Assembly (NCBI GenBank): GCA_023898465.1
Contig: CP060223.1
Coordinates: 32,001 to 96,000, forward strand
Length of the DNA: 64,000 bases
DNA from: Candidatus Nomurabacteria bacterium
Lineage (GTDB): Bacteria > Patescibacteriota > Patescibacteriia > HK-STAS-PATE-3
Reading direction: 5' to 3'
Shown: positions 1 through 64,000 of the stretch, in pieces
Position numbering within the stretch: position 1 is the first letter of the stretch
How the letters are laid out: each line of letters opens with the position of its first letter
Made by a program: the position numbers and the translations under genes
Notes under the pieces: model-generated
Seen by the model: the letters and a program-made list of their open reading frames with translations, nothing else
What the model was told of the DNA's origin: nothing
Databases searched by the model: none

Positions 1-252
1 GAATTCTCTAATGAGCGAATTGCACGTGTCAGTGATGTCGTGCAGGTCGGTCAAGATCTGAAAGTGAAAGTGGTTTCGGTTGATAAGGAGCGAGGTCGCA
101 TCGGCTTGTCAGTGAAGGCATTGACCGAAGCGCCAGGTGAACGAGAAAACCGTCCACCACATCACAGCCGTCCACATGGTCAGGGTCATCGTGGTCAGGG
201 TCGCTTCAATAACGACAACCGTCGACCCTTCCATCGTCGCGATCACAACTAG
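1..252 (+). CDS. S1 RNA-binding domain protein, C-terminal fragment (ribosomal protein S1-like); 5' end lies outside the window
   Basis: The frame is open from base 1. The translation reads ...RVSDVVQVGQDLKVKVVSVDKERGRIGLSVKAL, a typical S1 domain, followed by a basic G/R/H-rich tail. A cmk-like gene follows, matching the classic cmk/rpsA neighbourhood. Confidence 0.55.
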   Translation, partial: EFSNERIARVSDVVQVGQDLKVKVVSVDKERGRIGLSVKALTEAPGERENRPPHHSRPHGQGHRGQGRFNNDNRRPFHRRDHN

Positions 253-258
253 CGCACG

Positions 259-831
259 ATGATAATCTCGATCTCAGGAAAGCCAGGCTCTGGGAAAAGC
301 TCAGTTGCAAAGGCGATTGCTCAGGAGCTTGGCATCGAGCGATACTACATGGGAAAACTTTGGCGCGAGAAATCTCGCGCCAAAGGCTTGACCCTACTCG
401 AGGGAGAGATTCAGGGTGAGTCTGATAAAACTATTGATAATGAGATTGATGAGTATCAGCGAGAACTTGGTCAGACCAAAGATAATTTTGTGATTGAGGG
501 GAGGACCTCGTTTTATTTTATTCCACACTCGTTTAAAATTTATCTCGACGTTGATCTTAGCGAGGGTGCCAAGCGTATTTGGAGCGATGTGCAAAAAAAT
601 CCGCATGAGCGGAATGAGGATCGTGATCTTGATAGTCTAGAAAAGGTAGAGCAAAGCAATGCGAGACGGATTAAGAGTTATGCGCTTCGATACAAGAAGT
701 TCTACGGCATTGAGAATATTGATGACCCTAAGCACTACGATTATTATCTCGACACCACAGGTCTGAGCTTTGCTGAAGTGAAAGAAGCAGTCTTCCAGGC
801 CATCCGACAGGCGAGTGGGGACAAGTCATAA
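259..831 (+). CDS. cmk: cytidylate kinase-like P-loop nucleotide kinase
   Basis: N-terminal Walker A motif ISISGKPGSGKSSVAKAIAQELG. Length is 190 aa and the gene is adjacent to the S1 protein gene. Confidence 0.55.
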   Translation: MIISISGKPGSGKSSVAKAIAQELGIERYYMGKLWREKSRAKGLTLLEGEIQGESDKTIDNEIDEYQRELGQTKDNFVIEGRTSFYFIPHSFKIYLDVDLSEGAKRIWSDVQKNPHERNEDRDLDSLEKVEQSNARRIKSYALRYKKFYGIENIDDPKHYDYYLDTTGLSFAEVKEAVFQAIRQASGDKS

Positions 832-909
832 AGTAGGACTTATCCGCATTTCATCCGCAGAAAAAGAAAAGCGCTGACTTTAGCGAAAAAGAGAAGAGAC
901 TTGTAAACG

Positions 910-945
910 TTGACAAGTGTCTTTTTCTGTGCTATACTCCTCTTG
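910..945 (+). promoter_or_regulatory. sigma70-like promoter TTGACA-17 nt-TATACT
   Basis: ttgacaagtgtctttttctgtgctatact has consensus -35 and -10 hexamers with a 17-nt spacer. There is no protein gene downstream for about 500 nt. Confidence 0.5.
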
Positions 946-1267
946 TAACGTACTTTTTAGACCACTTTATACCTCGAACAGTCAAGAAATTTGGCCGATT
1001 GCAAGCCAGGCGACCAGACTTCTCGACTATTCGTCAAAGGACATCCTAGGTCCTGTTTGAAAAGGATATAAAAACAAAAAGGTATACCCTAACGCCGCTG
1101 GTGTCGGGGACATACCAGAAGAGTGGTCGAGTACAAGCTCTCTACACAAACTAGGAAAGTAGTCAGCACATACGATCTTAGTGAAGATCGTCATCACTGC
1201 CCTATGGGCGGTAGATAACGTCCCGAGATCGTACGAAAGGGCCTCCGCCCATTCAACACTACGAATC

Positions 1268-1292
1268 GGGGCCGAGAGGCCTTTTTCTTTTC
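1268..1292 (+). terminator. putative rho-independent terminator
   Basis: ggggccgagaggcc forms a hairpin followed by tttttctttt. Confidence 0.4.
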
Positions 1293-1551
1293 CCAAAAAA
1301 GTTTGTAGCATTACGCTTGTCTTTTACGGGGAGCTAGAATAATATGGCTATGTGGCGATCAAAAAGGTGATCGCTATTTTTCATAGGAACTCACAAAAAG
1401 AATATATCTTCCCGAGGCAGTTTATTTTGTTACTACAGTAACAAAATTCCGTGAACCTTTCTTTTTAGATAACTCCCTTGCTCGATTATTTATTGAGCAG
1501 TTATATATTGCGAAGAAGCTAAAAGAATTCAAATTATACGCTTATGTAATA

Positions 1552-1932
1552 ATGCCAGATCATGTACATATTTTGATTGAGCCAGGAGTACGCTATTCAA
1601 TTTCAAAAAGTATGTTTACGATAAAGAAGCAATTCGCACATGAGGCTAACCGTATGCTGGGTTGGAATGACAAGAGAATAATAAATTTCTCCTCCGCAGG
1701 CGAACAAACGTTTGTTCGCCTGCGGGAGTTTGTAAATTTACATCATCCTAGCTATGGGCAGAAATTTCATTGGCAAAAATCCTTCCATGATCACGTCATC
1801 CGTGACCAAAGGGATTTCAATCACCACGTGAATTATCTACACCTCAACCCGGTGAAAGATGGATTGGTGAAGAAACCCGAAGACTGGCCTTATTCATGCT
1901 ATGACGCTTTTTTGAAAGGCGATTTACTTTGA
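1552..1932 (+). mobile_element. IS200/IS605-family HUH (Y1) transposase TnpA / RAYT-like; the N-terminus appears truncated
   Basis: HUH motif YVIMPDHVHILIEP and C-terminal YLHLNPVKDGLV...DWPYSCY are typical of IS200-like TnpA. Similarity extends upstream of the Met in frame (KLKEFKLYAYVI), but that frame closes at a TAG at 1465 with no ATG, so about 40 N-terminal residues are missing. Confidence 0.6.
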
Positions 1933-1954
1933 TTGATGCCATTCCTCAATAAGC

Positions 1955-1986
1955 ACAAAAACATCCTTACCTGGTGAGCGCAGAGG
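1955..1986. repeat. 32-nt direct repeat copy 1 (tRNA-Lys 3' end plus 3' flank), followed by degenerate tRNA-Lys fragments and hairpins
   Basis: acaaaaacatccttacctggtgagcgcagagg is identical to 2269-2300. A second 20-nt tRNA-Lys segment (cccccaacccgttgcttaag) recurs at 2127-2146. Two perfect hairpins lie between them (cccgccGACTggcggg around 1989; gtgactgca-gcag-tgcagtcac at 2076-2097). Confidence 0.7.
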
Positions 1987-2268
1987 CCTGCCCGCCGACT
2001 GGCGGGGACTCGAGTCCGGGGTCAAGTGATTCCTCATAAATTCGGAATAACACTTGACCCGTCTCCGCAGTGCGTGACTGCAGCAGTGCAGTCACTTTCG
2101 TCTATCGACGAAACTGCTCTGACCCCCCAACCCGTTGCTTAAGGTTTGAGCGGCATCCTGAGGAATCTCAGGATAGCAAGCAAACTGTTTTGCTTGCGGC
2201 CGCGAAAACGGGCAAGGGTTGCGAACAGAGTGAGCCTCCTTGCCCAGTTAGCAACTGTGTTACGGAAA

Positions 2269-2300
2269 CAAAAACATCCTTACCTGGTGAGCGCAGAGGG
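2269..2300. repeat. 32-nt direct repeat copy 2, overlapping the 3' end of the intact tRNA-Lys
   Basis: Identical to 1955-1986. Confidence 0.7.
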
Positions 2301-2359
2301 ACTCGAACCCCCAACCCGTTGCTTAAGAGGCAACTGCTCTACCATTGAGCTATGCGCCC
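2285..2359 (-). tRNA. tRNA-Lys (anticodon CUU)
   Basis: The reverse complement folds as a 75-nt cloverleaf: acceptor GGGCGCA/UGCGCUC, D-arm GCUC-AAUGGUA-GAGC, anticodon stem GUUGC with loop CUCUUAA, T-arm GGGGG-UUCGAGU-CCCUC, and an encoded CCA. Confidence 0.85.
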
Positions 2360-2441
2360 CCAGGTAAGAATGTTTTCTCGAAAATTTTTAGAACGTAGGC
2401 AGGATACTGTGTTTTCCGATTCTATGCAAGTCCTACGCCTT

Positions 2442-2518
2442 TGGTGCGGCCGGAGGGATTCGAACCCCCGACCTACTGGTCCGAAGCCAGTCGCTCTATC
2501 CAACTGAGCTACGGCCGC
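2442..2518 (-). tRNA. tRNA-Arg (anticodon UCG)
   Basis: The reverse complement is GCGGCCG-UA-GCUC-AGUUGGAUA-GAGC-G-ACUGG-CUUCGGA-CCAGU-AGGUC-GGGGG-UUCGAAU-CCCUC-CGGCCGC-A-CCA, 77 nt, with an Arg-type D-loop. Confidence 0.85.
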
Positions 2519-2593
2519 ACCAGAGACGCGGGAAATATGTTATTTGGATGACTAGGCTCGTCACCCTAGCATGGGCTATATGTTTAGACAAGC

Positions 2594-2995
2594 TTAGACT
2601 GACGGCGGCGTTGGGGGAGTAATCTCGCCACTTTCGACAGCTTCATTGCTTGGCTGAGGTGCTGCAGGTGTATGTGACTCATCTTGCACATCATCTAATG
2701 ATGGATGTGCATGCGTTGCTTGTTTCAATGAATCTTTTAGATTCTTTCCTGCCTTGAATTTTGGCACGGTGACTGTTGGGATTTGAATACGCTCAGAAGG
2801 GTTTTGTGGATTCACGCCACCTCGTGCTTCGCGTACACGAGCGCTAAAGGTGCCAAAGCCAGTTAAGGTAACTTCGTCATTTTTTTGCAGCGTTTCAATC
2901 GTAATACCTTCAAATGCATCAAGTACTTCCTCCACCTGTTTTTTTGACAGGCCGACTTTTTGGGCGATTTGTTCTGACAATTCTGCTTTGTTCAT
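2594..2995 (-). CDS. hup: HU-family DNA-binding protein with a Pro/Glu-rich C-terminal extension
   Basis: MNKAELSEQIAQKVGLSKKQVEEVLDAF...FGTFSARVREARGGVNPQNPSERIQIP is a clear HU/IHF fold signature. Confidence 0.85.
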   Translation of the reverse strand: MNKAELSEQIAQKVGLSKKQVEEVLDAFEGITIETLQKNDEVTLTGFGTFSARVREARGGVNPQNPSERIQIPTVTVPKFKAGKNLKDSLKQATHAHPSLDDVQDESHTPAAPQPSNEAVESGEITPPTPPSV

Positions 2996-3036
2996 ATATT
3001 CACCTTTTTGGTCAATGATGAAGGAAGTGACAAATA

Positions 3037-3867
3037 TTATACTTCGGTGTGACTGCGGACATGCTCTATGTGTACTGCCTTACCTGTACTCGGATCAATT
3101 CGCAGTACGGTTGCGTCCACAACCGCTGGACCATGCTCAGGGAAGGTGTGTTCTCCAGGCATTTGTGTGAGCATCCTTTGAATAATAACATCTTTATCAA
3201 CGCCAATAACAGAATCGCGCGCTCCGCTCATACCAAGGTCGGAGATAAAAGCAGTACCACCAGGCATAATCCAAGCATCAGCCGTCGGTACGTGTGTGTG
3301 GGTTCCTAGCACCGCGCTGACTCGTCCATTGAGATACCACCCAATAGCAGCTTTTTCGCTCGTAACCTCTCCGTGAAAGTCGACGATAGTGCCGGCTATA
3401 TTTTTTTCCCTTGCATGCTGCTGTAAGATTTCATCAACAGTGCGTAAAGGATCGCTCACCTGCTCTTGCATGAAGGCTTGTCCTTGTACATTAATCACGA
3501 GGAGTTGCTTAGCACCAATTGGGAAGAGGCGAGCACCTAGACCAGGAGAAGTGGCTGGATAATTTGCCGGACGTATGAGCGGTACGCTGTCATCTTGCAT
3601 GATGGTGAAAACCTCAGGCTTCTTCCAGATGTGATTACCCGAGGTGAAGCAATCAATACCTAGGGCAGTTAACTCATTTAAGGTAGAGCGAGTGACGCCT
3701 TTACCGTGCGCCAGATTCTCAACATTTGCCAGCATGAAATCAGGCTGGAAGCGTTCCTTTAATTCAGGCATGACTTTTGCCAGCGCTCGACGGCCAATCT
3801 TTGCCACCACATCGCCAAAGGCGAGTATGGTGATGAGATTCTCAGGTGTGGCCTTCTTAGCGGGCAT
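3037..3867 (-). CDS. ymdB: YmdB-like metallophosphoesterase (2',3'-cyclic-nucleotide phosphodiesterase family)
   Basis: LAFGDVV...GNHIW...DFHGEVTSEK...GTHTHVPTAD motifs are calcineurin-like. The gene sits immediately downstream of rny, as in the conserved rny-ymdB pair. The chosen start is Met-8; the 3888 start would overlap rny by 32 nt. Confidence 0.8.
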   Translation of the reverse strand: MPAKKATPENLITILAFGDVVAKIGRRALAKVMPELKERFQPDFMLANVENLAHGKGVTRSTLNELTALGIDCFTSGNHIWKKPEVFTIMQDDSVPLIRPANYPATSPGLGARLFPIGAKQLLVINVQGQAFMQEQVSDPLRTVDEILQQHAREKNIAGTIVDFHGEVTSEKAAIGWYLNGRVSAVLGTHTHVPTADAWIMPGGTAFISDLGMSGARDSVIGVDKDVIIQRMLTQMPGEHTFPEHGPAVVDATVLRIDPSTGKAVHIEHVRSHTEV

Positions 3868-5386
3868 AGGTGATGATGCGCTTTTCACGAAGCATATTGA
3901 CTTTGATTTCGCCCGGGTAGTTCAGATCGGTTTCAATCTTCTTCGCAATATTACGGGCAAGCTGCGTCGCACCATAGTCGTCAATTTTATCCGGATTCAC
4001 AAAGATGCGCACTTCACGGCCAGCCTGGATAGCAAAAGCTTTTTCTACACCATCAAAGGACGTAACCACATCTTCAAGCTCTTGCAAGCGGGTGACATAT
4101 TGTTCATAGGTGTCTTTACGAGCACCTGGACGAGCACCCGAGATTGCATCAGCCACTTTTACAATCGCACCCTCGAGGGTCTGTGGATTGTCTTCATGGT
4201 GAGCATGAGCAATATAGGCCACCTCTTCTGGCAGGCCGAATTTCTTCATGATGTCATATCCAATCTGCATGTGCGTGCCTTGGATTTCATGGTCGAGGGC
4301 CTTACCAATGTCGTGAAGCAAACCACCTTTTTTGGCAAAGCTGACATTGGCGCCGAGCTCAGCTGCCAAAACTCCAGCTAAGAGGGAAACCTCAATAGAG
4401 TGTCGGAGCACATTTTGTCCGTAGCTCGTGCGGTATTTTAAACGGCCAAGCAATTGGATGAGTTTTGGATCAAGGCCGGCCACGCCAACTTCATAGGCAG
4501 CTTCTTCACCAGCTTTTTGAATATCATTTGCCAGATCCTTCTTTGCTTGTTCGACTGCATCTTCGATCTTACTCGGATGAATACGACCATCCTGGATAAG
4601 CTTCTCTAATGCTCGCTTGGCAACATGTCGTCGGATAGGATTGAAGCCGGAGATCACAATTGACTCAGGAGTTTCGTCAACAATAATTTCCACTCCAGTT
4701 AATTGTTCAATCGTTTTAATGTTGCGACCTTCTCGACCGATGATGCGGCCTTTCATTTCATCGCTTGGTAGGTTAAGCACCGTCGTGGTCGTTTCAGCTA
4801 CGTGTGAAGACGCAACACGCTGTAGCACCGTGCTGAGGATTTGCTTAGCTTCTCGCTCCCAGGATTCCTGACTAATGTTCTGCAGTTTGCGAATACGGAG
4901 GAGGAGATCCTCTTTCATATTGTCTTCAAGATTGCGAAGCAGTACTTCGCGTCCTTCATCCTTTGTAAGCTCAGCGATTTTTTCCAGCTTCTCAATTTGC
5001 TTGCCGCGAATTTGCGTCAACTCTTCTCGAAGCGTTTTGATTTGTTCAGCCTTCTTCGTAAGTTCACTTTGTCGATTCTCAATATCAAGCAACTTTTGAT
5101 CAAAAGTTGCCTCGCGTCGTTCTAAGCGCTGTTGCGATTGCTGCAGTTCCTGACGTCGCGTGTTTTCTTCACGCTTCGCTTCGTCTAAGAGCTTAATAGC
5201 TCGGTCTTTTGCTTCGACCAGGAGCTCGCGCTGTTTGGTCTTTGCTTCTTCGAGAATCAGAGTGGCCTTGGCATCTGCCGACTCAGCTTCTTTACTGGCC
5301 CATGTTTTTCGCAGGTAATAGCCTGCAACAATTCCTCCTGGTATGCCAACGATCAGGAGTAAAATCCAAATAAGATTGTCGATCAT
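3857..5386 (-). CDS. rny: ribonuclease Y
   Basis: N-terminal TM helix, coiled-coil region, KH domain (GRIIGREGRNIK) and HD domain (LLHDIGKA). The start is taken at MIDNLIWILLLIVG, because the upstream extension is not hydrophobic and lacks an SD. Confidence 0.9.
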   Translation of the reverse strand: MIDNLIWILLLIVGIPGGIVAGYYLRKTWASKEAESADAKATLILEEAKTKQRELLVEAKDRAIKLLDEAKREENTRRQELQQSQQRLERREATFDQKLLDIENRQSELTKKAEQIKTLREELTQIRGKQIEKLEKIAELTKDEGREVLLRNLEDNMKEDLLLRIRKLQNISQESWEREAKQILSTVLQRVASSHVAETTTTVLNLPSDEMKGRIIGREGRNIKTIEQLTGVEIIVDETPESIVISGFNPIRRHVAKRALEKLIQDGRIHPSKIEDAVEQAKKDLANDIQKAGEEAAYEVGVAGLDPKLIQLLGRLKYRTSYGQNVLRHSIEVSLLAGVLAAELGANVSFAKKGGLLHDIGKALDHEIQGTHMQIGYDIMKKFGLPEEVAYIAHAHHEDNPQTLEGAIVKVADAISGARPGARKDTYEQYVTRLQELEDVVTSFDGVEKAFAIQAGREVRIFVNPDKIDDYGATQLARNIAKKIETDLNYPGEIKVNMLREKRIITYAR

Positions 5387-5549
5387 AGTTTTTGTGCATT
5401 GTGCATCAATAACGAGATAAAAGTGCCAGCCCACCGTACCACAGAAGCTATTTTTTCGCAAGTCTTAGCCTTTTTCCTGTGTATTTACATTCGGTTGTCA
5501 AAATAAAAATGGCATATACGTCCTGTATCGCCACTTTTATTTTTAGTTA

Positions 5550-6143
5550 CTACTCGATGATCTTATCGATCAAGCCGTACTTTTTGGCTTCATCGGATGT
5601 CATGAAGTAGTCGCGGTCTGAATCCTTTTCGATCTTGGCTAGTGGTTGACCAGTGTGTTTCGATAGAATTCGATTCATACGATCGTGAATCTTCAAAATA
5701 TGTTCAGCCCGGACGCGGATATCTGCCGCTTGTCCTTCGAAGCCACCCATGACCTGGTGGATCATAATTTCAGAATTAGGAAGCGCAAACCGCTTACCTT
5801 TTTCACCGGCGGCGAGAAGTGTGGCTGCCATTGATGCGGCCATGCCGACGCAGATAGTTACCACATCAGGTTCGACCAGCTGCATAGTATCGTAAATGGC
5901 CATCCCGGCAGTGACTGATCCACCTGGCGAGTTGATATAGAGCTTAATATCCTTTTCCTTATCCTCGCTGGCGAGAAACAGTAACTGGGCGATTATGGTG
6001 TTTGCGGTAATATCATCAATCGGGAAGCCGACGAAGATGATGCGTTCTTTCAGGAGTCGAGAATAGATGTCGTAGGCGCGTTCGCCGTAGTTCGACTTCT
6101 CGATAACCATTGGGATGAGTTGATTGCGGGTTGGTGTGTCCAT
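5550..6143 (-). CDS. clpP: ATP-dependent Clp protease proteolytic subunit
   Basis: [12 protein letters not shown]...[21 protein letters not shown]...MIHQ is a classic ClpP Ser-His-Asp signature. Confidence 0.9.
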
Positions 6144-6177
6144 AGTATTTGGAGTATAGCAAATGAGTTTTTACTGG

Positions 6178-7158
6178 TCACGCTGGTTTAATAGTCCAGC
6201 CTTGAGGGGTTTCAATAATAGTGCCCGGGGTGGTGAAGCCGGCTGCTTTGACGTGCCCGCCGCCGCCATACTCGGCTGCCATTTTGGAGACGTCGACGCC
6301 CTCCTGAGTGGTGCGATAACTTCCGCTAATGAGGCCATCAGGTAGCTCTTTTAAGAAAAAGGCAGCCTTAGCATCATCTAGTCCATTGAGGAAGTTAGCA
6401 AAGCCATCAACCGCATCAACATCCACACCACATTCGAGGAAGTCTTTTTGAAAAAGTGCAGTTGAGATAATGCCAGTTTCCACATTGCGTTGTAGGCGAC
6501 TAAGGGCAATGCCCCAGAGTCGCAGCATAGCCAGAGACTTATTCTTCAGAGTACCATCGTTGATTTCTTTTAAGACCGCGCCCCGTTCAAGTAATTCAGC
6601 TGCCGCGCCCATGGCACTTGGTGTAGTTGCGAGATTCGCAAATCCTCCCGTGTCAGTCAATATCCCGGTAAGTAAACTCGTGGCCATTGCTCGTGTGATG
6701 GGTGCGCCTACGTGCGTAAGGAAGGAATAGATCAACTCAGCAGTTGAGGAAGCCTGGACATTGATGTGGGCGTGATCAACTACGTTACGACCCTCGTATT
6801 CCAATCGGGTGGGGTGGTGGTCAATGCAGACGACTTGTGCTTTTTTCTCACCTTTTAACAATAGCTCAGTTGCTTGTGTGCGCTTCACATCACCAATATC
6901 AAGTAGGACGATCACGTCAAAGTCTTGCGTGCGCAAATCATCTGGATTTGAACTGATACGCTGGATATCTAAAAAGTCGAAGTAGGGTGCTGGACGATCA
7001 TTACTAAAACAAAGGTGTGACTTTCCCATTTGTTCAAGGTAATGACTTAATCCCAACATTGCGCCGATTGCATCACCGTCTGGGCGCTCATGGGCGGTCA
7101 GGAGGATATGACGCGCGTTTTGGAGCAGCGCTTGTAATTTGGGGGCAAAGTATTCCAT
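6178..7158 (-). CDS. DHH-family phosphoesterase (NrnA-like oligoribonuclease/pAp phosphatase)
   Basis: DHH motifs HERPDGDAIGA and CIDHHP, plus a DHHA1-like C-terminal domain with GGGH. Confidence 0.8.
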   Translation of the reverse strand: MEYFAPKLQALLQNARHILLTAHERPDGDAIGAMLGLSHYLEQMGKSHLCFSNDRPAPYFDFLDIQRISSNPDDLRTQDFDVIVLLDIGDVKRTQATELLLKGEKKAQVVCIDHHPTRLEYEGRNVVDHAHINVQASSTAELIYSFLTHVGAPITRAMATSLLTGILTDTGGFANLATTPSAMGAAAELLERGAVLKEINDGTLKNKSLAMLRLWGIALSRLQRNVETGIISTALFQKDFLECGVDVDAVDGFANFLNGLDDAKAAFFLKELPDGLISGSYRTTQEGVDVSKMAAEYGGGGHVKAAGFTTPGTIIETPQGWTIKPA

Positions 7159-7173
7159 AGAAAGCCCCTGACT

Positions 7174-7518
7174 CTACTCTTTCTCAGCAATGTCGTCAAG
7201 GAGTGACTCAACGCGAAACGCTTTCTCCTCGGTATAGTCGATATGAAACTCAATGTGTGGGACAAATTTCATTACCAGTTTTCGATTGAGATAGTGCTGC
7301 AGTTCGCCGCGCTGTTGGCTAAGGATTTTTTCAACTGCTTCCACTTGCTCGATTGGCAGCACTGAAATCCAAACCCTGGTGACGCTTAAATCCACCGCAG
7401 TGTCCACCTTGGAAATAGTCACAATCGTACCCAAAGGGAACTCAACAAGCCGCTTCATGAGCTGGCCGAGCTCTGTCGTAATGAGCGCGTTTACTTTCGC
7501 TATTCGGTCTCCGGGCAT
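7174..7518 (-). CDS. rbfA: ribosome-binding factor A
   Basis: 114 aa with RbfA-like KVNALITTELGQLM...VTISKVDTAVDLSVTRVWISVL, immediately downstream of infB. Confidence 0.85.
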   Translation of the reverse strand: MPGDRIAKVNALITTELGQLMKRLVEFPLGTIVTISKVDTAVDLSVTRVWISVLPIEQVEAVEKILSQQRGELQHYLNRKLVMKFVPHIEFHIDYTEEKAFRVESLLDDIAEKE

Positions 7519-7519
7519 T

Positions 7520-9319
7520 TTAGGCGCCTAAAGTTTTTTTACGTGTTTCCTCAGTGTAGAACTCAAGCGTGTCGCCCTCAGCGACAATTGGCTCGCCTTC
7601 ATAGCGGACACCACATTGACCGCCAACACTTACTTCATTCACTACACGCTTTTCAATCTTCACTTGCTTGGCGGTGCCAGTGCCAATACTTTCATCGTTA
7701 CGCTTCACTCGGATTAGCACATCCGGCACTGCTTTGCCTTTAGTAACCTCACCACCCACAATCATGGCCTTGCGTTCAGTTCGGAAGATGGCCAGCACCT
7801 TCATTGCACCAATTTCAGTCACAATAACTTCTTGACTCAATTGTGATTCAGCCTCAATGCGGACCGCGGCGACCAAGTCATAGATAATACTGTAGTGTTC
7901 AATCGCAATATCTTTTCCTTTGGCAACTGCTTCGGCAGATGGAGTGGCGTCAACGTTGAAGCCATAGAGCTTGGCTTTACTTGTTTCTGCTGCCAGGACA
8001 TCAGCCTCAGAGATATTTCCTAATCCTTTGTGAATCACTCGCACAGCTACCTCTTCATTCTGGAGTTTTTCAAGCGCGCCAACAATTGCTTCGAGTGATC
8101 CAAGTGTATCAGCCTTCACCACCACCGGAATAATAGTAGCCGCATGTGTTCCTTCACTTTCCACTAAGGTATGGGAAGCGCTGACTTGCGCTGGAGCTTG
8201 GTTCTTTAACTGATAGCTCTTCACTCGTTTTTTCACGTCGCTTAAATCAGTAACGGCCTGGAGGATGTCACCAACCGCTGGTGCACCTTTCAATCCAATA
8301 ATTTTGGCCGGGGTAGCTGGCGCAGCTTCGCTTAAGCTTTTTCCACGATAGTCTTTGAGTGCTTTAATCTTTCCATACACATTTCCAATCGTGACTTGGT
8401 CGCCGCGGTGCAGCGTACCTGATTGCACGAGTACGGTAGCCACTGGACCTTCGCCCGGGTCAATGTGTGATTCGATAATCGTTCCAATTGCTAAGCGATC
8501 TGGGTTCGCACGTAGGCGATCCTTTTGTAAGTCAGCCACTAAGAGCACCATATCAAGTAACTCTGGAATACCTTGGCCGGTCTTGGCTGATACAGGTGCC
8601 ATCACTACATTACCGCCCCAGTCCTCAGCTTGTACTTCCTGCTCAGCCAAACCCTGTTTTACTCGCTCCAGATTCGCTTCAGGTTTATCAATTTTGTTAA
8701 TAGCTACAACAAAAGGCAGATTGCTCGCTTTAATAATTTTCAAAGCCTCAAGAGTCTGAGGCTTCACGCCATCGTCAGCAGCAACAACTAGGATTGCTAC
8801 ATCGGCTACACGGGCGCCACGTGAACGCATGGCACTAAAGGCTTCATGGCCTGGGGTGTCAATAAAGGTAATCGCGCGTTCCTTATCAATTACTTGATAC
8901 GCACCAATGCTTTGGGTGATACCGCCAGCTTCTTTTTCCGCTACATTTGTTTCACGGATTTTATCGAGCAACAGAGTTTTACCATGATCAACGTGACCCA
9001 TCACCACAACGACCGGTGGACGCACCTTCAATTTCGAAGCCTCTTCCTTATTTGCATTTTCAAGAGCGCTCAGGTCCTGTGCATTGCTCTCTTGTGCTTC
9101 TTTCTCAGTGCTTACATTAAATTCCGCAGCAATAATTGAGGCAGTATCAAAATCAATCCGTTCGTTTTGACCGGACATGATGCCATTTTTCATGAGTTCA
9201 GCAATGACGCGGGTGACTGGGACTTCTAGCTTTTCAGCTAAATCCTTAATCACTACCGTCTCAGGAAGTGTGATGTTTTTTTCTTCGCTTGCTGGAGCTG
9301 GGCTTGTTGCTGTGTCCAT
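7520..9319 (-). CDS. infB: translation initiation factor IF-2
   Basis: G-domain [28 protein letters not shown] and NKID motifs; 599 aa. Confidence 0.95.
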
Positions 9320-9375
9320 AGTGTACCCAAGAGTAAATCGACTGCCCCCAAATTTGTTAGCGTTAGGTCAGGCGC

Positions 9376-9404
9376 AGTGTACAATGTTCAATGCGTCTTG
9401 TCAA
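9376..9404 (-). promoter_or_regulatory. putative promoter of the infB-rbfA operon (minus strand TTGACA-17-TACACT)
   Basis: The reverse complement reads ttgacaagacgcattgaacattgtacact. Confidence 0.4.
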
Positions 9405-9447
9405 TAAAAAAGCCCGCAATCGCTAGCTATTTTATTAAGATATTTTT

Positions 9448-9909
9448 TTACCTTTGACTCCGAGCAATTGCTACCGCAAAAATGGCCACCACCGTAAACA
9501 GCGAGAGCAGCATCCAATATCCTAAGCGTTTGCTAATGCTGCCAGCTTGGGTGGATTGTGCGTGATGTAATTGTACGGTGATCACTTGTCCGGCCAGGAC
9601 AGCCTCCATGACGATCAAGCCCATTTTTATGAGAAAGGTGGGAGAGCTCAAGGCCTTAGAGAGATAGGGAATAACTAAGGCGATTCCGCTGAGAATTGTT
9701 ATTCCTGCGATGAAAAAACCTAAGCGTCGAGTTTGTACTAAACGATCTAGTCTCTCTGCACTCAAATTTCGCGGCATGGCCAGGATAACGGTGAAGAACA
9801 CCACACCAAGTAAAAGTCCGGCACCAATGATATGAATAATAACTAGGAGAGTATGTAACATATTGAAACCTAAGAATGAGACGCGTATAGTATAAGGGTG
9901 CTTTTGCAT
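9448..9909 (-). CDS. hypothetical polytopic membrane protein (about 4 TM helices); start uncertain
   Basis: Hydrophobic segments LLVIIHIIGAGLLLGVVFFTVILA, FFIAGITILSGIALVIPYL and WMLLSLFTVVAIFAVAIA. Possible starts at 9942, 9909 and 9861. Confidence 0.5.
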   Translation of the reverse strand: MQKHPYTIRVSFLGFNMLHTLLVIIHIIGAGLLLGVVFFTVILAMPRNLSAERLDRLVQTRRLGFFIAGITILSGIALVIPYLSKALSSPTFLIKMGLIVMEAVLAGQVITVQLHHAQSTQAGSISKRLGYWMLLSLFTVVAIFAVAIARSQR

Positions 9910-9940
9910 GAGTACAAGCAAGCAATAAGGAGGTGTACTC

Positions 9941-10402
9941 ATGGTGATGGCAGTAGGTGCTGCAGTTTCGCTCCTTGAGAGCTTGATTGAGAAAGCGCGA
10001 CAGCAGGGGTGGCTCGTCTATCGTCACGATCTACAATGGGACGATAGCGTCTACGCCCAGATCGTCGATTTCATAGCATCGCTCGGTTCAGCGACCTTGC
10101 CGACGTGTTTGTGCATCCCTATGCATGAGGGTCGGATGCTGCTGGGTATCCCATGTGATGCGGAGCCTGAGATGATTTGTCATCTGCAGTATATGGATGA
10201 TATGGAGCGCGACGTATTGTCCATGCTGCTTGAGGAGCTGGGTTTGCACGAGCACGCGGCCGATCGGACATCCGTAGTGATCCAATTTGCTGTCGATGTG
10301 GAAGTGACCGACGGTCAGACTGTGCGCAAGGAGGTGACACATCGCTGGAGGGTGGCGGACCAGTCTACTTGGGAAGAATGCCTTAGCGACGCTCTTGCAT
10401 AA
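9941..10402 (+). CDS. hypothetical protein, 153 aa
   Basis: Good SD (aaggagg) 8 nt upstream of the ATG. Nothing recognisable in the sequence. GC is somewhat elevated. Confidence 0.5.
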   Translation: MVMAVGAAVSLLESLIEKARQQGWLVYRHDLQWDDSVYAQIVDFIASLGSATLPTCLCIPMHEGRMLLGIPCDAEPEMICHLQYMDDMERDVLSMLLEELGLHEHAADRTSVVIQFAVDVEVTDGQTVRKEVTHRWRVADQSTWEECLSDALA

Positions 10403-10778
10403 AGGGCGTCGTTTGCTTTTCTTGACAGTTTTGGTTATCAGATTTAGGCTAACCTTGAGGCATGAAAGTCTTGAAGGCAGGTGTTCGGCTTGTTCCGGAA
10501 TCACTGACCGAATAGGCAAAAGGGTTGCTCCCAGACCAGTAGCTAAGGTTCGATGTACACGTACATTCCTCTACAGAGAGGTGTTGCGCTAAGTGCGCGA
10601 TTACTACGTGAAACCTCACCCTGCATCTGGGGAGGTGCCGAAGCTCTGGGCGTCACCATTTGGTGTGCGCGGTAGTGTCTCACTTCATGGGGGTCAGCAT
10701 TTCGATGTCTGGCCCCCTTTCCTTTATATACACAAAACCCCGCGTGTGCGAGGTTGTTTGTGTATCACCCTTAGGTGA

Positions 10779-11300
10779 TTAGAGTATTTCCATTTTCACT
10801 ATACGAGCGCCCCATTGCTTAGCTTCTTCTCGTGTGTGCATCCAGATATCGGCGATAGATCCGCCGTAGCGCGCATTCATCCGATCCTCGACCACAAATA
10901 TTTTGTCGCCGTAGACATCGGGGAATCGCACCTGGGTGCCAAAGGGTAAGAGGTTATAGGCAATGATTCCGTCCCGGACATGTGATCCAGATGCAGTGGT
11001 GAATGGATCGCCATCCGTTTGGTCCACCGTACTGGAGTAGGCAGTCAGGGTCAGCCAAAGAGTACGCTTGGCTGGTCGAGCAGGCACATCAGGGAGATGT
11101 CCGCTTGTTTGCGGAGTGGTCAGGAGCGCTTCATCCACGGTGATGCAGCTTGCATCAGGGAGAGCGCTGATGGCAGGTCCGCTGACGTGAGCCATAGCAG
11201 GCTGAGGAAATATGATGTTGATGAGCGCTAGTAAACTGAGAAAAGTGATATGGATTGGCCGCGAGGCTTTCCTCGCAAAGCGTCCAGGAACGTTCGGCAT
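10779..11300 (-). CDS. secreted 3D-domain protein (MltA/RlpA-like cell-wall-associated fold)
   Basis: Signal peptide, then TLTAYSSTVDQTDGDPFTTASGSHVRDGIIAYNLLPFGTQVRF...VVEDRMNARYGGSIADIWM, which is the 3D (three-Asp) domain signature. Confidence 0.7.
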   Translation of the reverse strand: MPNVPGRFARKASRPIHITFLSLLALINIIFPQPAMAHVSGPAISALPDASCITVDEALLTTPQTSGHLPDVPARPAKRTLWLTLTAYSSTVDQTDGDPFTTASGSHVRDGIIAYNLLPFGTQVRFPDVYGDKIFVVEDRMNARYGGSIADIWMHTREEAKQWGARIVKMEIL

Positions 11301-11462
11301 AAGTAATGCTTACTGGTAAGTGGACGGCCCCCCAACGCATCGAATGATGCATCCGTACTCAACAAAAAACAGCTAGAACAAGCTGTCTTGGAGCGAGGCA
11401 CACCTTAGCACGGATAGGTGATTTGGTCAAGCCTTAAGGCCTAAAAAAGTGTGTTTTAGGGC

Positions 11463-12122
11463 CTATTTTAGGGCCTGAAGCACATCTTGCAAATCGAGCA
11501 ATTGGAGCTCCTCACCATATATTTTTCGCTGCACATCAGTGGCATATCCCGAGGCAGCAAAAGAGATAGCTCGAGGGATTTTTTGGGCAATGAGGCTCTG
11601 ATAAAGCTCATTCAGGTCTTGTCGCGTGACTGTTTTTCCCTTTGGAGCACAGTAGACCGGCACCTTTCCTTTATTTGTAGCGAGGAAGAAGTCAGGTGAG
11701 GGCGATGCAGAGGATTGTGGGCTGGGAAGTATTTGAAAACCCTGTTGTGTAAAGAATTTTTGTAGCTCCTTTATCTGTTGGACATCATTCACTTGTTGCC
11801 AAAAGTAAGTTTGCGAGACTTGCTCTTGCTTAACTTCCTTTTGTTGGAGCTCTTTCTCTACTTTATTTGTTCGCCAGGCAGGAGAGAAAAGTCCGAGAAT
11901 TCTTTTTATTTCTCCAATTTGGTAGACAGCCATGTAAAGTCCGATGAGACCACCTGCCATACCAAAGAGGAAAAGGGAAATAGCAATGTTACGGAAGGTG
12001 AAGCCGGCAAAGAGGAGGAGTACCAGCGCCACGAGGATACCAAAGGTCACTCCGGCGATGACGGTCTGGGTGGGGAGGTGGGCTTCTCTTTGCTCCATTC
12101 TTTTTTTGTCGTCCATATGCAT
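11463..12122 (-). CDS. membrane-anchored protein with a C-terminal restriction-endonuclease-like (Mrr_cat / PD-(D/E)xK) domain
   Basis: Two N-terminal TM helices, a coiled-coil Q/K/E stretch, then GFQILPS...DFFLATNKGKVPVYCAPKGKTVTRQDLNELYQSLIAQKIPRAISFAASGYATDVQRKIYGEELQLLDLQDV. This resembles the Mrr catalytic-core pattern (D...(E/Q)xK...T.s.ft..A...A....i.LiDg..L). Confidence 0.4.
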   Translation of the reverse strand: MHMDDKKRMEQREAHLPTQTVIAGVTFGILVALVLLLFAGFTFRNIAISLFLFGMAGGLIGLYMAVYQIGEIKRILGLFSPAWRTNKVEKELQQKEVKQEQVSQTYFWQQVNDVQQIKELQKFFTQQGFQILPSPQSSASPSPDFFLATNKGKVPVYCAPKGKTVTRQDLNELYQSLIAQKIPRAISFAASGYATDVQRKIYGEELQLLDLQDVLQALK

Positions 12123-12217
12123 AGTATACCCGACTCTAGACTACTTGACAGCCACTACAGAAATTCTCTCGAGCCTGTTACAATTTTATTACCTATAAAA
12201 AGAAAGGAGGCTGAATA

Positions 12218-12313
12218 ATGCTTAATCATCGATTAATGGACGACCCAGAAGAGGAAGGTATGGAAGAAGAGGGTATGGACGAAGACATGGGTGACATGGA
12301 CGAGAACGAATAG
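12218..12313 (+). CDS. 31-aa highly acidic Met/Glu/Asp-rich peptide
   Basis: Perfect SD aaaggagg 7 nt upstream of the ATG. Product is MLNHRLMDDPEEEGMEEEGMDEDMGDMDENE. A strong terminator follows. Confidence 0.4.
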   Translation: MLNHRLMDDPEEEGMEEEGMDEDMGDMDENE

Positions 12314-12338
12314 TCCATTCTCCTTCTGGAATCACAAC

Positions 12339-12400
12339 TGCCCCCACACTTCTCATAGTCTGAAAAGGCAAAGAGAGGCGTGGGGGCAGTTTTATTTTTC
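12339..12400 (+). terminator. rho-independent terminator (11-bp stem actgcccccac/gtgggggcagt, then T-run)
   Basis: The hairpin arms are actgcccccac and gtgggggcagt, followed by tttattttt. Confidence 0.5.
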
Positions 12401-12403
12401 CGA

Positions 12404-13237
12404 TTAGTTCGCCGGAAGTATTTCTACACTATCGACCATGCGCTGGTCGTAGTTGTTTCCCTCAGTGGTGATTTCGCCATCTTGCTCATCAGGATTTTTT
12501 GACCAGTAGGTGGCTTCTTGTCCAAGTGACCAGGAAATGACCCGGCCATACTCAGGGGAGTATAAGGTATAGAGTGCTTGGTAATTTTGACATTTCGTTT
12601 CATCAAGACTGAGACCGTCACCAGCAATGCTCACTCGATAGACACCCTCTTGTGAAGCAGGGGTGAGTTCGTCCACCTGACAAGTATCACCATAATACTG
12701 CCTAAGAAAGGCATTCAGTTCATCTTCATTCGCTACCGTCCGACTAATAATATTCCAGCCAATGAAATGAAACTCTAATTGAGGGCTTGTTAGTGAAACT
12801 TTTATACAATCATTAAAGTAGTAGCCAAAAGTATTGTCGTGGTTTTCCTGAATATGCTCATCTTGAAGTAGATAGGTATACTCTGGGGCAATGCGTATTG
12901 TGTTTTCGTGCTGAAAAATTCGGACAGGTGCCTTTGCCCAATCCAGGTATCTTGTTCCATCTTGTTCTTTGCTGCAGGTGGCGCCGTAGTACCACATCGA
13001 TTTTGGGATATCCATAGCAAAGCCCAATCGTTCGTCAGTGTAGCGCCAGAAGTCCGCATCAATTGTTTTGAGTGAGGATCCGGACAATAGGGTGAGTTTT
13101 GTGTCATTGCCTATAGTTACGCTCTGGTCATCATGCGTGCCTGATTGGCCCCAGATAAGTGCTCCAATAATAAGGAGGAGTAGTCCAACTCCAACGACTA
13201 TAGCGACATTACGGGCCTGGCGAAGTTCAGTTTGCAT
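12404..13237 (-). CDS. hypothetical signal-anchored extracytoplasmic protein
   Basis: N-terminal TM helix NVAIVVGVGLLLLIIGALIWG, then a 250-aa Cys-containing soluble domain. No recognisable family. Confidence 0.55.
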   Translation of the reverse strand: MQTELRQARNVAIVVGVGLLLLIIGALIWGQSGTHDDQSVTIGNDTKLTLLSGSSLKTIDADFWRYTDERLGFAMDIPKSMWYYGATCSKEQDGTRYLDWAKAPVRIFQHENTIRIAPEYTYLLQDEHIQENHDNTFGYYFNDCIKVSLTSPQLEFHFIGWNIISRTVANEDELNAFLRQYYGDTCQVDELTPASQEGVYRVSIAGDGLSLDETKCQNYQALYTLYSPEYGRVISWSLGQEATYWSKNPDEQDGEITTEGNNYDQRMVDSVEILPAN

Positions 13238-13266
13238 GGGTGTAGAGGATAATGCTTACGAAATCA

Positions 13267-13311
13267 GTGTAGCATGCTACACTTGTCATGCAGAGAGGGG
13301 CGTGCTACAGT
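13267..13311 (+). promoter_or_regulatory. perfect 16-bp palindrome (gtgtagcatgctacac) abutting a TTGTCA-17-TACAGT promoter upstream of the DEAD-box helicase
   Basis: Palindrome at 13267-13282; -35 at 13283-13288; -10 at 13306-13311. Confidence 0.4.
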
Positions 13312-13349
13312 GGCTTGCCTGCCTCGCAGGACAAGCTTTCCTTATATAT

Positions 13350-14585
13350 ATGTCATCACCAAATCAATCAGGTTTTTACGGCCTACATGTTGCTCCAAAG
13401 TTCTTGGACATACTCGCCCGTCTCAACTTTACTCAACCCACCCCAATTCAACAAAAAGCCATTCCTTTAGCCATTGATGGCAAGGATCTGATTGGTATTG
13501 CCCAGACTGGTACGGGTAAAACCCTGGCTTTTGGCTTACCAATGTTGCAAAACCTTTCTCGGGTGAAGGGGCAGGGTCTGGTCGTGCTGCCGACTCGTGA
13601 ATTAGCCGCCCAGGTAGATGAAACACTACAACGCTTAGGTCGTGGAATTGGCGTGCGTACGGCAATCATCGTGGGCGGCGCTTCTATGGATCGACAAGAG
13701 CGGATGCTGCGTAATCGTCCACACGTCATTGTCGCTACACCCGGGCGTCTGATTGACCACCTTGGTTCAAAGCCAAACCTCTTGCAGCAGGTAAAAATCC
13801 TGGTGCTTGATGAGGCTGACCGCATGCTTGATATGGGATTTGCGCCGCAGATAAATCAGATATTAGAGAAAGTTTCTAAAGAGCGTCAGACCATGCTCTT
13901 CTCAGCCACGATGCCAACCGAGATTGTGAGCATCGCACAGAAGCACATGGCCCTACCAGTGCGGGTTGAAATTGCTCGACCGGGTAGTACGACTGATCAA
14001 GTGGATCAAGAAGTGCTCTTTGTGTCTAAGCGAAATAAGAACGCACAGCTCGAGCGCTTACTTCAGCGCTATCATGGTACCGTGCTGGTGTTTTCTCGCA
14101 CGAAGTGGAATGCAAAGAAGTTGACTCGCGACATTCGTCAGATGGGCCACACTGCAGCTGAGATTCATTCCAACCGCACTCAAGCACAACGTCGGGAAGC
14201 ACTAGATGGTTTTAAAAGGGGTAAGTATCGTGTCCTCGTGGCGACCGACATTGCTGCACGTGGTATTGATGTAAAAAATATCGAGCTGGTGGTGAACTAT
14301 GACCTGCCAAGTACACCGGATGATTATGTGCACCGTATCGGCCGCACTGGTCGAGCCGGCAAGAAAGGCAAGGCTATTTCCTTTGCCATGCCTGAGCAGC
14401 AACGAGACGTGAGAGACATTGAGCGTCTTATTCGGGCCGAGCTGCCAGTGGGAGAGGATTCCGAGCCAGTAGAAAACCTTGGTTTAGCCAAGAAGGAGTT
14501 TCGACAACAGAAACGACATTTCCCTCGTCAGGGCGGTCGACCACAGCGCCCTCATCGACGCTCAGGTTTTCGCCGACGTCGCTAA
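13350..14585 (+). CDS. DEAD-box ATP-dependent RNA helicase with an Arg-rich C-terminal tail
   Basis: Q-motif FTQPTPIQ, AQTGTGKT, DEAD (VLDEADRML), SAT and HRIGRTGRAG motifs. The start is taken at MSSPNQ; the longer ORF would overlap the upstream minus-strand gene. Confidence 0.9.
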   Translation: MSSPNQSGFYGLHVAPKFLDILARLNFTQPTPIQQKAIPLAIDGKDLIGIAQTGTGKTLAFGLPMLQNLSRVKGQGLVVLPTRELAAQVDETLQRLGRGIGVRTAIIVGGASMDRQERMLRNRPHVIVATPGRLIDHLGSKPNLLQQVKILVLDEADRMLDMGFAPQINQILEKVSKERQTMLFSATMPTEIVSIAQKHMALPVRVEIARPGSTTDQVDQEVLFVSKRNKNAQLERLLQRYHGTVLVFSRTKWNAKKLTRDIRQMGHTAAEIHSNRTQAQRREALDGFKRGKYRVLVATDIAARGIDVKNIELVVNYDLPSTPDDYVHRIGRTGRAGKKGKAISFAMPEQQRDVRDIERLIRAELPVGEDSEPVENLGLAKKEFRQQKRHFPRQGGRPQRPHRRSGFRRRR

Positions 14586-14600
14586 ACGAGGAGTATAAAA

Positions 14601-14632
14601 AAACCATTCCACAGCGGAATGATTTTTTTGTG
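14601..14632. terminator. bidirectional rho-independent terminator
   Basis: aaaaaaccattccacagcggaatgattttttt has stem cattcc/ggaatg, flanked by an A-run and a T-run. Confidence 0.6.
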
Positions 14633-14633
14633 C

Positions 14634-14765
14634 TTATTTTTTCTTTCCTCGTCGCTTTTTTGCGAGGGCTTCTAGCATTTGTCGCTTGATCTCCAGACGC
14701 TTCTTTGTTTTGCGTGATTTTGATCGTTGCGGGCGACCGACCGCGTGAGCTCGTTTTGCTGCCAT
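14634..14765 (-). CDS. 43-aa very basic small protein (ribosomal-protein-like composition)
   Basis: SD taaggaaat upstream of the ATG. Product is MAAKRAHAVGRPQRSKSRKTKKRLEIKRQMLEALAKKRRGKKK. The ORF is too short for the supplied track. Confidence 0.4.
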   Translation of the reverse strand: MAAKRAHAVGRPQRSKSRKTKKRLEIKRQMLEALAKKRRGKKK

Positions 14766-14849
14766 AGTATTTCCTTAGGATTAATGCGCACTCGCTATTC
14801 TAGCTGATGAGAGAGAGAAAGGCAAAAAACGAGCGTCGCTTTTATCTAA

Positions 14850-15179
14850 TTATTTTTCCGGAAGTGTTTGTACAAAGCTTAATCCTTGCTCCACCCAGTA
14901 CTCAAGCTGCTTTTTTGTCTTTATTCCCTTAGGTTTAATATTGAGCACGCCCCTCATTGGCCTGCCGGTGAAAAGCATTTCCTGAGCGTGTTTGTGTTTC
15001 AGTAGCTCCGGGTATTTTTCTTTCCCTACTCGGACGACCAGTTTATCTTTGATAATTCCGCAGCATAAATTACCGTTTACCATAATAACCAAACCACCGA
15101 ACATTTTTCGTTCATCAACGTGCGGTACGGTAATAAAAATTTTGTAGAGACGTTCTGCGAGTTTCTCGTCGTAGGCCAT
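14850..15179 (-). CDS. TfoX N-terminal domain protein (competence regulator-like)
   Basis: MAYDEKLAERLYKIF...ERKMFGGLVIMVNGNLCCGIIKDKLVVRV matches the TfoX_N signature. Confidence 0.75.
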   Translation of the reverse strand: MAYDEKLAERLYKIFITVPHVDERKMFGGLVIMVNGNLCCGIIKDKLVVRVGKEKYPELLKHKHAQEMLFTGRPMRGVLNIKPKGIKTKKQLEYWVEQGLSFVQTLPEK

Positions 15180-15337
15180 TATTTTAATTGTACTCCAAAA
15201 TAACGTTTACCGCAGCCATTTTATTAAGTCCAGATTCTTGTCATTATTCTTTCCGTCGGCAAGTTTTGAGTGTTTTTTATGCTAGCTCCCTACTCGATTT
15301 AGGCGATAGGTGAAAAATCTAGCCCGGGGGGTAGAGA

Positions 15338-15466
15338 ATGCAGAAAGTGAAGGTGGAGGGCTTTGTCCGACGGGAGCCGCGCAAGGTGGAGTTGGTCCCA
15401 GGTCAGATAGCTGTGGTACTAGAAAATGGAAGAGGTGGAAAGTTTAGCCTAGCTGTATTAGAGTAG
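15338..15466 (+). CDS. possible 42-aa small ORF directly upstream of the PIN-like gene
   Basis: ggggg precedes the ATG. Product is MQKVKVEGFVRREPRKVELVPGQIAVVLENGRGGKFSLAVLE, which is non-repetitive and GC-rich. It could instead be non-coding. Confidence 0.25.
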   Translation: MQKVKVEGFVRREPRKVELVPGQIAVVLENGRGGKFSLAVLE

Positions 15467-15497
15467 GATTAATAACACCTTGATAAGATAAAGTACA

Positions 15498-16487
15498 ATG
15501 AATATAATACTAGATTCGAATGTGCTGAAGGATAATTATTATCTCAATACACCGAGATTTCAAGCCCTGTTTAGCTATCTAAAAAAAACAAAATCAGAGT
15601 GTTTCATTCCTGAAATAGTAATTTTAGAAACGATAAAAAATTATAAAAGAGATACTGAAGAATACAACAGTATTGTTGATTCCCTAAAGAAGACTAATAG
15701 AGTTTTAGGTCTTAATGGTCCGAACCTTGAAATTAATATGAGCGATATTGTAAATAAGTATGAGCGAAGTATTTATAAAATAATAAAAAAAGTTGGAATA
15801 AAACTAATTCCGACTAAAGACTTGTCAATTTCAATTGATTCAGTTATTTCTCGATCGTTAAATGATATCCCGCCATTTTATAGATCAGGTAGATCAAGTG
15901 ATGTAGGATTTCGAGACTATATAGTTTGGGAGACTGTAAAATTTGTTAATAAAGACTTCGAAGGTAATCTGTGCTTTATATCGAACGATAAAAAAGCATT
16001 CGGACAAAGTTGTGAGTTATTTAGTAGATTAAAAAATGAATCCAACGTTCACTTTTATAACCTATTGGATGAGTTTTTAAATGAATATGCAGAAAAAATT
16101 AATTTTATTAGTGAAGAATACTTGGAGGACTACTTTCGTGAAGTTTTAGAAGATGAAATCCCTAATGTGGTGACTCTTAGCGAGCTACTAGCGACGAAAC
16201 CTGAGAATGAATATATAGATCCTTCTGACATAACTGACTATGAGTTTGATGAAATATCTATTTTGGATTTTTACGTTTATAATGCGACAACAAAATACTA
16301 TTACGTTTTCGTAAGGACAGACTTAATAGTAAGAGCTTATTATCTAAATAGATTAATGCTAGCGGCCGGACTTGATGATGAAGTATCTTCCGATTATTCT
16401 TTTTTAAGGTTCAAGAAATCCTTTTTACTAAGAATTGATAGAAGAACTAAAAGACCAGATCGTTTTCAAAATCATACTAGCAATTAA
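15498..16487 (+). CDS. PIN-like domain protein, 329 aa, in an AT-rich island
   Basis: N-terminus MNIILDSNVL...FIPEIVILET fits a PIN-type acidic core. The remainder is unrecognised. Composition is strongly AT-rich and K/N/I/Y-rich relative to its neighbours. Confidence 0.5.
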   Translation: MNIILDSNVLKDNYYLNTPRFQALFSYLKKTKSECFIPEIVILETIKNYKRDTEEYNSIVDSLKKTNRVLGLNGPNLEINMSDIVNKYERSIYKIIKKVGIKLIPTKDLSISIDSVISRSLNDIPPFYRSGRSSDVGFRDYIVWETVKFVNKDFEGNLCFISNDKKAFGQSCELFSRLKNESNVHFYNLLDEFLNEYAEKINFISEEYLEDYFREVLEDEIPNVVTLSELLATKPENEYIDPSDITDYEFDEISILDFYVYNATTKYYYVFVRTDLIVRAYYLNRLMLAAGLDDEVSSDYSFLRFKKSFLLRIDRRTKRPDRFQNHTSN

Positions 16488-16744
16488 ACTTCTAAGTCCG
16501 CTTGGAAAAACTAGATTTATTTTAAATTATCAACAACCTTATCTATTACGGCCCTTCTTTTCGCTTGCCCATCCAGAGGTCAATAAGGTTTTTCGCATAC
16601 TTAGGTCAAGTTGTCTCACTAACGGGGAGTTTTTTAATGCTTCTTTCATGCTGCGAATGGCAAATAGTATAGCAAATACAATATTGACCAGTACGTTTTT
16701 CTCTGGTATTCTTCCGAGCTGTAACTGAACTTGCACAATAGCGT

Positions 16745-16820
16745 GGTGGCTATAGCACAGTGGTTAGTGCACCGGGTTGTGGTCCCGGTGACATGGGTTC
16801 GAATCCCATTAGCCACCCCA
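16745..16820 (+). tRNA. tRNA-His (anticodon GUG) with encoded G-1 and CCA
   Basis: G-GUGGCUA-UA-GCAC-AGUGGUUA-GUGC-A-CCGGG-UUGUGGU-CCCGG-UGAC-AUGGG-UUCGAAU-CCCAU-UAGCCAC-C-CCA. Confidence 0.85.
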
Positions 16821-16845
16821 GTGTTGTGCAGGTGATGCGAAGACT

Positions 16846-17799
16846 TTATTCGTCTTCGTCTTTTTCATCCCTCCGCCGGCCATGAAAGGCTTTGTACACT
16901 TCACGTAGCTGCGCATTAGTAACGTGGGTGTATATTTGCGTGGTCGTAATAGAGGAGTGGCCGAGCAATTCCTGCACAGAGCGAATATCAGCACCATTCA
17001 TTAGCAGGTCAGTAGCAAAGCTGTGCCGCAGGGTATGCGGTGTAATCTTTTTCGTAATCCCGGCAATCGCGGCGTAGCGCTGCACCATCCGTTGGATAGA
17101 GCGGGGCGTAAGTGGACTGACTTCCTCGCCTTGTATCTCATCACTTTTTCCAGCAGCTCGATCATGTCGGACAAACAGCGCATCGTTGCCGTCGCGCCGC
17201 ATCTGCAGGTAGTGTCGGATCGCCTGCTTCGCTTGTTCAGAAATAAATACCAGTCGGACTTTGCCGCCTTTACCCTTGACCGAGAATTCATCCTTTTCCA
17301 GGTTGAGACTGTTGCGCTGCAGTTTCGCTAACTCGGAAATACGTAATCCCGTTGAGAAGAGTGTTTCGAGAATTGCTCGGTCGCGTTGCTTCACGATGTC
17401 GCTGCTTGGACTTTTATATGGAGCTTGCAAGAGTTGCTCCAAATCCTCTGAATCAAGGAAGTTGACAGAGCGCTGCGACTGTTTCATTAGCTCAATTTTT
17501 TCTGGAGCTAGTGAAGCAATATCGTGTCGCGATAGATATTTCAAAAATGAACGCAGGGCAATGAGGTGGTAGTTTTGCGTTGAGGCTTTAAGAGTTTCAC
17601 TATCTTTACCGAGCAGGCGATTCAACTTCAAACGAAAAGAGCGCACATTCGCCTCGGTAATATCCTTAGGAGTTTTTACTCCGCTCAGCTCAAAAAAGCG
17701 CGTGAGATAAAAATCATAATTGCGGACAGTGAGTTGACTCCGTCCACGCTCGATTTCGAGATACTCAAGAAATTCAGTTTTTAGCTTTTGCAGATCCAC
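16846..17799 (-). CDS. tyrosine site-specific recombinase, XerC/XerD family
   Basis: 317 aa with an N-terminal SAM-like domain (LEYLEIERGRSQLTVRNY) and a C-terminal catalytic domain (HTLRHSFATDLLMNGADIRSVQELLGHSSITTTQIYTHV). Confidence 0.85.
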   Translation of the reverse strand: MDLQKLKTEFLEYLEIERGRSQLTVRNYDFYLTRFFELSGVKTPKDITEANVRSFRLKLNRLLGKDSETLKASTQNYHLIALRSFLKYLSRHDIASLAPEKIELMKQSQRSVNFLDSEDLEQLLQAPYKSPSSDIVKQRDRAILETLFSTGLRISELAKLQRNSLNLEKDEFSVKGKGGKVRLVFISEQAKQAIRHYLQMRRDGNDALFVRHDRAAGKSDEIQGEEVSPLTPRSIQRMVQRYAAIAGITKKITPHTLRHSFATDLLMNGADIRSVQELLGHSSITTTQIYTHVTNAQLREVYKAFHGRRRDEKDEDE

Positions 17800-17933
17800 C
17801 AGGGAATTTTACGACACAACGGAAGGAAATACAATAAATGCAAAAATCAAAATATGAAACCCACTGTTTGGTAGTATGTGTAGCAGCTTAGTTTTTGACC
17901 AATTTCGATTTTCGTATTTCGAAATTCGAGCTT

Positions 17934-18893
17934 TTATAGTGGTGGTATATACACCCGGTGCAGCTCTTCGTTGCCCTCGAGATTTTGCTGATGCTCAGCT
18001 TCCCGAATCGCCAGGGCAATTTGTCGGACAATGATGTGGAGGAGGATCTGGTTATTGTAGTTGAAGTCGCGCTTGCCTTCTTTATCACCCAGCAGGATAG
18101 CACCAACAACCTCGCCACCAGTGCGGACTTTCACTCCCAGCATAGAAGCGGAGCTATAGGCTGTTTCTAGGTTTGGCTTGGCTTTAAAAACCTCATGTGT
18201 GATAAAGATGTCGCGCTGGGTGCGGTGAATTTCACCGAGAATCGGATCATCGCGCAAGGAGAGTTTTAGAGATTCGATATCCTGATTTTTCTCATAGCCG
18301 ATCGCTTTTTCTATCACGATGCGATTTTCCATTGGGCGATACCAAGCAAAGAGGGCTTTTTTCGCACGAATCGTTTCAGTGATAGTTTGCAATAGAGCTT
18401 CAATCAGATTATCAAGATTGGAGTAGCTGGTAGCAATTTTACCTGTCGCATACACGGTGACAAGTTTATTATTCGCGTGATGCAAGCGATCAGTCAGGTT
18501 GCCCATGATATTGCCAAAGAGCACATTGGCGATGGCGGGTTCCTGTTGCCTGAACTTTTGGAAATCCTTACCAGAAATCACGAGCAGCTGCGCGTCCTCG
18601 GTTACCTCAGCCAGGTGGTGGTGCTCTACATCAGGATTGATCAGGGCGCTCTCTACTAAAAAGGTGTGTGCGCCAAGTAAGGCCAAGGTTTGTACCTCAT
18701 CTTTAAAGGTGCGGTAAATATGCACCTGCCCAGAAAGCACGATAATGAATTCTTTACGCTTATCACCGTTCTCAAACAAGAGTGTCCCACGCTTTGCTTC
18801 TCGCATTTGCGTGATGGCCGCGATTTTTCCTAGGGCTTCATCACTAAGTCCCTGGAAAACGGGGATAGGTTTGAGAATAGAGAGCTCAGGCAT
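17934..18893 (-). CDS. cyclic-nucleotide-binding (CAP-like) domain plus GAF domain protein
   Basis: N-terminus FQGLSDEALGKIAAI...LLFENGDKRKEFIIVLSGQVHIY is a cNMP-binding beta-barrel. The C-terminal half is GAF-like. No DNA-binding HTH was seen. Confidence 0.65.
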   Translation of the reverse strand: MPELSILKPIPVFQGLSDEALGKIAAITQMREAKRGTLLFENGDKRKEFIIVLSGQVHIYRTFKDEVQTLALLGAHTFLVESALINPDVEHHHLAEVTEDAQLLVISGKDFQKFRQQEPAIANVLFGNIMGNLTDRLHHANNKLVTVYATGKIATSYSNLDNLIEALLQTITETIRAKKALFAWYRPMENRIVIEKAIGYEKNQDIESLKLSLRDDPILGEIHRTQRDIFITHEVFKAKPNLETAYSSASMLGVKVRTGGEVVGAILLGDKEGKRDFNYNNQILLHIIVRQIALAIREAEHQQNLEGNEELHRVYIPPL

Positions 18894-18895
18894 GG

Positions 18896-19945
18896 TTAAT
18901 CGAGGAATTCAGGGTTGGCCATGTGTGCCACCGCGACTTCCCGGGAGATTAATTCGTTTTGATACATTTGTTTGAGCGATTGATCCATGGTCATCATGCC
19001 CTCCTCTGAGCTGGTCTGAATCGCTGTCTTAATCTGGTGTACCTTATTTTCTCGGATCAGGTTAGCAATAGCCGGAGTGTTGATGAGCACTTCACGAGCA
19101 GCCACACGACCGCCGCCGTTTTTCGGCAAAAGCAGCTGGGAAATAATCCCGCGCAAGAAAAGCGAGAGCTGCAAACGTACCTGCGCCTGCTGATACGGCG
19201 GGAAGACGTCAATAATACGATCGATCGATTGGGCTGCATTTAAGGTGTGCAGCGTGGCAAAAACCAAGTGACCGGTTTCGGCTAAGGTAATGGTAGAGGC
19301 GATAGTTTCTAAGTCGCGCATTTCTCCAACCAGAATGATGTTCGGATCCTGACGGAGGACGTGCTTCAAACCTTCACCAAAGCTCAACATGTCAGAGCCA
19401 AGCTGACGTTGTCGGATGACACTCTTCTTCGGTGTGTACAGGAACTCAATCGGATCTTCCAGTGTAATAATGTTCGCGTTTCGCTTAGAGTTGAGCAGCT
19501 CTATCATAGCGGCCAGGGAAGTGGACTTACCACAACCAGTTGGACCGGTAACGAGGATTAAGCCTTGATTAAGGTCAAGTAAATCATAAACCACCGGAGG
19601 CATGAGGAGCTCCTCCATAGCTGGTATGTTGGTTGAAATAACACGAGACACGAGACCCGGGTAAGTTTTTTCCCAAAGCATGTTTACACGGAAACGTGAA
19701 ACATCTTTTATCTCATAGGAAATATCCAGCTCGCGTTTGCTTTCGTATATCTTGCGCTGGCTCTCATTTAATATGCTGAAGCACAAGGTTTTCACTTGCT
19801 CAGGCGTCAGAACTGGCTTATCAGGCACACGCTGCAAAACTCCATCAATACGGACGATGGGCGGGAGGTTGGCGATTAAGTGAATGTCAGAGGCTTTGTG
19901 TTTGACTGCGTAGAGAAAAATTTCGTCGATGGATAGGCTAGGCAT
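18896..19945 (-). CDS. pilT: type IV pilus retraction ATPase PilT
   Basis: GLILVTGPTGCGKSTSLAAMI (Walker A), LVGEMRDLETI and His box TLHT. 349 aa. Confidence 0.9.
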   Translation of the reverse strand: MPSLSIDEIFLYAVKHKASDIHLIANLPPIVRIDGVLQRVPDKPVLTPEQVKTLCFSILNESQRKIYESKRELDISYEIKDVSRFRVNMLWEKTYPGLVSRVISTNIPAMEELLMPPVVYDLLDLNQGLILVTGPTGCGKSTSLAAMIELLNSKRNANIITLEDPIEFLYTPKKSVIRQRQLGSDMLSFGEGLKHVLRQDPNIILVGEMRDLETIASTITLAETGHLVFATLHTLNAAQSIDRIIDVFPPYQQAQVRLQLSLFLRGIISQLLLPKNGGGRVAAREVLINTPAIANLIRENKVHQIKTAIQTSSEEGMMTMDQSLKQMYQNELISREVAVAHMANPEFLD

Positions 19946-20150
19946 TTTCTTTTGTTAGACAAGCATGGGTAAGTACTCCTTATAGTAGCAGGAATGAGAG
20001 AAATTCGAAATATGAAGCTCGAAATGCAAAACAAATTCGAATGAGAAAAATACCAATGAGATAAACAGGCAGGTTTTGAGCCTTGAAATATTCGCGTTTT
20101 ATATGTGCTTAGGACTTAGCGCTTAGGGTTTCGTGTTTTTCTCTGTGGTC

Positions 20151-20185
20151 TTGACAATTTTAACAATTTGTGCTATTATCCCGCG
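20151..20185 (+). promoter_or_regulatory. sigma70-like promoter TTGACA-17-TATTAT for the 20335-23757 operon
   Basis: The sequence reads ttgacaattttaacaatttgtgctattat. Confidence 0.5.
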
Positions 20186-20334
20186 TTACGTTGCCAGAAA
20201 TGGCGGTCGTAGCACGATCATTGACAAGTGAATAGTCAGTTGATCGTCACAATAGTGAGGCAGCTTTTAGGCTGTTCTCTTGTGAATGGTCGTAAGCGTT
20301 CGAAAAAGCAGGTCTTAGACCTGGGGAGGATGCA

Positions 20335-20919
20335 ATGGCTGATATCACCGGCTTCTTGGAAAAGATTGCCGGGGCGATAATTGGAGCCAAAGATGAAAAA
20401 GGTGCCGACCAAAAGCCAGCCACGAAAAAGAAGGGTTGGCTTGAGGACGTCGCAGAGATCGAGATGGACAGGGTTTTGCCTGCCATTGCGAGGTCTATTT
20501 TTCGTCTGACCGGCGGCCGAGGTAAGGAGTTTATCGCTCTACTCACGAGCGATCCGGCTAAGTTGGTCTGGGCTCGACTCACCCCTGATCATTGGAAGTA
20601 CTCGAACCTGATCGACAATGCTCGAAATCGTCTGGCTGTTGAACTTTCCAAACTATCGACTGGAGAGGCCTCGCTCGATGATGACGAAGTAGGTCTAAGT
20701 CTGGCAGAGATCGATTGGTCCGTCGCCGACTTCGAGACACTACTTGAGGTGAGCATTGCTCGAGCCGAGTTTGAGTTGGAGTATCCCGAAATGATACCCG
20801 CCTATGATAGGTTTGTGGCAAATCTCCTGAAAGGGAATGGCGCAAAGAAGAAAGAGGGCGGTAAGGATACGAGGGGCAGCAAAGGCAAGCAGTCAGGAGG
20901 TAAAGATGGTGGAAAGTAG
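20335..20919 (+). CDS. hypothetical soluble protein (194 aa, Lys/Gly-rich tail); gene 1 of a GC-rich four-gene operon
   Basis: SD ggggagga upstream of the ATG. No recognisable domain. Its stop overlaps the next gene's start. Confidence 0.6.
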   Translation: MADITGFLEKIAGAIIGAKDEKGADQKPATKKKGWLEDVAEIEMDRVLPAIARSIFRLTGGRGKEFIALLTSDPAKLVWARLTPDHWKYSNLIDNARNRLAVELSKLSTGEASLDDDEVGLSLAEIDWSVADFETLLEVSIARAEFELEYPEMIPAYDRFVANLLKGNGAKKKEGGKDTRGSKGKQSGGKDGGK

Positions 20920-21445
20920 CAACCCCAAGAAGGGCCTCCTCGATCGCTTCCTGAAAGGGACGCCAGACGAGAAGGCCACCGTGCTGCGAAGTGTCGGCAT
21001 GGGTACTGGAAGTGGAGGAGCCACGGCAAAACGTGACTTCAACGCGCTTTTGTATCGCAGTTCTCAGATCACGGATCAGATGCGTGAAGCGTATGCGGAG
21101 TTTCGACGTGGTCTCAGCATCGAACAACTGGAAGCAGTCCGGCGTATTGAGGCGACGTTGAATGATGTCGGTTCAGTACGTTCATGGCTTGAGTTGAATG
21201 ATGACCAGCGTATCGAGGTGGCTGAGAACTACAGCACCACTACCGTGCCTCAGCAAGAGGTAGCCGATGCAGTTCGTGGAGCTGCCGGGGCGCTTCAACG
21301 GGGTACTGCCTCGATGGCGGGTTTTCGTGAACGCCACCGTGCTGGTCTGGAAGAGAAGAAGCAGAAGTGGCAAGAAGAAGATGAAGCAAGAGCGCGTCGG
21401 CGAGAAGCTGTGCGCGGCTGGCTTCGAAATCCTTTCCGGCGATAG
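20906..21445 (+). CDS. hypothetical soluble protein (179 aa, Arg/Glu-rich C-terminus); gene 2
   Basis: SD aggagg 8 nt upstream of ATGGTGGAAAG, overlapping the upstream stop. The 20837 start is rejected because it overlaps gene 1 extensively. Confidence 0.55.
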   Translation: MVESSNPKKGLLDRFLKGTPDEKATVLRSVGMGTGSGGATAKRDFNALLYRSSQITDQMREAYAEFRRGLSIEQLEAVRRIEATLNDVGSVRSWLELNDDQRIEVAENYSTTTVPQQEVADAVRGAAGALQRGTASMAGFRERHRAGLEEKKQKWQEEDEARARRREAVRGWLRNPFRR

Positions 21446-21460
21446 TCAACGAAGGAGGTC

Positions 21461-22813
21461 ATGATGTGGGAACGGATCAAGCGTTTCTTCGCCGGCGAGG
21501 TGGAGGACGCGCTAGGTGAGCTTGGTGGCGAAAGTGTGAATGTCATCACAGCGTTCCTGGAAACGGTCTGGTGCGTAGCCTCGGTCTTTTACCAGACTGA
21601 GGTCAGAGTGTTGAAGCGTGGGCTTCCTTGGTTGATTGTTTGGTTGACCACTTGGGCCATGACGACAATAGTAGCCTGGGTTTGCAACAACTTCTTTTGG
21701 CACCGACCTTGGTTGTCGTCAGTAATTGGTCTTGCCTCGACTCTCTTCGCCTTATTCGTCTTTATCTATGGAGGGAGAATTCTCTTCATATTAGCGGTGG
21801 CGAAGGGGATCACGACCATGAGGCTCTCGAGGTGGAAGCCCTGGGAGATAAATGTGCTCATGGAAGATCTCCGTCGGGGCATGGATGGAACGCTCGACGG
21901 GTATTTCTACTTTCTCCGGATTCTGAGTTGGGTGGCAATTGGTGAGCTCTTGTTCTTCATCTATGGGAACATCTTCCCAATGTGGAACAATTACGCCGTG
22001 ATGCCGCTTTTCTTTTCCACCCTTCTTGTGTTCATACTTCTGTCGAAGAAGCTGAGCACGGGCGCGGAGAAGGCGGCTCGGATGCAGCAGGTGCAGCAGG
22101 TGATGCTCGTCATCGCCGTTCTGTGTTCGGGGAGCTTCCTGGCGCCGGGACCTTTCCAGCGCTTTGGAGCAATGCTCACGAGCCTACAGACCAAGGCAGC
22201 CTCTGACACCTGGTTCCCAGTGTCGGCGCTCTTGATCGTCTTCATCACTCTTGCGGTGTACGGCAGCAAGTCCTTGCTCAAGTACACGCAGTGGTTGATG
22301 ATCGGCTTGGCGTCGTCGTACATCGGCTACGTGGCCATCTCCGCAGTCTGGATCAAGCACAACACTCCGCTCGTGCCGACGGTTTTCCTAGGTACGGTCG
22401 CTCTGGTGCTGGTGCTGGCGGCAATCGGACTCACGATGCCGAAGTCGACTGACGGGTCCGGTAAGCGGATGGCTCTTGGTGTTGGTCTGGCTGGATTGAC
22501 TTGCGCCTGCCTCCTCCTCTTCTACGGGGGGAGTCAGGACGGACAGTATCTGGATCCGGTCTCGGGTGCCGCGAAGGTTTTCGTGGCAACTGATCCGGTG
22601 ACAGAGACCCAGATCGGCGTTCGCGGACCAAAGGCGGCGACGTACACGGTTGATCCCGAGTACGGACAGCCCTTCGTTGCCTGGACCTCTCTCACCAGAG
22701 AGGAGCAGGACAAGTTCCGCAAGAACCCGAAGTGGATCGATGAGGTCAAGCTGGAAGGCTTGGGTCTCACGAACAGTAACGCGACCTACACACTGAAAGG
22801 AGGCACACCGTAA
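21461..22813 (+). CDS. hypothetical polytopic membrane protein (about 8-10 TM helices plus C-terminal soluble domain); gene 3
   Basis: Multiple 20-aa hydrophobic stretches. SD aggagg upstream of the ATG. Confidence 0.6.
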   Translation: MMWERIKRFFAGEVEDALGELGGESVNVITAFLETVWCVASVFYQTEVRVLKRGLPWLIVWLTTWAMTTIVAWVCNNFFWHRPWLSSVIGLASTLFALFVFIYGGRILFILAVAKGITTMRLSRWKPWEINVLMEDLRRGMDGTLDGYFYFLRILSWVAIGELLFFIYGNIFPMWNNYAVMPLFFSTLLVFILLSKKLSTGAEKAARMQQVQQVMLVIAVLCSGSFLAPGPFQRFGAMLTSLQTKAASDTWFPVSALLIVFITLAVYGSKSLLKYTQWLMIGLASSYIGYVAISAVWIKHNTPLVPTVFLGTVALVLVLAAIGLTMPKSTDGSGKRMALGVGLAGLTCACLLLFYGGSQDGQYLDPVSGAAKVFVATDPVTETQIGVRGPKAATYTVDPEYGQPFVAWTSLTREEQDKFRKNPKWIDEVKLEGLGLTNSNATYTLKGGTP

Positions 22814-23757
22814 TGGTGTCGATCCTCGATATCTATGTGCTTTTCGCCGTCTTCATGCTGGTGTTTCTCAACTTCCGGCGTGGAGACTGGACGCGGGGTA
22901 TCGCAGCGGTGATCTTCGGCGCTTTGGGTGTCGGCTTCCTCGTCGGGATGATCAAGTCTTTCCCGCTGCAAGTGGGAATGCTGGAGCCTCCGCTTCGCAC
23001 CTGGTCGACTGCAGGCACGGTGGAAATCGTGTTCCGCCTGGCGATCACGTTCGGCCTGATCTATTGGCTTGTGTACATGATCAGGGTAAAGAAGTGGACG
23101 CTGCGACCTGTTGTCTTGGGGATTGCGGTCCTCATGGCACTGGGCTTCGATACTGGCATGATGCTGCGACCGTACTATACGGACAGTCTCGCGCCGGTCG
23201 TCGAGGTAGCAGCAGCTGATTCACTCGAAACGAACTACGAGTCCTTGACTCTGGTCGCACGTGCGAATCAGCGAGAGAATCGGGTGCGTTCGGTTCAGAA
23301 GGGCGATCTCGTCATCTGCCGCTTCGTAGGAGAGCCTGACAAGTTCTGCTACCGAGCGCTCAAGAGCACTCCGTACTATCGGGGCGCTCGAGAGGTGCAG
23401 TTGGTCGGCTCCTATCAGGATCCTACCCAGCACTCGGTTCGTGACTACATCAACGCGACGGACTACAGCTTCCTGCTTCCGCCGTCGCGCATCAGCGCTC
23501 GACGAATCCCCACCAGCCTCAACTTCATCGGTGTCTGCGGCTATGCCCCGGCACCTCTGCAAGATGAGGTGGCAAGCTTCGTGGTACGGGAGTCAGGGGA
23601 TTTGTACATCGGGTATAACACCCGAGCCTACAATATGCCTTTGACTCGCTTCGCTACCTTCAACTTCGGCTACTGGCACGCACCCATGAATCCTCCTACG
23701 GTGAATGGGGAACGTGTCTTTCAGGTCACGGTCATTCCTGCTGGAGAGTGGGGATGA
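22813..23757 (+). CDS. hypothetical membrane protein (4 N-terminal TM helices plus about 180-aa C-terminal domain); gene 4
   Basis: ATG overlaps the gene-3 stop (gtaATGg). Ends at a strong terminator. Confidence 0.6.
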   Translation: MVSILDIYVLFAVFMLVFLNFRRGDWTRGIAAVIFGALGVGFLVGMIKSFPLQVGMLEPPLRTWSTAGTVEIVFRLAITFGLIYWLVYMIRVKKWTLRPVVLGIAVLMALGFDTGMMLRPYYTDSLAPVVEVAAADSLETNYESLTLVARANQRENRVRSVQKGDLVICRFVGEPDKFCYRALKSTPYYRGAREVQLVGSYQDPTQHSVRDYINATDYSFLLPPSRISARRIPTSLNFIGVCGYAPAPLQDEVASFVVRESGDLYIGYNTRAYNMPLTRFATFNFGYWHAPMNPPTVNGERVFQVTVIPAGEWG

Positions 23758-23810
23758 TCACAATGTTCTTTTACCTTCAACCGCCTGGGCGTGGAAGCCC
23801 TGGCTATCAA

Positions 23811-23862
23811 AGGCCCTGTCTCGAATAAACAACGAGAGACAGGGTCTTTTTCTTTTTGTAAG
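23811..23862 (+). terminator. rho-independent terminator
   Basis: ccctgtctcgaataaacaacgagagacaggg forms a hairpin followed by tctttttcttttt. Confidence 0.5.
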
Positions 23863-23902
23863 CACACCAAGGCTGGGATGCCTTGGCTAGTTGTTATTAC
23901 CT

Positions 23903-23930
23903 TGAAATTCAGGCCATTTTTTGCTATACT
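23903..23930 (+). promoter_or_regulatory. promoter TTGAAA-16-TATACT
   Basis: ttgaaattcaggccattttttgctatact lies just upstream of the 23940 ATG. Confidence 0.45.
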
Positions 23931-23939
23931 GCACCTACC

Positions 23940-26900
23940 ATGCGATTTCATTTAGCTTCACGCATCCTCATCGGAGCGCTTCTCGTGCTTACTGGAGCGC
24001 TATTTTCGCATACCGTGTTTGCTGCATATGGTGATGTGACGAGTTTTACCAGCAAAGTGTATGCAGGAGATGGCGGACAAGCAGCTAATGCATGGTTAGA
24101 TTTTCCGGAAGATATTAATTTTGATGCTGATGGCAACCTTTACGTTGCTGATACAGAGAATTTTGTTATTCGAAAAATAGACACGAACGGCGTGATCAGC
24201 ACCTACGCCGGATCTGGCCATTATGGTTTTTACAATGCGCCTGGGAATGCTGCTCAATTTGCTTCGCCAAAAGGACTTGCCATTGATAGCTCAGGGAATA
24301 TCTACGTGGCGGACACGGATAACAACATGATTCGCAAGATTGATCGTTATCGTGGCATCTCCACTGTGTTATCAGACAATTTGAACGCTCCCGAAGGTAT
24401 CACAGTATATGGTAGCTATCTCTACATTGCCGATACTGGGAATAACGCAGTAAAAAAACTCAATCTTGGTAACGGACGAGTTGATATTCTTAGTTCTGAT
24501 GTTTCTCATCCACGTAAGTTAGTAGTAAATACTGATGGGAGCTTAGTCTATGTCACTGACTCGGGAAATAATCGAGTAGTTTCAGTGAATACCAGCACCG
24601 GATTAACCTCATTGATTGCTGGAAGCTCAGAAGGGTATCGAGAGGGTGTGGGAAGTGCGGCAAAGTTTTCTAATCTCGCAGGAATTGCCTTTGACGGCAC
24701 CTATATATATGTGGGCGATGGATCAGGGCATGATAATCGCATTCGCAAAATCCACATTGGCACGAGACAGACAAGCTTGGTGGCTGATGATCCTCGTTTG
24801 CAAGTATTTAGCACTCCTTTTGGCATCCGGATTCGAAACGGGAAAATCTACGGCGCCAGCACCGGAAATAGCACCATCCAATCCTTTACTGCTTCAAACG
24901 GCGAACACTATGCGCGCATCGCCGGAATTGATCGCTTTGGTTATCGTAACGGGTCAATCACTGAAGCGCTTTTTGGTCGACCAAATGATGTGGTTATGAA
25001 CGCGGCTCGGACAAAAATGTATGTAGCTGAGAATAATAAGATTCGTGAAATTAACCTCGAAACCAGTCAGGTTCGATTAGTAGCGGGTAACTCGATTGAT
25101 GATTACGTAGGCGAGGGACAAAGCGGATCCGCAGCTCGCTTCAGCACTATTACTGCCATGGCAATCAATAGTGATGGAGATACGCTCTATGTGGTTGATC
25201 ACTGGAATAATCGCATTCGCGCAGTCGACGTTGCCACGGGCACTACGTCTTTAATTGCTGGAGGAGGAGAGTACAATACGAGTGGCTCAGGCAATGGTTA
25301 TGCAGAGGGAAGTGGAGAAAGTGCTCGTTTTGATAATCCTTTTGGTATTGCTATTTCGCCTGACGATACCACCTTATATATCACTGATGTAGCAAATCGT
25401 CGTATTCGTAAAGTGGTTATTTCGACTGGCGCCACCTCTCTTGTTGCTGGCTCAGGTGCAAATACTTCAAGTGATGGCTCAGGTGCTGCCGCGTCATTTA
25501 TGTATCCGGCTGGCATTACTATCGATACCGCAGGTGAAAATCTCTATGTAGCAGATCGCGATGCGCATACTTTGCGTAAGATTCGCTTGTCCGATGCTAT
25601 GGTCACCACGATCGTTGGTACGGCCGGTCGACAAGGTTATCGTGATGGCATTGGTGCAAATGCTGTCCTTTCTTATCCGCTGTATGTGAAGTGGGGCAGT
25701 GATAATCGCCTTTATTTCTCCGAAGCAGGATCGCTTCGACTTCGCTTAGTAGAAGTGAGTGACATGTTAACTAAATTGGTAGCTGGTAGCGGAAATCGTG
25801 GCTATCACGATAGCACACGGACTGATGCAAAATTCAATAATATCGCTGGATTTGCTGTTGATATTCCTTCACATACGCTTTTTGCTGCTGATAATCGTAA
25901 TGATTTAATTCGACGTATTAGTATTGCCGGTTCGCCGCCTTACTCTGATCCACAACCAGTTGTACAAGGTGTGCGACCAAGTCCGATAAAAGATCAAACA
26001 GATGCGTCAGCCGTAGCCTATCTCGATGTTTTGGGCGCGAACTTCCTGCATGGCGCCGAAACAAAGTTTGGTGATTTTCGCACTACTACCTATGTAAAGA
26101 GTGATTCGCAGCTTACCGTAGTTATCCCGATCGGTTTGATGGAGCCGGGACACTACGATGTCTCAGTGACAAATCTTGATGGCCAGGTTGATATCCTTAC
26201 CAATGGCTTTGGTCTCTCTGATGCGAATGGAAATGTGCCGGAGCGCTTCTTCCCCATTTTGGAGCAAGGTGGCTTCTATGCCTATGCGCCAAACTTCCCA
26301 GGAGGAGTAAATCTGAGTTCCGGCGATGTGAATAATGACGGTCGTGATGAAATAATTACCGCCCCGGCATCTCTCGGTGGACCACATGTTCGTTACTTTA
26401 CCAAAGATGGCTCTGTGGTCGGTCAGCTCTTTGCCTATGCGCCGAGTTATCGCGGGGGAGTGAGTGTTGCCTCTTGCGACATTGATGGTGATGGTAAGGA
26501 CGACATCGTGACGGGTACGGATGGAGCGAAGGCGCCGCATGTACGTATCTTGCGAGCCGACGGTTCATTAATTAACCAATTCTTTGCCTACCCGCAGGCT
26601 TTCCGGATCGGTGTGACAGTAGCCTGTGGTGATGTGACTGGTGACGGTAATCCGGAAATTGTAGTGAGTCCGCAAGCACGCGGTGGTCCACACGTCCGCG
26701 TCTTTACTCCAAATGGCCAATTAGTTTCTCAATTCTTTGCCTACCCGGCACATTTTCGCTTAGGTCTCGACTTAGCTCTCGGCGACACTGACGGGGACGG
26801 TACAAAAGAAATTATTGTCGCACCGTTGACCAATGGCGGTCCACATGTTCGCCGTTTTAATGCGCAGGGTCAACTCCTCGGTCAATTCTTTGCCTACGGT

Positions 26901-27185
26901 GCAAATCTGAGAACTGGAATCACTATTGAAGCTGGCGATACCGATGGTGATGGTCGGGATGAAATTGTGACTGGCACTGAGAATGGCGCAGCGCCTCACA
27001 TTCGTATCTTTGATGGTAATGGATCTGTTGAAGGACAGTTCTATGGATTTGCTTCGCGCCTCCGCAATGGTGTACACATTGGGGTAGGTGATTACGACGG
27101 TGATGGTGTTGCCGATATTGCCGCAAGCTTGGCGCGTGGTCTTTCCACAGTGCATGTCTACGATAGCAACGGCAACGATTTGTAA
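23940..27185 (+). CDS. secreted NHL-repeat beta-propeller plus FG-GAP/VCBS-repeat beta-propeller protein (about 1080 aa)
   Basis: Signal peptide MRFHLASRILIGALLVLTGALFSHTVFA. Repeated NHL-type units of the form G.LYVAD..N..IRKI. Seven C-terminal repeats of GD.DGDG..EI......GGPHVR.F plus FAY match the FG-GAP/integrin-alpha pattern. Confidence 0.8.
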   Translation: MRFHLASRILIGALLVLTGALFSHTVFAAYGDVTSFTSKVYAGDGGQAANAWLDFPEDINFDADGNLYVADTENFVIRKIDTNGVISTYAGSGHYGFYNAPGNAAQFASPKGLAIDSSGNIYVADTDNNMIRKIDRYRGISTVLSDNLNAPEGITVYGSYLYIADTGNNAVKKLNLGNGRVDILSSDVSHPRKLVVNTDGSLVYVTDSGNNRVVSVNTSTGLTSLIAGSSEGYREGVGSAAKFSNLAGIAFDGTYIYVGDGSGHDNRIRKIHIGTRQTSLVADDPRLQVFSTPFGIRIRNGKIYGASTGNSTIQSFTASNGEHYARIAGIDRFGYRNGSITEALFGRPNDVVMNAARTKMYVAENNKIREINLETSQVRLVAGNSIDDYVGEGQSGSAARFSTITAMAINSDGDTLYVVDHWNNRIRAVDVATGTTSLIAGGGEYNTSGSGNGYAEGSGESARFDNPFGIAISPDDTTLYITDVANRRIRKVVISTGATSLVAGSGANTSSDGSGAAASFMYPAGITIDTAGENLYVADRDAHTLRKIRLSDAMVTTIVGTAGRQGYRDGIGANAVLSYPLYVKWGSDNRLYFSEAGSLRLRLVEVSDMLTKLVAGSGNRGYHDSTRTDAKFNNIAGFAVDIPSHTLFAADNRNDLIRRISIAGSPPYSDPQPVVQGVRPSPIKDQTDASAVAYLDVLGANFLHGAETKFGDFRTTTYVKSDSQLTVVIPIGLMEPGHYDVSVTNLDGQVDILTNGFGLSDANGNVPERFFPILEQGGFYAYAPNFPGGVNLSSGDVNNDGRDEIITAPASLGGPHVRYFTKDGSVVGQLFAYAPSYRGGVSVASCDIDGDGKDDIVTGTDGAKAPHVRILRADGSLINQFFAYPQAFRIGVTVACGDVTGDGNPEIVVSPQARGGPHVRVFTPNGQLVSQFFAYPAHFRLGLDLALGDTDGDGTKEIIVAPLTNGGPHVRRFNAQGQLLGQFFAYGANLRTGITIEAGDTDGDGRDEIVTGTENGAAPHIRIFDGNGSVEGQFYGFASRLRNGVHIGVGDYDGDGVADIAASLARGLSTVHVYDSNGNDL

Positions 27186-27331
27186 TTGCTTGATTTAGAA
27201 AAAACCTTGAGAATTTAGGGTTTTTTTATTTATTATTACGTTCTTGCAAAAAAGAAAAAAATGTGTTAAAATAATTTAGGTAAATTCATGTTCGTAATTG
27301 TGAAAAACCTCGGTATTTCCAAGCTTGTGCC

Positions 27332-30300
27332 GTGGAACGATTGAAACAAAGAAAAGTCAGAATAGGGGAAAAACGCCAATTTAGAAAAACAAGGGGGAAA
27401 ACTCTTGGGAGTGGTGGCGTATTTTTGCGTCGTCGAGCAAAGAAAAAAACCCTAGGTTTTCGACAGTTTATTACACGTTCTGTTCGCCTAAGCCCTCGTC
27501 CAGCGCTTATTGGCGCTTTTGTGGCGCTCGCAGCCCTGGGTGGCATTTGGTATTGGTATGCCCGTTCATCTTTTGCTGTATCGGAAATCTACACATTTAG
27601 CAGCCAATCTGAATGGGAATCAGGTGAGTATTGGCTTCACCAACTCGATACGAAAACGTCAGCTGGTGATATTTCTATAGCTAGTGGAAGTGTTGGGTCT
27701 TGGGATGCTGGTACTCCGGGATATCCAGCAAACGAGCGGGGAAATCCTACCATCGTTCCAGAGGGCACGAATTATGGTGCCGATTTAGTGACTGATGGAT
27801 ATTACGTATACATGATCGTGGGAGGTCGGCAGCCAGGCTTCTTCCGTTACAACCCAGACACTAACACCTGGAAGTCATTAGCCGATGCGCCAACTTCTTT
27901 CTACTATGGAAGTGCGCTGACTTACTACGATGGAAAGATATACGCCATCAATGGACAAGAGGGTGATCCAAGCGCTGATTATTCCGCCGTGCTTTTCAGT
28001 TACGATATTGCTACAGATCTTTGGACACGCTTGGCAGATGCGCCATCAAACTGGGGGCTTGGGTCAGATATCATCAGTGGTCGCAATGGTAAGCTCTACG
28101 CGGTTAAAGGACAAAGCACCGACTTTTTCTGGTCATATAACATTTCCAACGACACTTGGAGTGATACCCTGCCGAGTATTCCGGCTCCCTATCAAATCTA
28201 TACTACCAATAGCCACACCTTAGAATTTTCTGATGTGTCCTACGGAGGGCCCGATCCAGTAAATTGTGAGGCTGGTTGTATTTATGCTTTTCGTGGGAAC
28301 AATAATCGGCAATTTTTACGATTTGATATCCAGTTGAATCAATGGGTAACTGGATTTGCCGATATTCCTTCAGCAATACGCGGAATACATTATGGAAGCT
28401 CGATGGCCTTTGATGATGTGAATGGTATGATGTACGCCTTTACCGGAGGAAACGATGATGAATTTGTAAAATATGATATTGCAAATGAAACCTGGGATGC
28501 CGACACCTTGGATACGCCGGACGCACCTCGCGCAGTATATTACGGCGGGGCGCTTGTGTATTTACAAGGCTACGTGTATGGAACTCTAGGAAGTAACCTG
28601 AGTGAGTTTGTTCGTTACGATGTCACTGCAGGTGAATGGAATTCAATTGTAAGTCCAGCCGCCTCCAGTACTAATGTTAATAATCCAGAAGATGAACTCA
28701 TGGCCTATGTGCCAAACGGTGCGGATTGTGCTGATGCCGATGGTTGTCTTTTCTTAGCACGTGGATCAAATAGTAACACTTTTTGGCGCTATGATATTGG
28801 AGCAAAAACCTGGAATTCACTTACGAACATCACTGCCAGCGTCTATTATGGCGGCTCATTATGCTACGACGGTAACAACAATATTTTTATTGCTCGAGGC
28901 GCAAATACTACTTCTGTCTATAATTACAGTATTAGCGGTAATAGCTTTTCTTCACTAACCTCACCAGGCGCGATTGGAAATGGTGGGGCGATCACATGTT
29001 TAGGCGATAATAACTTTTATCTTTTGCGGGGAAATAACCAGCCGAGTTTTTATCACTACAATGGTTCATGGACGACAGAAACAAATATCCCGGTTGCTCA
29101 GGCAAACCTCGGTGCAGCGGCAACGAATGATGGAACTTATATTTACGTGATGGCCGGTAACTTACGCGGGAGCTTTTTCCGTTTTGAGCCGGGCGTCGGT
29201 TGGACTGAGTTACCTGGATTGCCTACCTCATCCTACTATACCGGAACACTGGAATACGATGGTGTGGATAGTATTTATGCAATTGCCGGACGCTATGAAA
29301 AAGACTTTTGGCGCTACGATATTACTGATCAGACTTGGAATCGTATCACTGATTTGCCAGGCCGTTTTGTAAACTCCCATGCCGCTGCTCATGATGATGC
29401 GAATGATATTCTCTATTTACTCCGAGGTTTCGGCACATCATCTATCTATCGCTTCAATACAGAAACAGATGCGTATATCCCGAGTGCAAATTGGGTTTCA
29501 CCAATTATCGACCTCACCTATGTTTCATCGTTTACGAGTTTTGGTGACTCAGCAACTACACCAGGCTCAACTTCTTTTACCTACGAGTCTCGTACTTCCG
29601 ACGATAAAGTAAATTGGTCAGCTTGGCAGACGATTACCGGAGGCACAAGCATTCAATCTCCTACCAATCGGTATATTCAGATCAAGATAACTTTTAACTC
29701 TGACGACACCAATACTCCAACGCTCTCCAGCTTCAGCATCACCTATGAAAAAGATTCAGTTGATCCGACAAACCCGACAATCACCGGGTATTCCAACAGT
29801 GGCAAAACCGCAACCCTAAATTCTGGATCTTCCTATTACCATACCAATCCTTACTTTGAATTCTCGGGTGCTAGTGATGCCGAGTCTGGTGTAGTCGGCT
29901 ACTATGTTGCCTGGACGACAAACGCGACGCTTGATCCAAGTGCGGATGAAGACTATTTCCAGACAAGCGAGTCCTTTGAAGTAAATACCAGTTTACAAAC
30001 GAGCGCGCCTGGTCCGAATTATTATCTCCGCATCGCAACAAAAGACGGGGCGGGTAATGTCTCAACGCCGCAAACTGCTTTTACCTATGTATACTCCGGT
30101 ATCTCACCGGCTTCAGCAACAACTTGGACAACCCAAGGTGACTTTGAGACAAGCGGAACAAGTGGCACAAATGTGAATACTGCGGCTAATAGTGGCGTTG
30201 ATCTTACCTTAAGCTCCATTACTGATGGCGTATGGACAAACGAAGCGCCAACTCCTAATAACGTTAGTCATGGTGCTAGCTTAGCCTATGACGGAAACGA

Positions 30301-33300
30301 TACGCTGTATTTTGTTCGTGGCACTAACTCACAAGAAATCTACGCGTATTCTATTTCTCAAAAAACCTACACCCAGCTCACGAACTATGGAGTCAATGTA
30401 TATAATGGATCGAGCATGGTGTACATCCCTAGTGGCGCTCAGTGTGCTGACGCTACCGGATGTTTATTTGTGACACGCGGTGCTACCTCGCAAACTTTTC
30501 AGCGTTACAATATTGCCGCGGCTACATGGTCACCTCTCACAGATGTACCCGGAGTAGTGAACTATGGGAGCTCGATAGCCTGGGGTCAGGGAAATTATCT
30601 CTATGTGACCCGTGGAAACAACTCAAGCGACCTTTATCGTTACTCTATTTCAGGTAATTCCTGGACTAGCCTTACTTCAACCGATCAAACGCTTTATTAT
30701 GGATCGACCCTTGTATATGTTGCGCCTGGTGATTATTGCGCTGATCCAACCGGATGTCTCTTTGCTACTCGGGGAAACTCAGATTCTGACTTGTATCAAT
30801 ATAATATAAGTGAAAATTCTTGGATTTATCTTACGAACGCGCCTATTTGGACGCAGTATGGCGCATCATCATACTACTTAAATGGCGCCCTGTATCTCGT
30901 GCGTGGTTATCTCGCAAATGATTTCTTGAAGTATGATATTGCCAACGACTCGTGGTCTTATCTCGATGAAATTCCCACCAACCACTATCAAGGTAGTACC
31001 AATGGTTTAACCTACGTTCCTTCCACAGATACCATGTATCTTCTGCGGGGCTATAGCGACTACTCCCTCTTTGCCTATGATGTGTCAGAGGATCGATGGA
31101 AAACGCCAAGCTTGCCGCAGGATATTTCAAACACTGGATTCTATTATGGCGCAGTAGCCTATGATAGTAATATTGATCAGTTATATGTTTCGCGCGGACA
31201 AAATTACACTGATTGGTGGGCTTTCCATATCGATACAGATGAATGGGAAGAGTTAGCTGATGTGCCAATGCGTGTCTACCAGGGTGCTGATGCTTCTGTG
31301 ATAGATCATGCCAGCAATCAATACGATGGTGTATATTTAATGAATGGCGCCGAAAGTCTCGGTGACAGTGTTGGCTATTTCTTCCGATATAGCCGCACGA
31401 CAGATCTGTGGACTCGTCTAGCTGATCTACCAGCTGAGCCAGGACTTGGTGCTGATCTTGTTTGGGATGGAGTTGATACCCTCTATTCGCCTCGTGGACA
31501 AAACACCACGACCTATTATAAGTATACGATTTCTACAAATACCTGGGACACAGTTGCTTCAACAGTTCCAGGGGCTGTATATCAAGGTGGTTGTCAGGTA
31601 AATGGCGGTGACGGATATATTTACTTAGTACGAGGACAAAACACTGCTAACATTTATCGCTTCAACATTTCGACCGAAACTTGGGACGCTGCTGGCACCC
31701 TAACCTCGGCCCCGGGCAATTTCTATTACGGCGATGCATGTGTCTTAGATGGGCAGGGTAATATCCTCATCCCACGTGGCAATAATACGACAGACATGTA
31801 TGTCTATAACATTGCTGGTGATAGTTGGTCCACTCGATCGGTATTGCAGTACTTTGAATACGGCGAATTGGCCATGACTTCAAATAACGTCATTCTCGGT
31901 TTCCGTGGTGAAAGCACCTCTGCTCTACAGCGCTATGTTGTTGCCACAAGCACGACTGGCTTTGAGGGGAATGGCTCATGGACATCCCAAATTCTTGACT
32001 TTGGCACCGGCGCTTATGGATATGCTGGACTGAGTTTAGATGTGACGAATCCGGCGAATACATCTGTAAGTTTGGAAACTCGTACGTGCTCGGATGCTGG
32101 ATGTGCTGGTGATGAAAACGATGCACATTGGAGTGATTGGGCAGAAGCGACCAGCACGCAAAGCCTTGGGAGCGTCACCTCATATACCGTTGCTTCCAGT
32201 GTTGCGCAGTATGGTCAGGTTCGCATTCGCTTTGTGTCTGATCAACTCTATACCTCCAGCGTACATAGCCTTAGTTGGTCTTCGTATAGTGATGGAACTG
32301 CACCAAATAATCCAAGCGCAGCTAGTGCGTATACTGATTCAGGCAAGACAACTGGAATCACGGACAATACTTGGACCGCTGAAACAACTCCGTATTTTGA
32401 ATGGAGCTCCACAGATAATACCGGCGGTATAGGCGTACAGGGCGCTTATGTCTACTTTGGTACAAACAGCGCTCTTGATCCTGTCGACGATGCCGATGAT
32501 GCAACGAACTTGGCCTATAAGAGTGGTACTAACTTCTATAACGCAAGTAGCGGAACAGTATCCTGGGATGCATCTACGCAGGCATCAGGATCCTTGAGCT
32601 CTGGTACTTACTACCTCAAAGTAAAAACACAGGACTTTAATACAAATGTAACCGCATCGGCTGCATCTATCTTTACTTACAAAATTGATACACAGGTTCC
32701 AACTGATCCAAGTGGTGTCTCAGCCGATCCAGCAGGATATACCTCGGTGAATAATTTTGACTTCTCTTGGACTGCTTCCTCCGACACACACTCAGGTGTG
32801 ACTCAATATTGTTGGAAGACCGGGGACGTAGGCTCAACTGATACTTGTATCGATTCTAGCATAACAACGGTGACTGACATTCTGGCATATCAAACTCGTG
32901 GCAATACCTTCTATGTTCGTGCCAAGGACAATGCGGGGAACTATTCTAACTACGCAACAACAACCTACTTCTATGCTGGTGATGCGCCGACGGAGCCGCT
33001 TACGCTTGTAGCCACTCCAACAACGGCTGAGAATACAAATGCCTTCTCATTCTCATGGAGCTTACCAAATACTTGTCTTGGCCGGACACCATGTCAGGCT
33101 GCTGACATTATTCGTTACTGTTATACGATTAACGAGTTGCCGAGTCAGGCAAACTGTGGCACAAATTTGGATGGCAACGCTACGCCAAGTCCGGACGGAG
33201 GATGGACCACGTCGACTCAGACATCTAATCGACTCTTGCCGGCCTTCTCAGCTGCGACTCAGCAGGATGTAAACACGCTCTACTTGGTAGCAGCTGATGC

Positions 33301-35854
33301 GATTAATAATATTGATTACGCGAATTACGCAGAAGTGAACTATACTTTCACTTCTACTGCCCCTGGACCTCCAGCCAGCTTGCAAGCAACTGACTCATCT
33401 GATCGGGCTAGCGAAGAATTTTCAACTACCTTAACTTGGAGCACGCCAAGCGATGTAGGGGACGGCGTTGAGTTATACAAAATTTATCGTTGTGACGAAA
33501 ATAGTACTGACTGTGATAATCCTTCATCAAGCGAAGATCCGCCAACCTATTACACCAATATCGCAAATACTACTACACGCGGTTATCTCGATGTTGAGCT
33601 AGATACGACCATTACTTATCGTTACTTTGTCCGGGCAATTGGGCCAGGTAATGCGCCGTCTGGTAATTCTGCTGTAGTAAGCATTAAGCCAGAGGGTAAG
33701 TTTGTGAATCCTCCACTCATTATTGGACAAGTATCAGCGGTGCCAAAGGTAACTACCGCTGAGATGGAGTGGTTGACCGCTGATGATGTAGGTACCGGTG
33801 GTGTTGTTATTCCTCACCCTGCTTCTTCCTTTGTTGAATATGGAGAAACTACCGCCTATGGTAACGAAACCGGTTCATCTGAATTGGTGAATGCGCACAG
33901 CGTGACTATAACCGGCTTAGCTGCTGATACCACCTATCATGCGCGGGCGTTCTGGATTGATGTCGATGGAAATCGTGGTGAGTCATCAGACTTTGAATTC
34001 ACTACCTTGGGCGCCCCATCTGCCCCAACAAACGTAACAGTAGATCCGACCACAAACACAGCAAATCGATTCACTTTCTCATGGGATGCACCAAGCGACG
34101 AAGGTATTGAGATTGGTGGGTATTTCTACTCAGTGAATACTTTGCCAAATGAAACGAATGCCAAGTTTACTGCGAACACCAGCGTGGGTCCGTTCCGAGC
34201 AGCTACTCAGCAGGATAAAAATACTTTCTACGTTGTGGCATCTGACACTTCAGCCAACGTCGATTTCGATAACTACGCTACGGTAGAATTTGAAGCACAT
34301 ACGACACCGCCTGAACCTCCGCTTAATCTCTTTATCGAAGACTCATCAAACCGTGATACTGAAAATTATCTCGCTACGCTGACCTGGTCCGAGCCGGGCA
34401 TTCCAACCAGTACAGGAGGTCTCGTTTCGAGTGAGGAAGTAGACGAGGAAATTTCTTACGAGGTGTATCGTAAAGCTGAAGGGGAGGATGACTTTAGTAA
34501 AATTGCTAGCGTCAGTTCAACCGCTTATCTTGATGCAGGACTAGAGGGTGGAAAAACATATGAGTATACTGTCACGGCAGCTGATTCGGCTGGTGCAACT
34601 TCAGACCAGGCTGAGGCGGTGGATGTCGTTCCAACTGGTCGCTACACAACACCGCCGGATATTACTCAGGGCCCAACAGTCACGGCTGATTCCTTTAGCG
34701 CCAAGGTAGAATGGGACACTGAACGTCCAACATCCTCATTCATAGAGTTTGGTCTCACAGCAGATTTAGGTGATGAGCAAGGCACCTCTGATCTTATTTC
34801 AGATCATAGTGTGATTGTTACTGGCTTGAAGCCTACTACAACATACTACTATCGCGTGAAGTCGATCGATATTGATGAAAACGTGGGCTATTCCAGCGTG
34901 GGTAGCTTTACTACCCTAGAGGCTCCGCGAGTGCTTGATGCAAAGATTAGTAACATACGTCTCTTTGACGCTACTATTACTTGGACCACCAACAAGGAAA
35001 CAACCACTGCCTTACAATATGGCACTACGACTAATTATGGATTTACAGTGAATGACACTAGTGGCTCATTTGCCTTCACACATACTTTGCAGCTACAAGG
35101 CTTGGCCGACGGCACGACATATAATGTCCAGTTAACCGGTACTGATCGTAGTGGAAATGCCGTCCAATCTGACAACTATGTATTTACTACGCTGACCTTC
35201 CCGCGCATCCTCAGCTTTGAAACTGAAAACAAAGCAGAGGGAGAGACTGAAGTTCGTTGGACTACCAATGTGCCAACTACTTCTCTCGTTGAGTACTATA
35301 ACGAAACAAGTCCGCCAAAAACACAAGGTAACACTGCCCTGGTGACTGATCACGCTATCCTCCTCTTTGGTCTCGAGGACGCTACAGTATACAACTATAC
35401 AATTCTCGGCGAAGATCAGTTTGGTAATAAGGTAGAGTCGGATGAAAATAATTTCCGTACCTTGGAAGATACCACGCCGCCAATTATTTCCAACGTAAAA
35501 GTAGAATCAAACACCATTGGTTCTGGTGAGGCTTCTCGTGTACAGATCATTGTTAGCTTCCGGACAAATGAACCCACCTCTACTCAAGTGCTCTATGGAC
35601 AGGGATCAGCAGGTACCACCCAAGAGACTGATGTAAATGGTGAGCTTGTGTATGATCATTTGATGGTTATTCAAGATCTTGATCCGGCGCGTACTTACGT
35701 CGTAAAAGCTGTGGCAGTTGATAAGGCCGGAAACGGTTCAGAGTCTGATGTGTACACTGTGTTGACGTCACGATCACGTGATTCCTTCCTCCAGCTTATC
35801 ATCGCCAACCTCGAAGACACCTTTGCCTGGCTCGGTAATTTGACTCCGGGTTAG
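27332..35854 (+). CDS. giant surface protein P1 (about 2.8k aa): N-terminal basic segment, TM anchor, many Kelch-like repeats, multiple Fn3/PAP-N-like domains, conserved C-terminal tail; start codon uncertain
   Basis: TM segment ALIGAFVALAALGGIWYWYA. Repeated Kelch-like units of the form Y..YD........W..L. Stalk domains of the FEW(S/D)...D.GG(I/S)G..GY.Y type, and PAP-N-like units (TSFIEFG...HSV.VTGL.P.TTYYYRVKS). The C-terminus ...SRSRDSFLQLIIANLEDTFAWLGNLTPG is related to the P2-P5 tails at protein level only. Confidence 0.8.
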   Translation: MERLKQRKVRIGEKRQFRKTRGKTLGSGGVFLRRRAKKKTLGFRQFITRSVRLSPRPALIGAFVALAALGGIWYWYARSSFAVSEIYTFSSQSEWESGEYWLHQLDTKTSAGDISIASGSVGSWDAGTPGYPANERGNPTIVPEGTNYGADLVTDGYYVYMIVGGRQPGFFRYNPDTNTWKSLADAPTSFYYGSALTYYDGKIYAINGQEGDPSADYSAVLFSYDIATDLWTRLADAPSNWGLGSDIISGRNGKLYAVKGQSTDFFWSYNISNDTWSDTLPSIPAPYQIYTTNSHTLEFSDVSYGGPDPVNCEAGCIYAFRGNNNRQFLRFDIQLNQWVTGFADIPSAIRGIHYGSSMAFDDVNGMMYAFTGGNDDEFVKYDIANETWDADTLDTPDAPRAVYYGGALVYLQGYVYGTLGSNLSEFVRYDVTAGEWNSIVSPAASSTNVNNPEDELMAYVPNGADCADADGCLFLARGSNSNTFWRYDIGAKTWNSLTNITASVYYGGSLCYDGNNNIFIARGANTTSVYNYSISGNSFSSLTSPGAIGNGGAITCLGDNNFYLLRGNNQPSFYHYNGSWTTETNIPVAQANLGAAATNDGTYIYVMAGNLRGSFFRFEPGVGWTELPGLPTSSYYTGTLEYDGVDSIYAIAGRYEKDFWRYDITDQTWNRITDLPGRFVNSHAAAHDDANDILYLLRGFGTSSIYRFNTETDAYIPSANWVSPIIDLTYVSSFTSFGDSATTPGSTSFTYESRTSDDKVNWSAWQTITGGTSIQSPTNRYIQIKITFNSDDTNTPTLSSFSITYEKDSVDPTNPTITGYSNSGKTATLNSGSSYYHTNPYFEFSGASDAESGVVGYYVAWTTNATLDPSADEDYFQTSESFEVNTSLQTSAPGPNYYLRIATKDGAGNVSTPQTAFTYVYSGISPASATTWTTQGDFETSGTSGTNVNTAANSGVDLTLSSITDGVWTNEAPTPNNVSHGASLAYDGNDTLYFVRGTNSQEIYAYSISQKTYTQLTNYGVNVYNGSSMVYIPSGAQCADATGCLFVTRGATSQTFQRYNIAAATWSPLTDVPGVVNYGSSIAWGQGNYLYVTRGNNSSDLYRYSISGNSWTSLTSTDQTLYYGSTLVYVAPGDYCADPTGCLFATRGNSDSDLYQYNISENSWIYLTNAPIWTQYGASSYYLNGALYLVRGYLANDFLKYDIANDSWSYLDEIPTNHYQGSTNGLTYVPSTDTMYLLRGYSDYSLFAYDVSEDRWKTPSLPQDISNTGFYYGAVAYDSNIDQLYVSRGQNYTDWWAFHIDTDEWEELADVPMRVYQGADASVIDHASNQYDGVYLMNGAESLGDSVGYFFRYSRTTDLWTRLADLPAEPGLGADLVWDGVDTLYSPRGQNTTTYYKYTISTNTWDTVASTVPGAVYQGGCQVNGGDGYIYLVRGQNTANIYRFNISTETWDAAGTLTSAPGNFYYGDACVLDGQGNILIPRGNNTTDMYVYNIAGDSWSTRSVLQYFEYGELAMTSNNVILGFRGESTSALQRYVVATSTTGFEGNGSWTSQILDFGTGAYGYAGLSLDVTNPANTSVSLETRTCSDAGCAGDENDAHWSDWAEATSTQSLGSVTSYTVASSVAQYGQVRIRFVSDQLYTSSVHSLSWSSYSDGTAPNNPSAASAYTDSGKTTGITDNTWTAETTPYFEWSSTDNTGGIGVQGAYVYFGTNSALDPVDDADDATNLAYKSGTNFYNASSGTVSWDASTQASGSLSSGTYYLKVKTQDFNTNVTASAASIFTYKIDTQVPTDPSGVSADPAGYTSVNNFDFSWTASSDTHSGVTQYCWKTGDVGSTDTCIDSSITTVTDILAYQTRGNTFYVRAKDNAGNYSNYATTTYFYAGDAPTEPLTLVATPTTAENTNAFSFSWSLPNTCLGRTPCQAADIIRYCYTINELPSQANCGTNLDGNATPSPDGGWTTSTQTSNRLLPAFSAATQQDVNTLYLVAADAINNIDYANYAEVNYTFTSTAPGPPASLQATDSSDRASEEFSTTLTWSTPSDVGDGVELYKIYRCDENSTDCDNPSSSEDPPTYYTNIANTTTRGYLDVELDTTITYRYFVRAIGPGNAPSGNSAVVSIKPEGKFVNPPLIIGQVSAVPKVTTAEMEWLTADDVGTGGVVIPHPASSFVEYGETTAYGNETGSSELVNAHSVTITGLAADTTYHARAFWIDVDGNRGESSDFEFTTLGAPSAPTNVTVDPTTNTANRFTFSWDAPSDEGIEIGGYFYSVNTLPNETNAKFTANTSVGPFRAATQQDKNTFYVVASDTSANVDFDNYATVEFEAHTTPPEPPLNLFIEDSSNRDTENYLATLTWSEPGIPTSTGGLVSSEEVDEEISYEVYRKAEGEDDFSKIASVSSTAYLDAGLEGGKTYEYTVTAADSAGATSDQAEAVDVVPTGRYTTPPDITQGPTVTADSFSAKVEWDTERPTSSFIEFGLTADLGDEQGTSDLISDHSVIVTGLKPTTTYYYRVKSIDIDENVGYSSVGSFTTLEAPRVLDAKISNIRLFDATITWTTNKETTTALQYGTTTNYGFTVNDTSGSFAFTHTLQLQGLADGTTYNVQLTGTDRSGNAVQSDNYVFTTLTFPRILSFETENKAEGETEVRWTTNVPTTSLVEYYNETSPPKTQGNTALVTDHAILLFGLEDATVYNYTILGEDQFGNKVESDENNFRTLEDTTPPIISNVKVESNTIGSGEASRVQIIVSFRTNEPTSTQVLYGQGSAGTTQETDVNGELVYDHLMVIQDLDPARTYVVKAVAVDKAGNGSESDVYTVLTSRSRDSFLQLIIANLEDTFAWLGNLTPG

Positions 35855-37282
35855 CGAGATAAGATAGGGTAAAAATCCTTTTTGGGTTTGAAAAAACTCA
35901 GAGTGTTTTGTTGTTGACGAAATGATGAAAATATATCAAAATAAAACGGTAGTTTAACTTTTCTTTACTGAAAGAAAAAGGGGGATTTGGCTTGAAGATT
36001 AGCCAAGGAAAGAAAAAACAGGACTGGAAGGCTAGAAAAAAGAGAAAGTCAGGAAGATTCAGCCTTTTCAGTAATTTTTTTCAGAAAAATCGACGTCGTC
36101 AGACTAAACTGGAGCAACCCCACAGCTTAAAGCCTGGGGCTGTTTTATTGCAGCTTTTTAGACAGACGCGACGTTACCGGGCTCAACAGCTTGTCTCTAT
36201 TAGTCTGGCAATTGTTTTGCTCTTGGCTTTTGGTTTTCAAATGTTTGTTGTAGCGGCGCCACCTGAAACTGCTTTTACGACGGTAAGCTCCGATGCTGAA
36301 TGGAATATGGGCACGCTTGAAGATGTCACTGTGAATAGTGGCAGCATTGAAATTTCTGGAGACGGGGGAGCTGGCTGGTTGAGTGGATGGCAAAATAGGC
36401 AGCCGGTCACAATTACCAATACCGGTTCAGCGCAGACAAACTATCAAGTAAGAGTTGATGTTACCTATGATGCCAAAATGCAGGCGGATTTTGATGATTT
36501 ACGTTTTGCAAAAGCTGATGGCACTGAGCTGGACTTTTGGCTGCAATCTAAAGTTGATTCTACCTCAGCCGTTGTTTGGGTGGAGGTGGATTCTTTGGCT
36601 GGATCGGGCGATACGGTGATCTACATGTATTACAATAATTCTGGCGCTTCGAGTACATCGGACGGAGCGGCGACTTTTCCTCTCTTTGATGATTTCAATG
36701 ATGCAAGTATAGACACGGGTAAATGGGTAGAAGTTGATCCCAGCTCAAAAATTGATGAATCAGCCGGATCGCTCCGTTTCCTTTACGGGTCTGGTAGTGG
36801 AGCATGGAATGCAAGTGTGTATGGCGTCACTTCTTTTACGCGGGCGGATTGGAGTTTTGAGTGGGATCAAACTTGGATTAGCGATTATAATCCATATGAC
36901 GCCTTCATGTTTGGCTGGAAAGATGATGGCGGAGCGGTAAGTTACACAAATCTCGTGTATGGCTACTACAATAGTGGGTCGGGTTTTTGTACAACGAACT
37001 GTACAGGGAATGTGTATGAAGATGGGAATAGTCGGGGAAATGCTGGAGTATGGGACAAAGATGTAACGTATAATCTGCGGGTTCGCATGCGAAGTGCTGG
37101 CGGAGCTTACTATGAAAAGAGTACAAACAATGGGGGATCATGGACAACCGATTATACAAGCACCTATTCAACTGAGGCTTCTCTTCATCCAGCCTGGATG
37201 CATTACGCAGGTGATTATTTGATTGATAATGTGCGGGTACGTAAATGGATGGCAAGCGAGCCAAGTCTTGTCTTTGGCACCG

Positions 37283-39380
37283 AAGAATCCGCCCTCCAAT
37301 CACCTGGGACCTACACCTCCCACAACCTTGATCTCCAGTATATCTACCAATGGGGAGACTGTGCCTCTGGCTGTAATGACTCTTCCACTGCCTTCACTAC
37401 CAACATCACGGTTCCCAGTAACACCTCAGTCCAGTTTGAACTCCGCCATTCAGCTGACGGCTCCACCAACTGGTCATCATGGACATCCCTGGCTACCTAC
37501 ACTACCTCTGGTACCAAAACGCTCACCCGAGGAGACCTAGTGGGTCTCATTGGTGATATCTTCAATCGTTATGTCCAAACTCGGATTACGCTGACCTCCT
37601 CAGATGGGAGTAGTAATCCTTCCATCGCTGACTACCGCTACGACTACACCAGAGAAACTGATCCGCCCAGTAATCCCAACACGCAGAATGGCTATGCCTC
37701 GAATGGAGGAGCAGCCATTACTTCAGGTAATTGGTACAACCATCCAGCTCCCTACTTCACCTGGAGTGGCGCCAGTGACACTGATGCTGGTATGTCCGGA
37801 GGCTACTCCGGCTACTGGGTCTGCTTTGGCACCTCATCCTGTGAACCTACCTCTGGTACCTTTGTGTCTTCCGCTGCCTACACGGCTGGGAGTCTCACTA
37901 CCAATACGACCTACTACCTCCGCATCAAAGCGAGAGATGCTGCCGGCAATGTGGCCACCTCAGCCTACGATGCCTTTACCTACAAATACGACGCCACCCC
38001 ACCAGCCAATCCCTCTGGTATCCTGCCTGATCCGGCTGGCTTTACCAATGTGAATGACTTTGACTTCACCTGGAATACCGGCTCCGATGCGGGTGGCTCT
38101 GGTATTGCTGAATACTGCTACAAGACCGGAGAAGATGGCTATGTCGAAACCTGTACCGCCTCCACCTCAGTCACGGGTATTACTGCCTACCAAGAAGGAG
38201 CCAATATCTTTTACGTGAGAAGTAAAGATATCGCTGGCAACCTCCCCACCTTCTACACCCAGGTCTCTTACTACTACTCTGCCAATGCGCCTTCACCACC
38301 GCAAGGACTCGAGGTGGACCCCACAGAGAACACGGCCAACTCCTTTACCTTTACCTGGCTACTTCCCGCCTCCTACTCCAATCCGATTGCCACCTACCAT
38401 TACTCGGTAAATGCCTTACCCACGGCAAGTAACACGACCGCAACGACCAACCTCAGTGTCGGTCCTGGTGCCTTTGCCACCCAACAAGGCACGAACATCT
38501 TCTATGTCGTCGCCAAAGACACCGCTGGCAACGTGGAATGGGACTCCTACGCTGCAGTTGAGTTCACCGCCAATACCACTGCTCCAGGTATTCCAACTGG
38601 TGTGACCCTGACAGACTCATCCATTCGGGCCCAGAACAAGTATTCCCTCACCCTCACCTGGGATGCTCCAGAGAACGAAGGCTCAGGTATTGATCACTAC
38701 GTCATTGACCGCTCAACCACTATCGGCTGCAGTGATGGTTCAGGTACCTGGGTCCAGCATGCCACCACCACCGCTGAAGGCTACTTTGATCCGAATCTTT
38801 CCAATACCACGACCTACTGCTACCGCGTGAAGGCAGCCGACAATGCCGGAGCCCAATCCGCCACCTCCTCTATTGTCTCCATGCGTCCAGAAGGCCGCTT
38901 CACTGAACCTCCAGAACTCATTGGCTCCCCAGGGGTTGAAGCCTACATCCAGTCGGCGACCGTCGAGTGGCTGACTGATCGCGAAGGCAGCTCCTTTGTG
39001 GAGTTTGGCACGTCCTCAGATACTCTTGATCGTGTCATGGGCCAAGACGACTTTGTGACCAGTCACAGTGTCACCCTCCTCGACCTTGATCCGGCTACTA
39101 CCTACTACTATCGTACGAAATACACTGACCAAGACAGTAATACCGGCTATTCTTCAGTCCTCTCCTTTACCACTGCTGATGCACCGTCAGCTCCGACCAA
39201 CCTCAGTGTGGACCCAGAGAGTAATACCCGAAACTCCTTTACCTTTGCCTGGGATCCCCCCAGTGATGCTGGAGTCACTATTCAAGGCTACTTCTACAGT
39301 GTGAATGATGTCCCCACCAGTACGAATACCTCCTTCACTGCTCAGCAAGAGCTTGGCCCTGGCGCATATGCCACGAGACA
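37283..39380 (+). repeat. about 2-kb shared stalk module, copy in P2
   Basis: Near-identical at the nucleotide level to 42287-43969 (P3) and 47464-49410 (P4). From 37990 it also matches 53300-54700 (P5). Encodes ESALQSPGTYTSHNLDLQYIYQWGDCASGCND... through ...APSAPTNLSVDPESNTRNSFTFAWDPPSDAG. Confidence 0.85.
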
Positions 39381-40311
39381 AGGGAGAACGTCTTCTACCT
39401 TGTCGCTATTGATGAAGGAACAATGTGAACTACGACAACTATGCTGCAGTCGCTTTCACTGCCACGACCCCCGCTCCTGCCATCCCCACCGGCCTCATCA
39501 TTACCGATGCCTCGAACCGAGAAACTGAAGACTACTCTATTGCCTTGAAGTGGAAAGCAGTGACCACTGAACAAGCCGGTAGCCTGGAAGATGACGCGGT
39601 GACCTACGAGATTCTCCGTTCCACTGATGGAGACAGCTTCTCCACCGTGGCCAACATTACCTCGACTGGCTACCTGGACGTCGATCTCGACAATACGACG
39701 GAGTATTACTACCAAGTGAAAGCCAAAGACTCCGCCGGCGCTGCTTCAGCTCCTTCGACCACCGTCTCAGATATCCCTGAGGGGAGATATACCACTCCAC
39801 CGGAGATTACCAAAGCCCCCCACGTTACTCCTTCCAGCTTCTCAGCCAAGGTAGAGTGGAGTACTGGACGGCCAACTACCTCCTTTGTTCAATTTGGCAC
39901 TAACCCCGCCTCATTAACAGAAGAGCAGGGTACTTCAAACCTTATCGCTGACCACGAGGTAACCATTGAGGGTTTGCAGCCTGAAACTACGTATTCATAT
40001 AGAGTAAAAAGTGTTGATGTGGATGGAAACATTTCACATTCAAGTGTTGCTACATTTACCACCCAGGCTGCTCCACGTGTTTCAAATGTAGGCATCAGCG
40101 ACGTACGTTTATTTGATGCTCTCATTAGCTGGGAAACAAATAAAGCGACCACAACTTCACTTGAGTATGGCACCACCACGAACTATGGTACAACGGTGAG
40201 CGATGCAACAGGATCAACTACCACATCTCATTTATATAAGTTAGAGAATTTGCAAGATGACACGCTCTACCATCTTCGTTTCCGTGGCGTTGATGCAGAA
40301 GGGACGCAAGT

Positions 40312-40999
40312 TAGTTCCGACGACTACACCTTCACCACCCTGACTTTCCCCCGGGTCGAGAACATCACCTGGGCTAATCAAGCCGAAGGCGAGACCGAAG
40401 TGCAATGGACTACGAATGTCCCCACCACCTCCCAAGTGGAATATTACAACGAAACTACTCCAGCCAAGACCCAAGGTAATACGGTCCTGACCACGGAACA
40501 CTCCGTCCTCCTCTTTGGCCTCGACGATGCCACCATTTACCAATTCCAAGTCCGAGGCACTGACCAATTTGGCTACGAAGCCATCTCAGATGAGCAAGAG
40601 TTCCGTACCCTGGAAGATACTACCCCTCCAGTCGTGAGTAATGTGCAGGTAGAGTCCAATACCATTGGCTCAGGTGAGCTCTCTCGTGTGCAGATCATTG
40701 TCCGCTGGACCACCAATGAGCCTACCTCTTCTCAAGTCCGCTTTGGTGAAGGAAATAACCTTTCCTCTGAATCAGATGTGAACCCAGAGTTAGTCTATGA
40801 TCACCTCCTTGTCGTCTCAGACCTAGAACCAGCGAGAACCTACAATATTCAAGCTATTGCCGTCGACAAAGCAGGGAATAGTACTGACTCTGATACCTAC
40901 CGAGTGCTTACCACCCGTCGGAGAGATTCCTTCCTCCAACTGGTCATTGGCAACCTGGAAGACACCTTTGCCTGGTTTACTAATATTGGAGGACTCTGA
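40312..40999 (+). repeat. about 0.7-kb conserved C-terminal module (TLTFPRVENITWANQAEGETEVQWTTN...RRRDSFLQLVIGNLEDTFAWFTNIGGL), copy 1 of 4
   Basis: Near-identical DNA at 45306-45998, 50505-51180 and 55635-56318. The P1 version (35195-35854) is conserved only at protein level. Confidence 0.85.
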
Positions 41000-42245
41000 T
41001 GGCACGGACGATGAAACATTGGCATAGAGGTGCAAAGAAGCGACCAGCTCATCCAGCAACACGTACGAGCTATCGTCGAAAATATCGCCAGCAAGTAGGT
41101 ATCTCGATTGCGGTGTTTTCACTTTTCCTACTCACTATCTCGTCATTTATCCAGGCAGCCGCACCAGAAGCCACCTACGTTGAAGTAACTTCAGACGCGG
41201 ACTGGAACATGGGCACCTTGAGCGATGTTACGGTGAATAGTGGGAGTATTGAAATCTCTGGAGATGGGGGAGCAAACTGGATAGCAGAATCAGGATGGCA
41301 ATTGCGGCAAAAGATTACCTTTGATGCTTCTACGCTCACGACATCTCTGAGTTATTTTCCCATCATGGTGCATATTGATAATACAAATACGGATTTTTGG
41401 GCAGGAGCGGCAAGTCGTGACGAAGTACGCTTCGGTGATAGCGATGGTGCCGTTTTAGATTTTCATTTTGAAAAATTTGATCATACTGCCGATGATGCCA
41501 TTGCCTGGGTTGAAGTGCCAACGCTAACTAATGATTCTTCTGATCACATATATCTCTATTATGGACACGCTTCACCAGCTAACGGTGAAGATGAAGCGGG
41601 CACCTATGATAATGACGGAAATTTTGTTGGCGTTTGGCACATGGCAGAGACAAGTGGTACGTCATATGATTCTACAAGTAATAACGTTGACCTCACTCCT
41701 CGCAATGCACCAACCCAAGATGAAACTGGCAAGGTAAATGGAGGAGATGGCTTCACAGGAAACGGCGACGCGCTCCATAATCAAACGTCAAGTATCGTAT
41801 TTGGAAATAGTATTACTCTAGAAGGTTGGTTTAAGCGAACCGGATCCGGTACTGGGTCCGGAAGAATTTTAGAATTTTCCCTGGATGGCGACGCTGATAG
41901 CCACGCCTTAGCCGTCGATTCAGACGGTTCACTTCGAGCCTGGGTGCAATGTACGACTGGTCGAGTTGGCAGCGCTGATGATCCTACTGTATATGGTACA
42001 GGAACTTGGTATTACTTCGCTTACACCTATGACGGATCGATTGGTCGACTTTATGTGAATGGTGTTCAGAAAAAAACTGCAAGTGGATCTTGTGCAAATT
42101 TAGATGATGCAGGGGACACTATTCTTGGAGCAATTTCTGACCAGAGCGGTGCTTACTCCCTGCCGCAACATGAATTTGATGGATATTTAGATGAACATCG
42201 TGCTTCTGATGTAGCTCGATCAGCTGATTGGATTAAAGCTGCTTA

Positions 42246-43969
42246 TCTCTCCGAAACCGACACCCTCATCTCGACCTGGGGAAGTGAAGAATCCGCCCTC
42301 CAATCACCTGGCACTTACACCTCCCACAACCTTGATCTCCAGTATATCTACCAATGGGGAGACTGTGCCTCTGGCTGTAATGACTCTTCCACTGCCTTCA
42401 CTACCAACATCACGGTTCCCAGTAACACCTCAGTTCAGTTTGAACTCCGCCATTCAGCTGACGGCTCCACCAACTGGTCATCATGGACATCCCTGGCCAC
42501 CTACACCTCCTCTGGTACCAAAACGCTCACCCGAGGAGAGATGGTCACCCTCGTAGGCGATATCTTCAATCGTTATGTCCAAACCAGAATTACCCTCAGC
42601 TCCTCAGATGGCAGTAGTAATCCTTCCATCGCTGACTACCGCTACGACTACACCAGAGAAACTGATCCCCCCAGTAATCCCAACACCCAGAATGGCTATG
42701 CCTCGAATGGAGGAGCAGCCATTACTTCAGGTAATTGGTACAACCATCCTGCTCCCTACTTCACCTGGAGTGGAGCCAGTGATACTGATGCTGGTATGTC
42801 CGGAGGCTACTCCGGCTACTGGGTCTGCTTTGGCACCTCATCCTGTGAACCTACCTCTGGTACCTTTGTGTCTTCCGCTGCCTACACGGCTGGGAGTCTC
42901 ACTACCAATACGACCTACTACCTCCGCATCAAAGCGAGAGATGCTGCCGGCAATGTGGCCACCTCAGCCTACGATGCCTTTACCTACAAATACGACGCCA
43001 CCCCACCAGCCAATCCCTCTGGTATCCTGCCTGATCCGGCTGGCTTTACCAATGTGAATGACTTTGACTTCACCTGGAATACCGGCTCCGATGCGGGTGG
43101 CTCTGGTATTGCTGAATACTGCTACAAGACCGGAGAAGACGGCTATGTCGAAACCTGTACCGCCTCCACCTCAGTCACGGGTATTACTGCCTACCAAGAA
43201 GGAGCCAATATCTTTTACGTGAGAAGTAAAGATATCGCTGGCAACCTTCCCACCTTCTACACCCAGGTGTCCTACTACTACTCGGCCAATGCTCCTTCAC
43301 CACCGCAGGGACTTGCGGTTGATCCGACCGAGAACACGGCGAACTCCTTTACCTTTACCTGGCTTGCTCCCGCCTCCTACTCCAACCCGATTGCCACCTA
43401 CCATTACTCGGTGAATGCCTTACCCACGGCAAGTAACACGACCGCAACGACCAACCTCAGTGTCGGTCCTGGTGCCTTTGCCACCCAACAAGGCACGAAC
43501 ATCTTCTATGTCGTCGCCAAAGACACCGCTGGCAACGTGGAATGGGACTCCTACGCTGCAGTTGAGTTCACCGCCAATACCACTGCTCCAGGTATTCCAA
43601 CTGGTGTGACCCTGACCGACTCATCCATTCGGGCCCAGAACAAGTATTCCCTCACCCTCACCTGGGATGCTCCAGAGAACGAAGGCTCAGGTATTGATCA
43701 CTACGTCATTGACCGCTCAACCACTATCGGCTGCAGTGATGGTTCAGGTACCTGGGTCCAGCATGCCACCACCACCGCTGAAGGCTACTTTGATCCGAAT
43801 CTTTCCAATACCACCACCTACTGCTACCGCGTGAAGGCAGCCGACAATGCCGGAGCCCAATCCGCCACCTCCTCTATTGTCTCCATGCGTCCAGAAGGCC
43901 GCTTCACTGAACCCCCAGAACTCATTGGTTCCCCAGGGGTTGAAGCCTACATCCAGTCGGCGACTATTG
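42246..43969 (+). repeat. shared stalk module, copy in P3
   Basis: Identity to the P4 copy begins about 40 nt further upstream (ctctccgaaaccgacaccctcatctcgacctgggg) than identity to P2. It diverges from P2/P4 after 43969 into an AT-richer version of the same protein domains. Confidence 0.85.
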
Positions 43970-45305
43970 AATGGTTAACAGATCGTGAGGCGAATTCATT
44001 TGTTGAATTCGGAGTAGCGTCTGACACTTTGGACCGAATTATGGGACAGGACGATTTCGTTTCCTCGCATACAGTACAATTATTGGATCTAGAGCCTGCC
44101 ACAACATATTATTATCGAACCAAGCATACTGATCAGGATAGCAATACTGGTTACTCTACAATTTTGTCATTTTCAACGGCGGACGCCCTCTGCTCCAACA
44201 AATTTGACCGTGAGCCCAGAAAGCAACACACGCAATTCATTTACTTTTTCATGGGATGCGCCAAGTGATGAAGGAGTAGATGCAGGGATATTTCTACAGT
44301 ATTAATGACGTGCCAACTAGTACAAACACTTCCTTCACTACGCAAACTGAATTAGGTCCAGGTGCATATGCTAGCCGGCAGGGTGAAAATGTGTTTTATG
44401 TAGTAGCGATCGATGATGCAAATAATATTAATTATAGTAATTACGCAAGTATTTCATTTAGTGCTGAAACCCCCGCTCCTGCCATCCCCACCGGCCTCAT
44501 CATTACCGATGCCTCGAACCGAGAAACTGAAGACTACTCTATTGCCTTGAAGTGGAAAGCAGTGACCACTGAACAAGCCGGTAGCCTGGAAGATGATGCG
44601 GTGACCTACGAGATTCTCCGTTCCACTGATGGAGACAGCTTCTCCACCGTGGCCAACATTACCTCGACTGGCTACCTGGATGTCGATCTCGACAATACGA
44701 CGGAGTATTACTACCAAGTGAAAGCCAAAGACTCCGCCGGCGCTGCTTCAGCTCCTTCGACCACCGTCTCAGATATCCCTGAGGGGAGATATACCACTCC
44801 ACCGGAGATTACCAAAGCCCCCCACGTTACTCCTTCCAGCTTCTCAGCCAAGGTAGAGTGGAGTACTGACCGTGATGCTGATTCCCACGTAGAATATGGC
44901 AGCACCTCAGATCTCACTGAAGAGCAAGGGACGATTGATGAAACTGATGAACATAGCATCCAACTCGAAGGACTCCAACCAGAAACGACCTATTACTACC
45001 GCATTCGTTCACGTGACCAAGATGGCAATGTAGCCCTCTCGAGCATCACTACCTTTACTACCTTGGAGGCACCGAGGGTGTCAAACGTAAAGATAAGCGA
45101 CATTCGTTTATTTGATGCTTTTCTTACTTGGGATACGAATGTTGCTTTAACTACTGAACTTGAGTATGGCATTTCTACAAATTACGGAACCATTGTGAGT
45201 GATGCCACAGCCTCAAGAACAACCAGCCACACGGTAAGACTGCAAAACCTCACTGATGGTACACTTTACCACTTACGTTTACGAGGAACAGATAGTGAAG
45301 GAAAC

Positions 45306-45998
45306 TTACTTTTGTCCGACGACTACACCTTCACCACCCTGACCTTCCCCCGGGTCGAGAACATCACCTGGGCTAATCAAGCCGAAGGCGAGACCGAAGT
45401 GCAATGGACTACGAATGTCCCCACCACCTCCCAAGTGGAATATTACAACGAAACGACTCCAGCCAAGACCCAAGGTAATACGGTCCTGACCACGGAACAC
45501 TCCGTCCTCTCCTCTTTGGCCTCGACGATGCCACCATTTACCAATTCAAGTCCGAGGTACTGACCAATTTGGCTACGAAGCCATCTCAGATGAGCAAGAG
45601 TTCCGTACCCTGGAAGATACTACCCCTCAGTCGTGAGTAATGTGCAGGTAGAGTCCAATACCATTGGCTCAGGTGAGCTCTCTCGTGTGCAGATCATTGT
45701 CCGCTGGACCACCAATGAGCCTACCTCTTCCCAAGTCCGCTTTGGTGAAGGAAATAGCCTTTCCTCTGAATCAGATGTGAACCCAGAGTTAGTCTATGAT
45801 CACCTCCTTGTCGTCTCAGACCTAGAACCAGCGAGAACCTACAATATTCAGGCTATTGCCGTTGACAAAGCAGGGAATAGTACTGACTCTGATACCTACC
45901 GAGTGCTTACCACCCGTCGGAGAGATTCCTTCCTCCAACTGGTCATTGGCAACCTGGAAGACACCTTTGCCTGGTTTACCAATATTGGGGGGTTGTAG
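45306..45998 (+). repeat. conserved C-terminal module, copy 2 (carries indels)
   Basis: tccgtcctctcctctttgg has 2 extra nt relative to the other copies. caattcaagtcc and tacccctcagtcgtg each lack one C. Confidence 0.8.
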
Positions 45999-47423
45999 CA
46001 TAGAGAAAGTTGAAGAAGTTTTAGGAATTTCCTGATTTGACTAAATCAAGGAAAAATTTTACAATATAACAACAAAAAATAATTTTAATTTGCGAAATTA
46101 AGGATTTTGGCTTGAAGATTAGCCAAAAAATTTTTTTCGGGGAAGAGAAAAAGAGCCAAGGCTCAAATATCTCAAGCACGAAAAAAACAAGACTTCAAAG
46201 CTATCTAACTGGTAGCATGCTTCATAGAAAAGAAAAAAACCAGGCAACTCTGCGCGTGGTTTTTTTGTGCTGACAAAAAAATATCGCCTGCAGTCAGTCA
46301 TCTCGGTAATGCTTGCCATTACTTTAGGTTTCGGCATTTTTTGCAGTTTAATGCAATTGCCGCTCCACCAGAAGCCACTTACATTGAAGTAACTTCAGAC
46401 GCAGACTGGAACATGGGCACCTTTTGAGCGATGTTACAGTGAATAGCGGGAGTATTGAGATCTCCGGAGATGGGGGAGCGAACTGGATAGCAGAGTCTGG
46501 CTGGCAATTCAGACAGCAATTGACCTTTGATGCATCTTCATTAAGTGCTCCAGTCGCCAATATGCCGATTATGGTGCATATCAGTGCATCCAACACTGAC
46601 TACTGGGGCGAAGTGACCTCAAGAGATGAAACCCGTTTCGGCGATAGCGATGGTACGGCTTTAGACTTTCATTTTGAGAAATTTGATGATGCCAATGATG
46701 ATGCGATTGCCTGGGTAGAAGTGCCTCAGGTTGATAATGCTGATACCGACTCCATCTATCTTTACTATGGAAATGATGCGGCAACGAATGGTGAAGATGG
46801 GGCGGGCACCTATGATAATGATGGGAATTTTCAGGGTGTATGGCACATGAATAATGCAACCAGCACCACAATCAGCGATAGTACTGGACATGGTTATACC
46901 GGTACAAAGGGTGCGAGCACGGCTGCCCCAACTCAGGTCAACGGACAAATTGGTTATGCACAATCTTTCGACGGCGGTGACTATATTGATTTTGGCAACG
47001 TTCTTAATCCAGGAAGTAATGATTGGACTGTAGAAATTTGGTTTAAAACAACTTCAAATGGGAGTCCTAGTTCACGAATTCTCTATAATAAAGAGAATTT
47101 GTACGAGGCTGCGGCAGCCGGAAGTTCTTACCACGACTACGCCTGGCAGCCGCACTGGGCTTGGGATGGAGGAACTGCTTTTTCCGTTACAAATAATGTT
47201 TGGCATTTGTCTGGGACGACATACGATAAGTCCAAGCAACGTTTATATAAGAATGGTGTCCTTGTGTACAACCGGGACCAGGGTGGCGTCATGGGGACAA
47301 CCACTTCACGCTTACAATTTGGCGCCCGAGGAGATACTGGGCACTCATCTTTTTATATTGGAGAGATTGATGAAGTGCGCATGTCGAGTACGGCTCGGAG
47401 CGCAGACTGGTTAGCCTTAGCGC

Positions 47424-49410
47424 ATCTCTCCGAAACCGACACCCTCATCTCGACCTGGGGAAGTGAAGAATCCGCCCTCCAATCACCTGGCACTTACACC
47501 TCCCACAACCTTGATCTCCAGTATATCTACCAATGGGGAGACTGTGCCTCTGGCTGTAATGACTCTTCCACTGCCTTCACTACCAACATCACGGTTCCCA
47601 GTAACACCTCAGTTCAGTTTGAACTCCGCCATTCAGCTGACGGCTCCACCAACTGGTCATCATGGACATCCCTGGCCACCTACACCTCCTCTGGTACCAA
47701 AACGCTCACCCGAGGAGAGATGGTCACCCTCGTAGGCGATATCTTCAATCGTTATGTCCAAACCAGAATTACCCTCAGCTCCTCAGATGGCAGTAGTAAT
47801 CCTTCCATCGCTGACTACCGCTACGACTACACCAGAGAAACTGATCCGCCCAGTAATCCCAACACCCAGAATGGCTATGCCTCGAATGGAGGAGCAGCCA
47901 TTACTTCAGGTAATTGGTACAACCATCCAGCTCCCTACTTCACCTGGAGTGGCGCCAGTGATACTGATGCTGGTATGTCCGGAGGCTACTCCGGCTACTG
48001 GGTCTGCTTTGGCACCTCATCCTGTGAACCTACCTCTGGTACCTTTGTGTCTTCCGCTGCCTACACGGCTGGGAGTCTCACTACCAATACGACCTACTAC
48101 CTCCGCATCAAAGCGAGAGATGCTGCCGGCAATGTGGCCACCTCAGCCTACGATGCCTTTACCTACAAATACGACGCCACCCCACCAGCCAATCCCTCTG
48201 GTATCCTGCCTGATCCGGCTGGCTTTACCAATGTGAATGACTTTGACTTCACCTGGAATACCGGCTCCGATGCGGGTGGCTCTGGTATTGCTGAATACTG
48301 CTACAAGACCGGAGAAGACGGCTATGTCGAAACCTGTACCGCCTCCACCTCAGTCACGGGTATTACTGCCTACCAAGAAGGAGCCAATATCTTTTACGTG
48401 AGAAGTAAAGATATCGCTGGCAACCTTCCCACCTTCTACACTCAGGTGTCCTACTACTACTCGGCCAATGCCCCTTCACCACCCCAGGGACTTGCGGTTG
48501 ATCCTACCGAGAACACGGCGAACTCCTTTACCTTTACCTGGCTACTTCCCGCCTCCTACTCCAACCCGATTGCCACCTACCACTACTCGGTGAATGCCTT
48601 ACCCACGGCAAGTAACACGACCGCAACGACCAACCTCAGTGTCGGTCCTGGTGCCTTTGCCACCCAACAAGGCACGAACATCTTCTATGTCGTCGCCAAA
48701 GACACGGCTGGCAACGTGGAATGGGACTCCTACGCTGCAGTTGAGTTCACTGCCAATACCACTGCTCCAGGTATTCCAACTGGTGTGACCCTGACCGACT
48801 CATCCATTCGGGCCCAGAACAAGTATTCCCTCACCCTCACCTGGGATGCTCCAGAGAACGAAGGCTCAGGTATTGATCACTACGTCATTGACCGCTCAAC
48901 CACTATCGGCTGCAGTGATGGTTCAGGTACCTGGGTCCAGCATGCCACCACCACCGCTGAAGGCTACTTTGATCCGAATCTTTCCAATACCACCACCTAC
49001 TGCTACCGCGTGAAGGCAGCCGACAATGCCGGAGCCCAATCCGCCACCTCCTCTATTGTCTCCATGCGTCCAGAAGGCCGCTTCACTGAACCCCCAGAAC
49101 TCATTGGTTCCCCAGGGGTTGAAGCCTACATCCAGTCGGCCACCGTCGAGTGGCTGACTGATCGCGAAGGCAGCTCCTTTGTGGAGTTTGGCACGTCCTC
49201 AGATACTCTTGATCGTGTCATGGGCCAAGATGACTTTGTGACCAGTCACAGCGTCACCCTCCTCGACCTTGATCCGGCTACTACCTACTACTATCGTACG
49301 AAATACACTGACCAAGACAGTAATACCGGCTATTCTTCAGTCCTCTCCTTTACCACTGCTGATGCACCGTCAGCTCCGACCAACCTCAGTGTGGACCCAG
49401 AGAGTAATAC
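47424..49410 (+). repeat. shared stalk module, copy in P4
   Basis: Near-identical to the P2 and P3 copies, with scattered synonymous differences (for example ccagc/ccggc). Confidence 0.85.
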
Positions 49411-50504
49411 CCAGAAACTCCTTTACCTTTGCCTGGGATCCCCCAGTGATGCTGGAGTCACTATTCAAGGCTACTTCTACAGTGTGAATGATGTCCCCCA
49501 CCAGTACGAATACCTCCCTTCACTGCTCAGCAAGAGCTTGGCCCTGGCGCATATGCCACGAGACAAGGGAGAACGTCTTCTACCTTGTCGCTATTGATGA
49601 AGCGAACAATGTGAACTACGACAACTATGCTGCAGTCGCTTTCACTGCCACGACCCCTGCTCCTGCCATCCCCACCGGCCTCATCATTACCGATGCCTCG
49701 AACCGAGAAACTGAAGACTACTCTATTGCCTTGAAGTGGAAAGCAGTGACCACTGAACAAGCCGGTAGCCTGGAAGATGATGCGGTGACCTACGAGATTC
49801 TCCGTTCCACTGATGGAGACAGCTTCTCCACCGTGGCCAACATTACCTCGACTGGCTACCTGGATGTCGATCTCGACAATACGACGGAGTATTACTACCA
49901 AGTGAAAGCCAAAGACTCCGCCGGCGCTGCTTCAGCTCCTTCGACCACCGTCTCAGATATCCCTGAGGGAGATATACCACTCCACCGGAGATTACCAAAG
50001 CCCCCACGTTACTCCTTCCAGCTTCTCAGCCAAGGTAGAGTGGAGTACTGACCGTGATGCTGATTCCCACGTAGAATATGGCAGCACCTCAGATCTCACT
50101 GAAGAGCAAGGGACGATTGATGAAACTGATGAACATAGCATCCAACTCGAAGGACTCCAACCAGAAACGACCTATTACTACCGTATTCGTTCACGTGACC
50201 AAGATGGCAATGTAGCCCTCTCGAGCATCACTACCTTTACTACCTTGGAGGCACCGAGGGTGTCGGATGTGGTCATTTCTGATATCAAACTTTACGATGC
50301 GCTTATTGCGTGGAAAACAAACAAGGCAACAACAACGGTTTTGGAATATGGTACGACTGAGCAATACGGCCAAAGTCTCGCAGATACTTCTGGGTCCCTT
50401 ACCACGAACCATATTGTGAAGCTTGATAGCTTAACCGATGATACACTGTATCATTTCCGTCCTACTGGTTTCGACGAGAGCGGGAATGCTCCAGAGAGTA
50501 GCGA

Positions 50505-51180
50505 CTACACCTTCACCACCCTGACCTTCCCCCGGGTCGAGAACATCACCTGGGCTAATCAAGCCGAAGGCGAGACCGAAGTGCAATGGACTACCAATGT
50601 CCCCACCACCTCCCAAGTGGAATACTACAACGAAACTACTCCAGCCAAGACCCAAGGTAATACGGTCCTGACCACGGAACACTCCGTCCTTCTCTTTGGC
50701 CTCGACGATGCCACCATTTACCAATTCCAAGTCCGAGGCACTGACCAATTTGGCTACGAAGCCATCTCAGATGAGCAAGAGTTCCGTACCCTGGAAGATA
50801 CTACCCCCCCAGTCGTGAGTAATGTGCAGGTAGAGTCCAATACCATTGGCTCAGGTGAGCTCTCTCGTGTGCAGATCATTGTCCGCTGGACCACCAATGA
50901 GCCTACCTCTTCCCAAGTCCGCTTTGGTGAAGGAAATAACCTTTCCTCTGAATCAGATGTGAACCCAGAGTTAGTCTATGATCACCTCCTTGTCGTCTCA
51001 GACCTAGAACCAGCGAGAACCTACAATATTCAGGCTATTGCCGTTGACAAAGCAGGGAATAGTACTGACTCTGATACCTACCGAGTGCTTACCACCCGTC
51101 GGAGAGATTCCTTCCTCCAACTGGTCATTGGCAACCTGGAAGACACCTTTGCCTGGTTTACCAATATTGGGGGGTTGTGA
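50505..51180 (+). repeat. conserved C-terminal module, copy 3
   Basis: Intact frame; 99 % identical to copies 1 and 4. Confidence 0.85.
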
Positions 51181-54100
51181 TGAGTCGACGGATGCGACAT
51201 TTTAGCGTAGGACATAAAGGATTAACTCCGAGAGTAAGTCGGAAAAACTCACGTCATTCAAAATTATCACGATATAAGTCAAGATATCACGTTCAAGTTA
51301 TTCTCACCTTGACGGTTCTTGTTTTTGCTTCAGTGTTTGGGGTAGCTATTCCATACCTACAAGCGGTTCCAACAAATAATACCGAGACCTTTACGCTGAG
51401 TAGCGATTTTAGTGGAGGGGTATTAACTGATGTTGATGTGAGTAATGACGAAATTAAACTGTCTGGAGGAGCGGAAAATTGGTGGGACGCAAACTATCAA
51501 TATCGTCGACAACTTACGGTTACAAATGATTCTGCTGGAACTGCTGAAGTAGGCACAACAGCTACCATCAGCATTGATACTTCGGCGCTTGAGACAGCAG
51601 GGAAGTTGCGTTCAGATCGTAATGACTGGCGAGTAGTATATTGGAACGGCTCGAGTAATGAAGAGCTTGATCGTGTCTACGAAAGTACTAGTTCGACTGT
51701 TTTTGCTATTCAGGCCACTATCGCGGGAAGTGGTGGATCAAGTAGTGATTATTATGTGTACTACGGGTACTCAAGTGAGTCCTCAACTCCGCCAAGTACG
51801 GTGGGTAACGTAAAGACGGTACTCAGCATGCATACAACCGCTAACCAAGTTTTAACAAGTGGAGTTACAAACCTTGGTATTGCTACTGACGGTGACTACG
51901 TTTACATGTCAAATGGGTCTCAGTTATCAAAACTTAACCTTGATGGGTCATTAGTTGGCACTAAGACAGTGAGTATTGGTGGTGCAAATAGAGGACTCGG
52001 TTTTGCTGATGGACGGGTTATTGGTCGAGACTTAAGTAATAATCTTTATGCGTATGACTGGGATAGCTCAACATTATCTCCATTGAGTATTCCAGGTGGA
52101 CATCCACTTTTATCAGGTCAATCCTGGATGAATCATAATCTTGTGACTGATTCGAGCGATCGGATTGGTACCGTGCAGTATGCATCTGGCGGTATGATTC
52201 TGCGTCGCTACACTATTAGTGGTAACACGCTCACTTGGTTAGATGATATCACCCTAGGTGGAACCTATCACTCAGTAGATAATCATGGCTTTACTATGAG
52301 CAACGACTATCTCGTAATGGTGAGTTATAGTGATGGATGGCGACGATGGAGCTTGCCTGATGGTACAGAGGAAGTTGACTTTGGGAATTTTGGCGGGACT
52401 GGTACAAATACTGAAACTCACCCTAGTGGGATGTCGAATCCAACTTTTATTGATTATAACTGGAAGACCGGGGAAATATATCTTGGTGACTATAGTTCAG
52501 CTGAGTATTTTCGATATGCTAATGAAGCTTTAGTTACTTCTCCTACTTTATCTGTTACTGATGGAGGTGAAGTTGGATCACTTACTCCTATTGGTACCTT
52601 TGCTTCAAATCAAACTGATACAGGGGATGACGCATTTATAAATCTTGCTCGCATCTTTGCCTGGGGGAGTGGTGGCGGTGATAGTGATACAGCATTTACC
52701 GCAAACGTAACGATGAGCGATCCTTCTCATTCGACACTTAGCTTTGAGCTACGTAGTGCTTCATCTATTGCTAATCTAGCGTCAGCAACATATTACTCAC
52801 TTGGCTCGCCAACGAGCTCTGGTGCATATACGCTGACCAAAGGACAGATGGATGCTTTAAATAGTGGAAGCGGGGTTTTACCCTCCAGTGTGAATAAGTA
52901 TTTTCAGTTACGCATTTCATTTACCTCAAGTGATGGCTTAGCCAACCCTTCAGTGCAGGATTTTGCTTTTCATTATCAGGAAGACAACGACGCCCCATCA
53001 CCACCATCGCCGGTTAACGGAGCTGGGTATGATGAAGAGGGTGGAGATGTCATCTCTCAAACTACCTGGTATAACTACCCAACTCCATACTTTACTTGGG
53101 ATGATGCCATAGATGGAGATTCTAGTATTGATGGGTATTATGTTTGCTTTGGAACTAGCAGTTGCGATCCAAGCGCTGGTTCCTATGTGACTACTGCAGA
53201 GTATACTGCAGTGTCGTTAACAAGCAATCAAAAGTATTCTTTACGAGTGAAGGCTCGTGACACTGCTGGGAATGTTTCTGCAACCTTCTCGGTATTTGAA
53301 TATTGGTACGACGCCACCCCACCAGCCAATCCCTCTGGTATCCTGCCTGATCCGGCTGGCTTTACCAATGTGAATGACTTTGACTTCACCTGGAATACCG
53401 GCTCCGATGCGGGTGGCTCTGGTATTGCTGAATACTGCTACAAGACCGGAGAAGATGGCTATGTCGAAACCTGTACCGCCTCCACCTCAGTCACGGGTAT
53501 TACTGCCTACCAAGAAGGAGCCAATATCTTTTACGTGAGAAGTAAAGATATCGCTGGCAACCTCCCCACCTTCTACACCCAGGTCTCTTACTACTACTCT
53601 GCCAATGCGCCTTCACCACCGCAAGGACTCGAGGTGGACCCCACAGAGAACACGGCCAACTCCTTTACCTTTACCTGGCTACTTCCCGCCTCCTACTCCA
53701 ATCCGATTGCCACCTACCATTACTCGGTAAATGCCTTACCCACGGCAAGTAACACGACCGCAACGACCAACCTCAGTGTCGGTCCTGGTGCCTTTGCCAC
53801 CCAACAAGGCACGAACATCTTCTATGTCGTCGCCAAAGACACGGCTGGCAACGTGGAATGGGACTCCTACGCTGCAGTTGAGTTCACCGCCAATACCACT
53901 GCTCCAGGTATTCCAACTGGTGTGACCCTGACAGACTCATCCATTCGGGCCCAGAACAAGTATTCCCTCACCCTCACCTGGGATGCTCCAGAGAACGAAG
54001 GCTCAGGTATTGATCACTACGTCATTGACCGCTCAACCACTATCGGCTGCAGTGATGGTTCAGGTACCTGGGTCCAGCATGCCACCACCACCGCTGAAGG

Positions 54101-56318
54101 CTACTTTGATCCGAATCTTTCCAATACCACGACCTACTGCTACCGCGTGAAGGCAGCCGACAATGCCGGAGCCCAATCAGCGACCTCTTCTATTGTTTCC
54201 ATGCGTCCAGAAGGCCGCTTCACTGAACCCCCAGAACTCATTGGCTCCCCAGGGGTTGAGGCCTACATCCAGTCGGCCACCGTCGAGTGGCTGACTGATC
54301 GCGAAGGCAGCTCCTTTGTGGAGTTTGGCACTGCTGCAGATACCCTTGATCGCATCATGGGCCAAGATGACTTTGTGACGAGTCACAGTGTCACCCTCCT
54401 CGATCTTGAGCCAGCCACCACCTACTACTATCGTACGAAATACACTGACCAAGACAGTAATACCGGCTATTCTTCAGTCCTCTCCTTTACCACTGCTGAT
54501 GCACCGTCAGCTCCGACCAACCTCAGTGTGGACCCAGAGAGTAATACCCGAAACTCCTTTACCTTTGCCTGGGATCCCCCCAGTGATGCTGGAGTCACTA
54601 TTCAAGGCTACTTCTACAGTGTGAATGATGTCCCCACCAGTACGAATACCTCCTTCACTGCTCAGCAAGAGCTTGGCCCTGGCGCATATGCCACGAGACA
54701 AGGGGAGAACGTCTTCTACCTTGTCGCTATTGATGAAGCGAACAATGTGAACTACGACAACTATGCTGCAGTCGCTTTCACTGCCACGACCCCCGCTCCT
54801 GCCATCCCCACCGGCCTCATCATTACCGATGCCTCGAACCGAGAAACTGAAGACTACTCTATTGCCTTGAAGTGGAAAGCAGTGACCACTGAACAAGCCG
54901 GTAGCCTGGAAGATGACGCGGTGACCTACGAGATTCTCCGTTCCACTGATGGAGACAGCTTCTCCACCGTGGCCAACATTACCTCGACTGGCTACCTGGA
55001 CGTCGATCTCGACAATACGACGGAGTATTACTACCAAGTGAAAGCCAAAGACTCCGCCGGCGCTGCTTCAGCTCCTTCGACCACCGTCTCAGATATCCCT
55101 GAGGGGAGATATACCACTCCACCGGAGATTACGAAGGGTCCAAATGTAACCCCGGATTCATTTGAAGCAGGCATTGCCTGGGAAACCGATCGAGACGCAG
55201 ACTCGCATGTTGAGTACGGGACGAATTCTTCTTTAGGGGAGGAACAGGGTACAATCGATGAGACTGACGATCATTCCGTCCAACTCGAAGGACTCCAACC
55301 AGAAACGACTTATTACTATCGCATTCGTTCACGTGACCAAGATGGCAATGTAGCCCTCTCGAGCATCACTACCTTTACTACCTTGGAGGCACCTTTTGTT
55401 TCTGAAGTGCTTGTCTCAGATATTCGCCTCTATGATGCATATATTAATTGGACAACAAATAAAGCGACCACAACTTCACTTGAGTATGGTACTACGACTG
55501 GTTATGGACAGACTATTACTGACACTTCAGGATCACTCACAACAACCCATACCGTACATTTAGAGAATTTAACTGACGATACCACATACAATTTTAAGCC
55601 AACAGGAGTGGATATTACTGGCAATAACCCGGCGAGTGGTAACTACACCTTCACCACCCTGACCTTCCCCCGGGTCGAGAACATCACCTGGGCTAATCAA
55701 GCCGAAGGCGAGACCGAAGTGCAATGGACTACCAATGTCCCCACCACCTCCCAAGTGGAATATTACAACGAAACTACTCCAGCCAAGACCCAAGGTAATA
55801 CGGTCCTGACCACGGAACACTCCGTCCTTCTCTTTGGCCTCGACGATGCCACCATTTACCAATTCCAAGTCCGAGGCACTGACCAATTTGGCTACGAAGC
55901 CATCTCAGATGAGCAAGAGTTCCGTACCCTGGAAGATACTACCCCTCCAGTCGTGAGTAATGTGCAGGTAGAGTCCAATACCATTGGCTCAGGTGAGCTC
56001 TCTCGTGTGCAGATCATTGTCCGCTGGACCACCAATGAGCCTACCTCTTCCCAAGTCCGCTTTGGTGAAGGAAATAACCTTTCCTCTGAATCAGATGTGA
56101 ACCCAGAGTTAGTCTATGATCACCTCCTTGTCGTCTCAGACCTAGAACCAGCGAGAACCTACAATATTCAGGCTATTGCCGTTGACAAAGCAGGGAATAG
56201 TACTGACTCTGATACCTACCGAGTGCTTACCACCCGTCGGAGAGATTCCTTCCTCCAACTGGTCATTGGCAACCTGGAAGACACCTTTGCCTGGTTTACC
56301 AATATTGGGGGGTTTTAA
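51180..56318 (+). CDS. giant surface protein P5 (about 1710 aa): intact. Basic N-terminus plus TM, DUF2341-like segment, propeller-like region, shared Fn3-like stalk and conserved tail
   Basis: GTGATG start overlaps the P4 stop. WWDANYQYRRQLTVTNDSAGTAEVGTTATISIDTSALETAGKLRSDRNDWRVVYWNGSSNEELDRVYE is DUF2341-like. A single uninterrupted 1713-codon frame. Ends ...RRRDSFLQLVIGNLEDTFAWFTNIGGF. Confidence 0.8.
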   Translation: MSRRMRHFSVGHKGLTPRVSRKNSRHSKLSRYKSRYHVQVILTLTVLVFASVFGVAIPYLQAVPTNNTETFTLSSDFSGGVLTDVDVSNDEIKLSGGAENWWDANYQYRRQLTVTNDSAGTAEVGTTATISIDTSALETAGKLRSDRNDWRVVYWNGSSNEELDRVYESTSSTVFAIQATIAGSGGSSSDYYVYYGYSSESSTPPSTVGNVKTVLSMHTTANQVLTSGVTNLGIATDGDYVYMSNGSQLSKLNLDGSLVGTKTVSIGGANRGLGFADGRVIGRDLSNNLYAYDWDSSTLSPLSIPGGHPLLSGQSWMNHNLVTDSSDRIGTVQYASGGMILRRYTISGNTLTWLDDITLGGTYHSVDNHGFTMSNDYLVMVSYSDGWRRWSLPDGTEEVDFGNFGGTGTNTETHPSGMSNPTFIDYNWKTGEIYLGDYSSAEYFRYANEALVTSPTLSVTDGGEVGSLTPIGTFASNQTDTGDDAFINLARIFAWGSGGGDSDTAFTANVTMSDPSHSTLSFELRSASSIANLASATYYSLGSPTSSGAYTLTKGQMDALNSGSGVLPSSVNKYFQLRISFTSSDGLANPSVQDFAFHYQEDNDAPSPPSPVNGAGYDEEGGDVISQTTWYNYPTPYFTWDDAIDGDSSIDGYYVCFGTSSCDPSAGSYVTTAEYTAVSLTSNQKYSLRVKARDTAGNVSATFSVFEYWYDATPPANPSGILPDPAGFTNVNDFDFTWNTGSDAGGSGIAEYCYKTGEDGYVETCTASTSVTGITAYQEGANIFYVRSKDIAGNLPTFYTQVSYYYSANAPSPPQGLEVDPTENTANSFTFTWLLPASYSNPIATYHYSVNALPTASNTTATTNLSVGPGAFATQQGTNIFYVVAKDTAGNVEWDSYAAVEFTANTTAPGIPTGVTLTDSSIRAQNKYSLTLTWDAPENEGSGIDHYVIDRSTTIGCSDGSGTWVQHATTTAEGYFDPNLSNTTTYCYRVKAADNAGAQSATSSIVSMRPEGRFTEPPELIGSPGVEAYIQSATVEWLTDREGSSFVEFGTAADTLDRIMGQDDFVTSHSVTLLDLEPATTYYYRTKYTDQDSNTGYSSVLSFTTADAPSAPTNLSVDPESNTRNSFTFAWDPPSDAGVTIQGYFYSVNDVPTSTNTSFTAQQELGPGAYATRQGENVFYLVAIDEANNVNYDNYAAVAFTATTPAPAIPTGLIITDASNRETEDYSIALKWKAVTTEQAGSLEDDAVTYEILRSTDGDSFSTVANITSTGYLDVDLDNTTEYYYQVKAKDSAGAASAPSTTVSDIPEGRYTTPPEITKGPNVTPDSFEAGIAWETDRDADSHVEYGTNSSLGEEQGTIDETDDHSVQLEGLQPETTYYYRIRSRDQDGNVALSSITTFTTLEAPFVSEVLVSDIRLYDAYINWTTNKATTTSLEYGTTTGYGQTITDTSGSLTTTHTVHLENLTDDTTYNFKPTGVDITGNNPASGNYTFTTLTFPRVENITWANQAEGETEVQWTTNVPTTSQVEYYNETTPAKTQGNTVLTTEHSVLLFGLDDATIYQFQVRGTDQFGYEAISDEQEFRTLEDTTPPVVSNVQVESNTIGSGELSRVQIIVRWTTNEPTSSQVRFGEGNNLSSESDVNPELVYDHLLVVSDLEPARTYNIQAIAVDKAGNSTDSDTYRVLTTRRRDSFLQLVIGNLEDTFAWFTNIGGF
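53300..55140 (+). repeat. shared stalk module, copy in P5
   Basis: tacgacgccaccccaccagccaatccctctggtatcctgcc onward matches P2 37990, P3 42990 and P4 48170. Confidence 0.85.
55635..56318 (+). repeat. conserved C-terminal module, copy 4
   Basis: Intact frame. Confidence 0.85.
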
Positions 56319-56367
56319 GAATTCTTTAATCTATGGTATAGTATTCAAGTAAAAAATACAGACCGAC

Positions 56368-57090
56368 ATGGCTGAGCAAAGCAGAAAAAAACCGATTATC
56401 GAACTCAAAAATATTATCAAAGAATTCCGAGTGGGGAAGAATACGATTCGTGTCCTTAAAGATATTAACGCACGAATTGAACCACAGGAGTTTATCATTA
56501 TTCTCGGACCATCTGGATCAGGAAAGTCGACGCTTTTGAATACCATAATTGGTTTAGAGCGCCCCACCTCCGGTCAAGTTTTGGTTGCGAATGAAGATCT
56601 CACTACACTCAGCTCTGATAAGTTGGCAGCTTTTCGTTTACAGAATTACGGCGTGGTATACCAGCGTCCTGACTGGATAAAAGCTTTGAATATCGTACAA
56701 AATGTAGCCTTTCCTTTAGCTATTGCAAATCATTCCATGACAGAAGCAATTCCTAAGGCAATCGAACTTCTAAAGCGCTTTGGTATGGACGATCATGCTG
56801 AATATGCGCCAAGCGAACTCTCTGGTGGACAACAACAGAAGTGCGAAATTGCTCGATCCTTAATAATGGATCCAGACATTGTTATTGCTGACGAGCCTAC
56901 AGGAAACCTGGATACTGATTCAGCTGAGCGCGTGATGAATATATTTACCGAATTGCGAGAAAAGGATAAGAAAACTGTAATCATGGTTACTCATAACATT
57001 GAATATGTTCGCTATGCGACCCATACTATTTATGTACGAGATGGTCGTGTATTAGAAGGTGAACAATCATTCGGCACAAAGAAGAAGTAG
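56368..57090 (+). CDS. ABC transporter ATP-binding protein, MacB/LolD/FtsE-like
   Basis: Walker A GPSGSGKST, ABC signature LSGGQQQK, Walker B IVIADEPTGNLD and H-loop VTHN. Confidence 0.9.
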   Translation: MAEQSRKKPIIELKNIIKEFRVGKNTIRVLKDINARIEPQEFIIILGPSGSGKSTLLNTIIGLERPTSGQVLVANEDLTTLSSDKLAAFRLQNYGVVYQRPDWIKALNIVQNVAFPLAIANHSMTEAIPKAIELLKRFGMDDHAEYAPSELSGGQQQKCEIARSLIMDPDIVIADEPTGNLDTDSAERVMNIFTELREKDKKTVIMVTHNIEYVRYATHTIYVRDGRVLEGEQSFGTKKK

Positions 57091-57093
57091 AGT

Positions 57094-58314
57094 ATGAAGT
57101 TTAGCTATATTGCTTTTCTCTCAACACAAAATTTGCGCAAACGTAAGCTGCGTAGCTTTTTGACAATTGGAGGTATGGCAATCGGTATCAGCTCAATTGT
57201 TTTCTTGGTTTCGCTTGGTTTTGGCTTACAGCGCCTCATTACCTCACAGGTAACTAATCTGGAAGCGCTTACCATACTTGATGTAAGTACCGGCACCTCA
57301 ACCTTGCTACAAATTGATGATGATCGCATTGCTGGCTTTAAAGAGATTCCTCACGTGCTTGATGTAAGTCCCTCGTACAGTATTTCTGGTCAGGTAGCCT
57401 ATACCGGGTCAGTCACTGATATTGCCATGTTTGGCATTCAACCGGAGTATGTAGGGCTAGAAGGTATAACACCGGCTTTTGGTCGAGTTTTTTCAATCCC
57501 TGATGGCAATGAAACAGTTATTAGCACTACGGCAGCTGAATTGCTTGGTGTTGAGGACTTTGCTTCTTTAATTGGCAAAACAGTTACGTATAGCGTTTCA
57601 GTAGAGCAAACGACTGATGAGAATGGCGCACCACTTGATCCAAATCTACCCCCACCGGCCCCTGAAGTAGTTGATTTTGATGTGGAGGTCATTGGAGTCG
57701 TGGATGATGAATTAACTCTAGCGTATTTACCTATTAGCATCTTGGAAATTACGCAACCAGAAAATTATGATTTAGCGCGCGTAAAAGTAGATAATAGAGA
57801 TAATCTGGTCGGTGTCCGCCAAGAAATTGAAGGGCTAGGGTATCAAGTTGATTCAGTGGCTGATACTGTTGGTCAGATTGATCGTATCTTCCTGGTCTTT
57901 GAAATAGTCATGGCTGGATTTGGCTTTATTGCCATGTTGGTCGCATCCTTGGGCGCATTTAACACCTTAACCGTTTCTTTACTTGAACGTACGCGTGAAG
58001 TAGGAATCATGAAGGCGTTAGGCACACCGAGTAAGGATGTGTACCGACTTTTCTTGAGCGAGTCATTTTTGATTGGATTTTCAGGTGGAAGCTTGGGAAT
58101 ATTAATAGGATATTCCTTAGGTGAAATTGCCAACGTGGTAGTAAATTATTTGGCGAATCGTTATGGTGGTCAATCAGTTGATATTTTCTTCACTCCATTT
58201 TTGCTCATTGTTGTCATTTTCTCAATTATCGTGTTGGTGAGTTTCTTGACTGGTGTTTATCCTGCTCGTCGTGCGTCTAAACTCAATCCTTTGGACGCTC
58301 TGCGCTACGAATAA
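57094..58314 (+). CDS. ABC transporter permease, FtsX-like (MacB-type: N-terminal TM, periplasmic domain, three C-terminal TM helices)
   Basis: LRSFLTIGGMAIGISSIVFLVSLG N-terminal TM and a C-terminal FtsX domain (...RTREVGIMKALGTPSKDVYRLFLSESFLIGF...). The ATG is 4 nt after the ATPase stop. Confidence 0.85.
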   Translation: MKFSYIAFLSTQNLRKRKLRSFLTIGGMAIGISSIVFLVSLGFGLQRLITSQVTNLEALTILDVSTGTSTLLQIDDDRIAGFKEIPHVLDVSPSYSISGQVAYTGSVTDIAMFGIQPEYVGLEGITPAFGRVFSIPDGNETVISTTAAELLGVEDFASLIGKTVTYSVSVEQTTDENGAPLDPNLPPPAPEVVDFDVEVIGVVDDELTLAYLPISILEITQPENYDLARVKVDNRDNLVGVRQEIEGLGYQVDSVADTVGQIDRIFLVFEIVMAGFGFIAMLVASLGAFNTLTVSLLERTREVGIMKALGTPSKDVYRLFLSESFLIGFSGGSLGILIGYSLGEIANVVVNYLANRYGGQSVDIFFTPFLLIVVIFSIIVLVSFLTGVYPARRASKLNPLDALRYE

Positions 58315-58333
58315 TTTTTCCAAAAACGAATAA

Positions 58334-58368
58334 ACGAAAACGGACGCATGTAATTGCTTCCGTTTTCG
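58334..58368. terminator. bidirectional rho-independent terminator (10-bp stem cgaaaacgga/tccgttttcg)
   Basis: cgaaaacggacgcatgtaattgcttccgttttcg, with flanking A-run and T-run. Confidence 0.6.
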
Positions 58369-58379
58369 TATCTATCAGG

Positions 58380-58490
58380 TTAGGCGTTCTCGCCACCAGC
58401 CTCACCCATATCAGCGTCACCAGCGTTTTCTTCTGTGGTTTCGCCACCTTCCATTGGAGTCTGGTTCTCTTCTCCGTCGAATTTGAACAT
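58380..58490 (-). CDS. 36-aa highly acidic Gly/Glu/Asp-rich peptide
   Basis: Perfect SD aaaggaggtgattgc before the ATG on the minus strand. Product is MFKFDGEENQTPMEGGETTEENAGDADMGEAGGENA. Terminates into the bidirectional terminator. Confidence 0.4.
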   Translation of the reverse strand: MFKFDGEENQTPMEGGETTEENAGDADMGEAGGENA

Positions 58491-58660
58491 GCAATCACCT
58501 CCTTTCAATTGATGTGATTTCACGTAGGGTCTAGTGTACGTGTCTGAGAACGTATTGTCTAGACTCTGTCAACCCCATACCACATTGGGTATAGGGTTGT
58601 ATCGCGCACCGATTCTGGTGCGAGGTCAACCCTTCGCGAGTGAACAAAAAAGACTTTCTG

Positions 58661-59761
58661 CTAAATTACTAGGTTTTTTGGCTTTTGTCGGAGAAAAGAA
58701 AGAATGTTATCTATCGTCGTATCAGCGATGCGCTGAATTGCCTCGGTTGTGTTATATGCATTATGAGGTGTGTAGAGCACATTTGGATGTCGAATCAACT
58801 CAGCATTCATCTGAGCAATTCGTGCTTCTTGTTTATTTGCAGGCTTCCAGGATGGTTTCAACACACTCGCTTCATCTTCTAGTACATCCAATCCTGCTCC
58901 GGCAATACTTCCATTTTTTATACCGCGATACAGTGCTTCAGTTTCGATGAGTTCTCCGCGAGCAGTGTTAATCAGGTACATACCTTTTTTACATTGGCTG
59001 AGATTTTTCTTATTTAAAATGTGATGCGTGCTTGGGAAATATGGCGCATGTACAGTGAGCACGTCAGATTTTTTAACTAAGCTGCTGAGGTTAGCATATT
59101 GAAAGCCTAATTCTTTTGCCAGTTGTGCGTTACGTTTAGGATCATAGGCGAGCACCTTCATACCGAAACCTAAGCCCATGCGAATTGCATGTTGGCCAAT
59201 GCGACCAGCGCCGACAACGCCAAGTGTTTTACCACGCAAGTCTATACCACGTAAATCATCGCGAGAACAATTTCCATCCTGAATGCGGCAATATGTCGGA
59301 TGAATTTTTCTCGTCATGCTTAACAACAAAGCAAAAGCCATCTCCGCCACTGTGTTTTCGCCGTAACTTGGCACGTTGGCTACCTTTACACCCCTCTCTT
59401 TGAGTAACGTGCTTTCACAATGATCATAACCAGTTGATCGAGTGGCAATATATTTAACATTCGGAAATTGCTTAAGCAGCGCTTCATCAATCGGTGTGGT
59501 GATAAAAACAGATAGCACAGTAGTTTTTTCACCGATTGCACGCTGTGACGGAGGCAAAGTTACCTGCTTGAGAAACGAAGCAGGCGTTGCACGGAACTTG
59601 GAACGAAAATAATTTAACTCCCAATCATCACAGCCTAGAAAAGTCGTGTGCTGATTTAAATTCTTTTTACGCGTTGAGATTTTTTTCACAAAATAAGTAT
59701 AGCAACCGAGTTGACATGCGTATACATCTCTTGTGGATAACTTGGTTGTCCACTGACTCAA
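58661..59761 (-). CDS. D-isomer-specific 2-hydroxyacid dehydrogenase (D-lactate dehydrogenase-like)
   Basis: NAD-binding GVVGAGRIGQ; catalytic region NTARGELIETEALYRGI...AGLDVLEDE; N-terminal substrate-domain VKYIATRSTGYDH. Confidence 0.85.
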   Translation of the reverse strand: MSQWTTKLSTRDVYACQLGCYTYFVKKISTRKKNLNQHTTFLGCDDWELNYFRSKFRATPASFLKQVTLPPSQRAIGEKTTVLSVFITTPIDEALLKQFPNVKYIATRSTGYDHCESTLLKERGVKVANVPSYGENTVAEMAFALLLSMTRKIHPTYCRIQDGNCSRDDLRGIDLRGKTLGVVGAGRIGQHAIRMGLGFGMKVLAYDPKRNAQLAKELGFQYANLSSLVKKSDVLTVHAPYFPSTHHILNKKNLSQCKKGMYLINTARGELIETEALYRGIKNGSIAGAGLDVLEDEASVLKPSWKPANKQEARIAQMNAELIRHPNVLYTPHNAYNTTEAIQRIADTTIDNILSFLRQKPKNLVI

Positions 59762-59856
59762 TACCTTCTAGGATGGAGACATGCAACGCACGGGGGGACT
59801 GTGCGTGTTTGGAACGTTGACATGCTATAAGGATGTTGATCCGGGAGTGAAGAGTC

Positions 59857-60957
59857 ATGGGAAACGTACTCGTGGTTGGGACGGGAACGATCGGCAAGCC
59901 GCTCATCGGTTTGCTCACCAAGAGAATGGAAGGTCTTGGTATCAGTCAGGTTGCTTTTCACAAGCGGACTCCGCAAGCCGATACCACGCCTTCGATTCGT
60001 CGACTAGTTGATCGTGGTGCGCTCTTGGTCTGTGATGAAGAGGCGAGGGATGATTTCCATCGCTATGGCCTGGAGCCGCAGATGACGCGCGATGAGGCGT
60101 TAGCCTGGGCTGACGTGGTGATAGACTGCACGCCAGCCGGCAACGCACACAAGACTGGTCGAGCGGTGAACAAGAAGGGTGTGGTGGTTGAGTGCCCACC
60201 CTGGTATCCAGCCCACGAAGACAGTACCCTCGGCTTCATCGCCCAGGGTTCAGAAGAGGGCTTTGGCCAGCCTTTTGCGTTGGACATCAACAACGAACAG
60301 GTTGATCCGAACGCACACAAGTACGTCCAGGTTGTGTCGTGTAACACGCATAACCTCCTCGTGCTACTTGATCTCTTCGGGAAGCTCGGAGTGGGCAGGA
60401 TCAAGGGTCGTTTCGTGATGATTCGCCGCGCGACGGACATCAGTCAACCGGACAATGTTTCTGCTCCCAAGGTCGATAAGCACAAGGAGCTTCGGGGCGA
60501 TCGACACTTCGGTACACACCACGCCTACGATGCTTGGCGGGTTCTTCAGACCATGGGCGTTGATTACGACCTGTTTTCTTCAGCACTGCAGACACCGACC
60601 CAGTACATGCATGTCTTGCATTTCTTCCTCGAGGTTGAGCGTCCACCGAGTCATGAAGAAATCATCGCAGCAATTCGCGAGCGTCCTCTCGTGGCAACTA
60701 CTGAGTACTGCAACACGGGACAGGCCTTCTCGGAAGCGCGCGACGACGGGTTCTACGGTCGAGTACTCGACCAGACGGTCATTCCAGTGAAGACCTTGGT
60801 AGTGAACGGGAATGAGATCACTGGTTTCGCGTTCACTCCGCAGGACGGCAACAGTCTGCTCTCAACCGCAGCGGCGGCTGCACGCTTCCTCGATCCAGTT
60901 GGTTGGAGAGATCGGATCACTAACTGTTTCGGGAAGTACATGTTCGACGAGGTCTGA
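59857..60957 (+). CDS. archaeal-type (type II) glyceraldehyde-3-phosphate dehydrogenase-like enzyme
   Basis: MGNVLVVGTGTIGKPL NAD-binding start. Active-site region YVQVVSCNTHNL resembles the type II GAPDH VVSCNTTGL motif. 366 aa. The gene is visibly GC-richer than its flanks. Confidence 0.6.
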   Translation: MGNVLVVGTGTIGKPLIGLLTKRMEGLGISQVAFHKRTPQADTTPSIRRLVDRGALLVCDEEARDDFHRYGLEPQMTRDEALAWADVVIDCTPAGNAHKTGRAVNKKGVVVECPPWYPAHEDSTLGFIAQGSEEGFGQPFALDINNEQVDPNAHKYVQVVSCNTHNLLVLLDLFGKLGVGRIKGRFVMIRRATDISQPDNVSAPKVDKHKELRGDRHFGTHHAYDAWRVLQTMGVDYDLFSSALQTPTQYMHVLHFFLEVERPPSHEEIIAAIRERPLVATTEYCNTGQAFSEARDDGFYGRVLDQTVIPVKTLVVNGNEITGFAFTPQDGNSLLSTAAAAARFLDPVGWRDRITNCFGKYMFDEV

Positions 60958-61002
60958 TCAAGCACACTGTTCATTCACGTCCCGCCTCAAGTGAGGATCA
61001 CT

Positions 61003-61536
61003 ATGATCCAAAATCAAGAGGCGGGACTTTTTCTTTTCTTCAAGATTGGGGAGTGCTATGATATAGCTACCATGCATATTAGTTTAAACTTGCCACAATT
61101 CCGTCGTCAGCGCGCACTATTTATCGTGACCGATAAGGAACACGCGAAGTTTTTTGAAGTTTCCAATGGTGAGATTAACGAGCTGGAAGAGATGGCAATT
61201 CATCCTGACCCGAGTGAAGGTAGATTAGCCAGCGGCGGTCGTCGTAAAAAAATTCCCCGCAAAGGTAGGCTTGTTAAGTCACCACTCGGCCAAGAGGGGC
61301 TTTATTATCAGTTTGCCAAAAAAGTAAGTCAGGGCGGTTTAGCTTTGGAAAAAAAGCGGCCCTATAAAGCGATTTATCTTTTTGCGCCACATCACTACCG
61401 ACATGAATTACTTGATCGCCTGCATGCCTATGTGACCAAAAAAATCGCCCACGTGATTGATGGCGACTATATTCATGAACATCCAGTGGAATTACTGCAT
61501 CGTGTTCGTTCAATTGCAAAACTGGATGGAGTATAA
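61003..61536 (+). CDS. hypothetical protein; weak resemblance to host-attachment-protein/baeRF-like release-factor-fold families
   Basis: Pattern RALFIVTDKEHAKFFEVSNGEINELEEM...KAIYLFAPHHYRHELLDRLHAYVTKKIAHVIDGDYIHEHPVELLHRV. This is judgment-based similarity only. Confidence 0.4.
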   Translation: MIQNQEAGLFLFFKIGECYDIATMHISLNLPQFRRQRALFIVTDKEHAKFFEVSNGEINELEEMAIHPDPSEGRLASGGRRKKIPRKGRLVKSPLGQEGLYYQFAKKVSQGGLALEKKRPYKAIYLFAPHHYRHELLDRLHAYVTKKIAHVIDGDYIHEHPVELLHRVRSIAKLDGV

Positions 61537-61814
61537 GTAGTTTTGTATTGGGAAGGAGCTACACAATTAAATGAAATAATGTTGTAGTATTTCGTAAAAT
61601 CTTGCGAATTATTTTTTTATTTGCGCGTTTTTTTATATGTAATGAGTTTTGTGTGAATATTTTTTTGCGTACATTATGTAAAAAATATTTTATGTGTTGT
61701 TGTGTACAAATGTAATTTGTTGTATATTTTGTGTACAATGTACTTGACAAGATTTCGGATGACTTTTTTAATGAGAGTATATTGAATACATCGCACATGA
61801 AAGGGGGTGGCGAT

Positions 61815-61964
61815 ATGGCAACAAAGAAGCGCGCAACAAAGCGCAAGACCAAGAAGCCTGCAAAGCGAAAGGTAGTACGCCGCAAGGTAGCAAAAAAAAC
61901 TACAAAGCGAAAGACAACCAAGCGCAAAACAACAAAGCGTAAGACGACTAAGCGTAAGCGCTAG
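61815..61964 (+). CDS. 49-aa histone H1-like Lys-rich DNA-binding protein with tandem KRKTT repeats
   Basis: SD aaagggggtggcgat before the ATG. Product is MATKKRATKRKTKKPAKRKVVRRKVAKKTTKRKTTKRKTTKRKTTKRKR. Preceded by an AT-rich leader with duplicated ttgtgtacaa motifs. Confidence 0.6.
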   Translation: MATKKRATKRKTKKPAKRKVVRRKVAKKTTKRKTTKRKTTKRKTTKRKR

Positions 61965-62062
61965 TCTTTTTTCGTCTTCGTAAATCAGAAGGGGTCTCAC
62001 ACAGAGGCTCTTTCTGTTTTTTATATGCTATGGTATACTTTTTCGGTAAATATATTAGGGGG

Positions 62063-62935
62063 ATGTCCGATCACGCAATAACAATTCGTGAAGAGTATCA
62101 GCGAAAGGTCTTTATATTTATTTCGCTTTTTTTGTTACTCGCCTTAATCGCCGCTGGTATATTTGCTTTTTCATTCCGTAGTAACCAGATATTGCAAGAA
62201 CGCCAGCAAGAATTGCAGGAAGCTGCTTTTAGGGTTGCTAGAAAAATACCAATTACTGCGCATGAGGCTCTTATTTCGAGAGATCAACAAGAAAGCGATG
62301 AATATCTTGAAGTTCAGACATTATTGAAGGCAATTTTAGATGCAAATCCGGGCTTTGACGATGTGTATACATTACGCCCTACTCAAACAGCGCATATTTT
62401 TCAATTTATTGTAAGTGGTAAAGATACTGAAGATGAGAATAATGATGGTATTATTGATGAAAGCGAAGAAAAAGCTTATTTAACAGAATTATATGACGCC
62501 ACAAATTCTCCAGAATTAGAAAAAGGCTTACTTGCCCCTACTGCAGACAAAAATATTACTTATGATAAATGGGGATCGTGGTTGTCAGGGTACGCACCTT
62601 TACGTAATGCAAAAGGACAAGCAGTTGCAGTTGTGGGTGTAGACATGAAAGCGGAGCTAATTAAAGAACGACGCGCAGAGTTAGCAAGGAATGTTGGAAT
62701 TGCGATGCTGCTTGTCGTGCCAATTATTATTTTAGCCGCCTTTTTATTAGCGCGCTGGTTAAGCCGGCCTTTTGAGGTGCTTGCGCTAGGTATGTCACGA
62801 GTATCGCATGGTGACTACCATTATCGCTTGCCCATGAAGGGCGATAAGATAAATGATGCCTTTAGTGAACTGTTCAATAATATGTTGAACATGTACGATC
62901 CAGAACATCGACCAAAGCGGGATCAAAAAAATTAG
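62063..62935 (+). CDS. membrane protein with an extracytoplasmic domain between two TM helices, followed only by a HAMP domain (no output domain)
   Basis: SD taggggg before ATGTCCGATCAC. TM1 VFIFISLFLLLALIAAGIFAF, TM2 IAMLLVVPIIILAAFLLA, then HAMP RWLSRPFEVLALGMSRVSHGDYHYRLPMKGDKINDAFSELFNNMLNMY. Confidence 0.65.
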   Translation: MSDHAITIREEYQRKVFIFISLFLLLALIAAGIFAFSFRSNQILQERQQELQEAAFRVARKIPITAHEALISRDQQESDEYLEVQTLLKAILDANPGFDDVYTLRPTQTAHIFQFIVSGKDTEDENNDGIIDESEEKAYLTELYDATNSPELEKGLLAPTADKNITYDKWGSWLSGYAPLRNAKGQAVAVVGVDMKAELIKERRAELARNVGIAMLLVVPIIILAAFLLARWLSRPFEVLALGMSRVSHGDYHYRLPMKGDKINDAFSELFNNMLNMYDPEHRPKRDQKN

Positions 62936-63077
62936 CTAAATATATACTCGTTTATTTATACTCTTTGATCTTGTCATTTGTGGGTGACAGGGTTGACAAA
63001 AAGGGGTGTTTTGGCATACTTTATCTAGTTCTTTGATCCGCAGGCGAACCACAACTCTTTGACAAGGAGTGACACGG

Positions 63078-63260
63078 ATGAATCAGTCTGTAGCGCAGGG
63101 AAGCGAAGTCCAGAGTGTACACATCCACTGTGTACAGGAAGGCGGATCTCGCTGTTCGGTTTGCCATACCCAGTTTGCTGACGGCGATGACGTCTGCCAG
63201 CAGGGCCATCAGATCGGCGAGACCTACGAGGTTTCCGTCCCTATCAACAAGGCTGCCTAG
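63078..63260 (+). CDS. possible 60-aa Cys-rich (zinc-ribbon-like) small protein
   Basis: SD aaggag 8 nt upstream of the ATG. The C-x7-C-x2-C pattern (CVQEGGSRCSVCHTQ) is followed by a fourth Cys 10 residues later, and the ORF is GC-rich. A terminator hairpin (ctcctc...gaggag plus T-run) lies at about 63275-63312. Confidence 0.35.
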   Translation: MNQSVAQGSEVQSVHIHCVQEGGSRCSVCHTQFADGDDVCQQGHQIGETYEVSVPINKAA

Positions 63261-63371
63261 CAGCCACAATGCTCCTCTTCGCAGCTTGCGCGGAGGAGTA
63301 TTTCTTTATTTTAGGCTATCCCTTGACAAGATAGGGTTTTTCATGTAGTATTCGCGGTTAACTTATCACCT

Positions 63372-63962
63372 ATGCAAAAGAACACCCTACAAGTCATCGC
63401 AATATTGGGCTTAAGCGTTCTCGTAGCACTCGAGCTCGCGCTACTCATTACCCGCTTTTTTGGCATAATTTCGCTAGAACAAGCCAAAAATGAGGAAAAA
63501 GCCAGTCAAAATACTGTGGTTGTGCTTTCTCCGCAAAAGCGGATCGAAGAAGTGCAAAGTATTGTTGCAGCATTGAAAGAGTATAACGAGGATCGCAAAA
63601 GCTATCCTAAGACGCTGCAAGGCTTAGTTCCGGCCTACTTATCAGGCCCAAGCGATCCGAGCACTGGATTTTCCGCCTATCGTTATGTCCCAATTGGTGA
63701 GCCGATTGAGTTTTACACGCTTACCTACACCATTACCGAGGACTACAACGAGCAATTACTGGCCGGCCAGCACGTGGCAAGTCCAAAAGGCTTAACTGGT
63801 GGAGAATTCCCACTAAGCGGCTCTGATTTAGATAATGATGGTGTGGATGACGCTGTAGAAATTTATGTCTATCGCACTGATAGTCAAAATCCTGACACTG
63901 ATAATGATGGATTCTCTGATGGTGTCGAGATTAGCAGCGGTCATAACCCACGAGGAAAATAG
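63372..63962 (+). CDS. secreted/anchored protein with C-terminal calcium-binding-like Asp-rich repeats
   Basis: N-terminal hydrophobic segment VIAILGLSVLVALELALLI. C-terminal repeats DLDNDGVDDAVE, NPDTDNDGFSDGVE (thrombospondin-type-3-like DxDxDG). Confidence 0.55.
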   Translation: MQKNTLQVIAILGLSVLVALELALLITRFFGIISLEQAKNEEKASQNTVVVLSPQKRIEEVQSIVAALKEYNEDRKSYPKTLQGLVPAYLSGPSDPSTGFSAYRYVPIGEPIEFYTLTYTITEDYNEQLLAGQHVASPKGLTGGEFPLSGSDLDNDGVDDAVEIYVYRTDSQNPDTDNDGFSDGVEISSGHNPRGK

Positions 63963-64000
63963 TATGGAATCTACGCAATCAACAACTTTTACAAGCAAAT

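Follow-up and report, generated by a model that had tools for sequence, protein, structure and literature searches.

A tandem family of giant secreted proteins with gene conversion among its stalk and tail sequences in a Patescibacteria genome

How can neighbouring genes carry almost the same DNA over most of their length and begin with heads that are unique to each of them? The question is raised by region 27332-56318 of the window, meaning the whole 64,000-nucleotide stretch of DNA that was analysed, which comes from a reduced genome (~1.1 Mb) of the Patescibacteria (CPR). The region holds five paralogous, co-directional genes (P1-P5), listed here with their neighbours:

23883..27185, + strand: upstream gene for a secreted NHL-repeat, TIG and FG-GAP/VCBS propeller protein (Pfam NHL 6e-33, FG-GAP_3 4e-26)
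27332..35854, + strand: P1, intact, 2840-aa ORF (Kelch_6 1e-30, Pur_ac_phosph_N 2e-15)
35992..40999, + strand: P2, paralogue with a DUF2341 head, ~1669 aa if repaired, in pieces 35992-39528 and 39425-40999
40999..45998, + strand: P3, paralogue with a DUF2341 and Laminin_G_3 head, ~1667 aa if repaired, start overlapping the P2 stop
46119..51180, + strand: P4, paralogue with a DUF2341 and Laminin_G_3 head, ~1690 aa if repaired
51177..56318, + strand: P5, intact, 1713-aa ORF, distinct head with a putative propeller-like core, start overlapping the P4 stop
56368-57090, + strand: ABC ATPase (ABC_tran PF00005, 109.4 bits)
57094-58314, + strand: MacB_PCD/FtsX permease (PF12704 71.8 bits, PF02687 78.3 bits)

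This is a genuine five-gene tandem family, with one giant secreted protein per gene, although array copy number, copy order and indels are known from the assembly and not at read level. Each protein begins with an N-terminal signal or anchor of Sec type, followed in order by a conserved short leader domain, a head cassette that varies, a long Fn3/PAP_N stalk and, at the C-terminus, a conserved amphipathic helix. The initial annotation, made from the sequence letters, had described five co-directional genes in a reduced-genome organism, with stop/start overlaps near 40999 and 51180, an NHL and FG-GAP propeller gene upstream and MacB-type ABC genes immediately downstream. All of this was confirmed, the overlaps being TGATG at 40997-41001 (P2 to P3) and GTGATG at 51177-51182 (P4 to P5). 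The upstream gene encodes 1100 aa from a TTG, or 1082 aa from its likely start at M19, and it is not kept beside the family elsewhere (one weak match in 82 loci).

The head cassettes consist of Kelch propellers, of DUF2341 alone or combined with LamG, or of a propeller-like module, and they share 27-49% amino acid identity with one another. P1 has an N-terminus that is basic and includes a hydrophobic segment, together with several Kelch propellers (Kelch_6 104.8 bits and Kelch_1 75.8 bits, both above the Pfam cut-off), an fn3/PAP_N stalk and a diverged version of the family tail. DUF2341 (PF10102; gathering cut-off 23.4) was matched by P2 (90.3 bits, 1e-25), P3 (50.7 bits) and P4 (53.5 bits), and Laminin_G_3 (PF13385; cut-off 27.6) by P3 (67.2 bits) and P4 (55.5 bits). 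The heads first assigned to P1, P3 and P4 were thus upheld, as was the DUF2341 part of P2; the ConA-like domain also proposed for P2 was not, since there is no Laminin_G_3/ConA match in Pfam. The DUF2341 domain proposed for P5 was likewise lost, with no Pfam match at E<=0.1 in P5 and none in P1. P5 has only its N-terminal ~110 aa and the post-head domain in common with P3. The AF2 model of its head is poor (pLDDT 54), and the confident core matches five-bladed propellers, suggesting, at low confidence, a generic beta-propeller core. Matches to fn3/Pur_ac_phosph_N were found in all five proteins (in P5, fn3 2e-34 and PAP_N 2e-31), as expected from the common stalk previously described. The N-termini are basic and hydrophobic, as had been stated; the predicted transmembrane helix resembles a Sec signal peptide, open to cleavage, just as well (hydrophobic core followed by AAA/VAA/LQA). 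A type I secreted RTX giant adhesin was rejected as an identity, as there were no RTX or HlyD matches and the N-termini are basic, hydrophobic and Sec-like.

The repeats concern P2-P5, four units of ~5.0-5.2 kb that have blocks of 0.3-1.5 kb in common at 98-100% DNA identity, with a start-to-start spacing of 4999-5184 nt. The longest unbroken runs at >=93% identity were 1560 nt (P2/P4), 1415 nt (P3/P4) and 1043 nt (P2/P5), and a tail run of ~680 nt at the same threshold extends to all four. Between the blocks lie the unique head DNA and two copy-specific internal cassettes (C and E). The module boundaries, all on the + strand, were delimited as follows:

37279-37980, 42283-42984, 47462-48163, +: Block A, near-identical copies confined to P2, P3 and P4 (identity of P5 there 36-57%)
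37981-39023, 42985-43967, 48164-49206, 53301-54343, +: Block B, near-identical in all four, 0 indels
39024-39460, 49207-49650, 54344-54782, +: internal cassette C, version common to P2, P4 and P5
43970..44462, +: internal cassette C, P3-specific version (63-77% identical to the P2/P4/P5 version)
39460-39819, 44462-44821, 49650-50000, 54782-55141, +: Block D, near-identical in all four
55142..55631 (P5 copy), +: internal cassette E (~490 nt), equivalent to about 1-2 Fn3/PAP_N domains
40311-40995, 45310-45994, 50494-51176, 55632-56318 (P5 copy to 56314), +: Block F, the tail, with the last Fn3/PAP_N domain and the C-terminal helix

Cassette C accounts for 159 P3 singleton sites in alignment columns 3486-4086. 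Cassette E has its own version in P2 (39872-40311) and in P5, and P3 equals P4 over its first ~215 nt (44874-45089 and 50055-50271), after which identity is 52%. The initial annotation had reported near-identical stalk DNA recurring four times at a period of about 5 kb with unique head-coding DNA in between, and this map agrees with it on both points. Its description of the tail as invariant holds for P2-P5 and fails for P1, whose tail is 64-66% identical to theirs in amino acids and 60-65% in DNA, which places P1 outside the recent conversion tracts.

Along P2-P5 the closest-matching copy switches from block to block. Sites dividing the four copies two against two support all three groupings (23|45 at 30 sites, 24|35 at 10, 25|34 at 38), spatially clustered within 3 kb, and this, together with the partner switching, indicates a gene-conversion mosaic rather than simple duplication. 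Gene conversion between the paralogues is directly visible. Protein-level constraint alone is ruled out by the homogenisation of synonymous sites (98-100% DNA identity over 0.3-1.5 kb). The differences within blocks had been thought to be only scattered and synonymous; 92 codons do differ synonymously, but 24 differ non-synonymously and there are indels as well. This ratio is the imprint of purifying selection on all copies. Recombinase, invertase and reverse transcriptase were absent from the window ORFs scanned. The earlier proposal of recombinational head-swapping or gene conversion stands for conversion; programmed or ongoing head-swapping or antigenic variation is not supported. A diversity-generating retroelement was rejected (no RT domain in the window ORFs scanned), as was an invertase or shufflon (no recombinase near the array, no inverted repeats).

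The reading that we favour, with a probability of about 0.68, is of a tandem giant-protein family in which stalk and tail are homogenised by gene conversion and the heads escape it. Repeated non-reciprocal homologous recombination among the P2-P5 units would hold the tail and the greater part of the stalk at 98-100% DNA identity, and the heads and the two ~0.5 kb internal cassettes would escape, leaving a patchwork whose partners differ by block.

Related genomes, with which a comparison had been suggested at the outset, bear on this directly. Tail identity was 64-91% within genomes versus 28-41% between them, and the adjacent ABC ATPase was only 44-50% identical between genomes. Heads reached 65% (P2, against L014_b, a Saccharibacteria MAG protein at L014 12349-16476) and 47% (P5, against a MAG of candidate division WWE3) across genomes, versus 27-49% within the genome. 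Stalks and tails thus cluster by genome and heads by type, the evolutionary signature of heads kept or exchanged on a locally homogenised stalk. The locus shows the three marks of concerted evolution by gene conversion, namely mosaic identity, similarity greater within than between genomes, and synonymous homogenisation. The same process would act in other lineages, making tails genome-specific and heads type-specific, so that a head gained or kept on one gene ends up on the resident stalk.

Some of these observations could also be read as a recent tandem duplication of a 5-kb gene, after which heads and internal cassettes were replaced by foreign or diverged DNA, so that the stalks would be young and not homogenised. 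The WWE3 relative has one DUF2341 gene versus three here; the P2 head is unexpectedly close to that of the Saccharibacteria MAG, suggesting horizontal acquisition, and P2 and P4 have an identical start context. However, the WWE3 relative has its genes in the same order (Kelch, DUF2341, P5 type), and DNA identity of the stalks there is no more than 60-78%. The same-head WWE3 orthologue shows that the P5 gene is old, and the stalk of P5 is nevertheless 98-100% identical to those of P2-P4. The partner switching and incompatible partitions would need recombination among the copies in any case, and the excess of tail similarity within genomes recurs in WWE3 (89%), L011 (90%) and L014 (73%). The heads are old, so the array is not a recent duplication, and we consider this history unlikely.

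Comparable near-identical repeats (blocks at >=90% identity) were found in 0/80 related loci. The extreme homogenisation would thus be particular to this genome; however, most of the relatives are short-read MAGs, which are unable to assemble such repeats. Independent Illumina contigs end at the repeat edge (L001 begins at 56285 and L085 at 56276). A 2.9 kb short-read scaffold from another sample (L084) joins a P5-type left part, a P3-type cassette E, the P5 tail and the ABC gene, and it carries the P3-specific cassette E at 0-1 mismatch per 100 nt. As this scaffold crosses identical blocks of 300-700 nt, the alternative mosaic may be chimeric. The modules themselves are real, given the contig breaks at the repeat edge and the P3-specific cassette in another sample. 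Exact-protein look-ups with P5, P1, the NHL gene and a P3 fragment matched no contigs, and scanning JGI metagenomes for a 30-mer of the tail gave no matches.

The array was expected to contain five giant genes of 1.7-2.8k aa. P1 and P5 are indeed continuous ORFs; P2 is split by 2 small indels, P3 by 5 and P4 by at least 10. P2 lies in two frames (-1 at 39382, -1 at 39418) and P3 in three or more pieces (-2 at 44184, -2 at 44280, +2 at 45507, -1 at 45547, -1 at 45628). P4 is in four or more pieces, with seven 1-nt indels at 49413-50001 and at least 4 frameshifts at A/T runs (A6-T7) in its N-terminus (46119-46424); its piece 46424-49597 is open for 1057 codons. P5 is identical to GenBank USN53612.1, which starts 5 aa later, and was present under that accession in the protein collection searched, where no P2-P4 product was found.

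The frameshifts are probably uncorrected long-read consensus errors and not biology. Nearly all of the indels are of 1-2 nt and most lie in homopolymers. They are extremely clustered: the seven in P4 fall within 600 nt beside only 9 substitutions, and the neighbouring 1-1.4 kb blocks have none; at least 4 more are packed into 300 nt of the P4 N-terminus, and the 1057 codons after them are open. By comparison, an Illumina assembly agrees at 100% with 7.7 kb of the unique flanking DNA, in which there are 131 homopolymers of >=4 nt. Some indels do lie in copy-unique DNA (P3 at 44184 and 44280, and the P4 N-terminus), where short-read polishing should have worked, and P3 and P4 at least could thus be true pseudogenes. 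Simple homopolymer phase variation was rejected, as single genes carry from 2 to >10 indels.

Alternatively, P5 (and P1) could be the expressed genes and the frameshifted P2-P4 silent donors whose segments are copied in at high frequency, changing internal cassettes or heads and so varying host range or evading phage or host recognition, in the manner of pilE/pilS, vlsE, msp2 and MgPa/MgPar. P1 and P5 are the sole intact genes in the sequence, the P5 stalk is a mosaic of segments matching different upstream copies, and the ABC-adjacent gene of the independent sample has a cassette E of P3 type and not of P5 type. The literature also contains speculation that giant Patescibacteria proteins vary antigenically (PMC11809585). 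However, the indels resemble sequencing error with no accompanying decay, the scaffold from the other sample may be a short-read chimera, and no dedicated recombination machinery or G4-like element came to light. The synonymous bias indicates that all copies were recently under coding constraint. Furthermore, the units are unlike promoterless truncated cassettes. Promoter-like sites precede P2 (35914-35942) and P4 (TTGACT-17-TACAAT, 46037-46065), although these are suggestive only, as the promoter/terminator scan yielded no more than shuffled expectation. P2 and P4 have the same RBS/start context (25 identical nt, TTG start), and P3 and P5 are translationally coupled to them; the Shine-Dalgarno-like GGAGGA, read directly, forms the last P2 codons, 7 nt ahead of the P3 ATG. 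P2 and P4 are therefore not obviously silent cassettes, and a switching system of this kind appears improbable.

It is also conceivable, but very unlikely, that the array or a part of it (for example, P3 versus P4) is an assembly artefact that strings together strain variants or duplicates a repeat, with the indel stretches marking weak joins. Indel clusters do occur in P4 and close to or at the boundaries of blocks, the genome was assembled from a metagenome, and short-read assemblies of the same organism fragment here. Against this, each unit has its own head, SNPs and cassettes; the junctions are coherent (stop/start overlaps, the Shine-Dalgarno-like site in the tail codons, intergenic promoter-like sites upstream of P2 and P4); relatives too have tandem arrays, of 2-3 paralogues (L002, L011, L014, L021, L032, L037); and the P3-specific cassette was seen independently.

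The family-wide C-terminal helix (...RRRDSFLQLVIGNLEDTFAWFTNIGG(L/F), consensus ..ESFLQLIIxNLExTFxW..) lies in Block F. The array proteins end in ...DSFLQLVIGNLEDTFAWFTNIGG(L/F)*, with a C-terminal ...FAWFTNIGGL; a sortase-anchored wall protein was rejected, as these C-termini have no LPXTG. A search with the tail matched 2686 representative proteins at E<=1e-10, of which 444 reached E<=1e-30, counts driven largely by the repeated Fn3/PAP_N domains in the query, with sizes of up to 6.3 kaa. The C-terminal motif is kept in alignment A1 and in many of the best 150 representative proteins (0.7-6.3 kaa).

The ABC genes at 56368-58314 are predicted, from their domains, to form a type VII (MacB/LolCDE/FtsEX-like) system. 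Their best NCBIfam matches were LolD, MacB and FtsE, and no identity to MacB, LolC/D/E or FtsE/X was reached at the equivalog level (LolD 210 vs 308, MacB 81 vs 966, FtsX 37 vs 255). The ABC system begins <=450 nt after the family tail in 27/36 related loci, and this adjacency makes the MacB-type transporter a conserved partner of the family and part of the system. P1-type Kelch-head orthologues (~30% over 1400 aa) lie immediately 5' of the ABC genes in L003, L004, L007, L009, L010 and L013; the ABC genes are absent beside the array of the WWE3 relative.

From the architecture, the heads would be modules that bind ligands or hosts and are presented at the stalk's end. Architecture and gene neighbourhood further suggest that the helix couples every paralogue to one shared partner, which would explain the uniformity of the tail. 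The most plausible partner would be the extracytoplasmic domain of the co-transcribed MacB-type transporter, with coupling for anchoring, release or ATP-driven mechanotransmission. A wider proposal, which we make tentatively and hold possible, is that helix and transporter together make up a system, present throughout the Patescibacteria and so far undescribed, for the anchoring, release or mechanical actuation of giant Fn3 head-on-stalk proteins. Fit to it would drive the homogenisation of stalk and tail, and the heads and single Fn3 cassettes would be free to shuffle between one paralogue or strain and another, which would supply episymbiotic bacteria with a recombinational repertoire for host range or attachment. 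The literature searched contained no homologue with experimental data, and a Southlakia Tn-seq study listed no PF10102 or PF16656 proteins and no homologue with a phenotype. The essential Fn3/VCBS genes of Southlakia, SEML1_0890 and SEML1_0891, encode small proteins of 195 and 565 aa.

Members of the CPR/Patescibacteria are regarded as living attached to host cells, and few of the molecules behind their host specificity are known. The locus reveals a large uncharacterised family of giant secreted proteins with interchangeable distal modules, a genome-specific stalk, a C-terminal peptide and an ABC partner, features that are concrete candidates for the attachment apparatus and for the diversification of its specificity. 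There is a practical lesson as well. Arrays of this kind fragment short-read MAGs, and in hybrid or long-read assemblies they accumulate indels that go uncorrected, so that annotation pipelines may treat the genes as pseudogenes and leave them out of protein databases, as has apparently happened here to P2-P4, with P5 (USN53612.1) kept.

Among known systems, type VII ABC systems (FtsEX-PcsB/EnvC, LolCDE, MacAB) act on extracytoplasmic partners rather than moving substrates through the membrane, in keeping with a role in docking or actuation. The genes here resemble them in having a permease with a MacB periplasmic core and FtsX domain and a LolD/FtsE-like ATPase; we know of no account in which such a system partners a giant Fn3 protein. 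Neisseria pilE/pilS, Borrelia vlsE, Anaplasma msp2 and Mycoplasma genitalium MgPa/MgPar generate antigenic variation by segmental gene conversion, from promoterless partial donors into one expression site, with switching observed within clonal populations. The array is similar in its near-identical repeated flanks around variable cassettes and its mosaic expressed genes, and the small genome parallels that of Mycoplasma. In contrast to those systems, each unit here is a complete gene with its own or a coupled translation start.

Giant proteins with FhaB/DUF2341 domains have been discussed in Patescibacterium danicum (PMC11809585), as single >4000-aa genes without full-length homologues; the tandem array with near-identical stalks, the conserved C-terminal helix and the ABC linkage are not described there. 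The MSCRAMM and SasG-Aap types of adhesin found in monoderm bacteria and the giant T1SS adhesins (SiiE, LapA; PMC6272769) similarly carry an N-terminal or distal ligand-binding module on a long Ig/Fn3-like rod, and an ABC transporter gene adjoins the T1SS adhesins. Unlike these, the proteins here have no LPXTG, no RTX/T1SS features and a Sec-like N-terminus, and the ABC is of the MacB/FtsX type as opposed to a T1SS exporter with MFP/TolC.

A parallel in process is found in the Staphylococcus aureus lpl cluster of tandem lipoprotein paralogues, where recombination between conserved parts is reported to reshuffle the variable parts (Tsuru & Kobayashi 2008, PMC2568036). Both are tandem, co-directional surface-protein paralogues, and the conserved lpl unit bridges two ORFs, taking in the 3' end of the first and the 5' end of the second; here, similarly, the tail codons provide the RBS and overlapping start of the next gene. 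The array differs in its 5-8.5 kb giants, Fn3 stalks, a conserved part that makes up most of the gene, a CPR host and a MacB-type ABC. Concerted evolution in a tandem surface-protein family is an already known kind of process.

The initial annotation described five giant surface-protein genes in tandem (P1-P5), and five paralogues do occupy 27332-56318 on the forward strand; however, an open reading frame is continuous only in P1 and P5, and ORF analysis placed P2, P3 and P4 each across two or three reading frames. As tblastn matches with three homologues from a candidate division WWE3 MAG passed through these frame changes without a break, P2-P4 are genes with interruptions rather than sets of independent small ORFs. 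The interruptions were placed by aligning the four 5-kb units (P2-P5) and one independent contig.

27332-35854, forward strand: P1, continuous ORF of 2840 aa
39382 (-1) and 39418 (-1), forward strand: P2 interruptions, from the unit alignment
44184 (-2), 44280 (-2), 45507 (+2), 45547 (-1) and 45628 (-1), forward strand: P3 interruptions, from the unit alignment
46119-46424, forward strand: P4 N-terminal interruptions; within the first 300 nt, A6-T7 runs carry at least four frameshifts
49413-50001, forward strand: P4 internal interruptions, seven 1-nt indels, from the unit alignment
51177-56318, forward strand: P5, continuous ORF of 1713 aa

The proposed stop/start overlaps were present, as TGATG at 40997-41001 and GTGATG at 51177-51182, and the final codons of P2 contain GGAGGA, a Shine-Dalgarno-like site for P3.

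The Pfam analysis recovered the expected Kelch repeats in P1, Laminin_G_3 in P3 and P4, and fn3/Pur_ac_phosph_N in all five proteins. DUF2341 was matched in P2, P3 and P4 but not in P5, and the ConA-like domain assigned to P2 was not recovered, with no LamG or ConA match. The AF2 model of the P5 head, annotated as propeller-like, was poor (pLDDT 54, shallow alignment), although 5-bladed propellers match its confidently modelled core with a target-normalised TM-score of 0.5-0.56. Between P5 and P3, the N-terminal ~110 aa are 31% identical and the post-head domain 36%; with homologous sequence on both sides, the variable head is an internal cassette (~aa 110-430). The N-termini comprise a long basic stretch and a hydrophobic segment, followed by AAA, VAA or LQA. 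Judging by sequence, the segments annotated as transmembrane helices may be cleavable Sec signals and not permanent anchors. The C-termini finish in a conserved helix-like motif, RRRDSFLQLVIGNLEDTFAWFTNIGG, and lack an LPXTG motif and a terminal transmembrane segment.

The direct repeats were confirmed, with a spacing of 4999-5184 nt and an identity of 98-100%. The four-way alignment of P2-P5 showed a patchwork of common and copy-specific segments.

37279-37980 and its copies, forward strand: block A, common to P2, P3 and P4 but not to P5
53301-54343 (one example), forward strand: block B, common to all four units
43970-44462, forward strand: P3-specific version of cassette C, 63-77% identical to the version common to P2, P4 and P5
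Block D: common to P2, P3, P4 and P5
Cassette E, ~490 nt: P2 and P5 versions differ; P3 and P4 are the same for ~215 nt and divergent beyond
Block F (tail), ~680 nt: common to P2, P3, P4 and P5

The longest uninterrupted runs were 1560, 1415 and 1043 nt. All three two-versus-two site partitions of the four copies were present (30, 10 and 38 sites) and spatially clustered. Since all three are supported, one tree cannot account for P2-P5, while recombination among the copies can; P2-P5 are a gene-conversion mosaic. The block differences, previously described as synonymous, were mainly so (92 codons), but 24 codons differed non-synonymously. The P1 stalk DNA, only 60-65% identical, lies outside the conversion tracts.

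An Illumina-only Logan contig (SRR12358676) matched 56285-64000 at 100% without gaps, starting 34 nt into the P5 tail, and a contig of a second assembly starts at 56276. The breaks in short-read assemblies thus coincide precisely with the edge of the repeat, the outcome that a true repeat predicts. In another sample (SAMN08389244), the 2875-nt scaffold L084 carries the ABC gene with an open 662-codon frame 5' of it, which runs from P5-type sequence through the P3-specific cassette E (0-1 mismatch per 100 nt) into the common tail. Copy-specific modules therefore exist outside the window assembly. The scaffold itself may be either a genuine alternative mosaic or a chimera assembled across identical 300-700 nt blocks.

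The frameshifts in P2-P4 are probably sequencing or consensus errors, at a probability of roughly 70%. Nearly all of the indels are 1-2 nt long, and C/G or A/T runs hold most of them. They are also hyper-clustered: 737 nt of P4 hold seven indels against only nine substitutions, while the adjoining blocks of 1.0-1.4 kb have none. The P4 N-terminus requires at least four frame corrections in 300 nt and is then followed by 1057 open codons, and the differences among the copies are of the purifying-selection type, not of decay. A long-read consensus bridging tangled repeats in a hybrid assembly would produce local error islands of exactly this kind; Illumina and Nanopore hybrids were used in the probable source studies (PMC8518188, PMC10031880), which is a lead and not proof. 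Real frameshifts, the less probable reading, would better fit the unique flank, which matches Illumina perfectly across 131 homopolymers of at least 4 nt (11 of them at least 7 nt), and the part of the indels that falls in copy-unique sequence. P5 is present in the protein collection (USN53612.1) and the P2-P4 products are absent, consistent with annotation as pseudogenes. The P4 5' region (46100-46430) has five homopolymers of at least 7 nt in 331 nt, compared with 11 in the 7.7 kb flank; the Lys/Phe-rich signal n-regions of the array genes are by nature prone to slippage, regardless of whether the frameshifts are real.

The closest homologue, 43% identical, was found in the WWE3 MAG, where the gene order matches (Kelch-type, DUF2341-type, P5-type) and the stalk DNA is only 60-78% identical. 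A scan of species-representative genomes identified 80 loci, the best-scoring mainly from Patescibacteria. Several contain 2-3 tandem paralogues, compared with five in the window, and none of the 80 has intra-locus repeats of at least 90% as in the window. Tail identity within genomes was 64-91% (window), 89% (WWE3), 90% (locus L011) and 73% (locus L014), compared with 28-41% between genomes. The heads in the window are 27-49% identical to one another, while across genomes identity is 65% (to L014_b) and 50% (to L011_b) for the P2 head and 47% (to WWE3) for the P5 head; at these loci the adjoining ABC ATPase reaches only 44-50% identity. Stalks and tails are thus genome-specific and heads type-specific, which indicates concerted stalk and tail evolution, with heads retained or imported, as a family property.

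The 65% match of the P2 head (35992-37278) is at L014 12349-16476, in a MAG labelled Saccharibacteria, whose tails (28-32%) and adjacent ABC ATPase (~50%) are far more distant. The pattern points to a head or gene that moved by horizontal transfer, with the tail converted locally afterwards. The tail-plus-ABC arrangement also occurs in L007 (CP011212.1), labelled candidate division TM6, and in L013, L015, L017, L022 and L024, labelled Gammaproteobacteria/Pseudomonadales; these labels may stem from TPA assemblies that were mis-binned or mislabelled, and not from the true distribution.

Among the 36 loci with room downstream, an ABC ATPase and MacB_PCD/FtsX permease start within 450 nt 3' of the conserved tail in 27. 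The transporter, a type VII ABC system, is therefore no chance neighbour: its linkage as an operon partner is conserved. In L014 (16536-18899), a single 787-aa ORF carries ATPase and permease as a fusion, straight after a tandem pair of giant paralogues. Searching the full library with the last 152 aa matched 2686 representative proteins at E<=1e-10; much of this count comes from Fn3/PAP_N domains repeated in the query. By table reading, the best-matching stretch reaches the protein C-terminus in ~66 of the best 150, which are 0.7-6.3 kaa long, and the C-terminal motif is visible in about half of the first 60 proteins matched. NCBIfam has no model for the giant-protein family, and the transporter fell below each of its MacB, Lol and FtsEX equivalog cut-offs.

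Directly 5' of the NHL/FG-GAP gene that precedes P1, four co-directional ORFs (20335-23757; 194, 202, 450 and 314 aa) have no Pfam match and an unusually high G+C (0.51-0.57 versus ~0.46 in the surroundings); the two larger encode multi-pass membrane proteins. Further 5', 14850-19945 has a competence/pilus flavour.

14850-15179, reverse strand: TfoX_N protein
15498-16487: PIN_12 protein
16746-16820: tRNA-His, abutting the XerC/D-type recombinase gene
16846-17799, reverse strand: XerC/D-type tyrosine recombinase
17934-18893, reverse strand: cNMP-binding and GAF regulator
18896-19945, reverse strand: PilT-like T2SSE ATPase

The WWE3 relative carries a full type IV pilus cluster straight after its array (L002 15219-24476). 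A truncated IS200-like Y1 transposase fragment lies at 1552-1932 and matches only profile positions 49-89 of 121. Three genes 3' of the ABC system, 60991-61536 encodes a small Host_attach (PF10116)/baeRF family 12 protein, the gene for which is also on the Illumina contig L001. A HAMP-domain protein (62030-62935) and a bacterial TSP3-repeat protein (63372-63962), also downstream, may be further envelope components.

FtsEX, LolCDE and MacAB permeases act on extracytoplasmic partners. Going by architecture and gene neighbourhood, the heads would sit at the tip of an Fn3 rod and bind host or surface ligands, and the invariant C-terminal helix would couple all paralogues to one partner, for which the MacB-like permease, through its extracytoplasmic domain, is the most plausible candidate. 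Tails could stay uniform through selection for compatibility combined with the homology of the tandem copies. The initial annotation likened the array to antigenic or host-range variation loci, but programmed switching was not supported: no reverse transcriptase, invertase or other dedicated recombinase was found by the array, promoter-like sites are kept at P2 and P4, and their RBS/start context is identical over 25 nt.

Previous work (PMC11809585) mentions giant Patescibacteria proteins with DUF2341, along with the idea that they reshuffle domains. In the literature, we found no earlier description of this array, in which near-identical stalk stretches of kilobase scale surround distinct heads and cassettes of a single domain, of the family-wide C-terminal helix, or of a MacB-type ABC transporter coupled to the family throughout the phylum. 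The phenomenon itself belongs to a known kind. Among tandem paralogue clusters that evolve by recombination, the S. aureus lpl cluster is a close formal analogue of the array (PMC2568036); the resemblance to cassette-type antigenic variation systems is looser.

Follow-up and report, generated by a model that had tools for sequence, protein, structure and literature searches.

Simple-sequence repeats such as poly-G and poly-C tracts, typically of about 7-8 nt or more, make surface-protein genes phase-variable in contingency loci, for example those of Neisseria, Haemophilus, and Campylobacter. Decaying paralogs and silent cassettes in tandem surface-protein arrays are ordinary bacterial pseudogenes, and bacterial mutation spectra contain several substitutions per indel. 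Indel errors in the repeats of hybrid Nanopore and Illumina assemblies are a polishing failure of the Unicycler/Pilon type, which the repeat-aware Polypolish was written to fix; 1-2-nt indels outside homopolymers are ordinary in Nanopore consensus.

We analysed a 64,000-nt window of HK-STAS-PATE-3, a MAG of an uncultured, ultra-small bacterium (Patescibacteria, class ABY1, UBA10025). The genome, one circular contig of 1,082,586 bp with a GC content of 0.470 (Liu et al. 2021 supplement, PMC8518188), was assembled with Flye, then read recruitment, then Unicycler v0.4.8-beta from PromethION (Nanopore) reads of 86.7% accuracy and 2x150 Illumina reads (PRJNA648801). The window contains a tandem array of five genes (P1-P5), in which P2, P3, and P4 are frameshifted.

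Like contingency loci, the array encodes surface proteins, has multiple paralogs, and shows frameshifts at homopolymers; in contrast to them, its shifts are many, some lie outside repeats, and the net frame is not zero. Like decaying tandem paralogs, P2-P5 form a mosaic with some broken frames, but P2-P4 carry no nonsense mutations or large deletions and show no signature of relaxed selection. The repeat errors of hybrid assemblies share with P2-P4 the data type and the software, and the indels here are likewise small, homopolymer-biased, and confined to where short-read contigs cannot cross, with perfect flanks and a clean P5 beside near-identical siblings that carry the changes. Unlike such errors, five events in P3 and P4 are in copy-specific stretches, which should be within reach of ordinary polishing, and a 1.1-kb tract present in four copies is error-free. 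The sequence comparisons below suggest, with a probability that we put at about 70%, that most or all of the frameshifts are residual Nanopore indel errors of the hybrid assembly and not the state of the organism's DNA.

Results

The five-gene array and its frame-breaking indels

The genes, a nearly identical tract, and the indels are listed in Table 1. Domain assignments for P2-P5 are Pfam matches. P5 is identical (100%) to GenBank USN53612.1, which begins at a slightly later start, and was taken as the intact reference. The array is a mosaic of tandem paralogs exchanging sequence by gene conversion, and each of the broken copies is full-length, with a start codon and TM anchor of its own. 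The main ORF pieces of P4 are 46424-49597, 49488-50051, and 50245-51180.

Table 1. Genes, shared tract, and frame-breaking indels of the array (window positions).
Feature	Position	Strand	Description
P1	27332-35854	+	Intact single ORF, 2840-aa giant surface protein; unique at DNA level
P2	35992-40999	+	TM anchor + DUF2341 + fn3/PAP_N repeats; ORFs of 1178 aa and 524 aa
P3	40999-45998	+	TM anchor + DUF2341 + LamG + fn3/PAP_N repeats; ORFs of 1089, 427, and 121 aa
P4	46112-51180	+	TM anchor + DUF2341 + LamG + fn3/PAP_N repeats; at least 6 ORF pieces
P5	51177-56318	+	Intact, 1713 aa
710-bp tract	P2 39100-39810; P4 49283-49995; P5 54421-55100	+	Identical except for indels and three P3/P4-type SNPs
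P2 indel 1	39382-39384	+	G3 vs G4 in P5, context AAGGGGAGAA; same change in P4 49567-49569
P2 indel 2	between 39417-39418	+	One C absent, GAAG-GAAC vs GAAGCGAAC in P4/P5; non-homopolymer
P3 indel 1	44186-44188	+	2 nt missing in C-run: GAC GCCC TCT, expected Ala-Pro GCN CCN; frame 1->2
P3 indel 2	~44279-44282	+	2 nt missing (GTA G.. ATG CAG); frame 2->0
P3 indel 3	45507-45508	+	+CT in short CT/TC microrepeat (GTCCTCTCCTC)
P3 indel 4	45546-45547	+	CC->C; AATTCAAG vs AATTCCAAG in other copies
P3 indel 5	45627-45628	+	CC->C; CCCCTCAGT vs CCCCTCCAGT in other copies
P4 5' shift 1	46260-46281	+	Frame 2->1 near T7 (46260-46266) / A7 (46275-46281); exact base not assignable; +1 repair restores frame
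P4 5' shift 2	46337-46342	+	T6, would read through as T7 (GIFLQFNAIAAPPEA); frame 1->0
P4 5' shift 3	46422-46425	+	TTTT vs TT in P3 (CACCTTTTGAGCG); frame 0->2; TGA stop created
P4 module indel	49413	+	+A; ACCCAGAAAC vs ACCCGAAAC in P2/P5
P4 module indel	49440-49444	+	C6->C5 (GATCCCCCAGTG)
P4 module indel	49495-49499	+	C4->C5 (GTCCCCCACCAG)
P4 module indel	49516-49518	+	CC->CCC (ACCTCCCTTC)
P4 module indel	49567-49569	+	G4->G3; site and context identical to P2 39382-39384
P4 module indel	49967-49969	+	G4->G3 (TGAGGGAGAT), GGGGAGA context
P4 module indel	50001-50005	+	C6->C5 (AAAGCCCCCACG)

Four-way MAFFT alignment of the modules, alignment of the P3 and P4 5' ends, and three-frame translations placed 17 frame-breaking indels, mostly at short homopolymers: two in P2 (net shift -2), five in P3, and ten in P4 (net shift -1). 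The frame of P3 returns after 45628, its indels 3-5 totalling 0, while the P4 5' end holds at least three events with the frame course 2->1->0->2. At the last of these, the alternative alleles over 46416-46433 are GGCACCTTTTGAGCGATG and GGCACCTTGAGCGATG. An earlier note on this DNA had described P2, P3, and P4 as broken and P1 and P5 as intact, and this was confirmed, as was every event that it had listed; its two P4 G3 sites are real, although their coordinates (49575 and 49978) were off by about 8-10 nt. The concentration at G/C homopolymers that it had reported also holds: seven of the 12 module events fall at G/C runs of intact length 4 or more, which make up 2.1% of module bases (binomial P ~1e-9). 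Its location of the events inside the repeated modules is correct for these 12, but the other five lie in copy-specific sequence, namely P3 indels 1 and 2, which fall in a unique 31-mer node of 564 nt (43935-44498), and the P4 5' shifts, all three of which fall in one of 1,487 nt (45967-47453).

Restoring one G and one C in P2 yielded an ORF of 1669 aa, five repairs in P3 one of 1667 aa, and ten in P4 one of 1689 aa, each with 0 stops. Since repair at these 17 sites restores single ORFs in all three genes, the list of lesions is complete. The architecture of P2-P5 is that of the giant DUF2341/LamG/fn3/PAP_N proteins of Patescibacteria (PF10102, PF13385, PF00041, PF16656). Approximately 130 relatives were found at E<=1e-20, mostly in Patescibacteria MAGs; the closest show 56-64% identity, cover the whole query, and are single ORFs of 1,577-1,693 aa, and in one relative (L007) the genes are also in tandem. 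Once the frames are repaired, nothing in P2-P5 is unusual among these proteins. From domain content alone, we infer a putative adhesin role.

Mutation spectrum and distribution of the indels

The mutation spectrum of P2-P4 does not fit gene decay. Nonsense substitutions were absent from the three genes, against 17 small indels, and private substitutions in tracts of at least 97% identity comprised one nonsynonymous and 22 synonymous changes, the latter confined to third codon positions. In P4, private substitutions 3' of its 5' shifts were eight synonymous and 0 nonsynonymous. Both indels of P2 and all but one of the seven in the P4 modules are located in the 710-bp tract, the exception (50001-50005) lying just 3' of it; in pairwise comparison with P5, P2 showed 0 substitutions and two indels there, and P4 three substitutions and six indels, plus the one just beyond.

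Indels were patchily distributed, at a density of 1-2% within short stretches and 0 outside them, and in P4, 15% of the gene accounts for all ten events. The 1.1-kb tract, identical in P2-P5, has no indel in any copy, and the 3-kb repeated part of P5 shows no error. A G4->G3 change at GGGGAGA occurred three times (P2 39382, P4 49567, and P4 49967); P2 39382 and P4 49567 are the same site with the same change, whereas the two copies do not have in common the neighbouring indels at a distance of 34-52 nt. In the divergent P3 segment, differences from P5 at codon positions 1/2/3, counted in the local frame, were 15/6/62 before, 4/3/18 between, and 12/6/49 after the two shifts. This third-position pattern in each local frame indicates that the P3 shifts postdate about 34% nucleotide divergence, without relaxation of constraint.

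Comparison with Illumina-only contigs

Illumina-only Logan contigs of the same project (SRR12358676 and SRR23493594) matched the flanks at 12813-33757 and 56285-64000 without a mismatch or gap over 28,661 nt in total; the first of these segments, which reaches into P1, is 100% identical to contig L005. This unique flank includes 419 homopolymers of at least 4 nt, 58 of them of at least 6 nt, and no length variation was seen in the 419 between the independent samples compared. The contigs end exactly at 37341 and resume at 56285, where the shared 31-mers of the window start, and the length of L005 (35,072 nt) equals that of the unique 31-mer block 2270-37341. All 17 indels lie inside the 19 kb between these contig ends.

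An independent Illumina-only scaffold from another time point of the same plant (L002; Shatin sludge) is identical to the P5 region 54329-55181 and carries in-frame alleles only, with G4 at the position that reads G3 in two of the window's three identical copies. At all comparable homopolymers, no length heterogeneity was seen between independent assemblies. Exact look-ups of ORFs expected from the broken versions gave no match in Illumina-only assemblies, in which cut genes are poorly indexed.

Discussion

The short-read graph breaks at the paralogs because they have kilobase tracts in common at 97-100% identity. The 19 kb between the short-read contigs would have had to be spanned with long reads and, for want of a clean graph path, the bridge would have taken its sequence from the Nanopore consensus. 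Short-read polishing of this bridge would probably be ineffective, as reads from near-identical copies would map ambiguously or prefer the already error-free P5, and mapping to an error-prone draft may already have limited which short reads were available. We suppose that the five copy-specific events survived because the Flye draft missed these copies, so that their short reads would never have been recruited. Among the three readings offered by the earlier note, homopolymer consensus error is the best supported, but its proposed mechanism of collapsed reads is probably not exact, and an unpolishable long-read bridge fits better. The note had also taken the non-homopolymer events as a sign that some changes are real; this argument is weak, given how common such indels are in Nanopore consensus and that the substitution spectrum speaks against decay.

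Several observations run contrary to assembly error. The nodes of the five copy-specific events are places where Illumina reads should map uniquely and polishing should work, the repeated part of P5 and the four-copy tract are free of errors, and consensus error less typically produces changes of 2 nt, of which there are four.

If the assembly were faithful, three of five redundant paralogs would have been truly inactivated by slippage-type indels and would be fixed, very recent pseudogenes. Decaying copies are frequent in arrays of this kind, the assembly is flawless over the 28.7-kb flank including its 58 longer homopolymers, Illumina-based sequence should be reliable in the copy-specific nodes, and purely random error does not obviously predict an indel-free repeated part of P5 or four-copy tract. 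We nevertheless consider this unlikely, since it needs 17 independent indels with no nonsense and at most one nonsynonymous against 22 synonymous private substitutions, where dozens of substitutions would be expected from bacterial mutation spectra. It is also opposed by the intact third-position divergence of P3 across the shifts, the confinement of the P4 events, the indel common to two copies whose neighbouring indels are not, and the constant length of all 419 flank homopolymers. The same substitution spectrum speaks against the ongoing pseudogenisation that the earlier note had listed. A mixed picture, in which the five copy-specific events are real and truly inactivate P3 and P4 while the 12 multi-copy events are assembly errors, would agree with the unique placement of short reads in the two nodes; in addition, A/T runs 6-7 nt long, the most slippage-prone sequence of the locus, are unusually frequent at the P4 5' end. 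We regard it as distinctly improbable, because P3 shows no relaxation of its codon-position pattern after the first shift, the private substitutions of P4 downstream of its 5' shifts are all synonymous, and the local indel density is as patchy as in the multi-copy tracts; the failed look-ups of broken-version ORFs point the same way, weakly in view of the poor indexing of cut genes.

Slipped-strand phase variation, also put forward by the earlier note, would mean that changes in short-repeat length turn individual adhesin-like cassettes ON and OFF and that the consensus by chance shows three copies OFF. Surface-exposed, tandemly duplicated, and probably host-contacting proteins are often phase-variable, the majority of events are at homopolymers, and T7, A7, and T6 runs lie near the P4 start codon. 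However, the module tracts, of 2-6 nt, are much shorter than those typical of contingency loci, events such as the +A at 49413 and the missing C at 39417 fall outside repeats, and the comparable homopolymers were uniform between assemblies. With 2-10 independent shifts per gene and a non-zero net frame in P2 and P4, no single slip switches a gene back on. Phase variation thus appears very improbable here.

If the frameshifts are indeed errors of the hybrid assembly, the bacterium would possess five intact genes for membrane-anchored, fn3-rich proteins of approximately 1,670-2,840 aa.

Structure of the gene array

ORF calling revealed five tandem giant surface-protein genes, P1–P5, on the + strand at 27.3–56.3 kb of the window, and confirmed that P1 and P5 are intact and that P2, P3 and P4 are broken. 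P2–P5 have an N-terminal basic tail and TM helix, followed by DUF2341 and then many fn3- or Pur_ac_phosph_N-type domains; in P3 and P4, LamG occurs alongside DUF2341. Pfam matches to PF10102, PF13385, PF00041 and PF16656 were above gathering scores. Giant surface proteins of the DUF2341/LamG/fn3 type in Patescibacteria share this set, with an N-terminal TM anchor, DUF2341, optionally LamG, and repeats of fn3/Pur_ac_phosph_N. About 130 relatives were found at E ≤ 1e-20, mainly from Patescibacteria MAGs, and the closest are single proteins of 1,577–1,693 aa with 56–64% identity.

The tandem arrangement also occurs in one relative, about 62% identical (ENA ERZ28669879 ctg31160_2.90x_l, 5044–18023), in which copies of 1577 aa and 1641 aa are followed by two adjoining pieces, one of 435 aa and a cut one of 474 aa. 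The two pieces resemble a third copy that has been divided, and the split may be an artefact of the kind proposed below for P2–P4, as the contig name suggests 2.9x coverage. Directly downstream of our array lies a pair of genes for an ABC ATPase and a MacB_PCD/FtsX permease, and further downstream a gene with Host_attach/baeRF-type matches in Pfam. Elsewhere in the window, a tRNA-His gene has a tyrosine-integrase gene immediately after it and PIN-domain and TfoX_N genes just before it (about 14.8–16.5 kb); the tRNA-His/integrase region may be an integrated element.

Features of the window and frame-breaking events in P2–P4 (window coordinates)
Feature	Position	Strand	Description
tRNA-His	16746–16820
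Tyrosine-integrase gene	16846–17799	−
P1	27332–35854	+	single ORF, 2840 aa
P2	35992–40999	+	2 ORF pieces
P2 lesion	39382–39384	+	G4 to G3
P2 lesion	39417/39418	+	C missing
P3	40999–45998	+	3 ORF pieces
P3 lesion	44186–44188	+	−2 in C-run; copy-specific node
P3 lesion	~44279–44282	+	−2; copy-specific node
P3 lesion	45507–45508	+	+CT
P3 lesion	45547	+	CC to C
P3 lesion	45628	+	CC to C
P4	46112–51180	+	at least 6 ORF pieces
P4 5′ lesion	46260–46281	+	near T7/A7; frame 2 to 1
P4 5′ lesion	46337–46342	+	at T6; frame 1 to 0
P4 5′ lesion	46422–46425	+	at T4; frame 0 to 2
P4 module lesion	49413	+	+A
P4 module lesion	49440–49444	+	C6 to C5
P4 module lesion	49495–49499	+	C4 to C5
P4 module lesion	49516–49518	+	CC to CCC
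P4 module lesion	49567–49569	+	G4 to G3
P4 module lesion	49967–49969	+	G4 to G3
P4 module lesion	50001–50005	+	C6 to C5
P5	51177–56318	+	single ORF, 1713 aa
ABC ATPase and MacB_PCD/FtsX permease pair	56368–58314
Gene with Host_attach/baeRF-type Pfam matches	60991–61536

Frameshifts and their repair

Self-BLAST, a four-way MAFFT alignment of the modules common to P2–P5, an alignment of the P3 and P4 5′ ends and three-frame translations located 17 frame-breaking events, two in P2, five in P3 and ten in P4. Every lesion listed in the earlier note was reproduced, with two coordinates moved by about 10 nt. Repair of these sites alone restored uninterrupted ORFs of 1669 aa (P2), 1667 aa (P3) and 1689 aa (P4); an example of an allele pair at the copy-specific sites is GGCACCTTTTGAGCGATG (broken) versus GGCACCTTGAGCGATG (repaired). 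P2–P4 contain no further inactivating mutations, and no internal stops remain after repair. The shifts are independent (2, 5 and 10 per gene); summed, they leave P2 out of frame by −2 and P4 by −1. In P4, all ten events fall inside 15% of the gene length, at a local density of 1–2%. The bias of the indels to G/C homopolymers described in the earlier note also held, since 7 of the 12 module events lie in G/C runs of at least 4 nt, and such runs account for 2.1% of bases (P about 1e-9). The change of G4 to G3 at GGGGAGA occurs three times. Two of these changes affect one homologous position of P2 and P4, where the neighbouring indels 34–52 nt away are not common to both copies. Programmed frameshifting or an alternative genetic code was rejected, as the shifts are bidirectional, differ between near-identical copies and do not occur in P5. 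The activity of a diversity-generating retroelement was also rejected, since the changes are indels and not adenine-targeted substitutions.

Mutation spectrum and selection

The region of P2–P5 at 37282–56318 is a fine-scale gene-conversion mosaic in which the pairs with 99–100% identity change from segment to segment. In a 710-bp tract common to P2, P4 and P5, comparison with P5 gave no substitutions and 2 indels for P2, and 3 substitutions and 6 indels for P4, which has a seventh indel 5 nt past the tract. Private substitutions over all tracts of at least 97% identity comprised 22 synonymous changes, all at the third codon position, versus one nonsynonymous change, and the broken copies showed the same pattern as intact P5. 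Together with the mosaic, this ratio points to concerted evolution, with purifying selection acting strongly. The 17 indels are accompanied by 0 nonsense mutations; differences dominated by indels and biased to homopolymers, with few or no substitutions, are those expected of an assembly artefact.

A private divergent segment of P3, which is AT-richer than P5 (GC 0.44 vs 0.54), holds both −2 shifts. Its differences from P5 at codon positions 1/2/3, counted in the local frames, were 15/6/62 before, 4/3/18 between and 12/6/49 after the shifts. The third-position pattern in each local frame shows that the segment evolved as one constrained CDS through about 34% nucleotide divergence, and the shifts arose later than all of this divergence.

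Short-read contigs and provenance of the assembly

The same strain is present in Logan contigs, which are assembled from short reads only, of SRR12358676 and SRR23493594. These contigs matched the window at 12813–33757 and 56285–64000 over 28,661 nt, including 419 homopolymers of at least 4 nt, with 0 mismatches and 0 gaps. When the 31-mers of the window were mapped for uniqueness, the unique block 2270–37341 measured 35,072 nt, the size of the Logan contig, and the downstream Logan contig begins at 56285, so that the contig ends were predicted exactly. Breaks in the short-read graph thus coincide with the borders of the repeat array, and all 17 lesions lie inside 19 kb that only long reads could bridge. 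One Illumina contig ends at 37341 and the next begins at 56285; the lesions are all between these positions, but five of them are in copy-specific nodes (stretches of unique 31-mers within the array) of 564 and 1,487 nt. Analysis of 55-mer and 127-mer nodes added no information, because the indels themselves make k-mers “unique”. The boundary of the 35-kb contig at 2270 is a 32-nt direct repeat (1955–1986 and 2268–2299) that overlaps the 3′ end of tRNA-Lys (2285–2359, − strand) and resembles an att-site-type duplication of part of a tRNA gene.

The same plant, sampled at a different time point, yielded an independent scaffold assembled from Illumina reads only (L002; ENA ERZ28655665 scaffold_18052), which carries in-frame alleles only, with G4 where two of three identical window copies have G3. 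It matches the window at 54329–57203 and 44790–45330, running from P5 into about 540 nt identical to P3 and then into the P5 3′ end and the ABC gene. Its support for consensus error is modest, since it is itself chimeric: either short reads were joined wrongly across the repeats, or the array is truly arranged differently in that population. This scaffold and another independent ENA contig (L003) both stop exactly at 57203, a short way into the gene for the FtsX/MacB-like permease, where the window has no repeat; this position may be a strain-variable site or a coverage break.

Database searches were less informative. None of the three ORFs expected if the frameshifts were real (P3 43936–44268, P4 46112–46273 and P3 44280–45563) was on record by exact look-up, in which short or cut genes are poorly indexed, so that their absence is uninformative. 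Ten predicted contig-end products were likewise unmatched; they included a calibrator, the P2 N-terminus from the known 35-kb Logan contig, so this negative is uninformative too. These look-ups thus yielded no short-read contig over a broken site. The C-terminal 1003 aa of P5 had a sole match, to Woesearchaeota with 32% identity, in the genome contig collection and none in the metagenome contig collection; the organism is thus in neither. A word-indexed homologue search with the reconstructed P4 N-terminus returned distant relatives only (at most 43% identity) and missed USN53611.1 itself, to which the query is 100% identical over 347 aa and which another search returned. This search was therefore unable to reveal Illumina-derived fragments, and its negatives need caution.

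The genome, HK-STAS-PATE-3, is one circular contig of 1,082,586 bp (GC 0.470), classified as p__Patescibacteria;c__ABY1;o__UBA10025 (Liu et al. 2021, Microbiome 9:205, PMC8518188). [quoted passage not shown] Circular CPR genomes from the same plant are the product of that hybrid work (Wang et al. 2023, PMC10031880). The deposited sequence thus originates from error-prone long reads.

Origin of the frameshifts

We consider it probable (about 0.7) that the frameshifts in P2, P3 and P4 are not biological but are residual Nanopore indel errors in the hybrid assembly. Single-placement short-read polishing of the Unicycler/Pilon kind is known to leave indel errors in repeats. Patches with 1–2% of indel-only differences, lying in near-identical kilobase repeats next to an error-free sibling copy and faultless unique flanks, resemble an uncorrected Nanopore consensus. 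The earlier note had offered slipped-strand phase variation, ongoing pseudogenisation and homopolymer consensus error side by side; the indel-only spectrum and the clean flanks favour the last, and the other two are less likely. Three observations are awkward for consensus error: P5 has no indels in its repeated part, a 1.1-kb tract common to four copies has none, and five events fall in the copy-specific nodes (P3 43935–44498 and P4 45967–47453), where short reads should place uniquely. A mixture in which these five events are real appears quite unlikely. Short reads entered the workflow only if they mapped to the Flye draft, and this step may have caused copy-specific errors, since copy-specific short reads would not have reached the Unicycler run if the draft had collapsed the array.

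That P2–P4 are real, very recent pseudogenes is unlikely. For the deposited sequence, and for that sequence alone, disrupted reading frames as in pseudogenes are evident, and relaxed selection is not apparent from the 22:1 synonymous bias, the lack of stops after repair and the third-position pattern kept in P3. From established mutation spectra, a decaying gene should gain several substitutions for every indel, most of them nonsynonymous, whereas the array has 17 indels against no nonsense and one nonsynonymous change. The L002 scaffold is in-frame throughout, but follows P5/P3 sequence and is chimeric. Phase variation is the least likely reading, and we regard it as highly improbable. It requires a long simple-sequence repeat (a homopolymer of at least about 7–8 nt, or several units) in the 5′ coding region or promoter; T7, A7 and T6 runs occur at the P4 5′ end only, whereas the module tracts measure 2–6 nt and two events lie outside any repeat. 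Instead of a single ON/OFF tract, there are 2–10 shifts per gene with a non-zero net frame, and tract lengths did not differ between independent contigs wherever they were comparable. It is also very unlikely that an ultra-small episymbiont uses a slippage-type, indel-only process to silence single genes in an adhesin-like array of five, with the process acting on very short G/C runs and 5′-end A/T runs and outrunning point mutation. If true, this would be surface variation, either ON/OFF or by rapid cassette birth and death, not yet described in Patescibacteria.

Implications

The main value of this analysis is a caution about split CDSs in this GenBank record. P5 is USN53612.1 (100% identity), and the N-terminal fragments of P2, P3 and P4 are USN53606.1, USN53608.1 and USN53611.1. 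The record presents the P2–P4 fragments (USN53606.1–USN53611.1, 35992–51180) as ordinary separate proteins and not as pseudogenes or frameshifted genes; truncated products whose C-terminal tails are read out of frame, as in the 1178-aa P2 fragment, therefore stand in nr. These are open to misreading as pseudogenes, phase-variable adhesins or novel short proteins. Our study also provides a read-free triage recipe: the assembly method is identified, unique flanks are compared with short-read-only contigs, and the spectrum is tested for indel-only changes and footprints of purifying selection in the “pseudogenes”. If the lesions were real, which is unlikely, they would bear on variation of the host-contact surface in episymbiotic CPR bacteria.

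Follow-up and report, generated by a model that had tools for sequence, protein, structure and literature searches.

The window analysed here, a 64,000-nt stretch of a Candidatus Nomurabacteria bacterium genome (GCA_023898465.1, CP060223.1, positions 32,001-96,000, forward strand), carries five giant genes, P1 to P5, followed by the genes for an ABC ATPase and a permease (Table 1). Only the reading frames of P1 and P5 run through uninterrupted; in P2, P3 and P4 the frame is disrupted by indels of 1-2 nt, most of them in runs of G or C, and compared with P5, P2 lacks single bases at 39382 and 39418. The start of P3 overlaps the stop of P2 by 1 nt, and the true start of P4 probably lies upstream of 46424. 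P1 begins with a basic region and a hydrophobic segment, continues with Kelch repeats and Fn3 domains and closes with a C-terminal tail, and P5 is built from a basic N-terminal region, a single hydrophobic segment, Fn3 repeats and the tail. As an earlier note on this DNA had observed, all five giant proteins end in this common tail: the window holds exactly five copies, every one ending at a stop codon. The C-terminal ends are ...VLTSRSRDSFLQLIIANLEDTFAWLGNLTPG in P1 (stop 35852-35854), ...VLTTRRRDSFLQLVIGNLEDTFAWFTNIGGL in P2, P3 and P4 (stops ending at 40999, 45998 and 51180) and ...NIGGF* in P5 (stop ending at 56318). The ATPase ATG follows the P5 stop after 49 nt, a gap in which we confirmed that there is no terminator-like site and found only a weak promoter-like match (56315-56342), and 3 nt separate the end of the ATPase gene from the start of the permease gene.

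Table 1. Giant genes, tails and ABC genes in the window.
Feature	Position	Strand	Basis
P1 giant protein, intact ORF, 2840 aa	27332..35854	+	ORF; Pfam Kelch, fn3, Pur_ac_phosph_N
P1 tail TSRSRDSFLQLIIANLEDTFAWLGNLTPG	35765..35851	+	sequence
P2, DUF2341/Fn3 paralogue, frame-disrupted	35992..40999	+	ORF pieces 35992-39528, 39425-40999; tail 40910-40996
P3, DUF2341/LamG/Fn3 paralogue, frame-disrupted	40999..45998	+	pieces 40999-44268, 44280-45563, 45633-45998; tail 45909-45995
P4, DUF2341/LamG/Fn3 paralogue, frame-disrupted	46424..51180	+	pieces 46424-49597, 49488-50051, 50245-51180; tail 51091-51177
P5 paralogue, intact ORF, 1713 aa	51177..56318	+	ORF, Pfam
P5 tail TTRRRDSFLQLVIGNLEDTFAWFTNIGGF = basic linker + predicted alpha-helix SFLQLVIGNLEDTF	56229..56315	+	sequence; AlphaFold2 model
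ABC ATPase, 240 aa, MacB/LolD/FtsE-like type	56368..57090	+	Pfam ABC_tran; NCBIfam all below equivalog cut-offs
Type VII ABC permease, 406 aa, MacB_PCD extracytoplasmic domain + FtsX C-terminal domain	57094..58314	+	Pfam

A predicted helix beyond the last Fn3 domain

The last 0.7-3.7 kb of P2-P5 share 86-99% DNA identity, which makes all tails but that of P1 recent copies and leaves P1 against the rest as the only independent comparison within the window. Between P1 and P5, 18 of 28 tail residues are identical, as are 32 of 47 in the preceding Fn3 segment. As conservation of the tail does not exceed that of the Fn3 next to it, the window alone gives no proof of the selection on the tail that the earlier note had read from it, and both observations would suit the trivial reading that the tail is nothing special, being the last Fn3 strand or a mere repetition after recent duplication. 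Strong evidence for selection on the tail itself is supplied by comparison with the sequences of other genomes. An exhaustive search of 1.84 billion proteins with a profile of three tail sequences gave 17 true matches (E = 1e-14 to 5e-4), all at or within a few residues of the C-terminus, and 3 spurious ones, and with an iterated tail model all 75 matches in the fetched loci ended no more than 15 residues from the stop codon. Across many genomes the tails are 24-73% identical and always C-terminal, which supports regarding the tail as a separate C-terminal element under selection in many Patescibacteria (CPR).

The anatomy of the tail likewise sets it apart from the Fn3 fold. Fn3 models (Pfam fn3 and Pur_ac_phosph_N envelopes) stop at '...YRVLT', residues 81-87 of the last 115 aa, and the tail lies beyond. 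In an AlphaFold2 model of the last 115 aa of P5, the Fn3 domain spans residues 13-86 (pLDDT above 90) and, after a basic linker, a separate helix, SFLQLVIGNLEDTF, is predicted at residues 94-107 (pLDDT 53-59), with no confident packing against the Fn3. As it lies outside the Fn3 envelopes and is predicted to be helical and not a beta-strand, the tail is ruled out as the last Fn3 strand. Together with its presence at the C-terminus across divergent genomes and its tight linkage to the ABC pair (see below), this leaves the trivial reading with next to no probability.

The C-terminal module consists of the last Fn3, a mostly basic linker of 5-7 residues and an amphipathic helix of about 16 residues with the consensus S-[FVI]-[LIF]-Q-[LIV]-I-[IV]-x-N-[LF]-E-x-T-F-[GSA]-W. 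Thirty diverse tails aligned with zero gaps and show strong conservation of S, Q, N, E, F and W. The hydrophobic arc of the helix covers about 200 degrees, basic residues precede it, a conserved Trp lies near its end, and the mean Kyte-Doolittle value stays below 1 for any 18-residue tail window, too low for a transmembrane helix. Such features would fit an autonomous amphipathic anchor in the outer leaflet, where the C-terminal helix of E. coli PBP5/6 lies; the ABC pair would then either pull the helix out and so free the protein, in a LolCDE- or YbbAP-like fashion, or have no more than a loose functional tie to it. Extraction of hydrophobic groups from the membrane by type VII systems is described in PMC12646458. 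Against this, the gapless conservation of S, Q, N, E, F and W exceeds the needs of lipid binding, and the conserved polar residues S, Q, N, E and T sit within or beside the hydrophobic face, with N and T inside the arc, which favours specific protein recognition over generic lipid binding. We regard an autonomous anchor as rather unlikely.

The matched proteins belong to Patescibacteria and range from about 505 aa, with Fn3 domains only, to 3,300 aa. Their architecture comprises an N-terminal Sec-type signal or anchor, a variable head (Kelch, DUF2341, LamG, LVIVD or none), an Fn3 stalk and the fixed C-terminal module, and we propose that the tail marks out one family of surface proteins that Patescibacteria export by Sec. 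The 505-aa members, made up of Fn3 and tail alone, have classical short signal peptides ending in AxA-like sites and, once these are cleaved, would have to be retained in some other way. The suspicion that the tail differs from known sorting signals held up, with no Pfam or NCBIfam model matching it, no match to the NCBIfam sorting-signal models even at E up to 10, and no published description of a tail/ABC pairing found in the literature. Many contig-end fragments that carry the tail are currently named 'hypothetical' or misnamed.

Linkage of tail genes to the ABC pair across genomes

The motif search and the check for co-occurrence with a MacB-like pair that the earlier note had suggested revealed a linkage in both search directions and across many divergent genomes, so that the outcome which the note had named as refuting its idea did not arise. 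The tail-seeded set comprised 41 tail genes, from 30 genome-collection loci (one genome per species) and contig look-ups, and 27 of these genes directly abut the same pair of ATPase and MacB_PCD/FtsX permease genes. The ATPase starts 16-372 nt downstream on the same strand in 26 of the 41; in one, as in one further contig, the pair lies directly upstream of the tail gene, so that the gene order is sometimes reversed. After nine of the 41 comes a further large ORF, in most cases the next array paralogue, or the contig end. Six genomes combine a tail locus lacking the pair with a second locus that has it, and around four tail loci (L001, L004, L009 and L037) no ABC pair lies within 8-10 kb. The P1 orthologue of the closest relative (L121) is followed directly by the ABC pair.

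The reverse test used loci seeded by permease homologues of 33-55% identity. An adjacent tail gene was present in 28 of 49 assessable loci, five more had a giant neighbour whose tail was degenerate or ran off the contig, and about one third of the assessable loci had no tail gene nearby. The tail-linked loci are spread over the whole permease tree. Some of the permease homologues carry the JGI label 'antimicrobial peptide transport system'.

All other neighbours from the window recur in at most three loci each, which argues against general synteny as the source of the linkage. All the neighbourhoods come from related uncultured lineages, and the linkage counts are therefore inflated by shared ancestry. 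Loci without a nearby tail gene, the JGI naming and the effect of YtrEF on cell-wall thickness in B. subtilis (PMC8060467) would be compatible with a tail that is a structural or oligomerisation element, capping the last Fn3 or bundling stalks, next to an ABC pair whose proximity has some other cause, for instance a part in remodelling the cell wall or in peptide resistance where the cell attaches. This explanation we judge improbable, as the linkage survives gene-order reversal and the insertion of other genes where the remaining synteny is lost, and as the modelled helix shows no confident contact with the Fn3 that it would cap. As judged from gene order, a functional coupling of the tail proteins and the ABC pair is well supported.

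The ABC pair and a proposed docking role for the tail

The identification of an ATPase and an FtsX/MacB-like permease at 56368-58314 was borne out by matches to ABC_tran, MacB_PCD and FtsX. The ATPase (PF00005, 109 bits) contains a Walker A motif (GPSGSGKST), a signature motif (SGGQQQ) and a Walker B motif (IADEPT), and the permease matches PF12704 (MacB_PCD) at residues 21-247 with 71.8 bits and PF02687 (FtsX) at residues 276-399 with 78.3 bits, both above cut-offs. Among solved structures the permease is closest to B. subtilis YtrF (9o9x, E = 5e-51, a full-length match at profile positions 1-399), followed by MacB (5gko) at E = 4e-39 and by LolF, LolC and LolE at E = 1e-21 to 3e-14; a protein of a 'Candidatus Nomurabacteria' MAG (NCBI naming) has the same sequence (100% identity). 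By its domains, the adjacent ATPase with its motifs and the full-length similarity, the pair is assigned to the type VII MacB/FtsX superfamily. More specific identities were rejected: FtsEX (NCBIfam FtsE 185.8 against a cut-off of 264.85; FtsX models 35-37.5 against 225-255), LolCDE (LolD 210.5 against 307.75; lolCE 75.8 against 362.45) and MacAB-TolC, for which the NCBIfam MacB score is far below the cut-off and an adjacent membrane-fusion adaptor or outer-membrane channel is missing. Among the called genes of the listed neighbourhoods and the window, membrane-fusion adaptor, outer-membrane channel, MacA-like, TolC, LolA and TesA-like genes are absent.

The earlier note had guessed at an exporter, with the tail as a secretion signal, or at a processing role. 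A tail acting as an export or release signal, by which the pair would carry the giant proteins through the envelope, expel them from it or process them, in the way of type 1 signals or MacAB expulsion from the periplasm, would agree with a C-terminal, uncleaved-looking signal encoded beside an ABC system and with a layout resembling that of giant type 1 secretion adhesins. In PMC5985334, MacB is moreover described as exporting the enterotoxin STII from the periplasm. The tail proteins, however, bring an N-terminal Sec-type signal or anchor of their own, the permease is a member of the four-helix MacB/YtrF fold family and not a HlyB-type exporter, and no membrane-fusion or outer-membrane partner gene occurs in any neighbourhood examined. 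Near the tail genes, in the neighbourhoods examined, there is also no conserved sortase-like enzyme, protease or transpeptidase. According to PMC5985334, PMC12646458 and PMC7668044, the type VII family works mechanically at the outer face of the membrane and passes no proteins through it. As the MacB/YtrF/LolC type VII family moves no proteins across the membrane, we consider export unlikely, and docking, anchoring or actuation fits better than export or processing.

We propose that the tail helix is a cell-proximal docking or anchoring element of the surface protein, by which the adjacent YtrEF/MacB-type ABC complex would hold these proteins, either on its extracytoplasmic domain or in a membrane-interface cavity. 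ATP hydrolysis in the cytoplasm could cause the stalk outside the cell to be held, moved or released, and one ABC pair would serve several paralogues, five in the window. To this proposal as a whole, with the tail as a docking or anchoring helix for a dedicated type VII ABC complex, we assign a probability of roughly 50%. We infer that the tail binds the permease physically and lies outside the cell, that the N-terminal signal is cleaved and that the action is driven by ATP; the latter could, by analogy, resemble that of FtsEX on EnvC/PcsB and of YbbAP with TesA. Dedicated extracytoplasmic partners of the type VII family are described in PMC12646458 and PMC7668044. In its order of signal, variable head, repeat stalk and conserved C-terminal element, the architecture is like that of wall-anchored adhesins, an analogy that we count in favour of docking. 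Counting against it, the tail would come to lie at the distal end of the protein if the N-terminal hydrophobic segment stays as an anchor; the low pLDDT of the helix, the permease-seeded loci lacking a tail gene and the tail loci lacking the pair also weigh against it. More tentatively, and with the balance somewhat against it, the tail may be part of a widespread, undescribed anchoring and actuation system for Patescibacteria surface proteins, in which a C-terminal tag is read by a YtrEF/MacB-type ABC mechanotransducer and not by a sortase-like enzyme, and ATP hydrolysis within these ultrasmall episymbiotic cells would serve to hold, move or release giant host-contact proteins on the outside. 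Such a system would also provide a first partner class for the enigmatic YtrEF-like branch of type VII ABC systems.

Patescibacteria (CPR) account for much of bacterial diversity, and their way of life is attachment to other cells. With the tail, one class of their giant surface proteins can be searched for by a short tag that is also useful for annotation, and the analysis points out a conserved partnership of these proteins with an ATP-driven machine of the envelope. Binding of the tail to the permease is a concrete hypothesis that can be approached with peptides and a recombinant membrane complex, without a culture. If true, it would widen the range of what type VII ABC systems are known to act on, and it offers a lead on YtrEF-like function in single-membrane bacteria.

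Comparison with known systems

FtsEX (with EnvC, PcsB, CwlO or RipC) resembles the ABC pair in combining an ATPase with a four-helix FtsX-domain permease that has a large outer domain, and in PMC7668044, PMC11491553 and PMC10694151 it is described as gripping a helical element of a dedicated outer partner without transport. Unlike in FtsEX, the outer domain here is MacB_PCD and several paralogous partners would share one pair; the FtsEX partners are coiled-coil activators of wall hydrolases, whereas the would-be partners here are Fn3-stalk surface proteins that the complex would recognise by a C-terminal helix. B. subtilis YtrEF (YtrBCDEF operon; PDB 9o9x, 9o9y), from a single-membrane organism, likewise has separate ATPase and permease genes and is the closest characterised homologue; its own role is enigmatic (PMC8060467), and no tail-bearing Fn3 partner has been described for it. 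MacAB-TolC, LolCDE and YbbAP-TesA share the fold family and, according to PMC5985334 and PMC12646458, act on substrates from the outer face of the membrane with a dedicated partner, whereas the loci examined here are without a MacA-like adaptor, TolC, LolA or TesA-like gene.

The LPXTG/sortase, PEP-CTERM/exosortase, GlyGly-CTERM/rhombosortase and PGF-CTERM/archaeosortase systems resemble the tail in placing a short signature at the extreme C-terminus of several paralogous surface proteins with a linked membrane machine, and they share the layout of signal, head, stalk and tag. Their tails consist of a motif, a transmembrane helix and a terminal basic cluster, in contrast to the tail described here, in which the basic residues come first and no stretch is of transmembrane grade; their machine is a transpeptidase or protease, and that linked to the tail is an ABC complex. 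Giant adhesins of type 1 secretion combine repeats with a C-terminal recognition element and are encoded beside an ABC system. Type 1 substrates have no N-terminal Sec signal and leave the cell through a HlyB-type exporter, its fusion protein and an outer-membrane channel, whereas the tail proteins have a Sec-type N-terminus, with a basic region and a hydrophobic segment, and are linked to a MacB-type permease.

A shared tail on five paralogous surface proteins

ORF calling revealed, on the + strand between 27.3 and 58.3 kb of the window, five paralogous large surface-protein genes (P1-P5; we refer to such proteins and their relatives as giants), followed by an ABC ATPase and then a permease, together the ABC pair (see table). 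Exactly five copies of the tail, the C-terminal element beyond the last Fn3 domain, occur in the window, every one running into a stop codon, with the sequence TSRSRDSFLQLIIANLEDTFAWLGNLTPG in P1 and TTRRRDSFLQLVIGNLEDTFAWFTNIGG(L/F) in P2-P5. The ATPase starts 49 nt after the P5 stop, and no terminator-like site was found in this gap. An earlier note, made from the sequence alone, was right on these points: the tail is present on all five paralogues beside an ABC pair with matching Pfam domains, and the spacing is as it had described. Its further reading, that selection acts on the tail itself, is unsupported within the window. Between P1 and P5, 18/28 tail residues are identical with 6 synonymous changes, compared to 32/47 residues and 20 synonymous changes in the preceding Fn3 segment; the tail is hence conserved no better than the adjoining Fn3. 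As the 3' 0.7-3.7 kb of P2-P5 show 86-99% DNA identity among the copies, four of the five tails are recent copies.

The notion that the tail is simply the last Fn3 strand, or a duplication artefact, is refuted. In the last 115 residues, the Pfam fn3 and Pur_ac_phosph_N envelopes stop at about residue 81-87, at "...YRVLT", before the tail begins. AlphaFold2, supplied with an 18-sequence alignment of these 115 residues, yielded a confident Fn3 domain (residues 13-86, pLDDT above 90), then a basic linker and a separate predicted helix (residues 94-107, SFLQLVIGNLEDTF) whose pLDDT of 53-59 means that its packing on the Fn3 is not confident. The tail is too polar to be a transmembrane helix. Neither Pfam nor NCBIfam holds a model describing it, and searching both with the tail alone returned zero matches even at E up to 10, in line with the note's view that it differs from known sorting signals.

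Only P1 and P5 are intact ORFs. Compared with P5, P2-P4 carry frame-breaking indels of 1-2 nt, most of them within G or C homopolymer runs, and one identical G deletion is common to P2 and P4. A UGA-recoded genetic code was rejected as the cause, because the breaks are frame shifts and not in-frame stops; P2-P4 may be pseudogenes, genes switched on and off by slipped-strand events, or products of misassembly in the repeat. Parts of the P2-P5 DUF2341/LamG array are 97-99% identical to each other, its genes overlap by 1-4 nt (P2/P3, P4/P5), and blocks with a GC of ~0.53 and a GC skew of ~-0.2 coincide with the Fn3-rich 3' halves common to P2-P5. In the closest relative, whose permease is 66% identical to that of the window, an NHL/FG-GAP protein is followed by a P1 orthologue (2880 aa, with tail) and then directly by the ABC pair, which marks P2-P5 as an expansion that was inserted downstream of P1, ahead of the pair. 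Together, the sequences suggest a recent expansion or gene conversion of the array.

Several neighbours of the cluster were also recorded. The NHL/FG-GAP/TIG protein keeps its place upstream of P1 in the closest relative (L121/L122). The four ORFs just upstream of the cluster had no Pfam match, the two largest, when scanned, had no NCBIfam match, and counterparts were absent from the fetched loci. Three other loci (L005, L006, L010) show synteny between a PilB/PilT-like T2SSE ATPase and the tail locus, and a type II glyceraldehyde-3-phosphate dehydrogenase like that downstream of the cluster follows a tail-gene array without an ABC pair in three relatives.

Features of the window and of compared loci (L-numbers and P0016 denote loci or contigs of other genomes)
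Feature	Positions	Strand	Remarks
PilB/PilT-like T2SSE region	16846-19945		ATPase at 18896-19945 (minus strand), beside cNMP-binding/GAF protein and tyrosine recombinase
Four consecutive ORFs	20335-23757	+	194, 202, 450, 314 aa
NHL/FG-GAP/TIG protein	23883-27185		1100 aa; ordinary signal peptide; no tail; just upstream of P1
Basic N-terminal regions of giants	27332-27560, 35992-36260, 40999-41160, 51177-51370		likewise in many loci
P2-P5 array	35992-56318
Blocks with GC ~0.53	38000-40000, 42000-44000, 48000-50000, 54000-56000
P2 indel sites vs P5	39382, 39418		39382: G deletion common to P4
P3 indel sites vs P5	44184-45628
P4 indel sites vs P5	49413-49999		49567: G deletion common to P2
ABC ATPase	56368-57090	+	Pfam ABC_tran
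Permease	57094-58314	+	Pfam MacB_PCD + FtsX
Glyceraldehyde-3-phosphate dehydrogenase homologue	59857-60957		archaeal-type (type II)
Same, in relatives	L001 840-1919; L004; L009 10838-11899
Closest relative	L121 327-11230
~220-aa TPR protein	L048 11398-12078; L058 5170-5856; L061 10257-10919; P0016 contig
Long linked ATPases	L034 5195-6553; L036 8503-9849; L091 5420-6742; P0016 contig		441-470 aa

The tail family and its linkage to the ABC pair

An exhaustive search of 1.84 billion representative proteins with a three-sequence tail profile gave 20 matches, 17 of them real, all within a few residues of the C-terminus of proteins of 869-3315 aa, except for one 91-aa contig-end fragment. A word-index search with the 46-aa tail alignment, a poor gauge of breadth, returned one match and, later, nothing but short contig-end fragments. 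A scan of a single genome for each species gave 30 tail loci, all in Patescibacteria MAGs, several bearing the name Candidatus Kerfeldbacteria; one tail fragment was from Candidatus Magasanikbacteria. An iterated model applied to the fetched loci yielded 75 matches and 67 distinct tails, all C-terminal, and 30 diverse tails aligned free of gaps, with S, Q, I, N, F, and W as the top conserved positions. The taxonomy given for the MAGs is not consistent: the window permease carries the label Candidatus Nomurabacteria and its close relatives that of Kerfeldbacteria, and 'uncultured Gammaproteobacteria' is the name on several contigs that clearly belong to Patescibacteria.

The tail proteins have variable heads (Kelch, DUF2341, LamG, LVIVD) and a constant last Fn3 and tail; the smallest members, of ~505-540 aa, consist of only 4-5 Fn3 domains plus the tail and carry ordinary signal peptides. 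The N-terminal region of giants is unusually long and extremely basic, with a net charge of +10 to +20 across 45 residues; after it comes a single hydrophobic segment of 20-27 residues, in many cases with AAP or AxA at its end. In DUF2341-type members, a Y-R-x-K-Y-x-x-Q motif recurs just before this segment.

The loci found through the tail, with the ABC pair absent from the queries, comprise 41 tail genes: for 26, the ATPase starts 16-372 nt downstream; for 1 (plus one further contig), the pair lies directly upstream; 9 precede another large ORF, mostly the next paralogue, or the contig end; and 5 have other neighbours. Each of six genomes with a pair-less tail locus has a second tail locus with the ABC pair. 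None of 15 other window neighbours tested recurred in more than 3 loci. For the reverse test, we seeded 80 metagenome loci with permease homologues (33-55% identity), 49 of which were assessable: a tail gene lies directly upstream in 25 and directly downstream in 3, an adjacent giant has a degenerate tail in 2 more, and in 3 the ABC genes are followed by a TPR protein and then by a giant that runs past the contig end. Tail-linked loci occur throughout the permease tree, with unlinked loci interspersed and not forming a separate paralogue clade. In a CPR3 bacterium, from a more distant lineage, the gene after the ABC pair encodes a giant that reaches at least 1675 aa before the contig ends. The co-occurrence that the earlier note proposed to look for in related genomes is thus confirmed in both directions (26/41 downstream; 28/49 in reverse). 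The association is robust and spans many Patescibacteria lineages, and functional coupling of tail proteins and ABC pair is well supported. A rival reading takes the tail as a structural or oligomerisation helix whose linkage to the pair is only indirect.

Further genes accompany some clusters: in one sub-lineage, the ABC/giant clusters repeatedly include a ~220-aa TPR protein; one locus (L003) has a CAP-domain protein after the permease; and in CPR3 (L119) a LysM protein precedes the ABC pair.

Identity of the ABC pair and a proposed role for the tail

By sequence comparison, the ABC pair is assigned to the type VII ABC family. Against the NCBIfam models of FtsE/FtsX, LolD/LolCE, and MacB, it scored far under the equivalog cut-offs in every case. 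Among solved structures, the permease comes closest to B. subtilis YtrF (9o9x; full-length match, E = 5e-51); next, in order, are MacB, Spr0695-type, LolF, LolC, and LolE. YtrEF has no known function (PMC8060467). Type VII systems act mechanically on the outer side of the membrane, together with partners dedicated to them, namely EnvC, LolA, MacA-TolC, and TesA (PMC5985334, PMC7668044, PMC12646458). No conserved adaptor, outer-membrane channel, sortase-like enzyme or protease was found near tail genes in the neighbourhoods examined. The linked ATPase of distant members is long, with a ~220-aa C-terminal extension without a Pfam match.

The export or processing role that the earlier note had guessed for the ABC pair, with the tail as its signal, is disfavoured by the Sec-type N-termini and by the kind of permease. 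The most economical mechanism is instead that of a docking or anchoring helix: the tail helix would be the cell-proximal element of a stalk protein, bound by the outer domain of the permease or by its membrane-interface cavity; the stalk could then be held, moved or released by means of ATP hydrolysis. We favour this mechanism because of the known mode of action of the type VII family, the conserved polar residues in the helix, and an architecture like that of adhesins, running from a signal through a variable head and a stalk to the conserved C-terminal element and including small members with cleavable-looking signals. On a helical wheel, the hydrophobic residues of the tail span an arc of ~200 degrees, and an amphipathic lipid anchor sufficient in itself, whether or not the ABC pair extracts it, is plausible; two conserved polar residues, an N and a T, fall within the arc.

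Our literature search, incomplete in coverage and with most subscription journals outside it, retrieved work on nearby subjects (large CPR surface proteins; YtrEF) and no description of the tail or of a connection between it and the ABC pair, a connection that is directly testable. We class the ABC pair and the tail proteins together as a type VII ABC system that has an extracytoplasmic partner of its own, its mechanism as we infer it here; the tail also has the flavour of a new class of C-terminal tag.

Follow-up and report, generated by a model that had tools for sequence, protein, structure and literature searches.

The 64,000-nucleotide stretch of the Candidatus Nomurabacteria bacterium genome analyzed here (referred to throughout as the window) carries a gene that probably encodes a phosphorylating glyceraldehyde-3-phosphate dehydrogenase (GAPDH) belonging to a distinct, unnamed and mostly bacterial family. 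Judged from sequence comparisons, this family is an uncharacterised and poorly annotated sister of the archaeal (type II) GAPDHs, and the gene itself seems to be a long-standing resident of a small group of CPR bacteria (Patescibacteria), not a recent foreign import. The gene and its immediate surroundings are arranged as follows.

58380..58490, minus strand: small acidic ORF of 36 aa (MFKFDGEENQTPMEGGE...), the orthologue of which is a 51-aa acidic ORF at the corresponding locus of the closest relative (L001)
58661..59689, minus strand: D-lactate dehydrogenase (D-LDH)-like D-2-hydroxyacid dehydrogenase, 342 aa if started at the GTG at 59689, with the longest ORF extending to 59761
59857..60957, plus strand: type II-like GAPDH gene with an ATG start, 366 aa
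61003..61536, plus strand: downstream gene of the Host_attach/baeRF family (Pfam PF10116, 34.7 bits), also found downstream in L001

The initial annotation had placed the gene at 59762-60957 with a product of 366 aa; the product length was borne out, whereas the true start lies 95 nt later, at the ATG at 59857, with the sequence GGGAG located some 10 nt 5' of it. Position 59762 is merely the first base past the longest possible ORF of the divergent neighbor, and it is out of frame with the GAPDH-like gene. The gene is considered real because full-length homologues are available (89-54% identical) and because the AlphaFold2 model of its product reached a mean pLDDT of 90.9. The protein is 100% identical to GenBank entry USN53616.1 ('hypothetical protein H6760_00375', Candidatus Nomurabacteria bacterium), encoded on a contig of 1,082,586 bp. 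A promoter and terminator scan between 58200 and 61700 returned sites no more numerous than those in shuffled sequence, and an Rfam scan yielded three tRNAs and nothing else.

To place the protein among known dehydrogenases, we ran the comparison of type I GAPDH, type II GAPDH and aspartate-semialdehyde dehydrogenase (ASD) profiles that had been proposed in the initial annotation. The best NCBIfam match was the type II GAPDH model NF003251, with 82.7 bits against a cut-off of 185, and the second type II model, TIGR01546, gave 58.4 bits (cut-off, 232.9)—hence, the protein stays below both curated type II thresholds. The type I model TIGR01534 scored just 13.6 bits against a cut-off of 367, and the active-site motif reads VVSCNTHN, not SCTTNC. 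No NCBIfam ASD model was matched, and among the Pfam profiles used to recognize ASD (PF01118 and PF02774) the semialdehyde dehydrogenase NAD domain remained under its cut-off at 15.6 bits; Pfam Gp_dh_C, with 24.1 bits, fell just short of threshold. In a sequence search of the PDB, the sole strong matches were four archaeal GAPDH structures (1cf2, 2czc, 2yyy and 1b7g), which a profile built from the family recovered with E-values between 1e-23 and 5e-18, and the three-dimensional fold is that of type II GAPDH. Both type I GAPDH and ASD were rejected on the basis of profiles and fold. Moreover, ten other family members, ranging from 48% down to 26% identity, either reached just 25-91 bits with the type II model or did not match it at all; therefore, no continuum leads from the family into canonical type II enzymes. 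The earlier assignment to type II thus stands as far as the nearest known family is concerned, but not as a bona fide archaeal type II GAPDH, since the protein lies below the cut-offs and in a separate sister clade.

The breadth of this family became apparent from database searches. An exhaustive phmmer search against 1.84 billion representative sequences returned 546 clusters at E ≤ 1e-3 and 79 clusters at E ≤ 1e-30. The homologues fall into two groups. The first one is small (P0001-P0010, 89-52% identity), and all of its members with a readable source or context are Patescibacteria; the second one is very large and comprises proteins of 350-360 aa with 44-50% identity, named 'hypothetical protein' by NCBI and either 'GAPDH (NAD(P))' or 'type II' by JGI. 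Of the sequence clusters in the family, which number at least 5870, the CPR clade contributes about 10, and over 99% of its length the window protein is 44-50% identical to members from six or more phyla. When a single genome was scanned for each GTDB species, at least 585 carriers were detected, and all of the matches listed were metagenome bins. The carriers listed include Krumholzibacteriota, Marinimicrobia/Fidelibacterota, Myxococcota, Acidobacteriota (Thermoanaerobaculia and Polarisedimenticolia), Gemmatimonadales, Eisenbacteria, Entotheonella, Desulfomonilales and Acidimicrobiia, together with two Thermoplasmatota archaea. 'Fibrobacter', a candidate for a cultured carrier, was discarded upon finding that the proteins in question are of metagenome-assembled origin and ~84% identical to Krumholzibacteria copies; no cultured organism turned up in these searches, and no characterised family member was found in the literature.

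Family members share the signatures GTGTIGxP, DCTP, AQGSE, QVVSCNTHN, RRxxDxSQ, GTHHAxDA, TQYMH, FSxxRDxGxxGR and FTPQDGNSLLS. Membership was defined by these motifs in combination with a full-length similarity of at least 45% to core members, and the window protein displays both the complete set of motifs and the similarity. The phylogenetic check suggested earlier was carried out as a neighbor-joining tree—a rough reconstruction with narrow archaeal sampling, containing ten canonical archaeal enzymes (from Sulfolobus, Pyrococcus, Methanocaldococcus, Methanobacteriales and Methanomicrobiales) and E. coli GapA as the outgroup. In this tree, canonical type II enzymes (bootstrap 88) and the family (bootstrap 89) were recovered as separate sisters, the family not being nested within the canonical clade. 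The four closest CPR sequences clustered together (bootstrap 74), and the Thermoplasmatota copies were nested among bacterial ones.

The residues expected of a GAPDH are retained in the window protein, as summarized below with reference to the enzyme of M. fervidus.

59878..59898, plus strand: glycine loop GTGTIGK, dinucleotide-binding, residues 8-14; G8, G10 and G13 do not vary, either in the family or among type II GAPDHs
59959..59973, plus strand: HKRTP, residues 35-39, closing strand beta-2; Lys36 corresponds to M. fervidus Lys33, with no acidic residue
60154..60195, plus strand: insertion T100-C113 of 14 residues (alignment A1), a small beta-hairpin in the AlphaFold2 model (pLDDT ~90-95)
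60331..60354, plus strand: active-site motif VVSCNTHN, residues 159-166; Cys162 aligns with M. fervidus Cys140
60424..60429, plus strand: Arg190-Arg191, presumed phosphate-binding pair; aligned with M. fervidus Arg167-Arg168 and invariant in alignment A1
60517..60522, plus strand: His221-His222 within GTHHAYD; counterparts of His193-His194 in the type II motif SHHGPD
60610..60612, plus strand: His252 in the motif TQYMH; aligned with M. fervidus His219, with His in 47 of 50 family sequences

The two motifs highlighted in the initial annotation, GTGTIGK and VVSCNT (the latter at residues 159-164), are both present. Drawing on published archaeal structures, we take Cys140 of M. fervidus GAPDH to be the catalytic residue and His219 to be the catalytic base of type II enzymes; similarly, Arg167/Arg168 and His193/His194 presumably fulfill phosphate-binding roles, and Lys33 presumably binds the 2'-phosphate of the cofactor. 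Asp194 of the window protein aligns with Asp171 in the same enzyme. Across the family alignment, Cys162, His252, Arg190/Arg191, His221/His222, Asp194 and Lys36 are invariant or nearly so. The protein also displays the features that define type II enzymes, i.e., the cysteine in SCNT with a histidine at the type II position, the Arg-Arg pair of (V/I)RRxxD and the His-His pair of SHHxxD. His165, on the other hand, is specific to the family, and type II enzymes have Thr at this position. The T100-C113 insertion is found, with varying length, in most sequences of the CPR clade, and it is missing in P0005, P0006 and the core family.

On this basis, a catalytic cycle can be proposed. The N-terminal Rossmann domain would bind NAD(P)+ through the GTGTIG loop, and Cys162, with His252 as the base, would attack the aldehyde group of glyceraldehyde-3-phosphate. 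Hydride transfer to the cofactor would be followed by cleavage of the thioester by phosphate, releasing 1,3-bisphosphoglycerate as the substrate for phosphoglycerate kinase (PGK), while Arg190/Arg191 and His221/His222 would hold the two phosphates. The proposed reaction would be reversible. The presence of Lys36, together with the lack of an acidic residue after beta-2, suggests that the enzyme could use NADP(H) or both cofactors.

Genomic context provides a further line of evidence. In both Thermoplasmatota genomes, a PGK gene (Pfam PGK, 363 and 354 bits) ends 16 bp upstream of the family member and shares its strand, and the order NTP-transferase, PGK and GAPDH-like protein is kept at both loci, with these proteins being only 75-79% identical between the genomes. 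As PGK consumes the product of phosphorylating GAPDH, this pairing corresponds to the classic gap-pgk arrangement. Clustering of neighboring genes over 80 loci revealed lineage-specific synteny only, with no universal partner: a PP-loop ATPase, a phosphoribosyltransferase and FtsH accompany the gene in Marinimicrobia, and TPR and SpoIIE proteins do so in Krumholzibacteria. No glycolytic gene, whether pgk, tpi, eno or another, adjoins it in the window, in its CPR relatives or at the remaining 78 loci.

Sequence conservation within the CPR group points in the same direction as the retained residues. The window and L001 copies of the protein share 82% identity, as against 72%, 67% and 54% for the syntenic neighbors, and four-fold sites have reached saturation—a pattern indicating that strong purifying selection acts on the gene, with a constraint above that of its neighbors. 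Beyond a small core, CPR bacteria possess very little other metabolism. Triosephosphate isomerase (TIM), GAPDH and PGK have been described as an essentially universal part of that core (PMC7304191), which, taken together with the sparse remaining metabolism, argues for a core glycolytic role. Besides the pairing with pgk, a true phosphorylating GAPDH is favored by three further observations: the conservation of catalytic residues, the degree of identity of the protein relative to its neighbors (82% versus 54-72%) and the composition of the CPR core.

How such an enzyme would be deployed by its hosts is a separate matter. We tentatively consider that the family might constitute a third class of phosphorylating GAPDH, mostly bacterial, which would have displaced the type I enzyme and left this CPR lineage and many uncultured phyla with no other GAPDH. 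A tblastn search for type I GapA gave no match in the 1.13 Mb of DNA examined, a result that is uninformative about whole genomes. Somewhat unlikely is the notion that the gene encodes a second GAPDH operating beside a type I enzyme, NADPH-linked and mainly anabolic or redox-balancing, in the manner of the archaeal anabolic GAPDH or Bacillus GapB. Lys36 and the HKRTP loop, devoid of acidic residues, conform to the archaeal NADP-preferring pattern, and archaeal GAPDHs have been described as anabolic, NADP-linked enzymes (PMC12525153). Additionally, nearly all CPR bacteria have a type I GAPDH (PMC7304191), and the family also occurs in organisms with large genomes (Entotheonella, Myxococcota and Acidobacteriota), which very probably have a type I enzyme too. 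However, two GAPDHs would be unusual for a genome of 1.08 Mb, and the gene is constrained more strongly than its neighbors; the position next to pgk in Thermoplasmatota, in turn, is compatible with either a main or a secondary GAPDH.

The possibility that the protein is a dehydrogenase of the same fold acting on another substrate—erythrose-4-phosphate, aspartate semialdehyde, some other acyl-phosphate or a non-phosphorylated aldehyde—is improbable. In its favor, the protein scores below the cut-off on all GAPDH models, there are no glycolytic neighbors outside Thermoplasmatota, and substitutions specific to the family occur beside the catalytic cysteine and in the C-terminal motif. The residues concerned lie near the active site, with SCNT-H-N in place of the type II SCNT-T-G, AQGSE in place of FQGGE and TPQDGN in place of HQESD, and a shifted substrate specificity is therefore possible.

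Turning to the origin of the gene, its base composition does differ from that of its surroundings, as had been pointed out in the initial annotation. The gene has 55.9% GC and a GC content at third codon positions (GC3) of 0.632, as compared to 42.3% and 0.373 for the D-LDH-like gene and 43.8% and 0.401 for the downstream gene. A comparison with the pooled five nearest genes (GC3 = 0.362) gives a highly significant difference (chi-square = 87.8, p = 7e-21). The GC content of individual genes varies widely across the window, however, from 30% to 57%, and when all 39 other ORFs are considered (mean GC3 = 0.476, sd = 0.095), the gene accordingly exceeds the mean by just 1.6 sd and takes third place. 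Higher still is the GC3 (0.70-0.72) of two unknown membrane-protein genes located at 21461-23757.

The excess recurs in the CPR relatives, as follows.

L001: gene GC3 0.76; flanking genes 0.42-0.63
L003 (L014 is the same genome): gene GC3 0.83; flanking genes 0.47-0.72
L006: gene GC3 0.71; flank mean 0.40
L007: gene GC3 0.72; flank mean 0.55

At all four loci, the gene is the GC3-richest of its neighborhood. L001 is syntenic with the window, sharing a giant surface protein, an ABC ATPase, an FtsX permease, the small acidic ORF, the gene itself and the baeRF/Host_attach gene. The more distant loci L003, L006 and L007 (68-54% identity) have an HSP20 gene, a small ORF and the gene in common, and a giant DUF2341 protein is also encoded upstream in L006. 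Within the gene, codons ending in C and in G are both enriched, with G-ending Lys, Glu and Gln codons enriched as strongly as the C-ending ones. Translational selection is a doubtful cause of the excess, given the equal enrichment of G-ending codons and the low GC3 of the HU and HSP20 genes, which are usually highly expressed.

These patterns bear on the proposal, made in the initial annotation, that the GC excess reflects lateral acquisition. A recently acquired foreign island, with the excess as the signature of its donor, is very unlikely. Such an origin would agree with the contrast to the nearest genes, with the joint enrichment of C- and G-ending codons (resembling a general compositional shift) and with the small share of CPR sequences in the family. 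Yet the closest relative carries the same gene at the same locus, and all five CPR genomes have the same or a larger GC3 excess (0.71-0.83 versus flank means of 0.40-0.55). Four-fold sites between the window and L001 are 34% identical, with 28% expected from composition alone; a donor signature predating the split should therefore have been erased. Furthermore, no mobile-element genes flank the gene, and the non-CPR copies match the GC content of their hosts, from 32% to 66%. Recent horizontal transfer was therefore rejected on the grounds of synteny, a GC3 excess common to the relatives and saturated synonymous sites: every CPR relative carries the gene, in part at the same locus, and in each of them it is GC3-rich, which is the outcome that the initial annotation had itself named as speaking against its proposal. 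The GC excess is a maintained, lineage-wide property of the gene and no scar of a recent transfer. Vertical inheritance within a small CPR sub-lineage would account for the synteny with L001, the HSP20 gene and small ORF shared by L003, L006 and L007, and the insertion found at one site in most CPR copies; it was probably preceded by one old transfer from another bacterial phylum. Such an old transfer into a narrow sub-lineage is plausible in view of the spread of the family across phyla, and composition does not enter into the argument.

An inactive or moonlighting GAPDH-like protein, for which the inactivity of the sole assayed bacterial type II GAPDH could be invoked (PMC6543838), is hardly credible for a gene under strong purifying selection, the catalytic and phosphate-binding residues of which are all kept across a very wide phylogenetic span.

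The initial annotation had also envisaged a fermentative lower-glycolysis module, in part of foreign origin, formed with the divergently transcribed D-2-hydroxyacid dehydrogenase gene. This neighbor is indeed present and D-LDH-like: its product has both Pfam domains of the D-isomer 2-hydroxyacid dehydrogenases (182 bits for 2-Hacid_dh_C), and its top eight PDB matches are D-LDHs or close kin (3kb6, E = 1.4e-63), with all NCBIfam subfamily models below cut-off. The GTG at 59689 is the likely start, as the resulting length of 342 aa is the one called in independent assemblies. However, the pairing is not conserved. On its left, the slot occupied by the D-LDH-like gene is bounded by the small acidic ORF, which is conserved, and in L001 neither a 2-hydroxyacid dehydrogenase nor a remnant of one is found between this ORF and the GAPDH-like gene; the D-LDH-like gene is likewise absent from the L003, L006 and L007 loci. 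It sits beside the GAPDH-like gene only in this genome and in near-identical assemblies, and its GC content (42%) matches the local flanks. Since it is missing from the L001 slot and from the other relatives, the D-LDH-like gene is best described as a variable element. A link between the two enzymes, in which the dehydrogenase re-oxidises the reduced cofactor, could make biochemical sense, although conservation lends it no support.

For the window itself, the outcome is modest—a housekeeping-type gene that has long been in place. The implications of the family extend further. In textbooks, GAPDH exemplifies a deep divide that sets an archaeal class apart from a bacterial/eukaryotic one, and a large, strongly conserved sister family, found mainly in uncultured bacteria and, beside pgk, in marine Thermoplasmatota, blurs this division. 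There is also an annotation gap, as NCBI names these proteins 'hypothetical' and KEGG-style pipelines silently count them as archaeal GAPDH. Should the family be a third class of GAPDH, NCBI annotation would have lower glycolysis appear 'incomplete' in genomes where the protein is named 'hypothetical', and the GC-rich codon usage seen across the CPR copies would reflect an unusual, gene-specific selective regime. Likewise, if it is the sole GAPDH of its hosts, the metabolism reconstructed for several candidate phyla hinges on an enzyme that has never been assayed.

Among known systems, the closest counterpart is the archaeal type II GAPDH (EC 1.2.1.59), with which the window protein shares the cysteine in SCNT, the Arg-Arg and His-His phosphate-site pairs, a similar length, a catalytic histidine in an LMH/YMH motif at the type II (not type I) position and a lysine after strand beta-2, suggestive of NADP use. 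Unlike the archaeal enzymes, to which it is ~25% identical, the family has mostly bacterial hosts, and its motifs differ in a consistent manner: GTGTIGxP versus NGYGTIGKR, AQGSE versus FQGGE, SCNTHN versus SCNTTG and TPQDGNSLLS versus HQESDxVPE. An 'archaeal-like' GAPDH homologue of putative function in a bacterium has a precedent in CDQ83_07070 of Pseudoclostridium thermosuccinogenes, a canonical type II enzyme. That protein was reported to be unconserved among close relatives and to give no activity, and the authors indicated that there is no functional evidence for type II GAPDH in bacteria (PMC6543838). Whereas the genome annotation of CDQ83_07070 reads 'type II GAPDH', the window protein carries no name beyond 'hypothetical protein', and it belongs to a broad, strongly conserved family outside canonical type II. 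The type I GAPDHs (TIGR01534, E. coli GapA) are members of the same superfamily and presumably catalyze the same reaction; type I gap often lies beside pgk, as the family gene does in Thermoplasmatota. Finally, ASD and ArgC have the same superfamily fold and apply cysteine-thioester chemistry to an acyl-phosphate.

The GAPDH-like gene shares a codon signature with two membrane-protein genes that adjoin each other and display the highest GC content at third codon positions (GC3) in the whole window:

21461-22813, + strand, polytopic membrane-protein gene without Pfam match, GC3 0.72
22813-23757, + strand, polytopic membrane-protein gene without Pfam match, GC3 0.70

In this signature, C/(C+T) lies at 0.67-0.73 and G/(A+G) at 0.81-0.88. 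We also observed an array of repeated, paralogous units encoding proteins with NHL/FG-GAP, DUF2341, LamG, fn3 and Pur_ac_phosph_N domains—with the C-terminal halves of the genes showing higher GC and a strongly negative GC skew:

23883-56318, + strand, giant surface-protein genes, all co-oriented, ~32 kb

Putative traces of mobile elements were found in the window as well, and the segment at 15498-17799 looks like an element integrated at a tRNA gene:

1552-1932, + strand, truncated IS200-like (Y1_Tnp) transposase fragment, near tRNA-Lys and tRNA-Arg genes
15498-16487, PIN-domain gene, GC only 30%
16746-16820, tRNA-His, adjoining the PIN-domain gene
16846-17799, XerC/phage-integrase-type gene, adjoining tRNA-His

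On two archaeal (Thermoplasmatota) contigs, pgk is followed after a 16-bp gap by a member of the GAPDH-like family, whose carriers are otherwise mostly bacteria:

L070 4863-7056, pgk and GAPDH-like gene
L058 2640-4826, pgk and GAPDH-like gene

The L070 contig also carries a tRNA-intron endonuclease gene, and the pgk product of these loci shares ~32% identity with E. coli Pgk. A transfer between domains may lie behind the GAPDH-like gene here, perhaps one that took in pgk as well. The taxonomic labels in the record titles of three loci (L013, L014 and L046) look wrong. Both L013 and L014 are labelled 'uncultured Gammaproteobacteria', yet the former contig is syntenic with the Patescibacteria window and the latter duplicates L003, a Patescibacteria-like locus. 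The family protein of the 'Fibrobacter sp.' MAG is ~84% identical to Krumholzibacteria copies.

In the direct surroundings of the GAPDH-like gene, the window and its closest, syntenic CPR relative (L001) both keep a short, highly acidic ORF that lies between this gene and the FtsX gene, with 96% identity over a 26-bp stretch around the start of the ORF; the downstream Host_attach/baeRF gene is likewise conserved in L001:

Window 58380-58490, - strand, acidic ORF, 36 aa
L001 9568-9723, - strand, acidic ORF, 51 aa
Window 61003-61536, + strand, Host_attach/baeRF (release-factor-like) family gene

Unlike the window, where it is not present, two other CPR loci carry a gene of relatively high GC3 downstream of the GAPDH-like gene:

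L003 11333-15679, BcrAD_BadFG + DUF2229 protein gene, ~1450 aa
L007 11743-16098, BcrAD_BadFG + DUF2229 protein gene, ~1450 aa

This protein resembles the activator of 2-hydroxyacyl-CoA dehydratase fused to a component of that enzyme.
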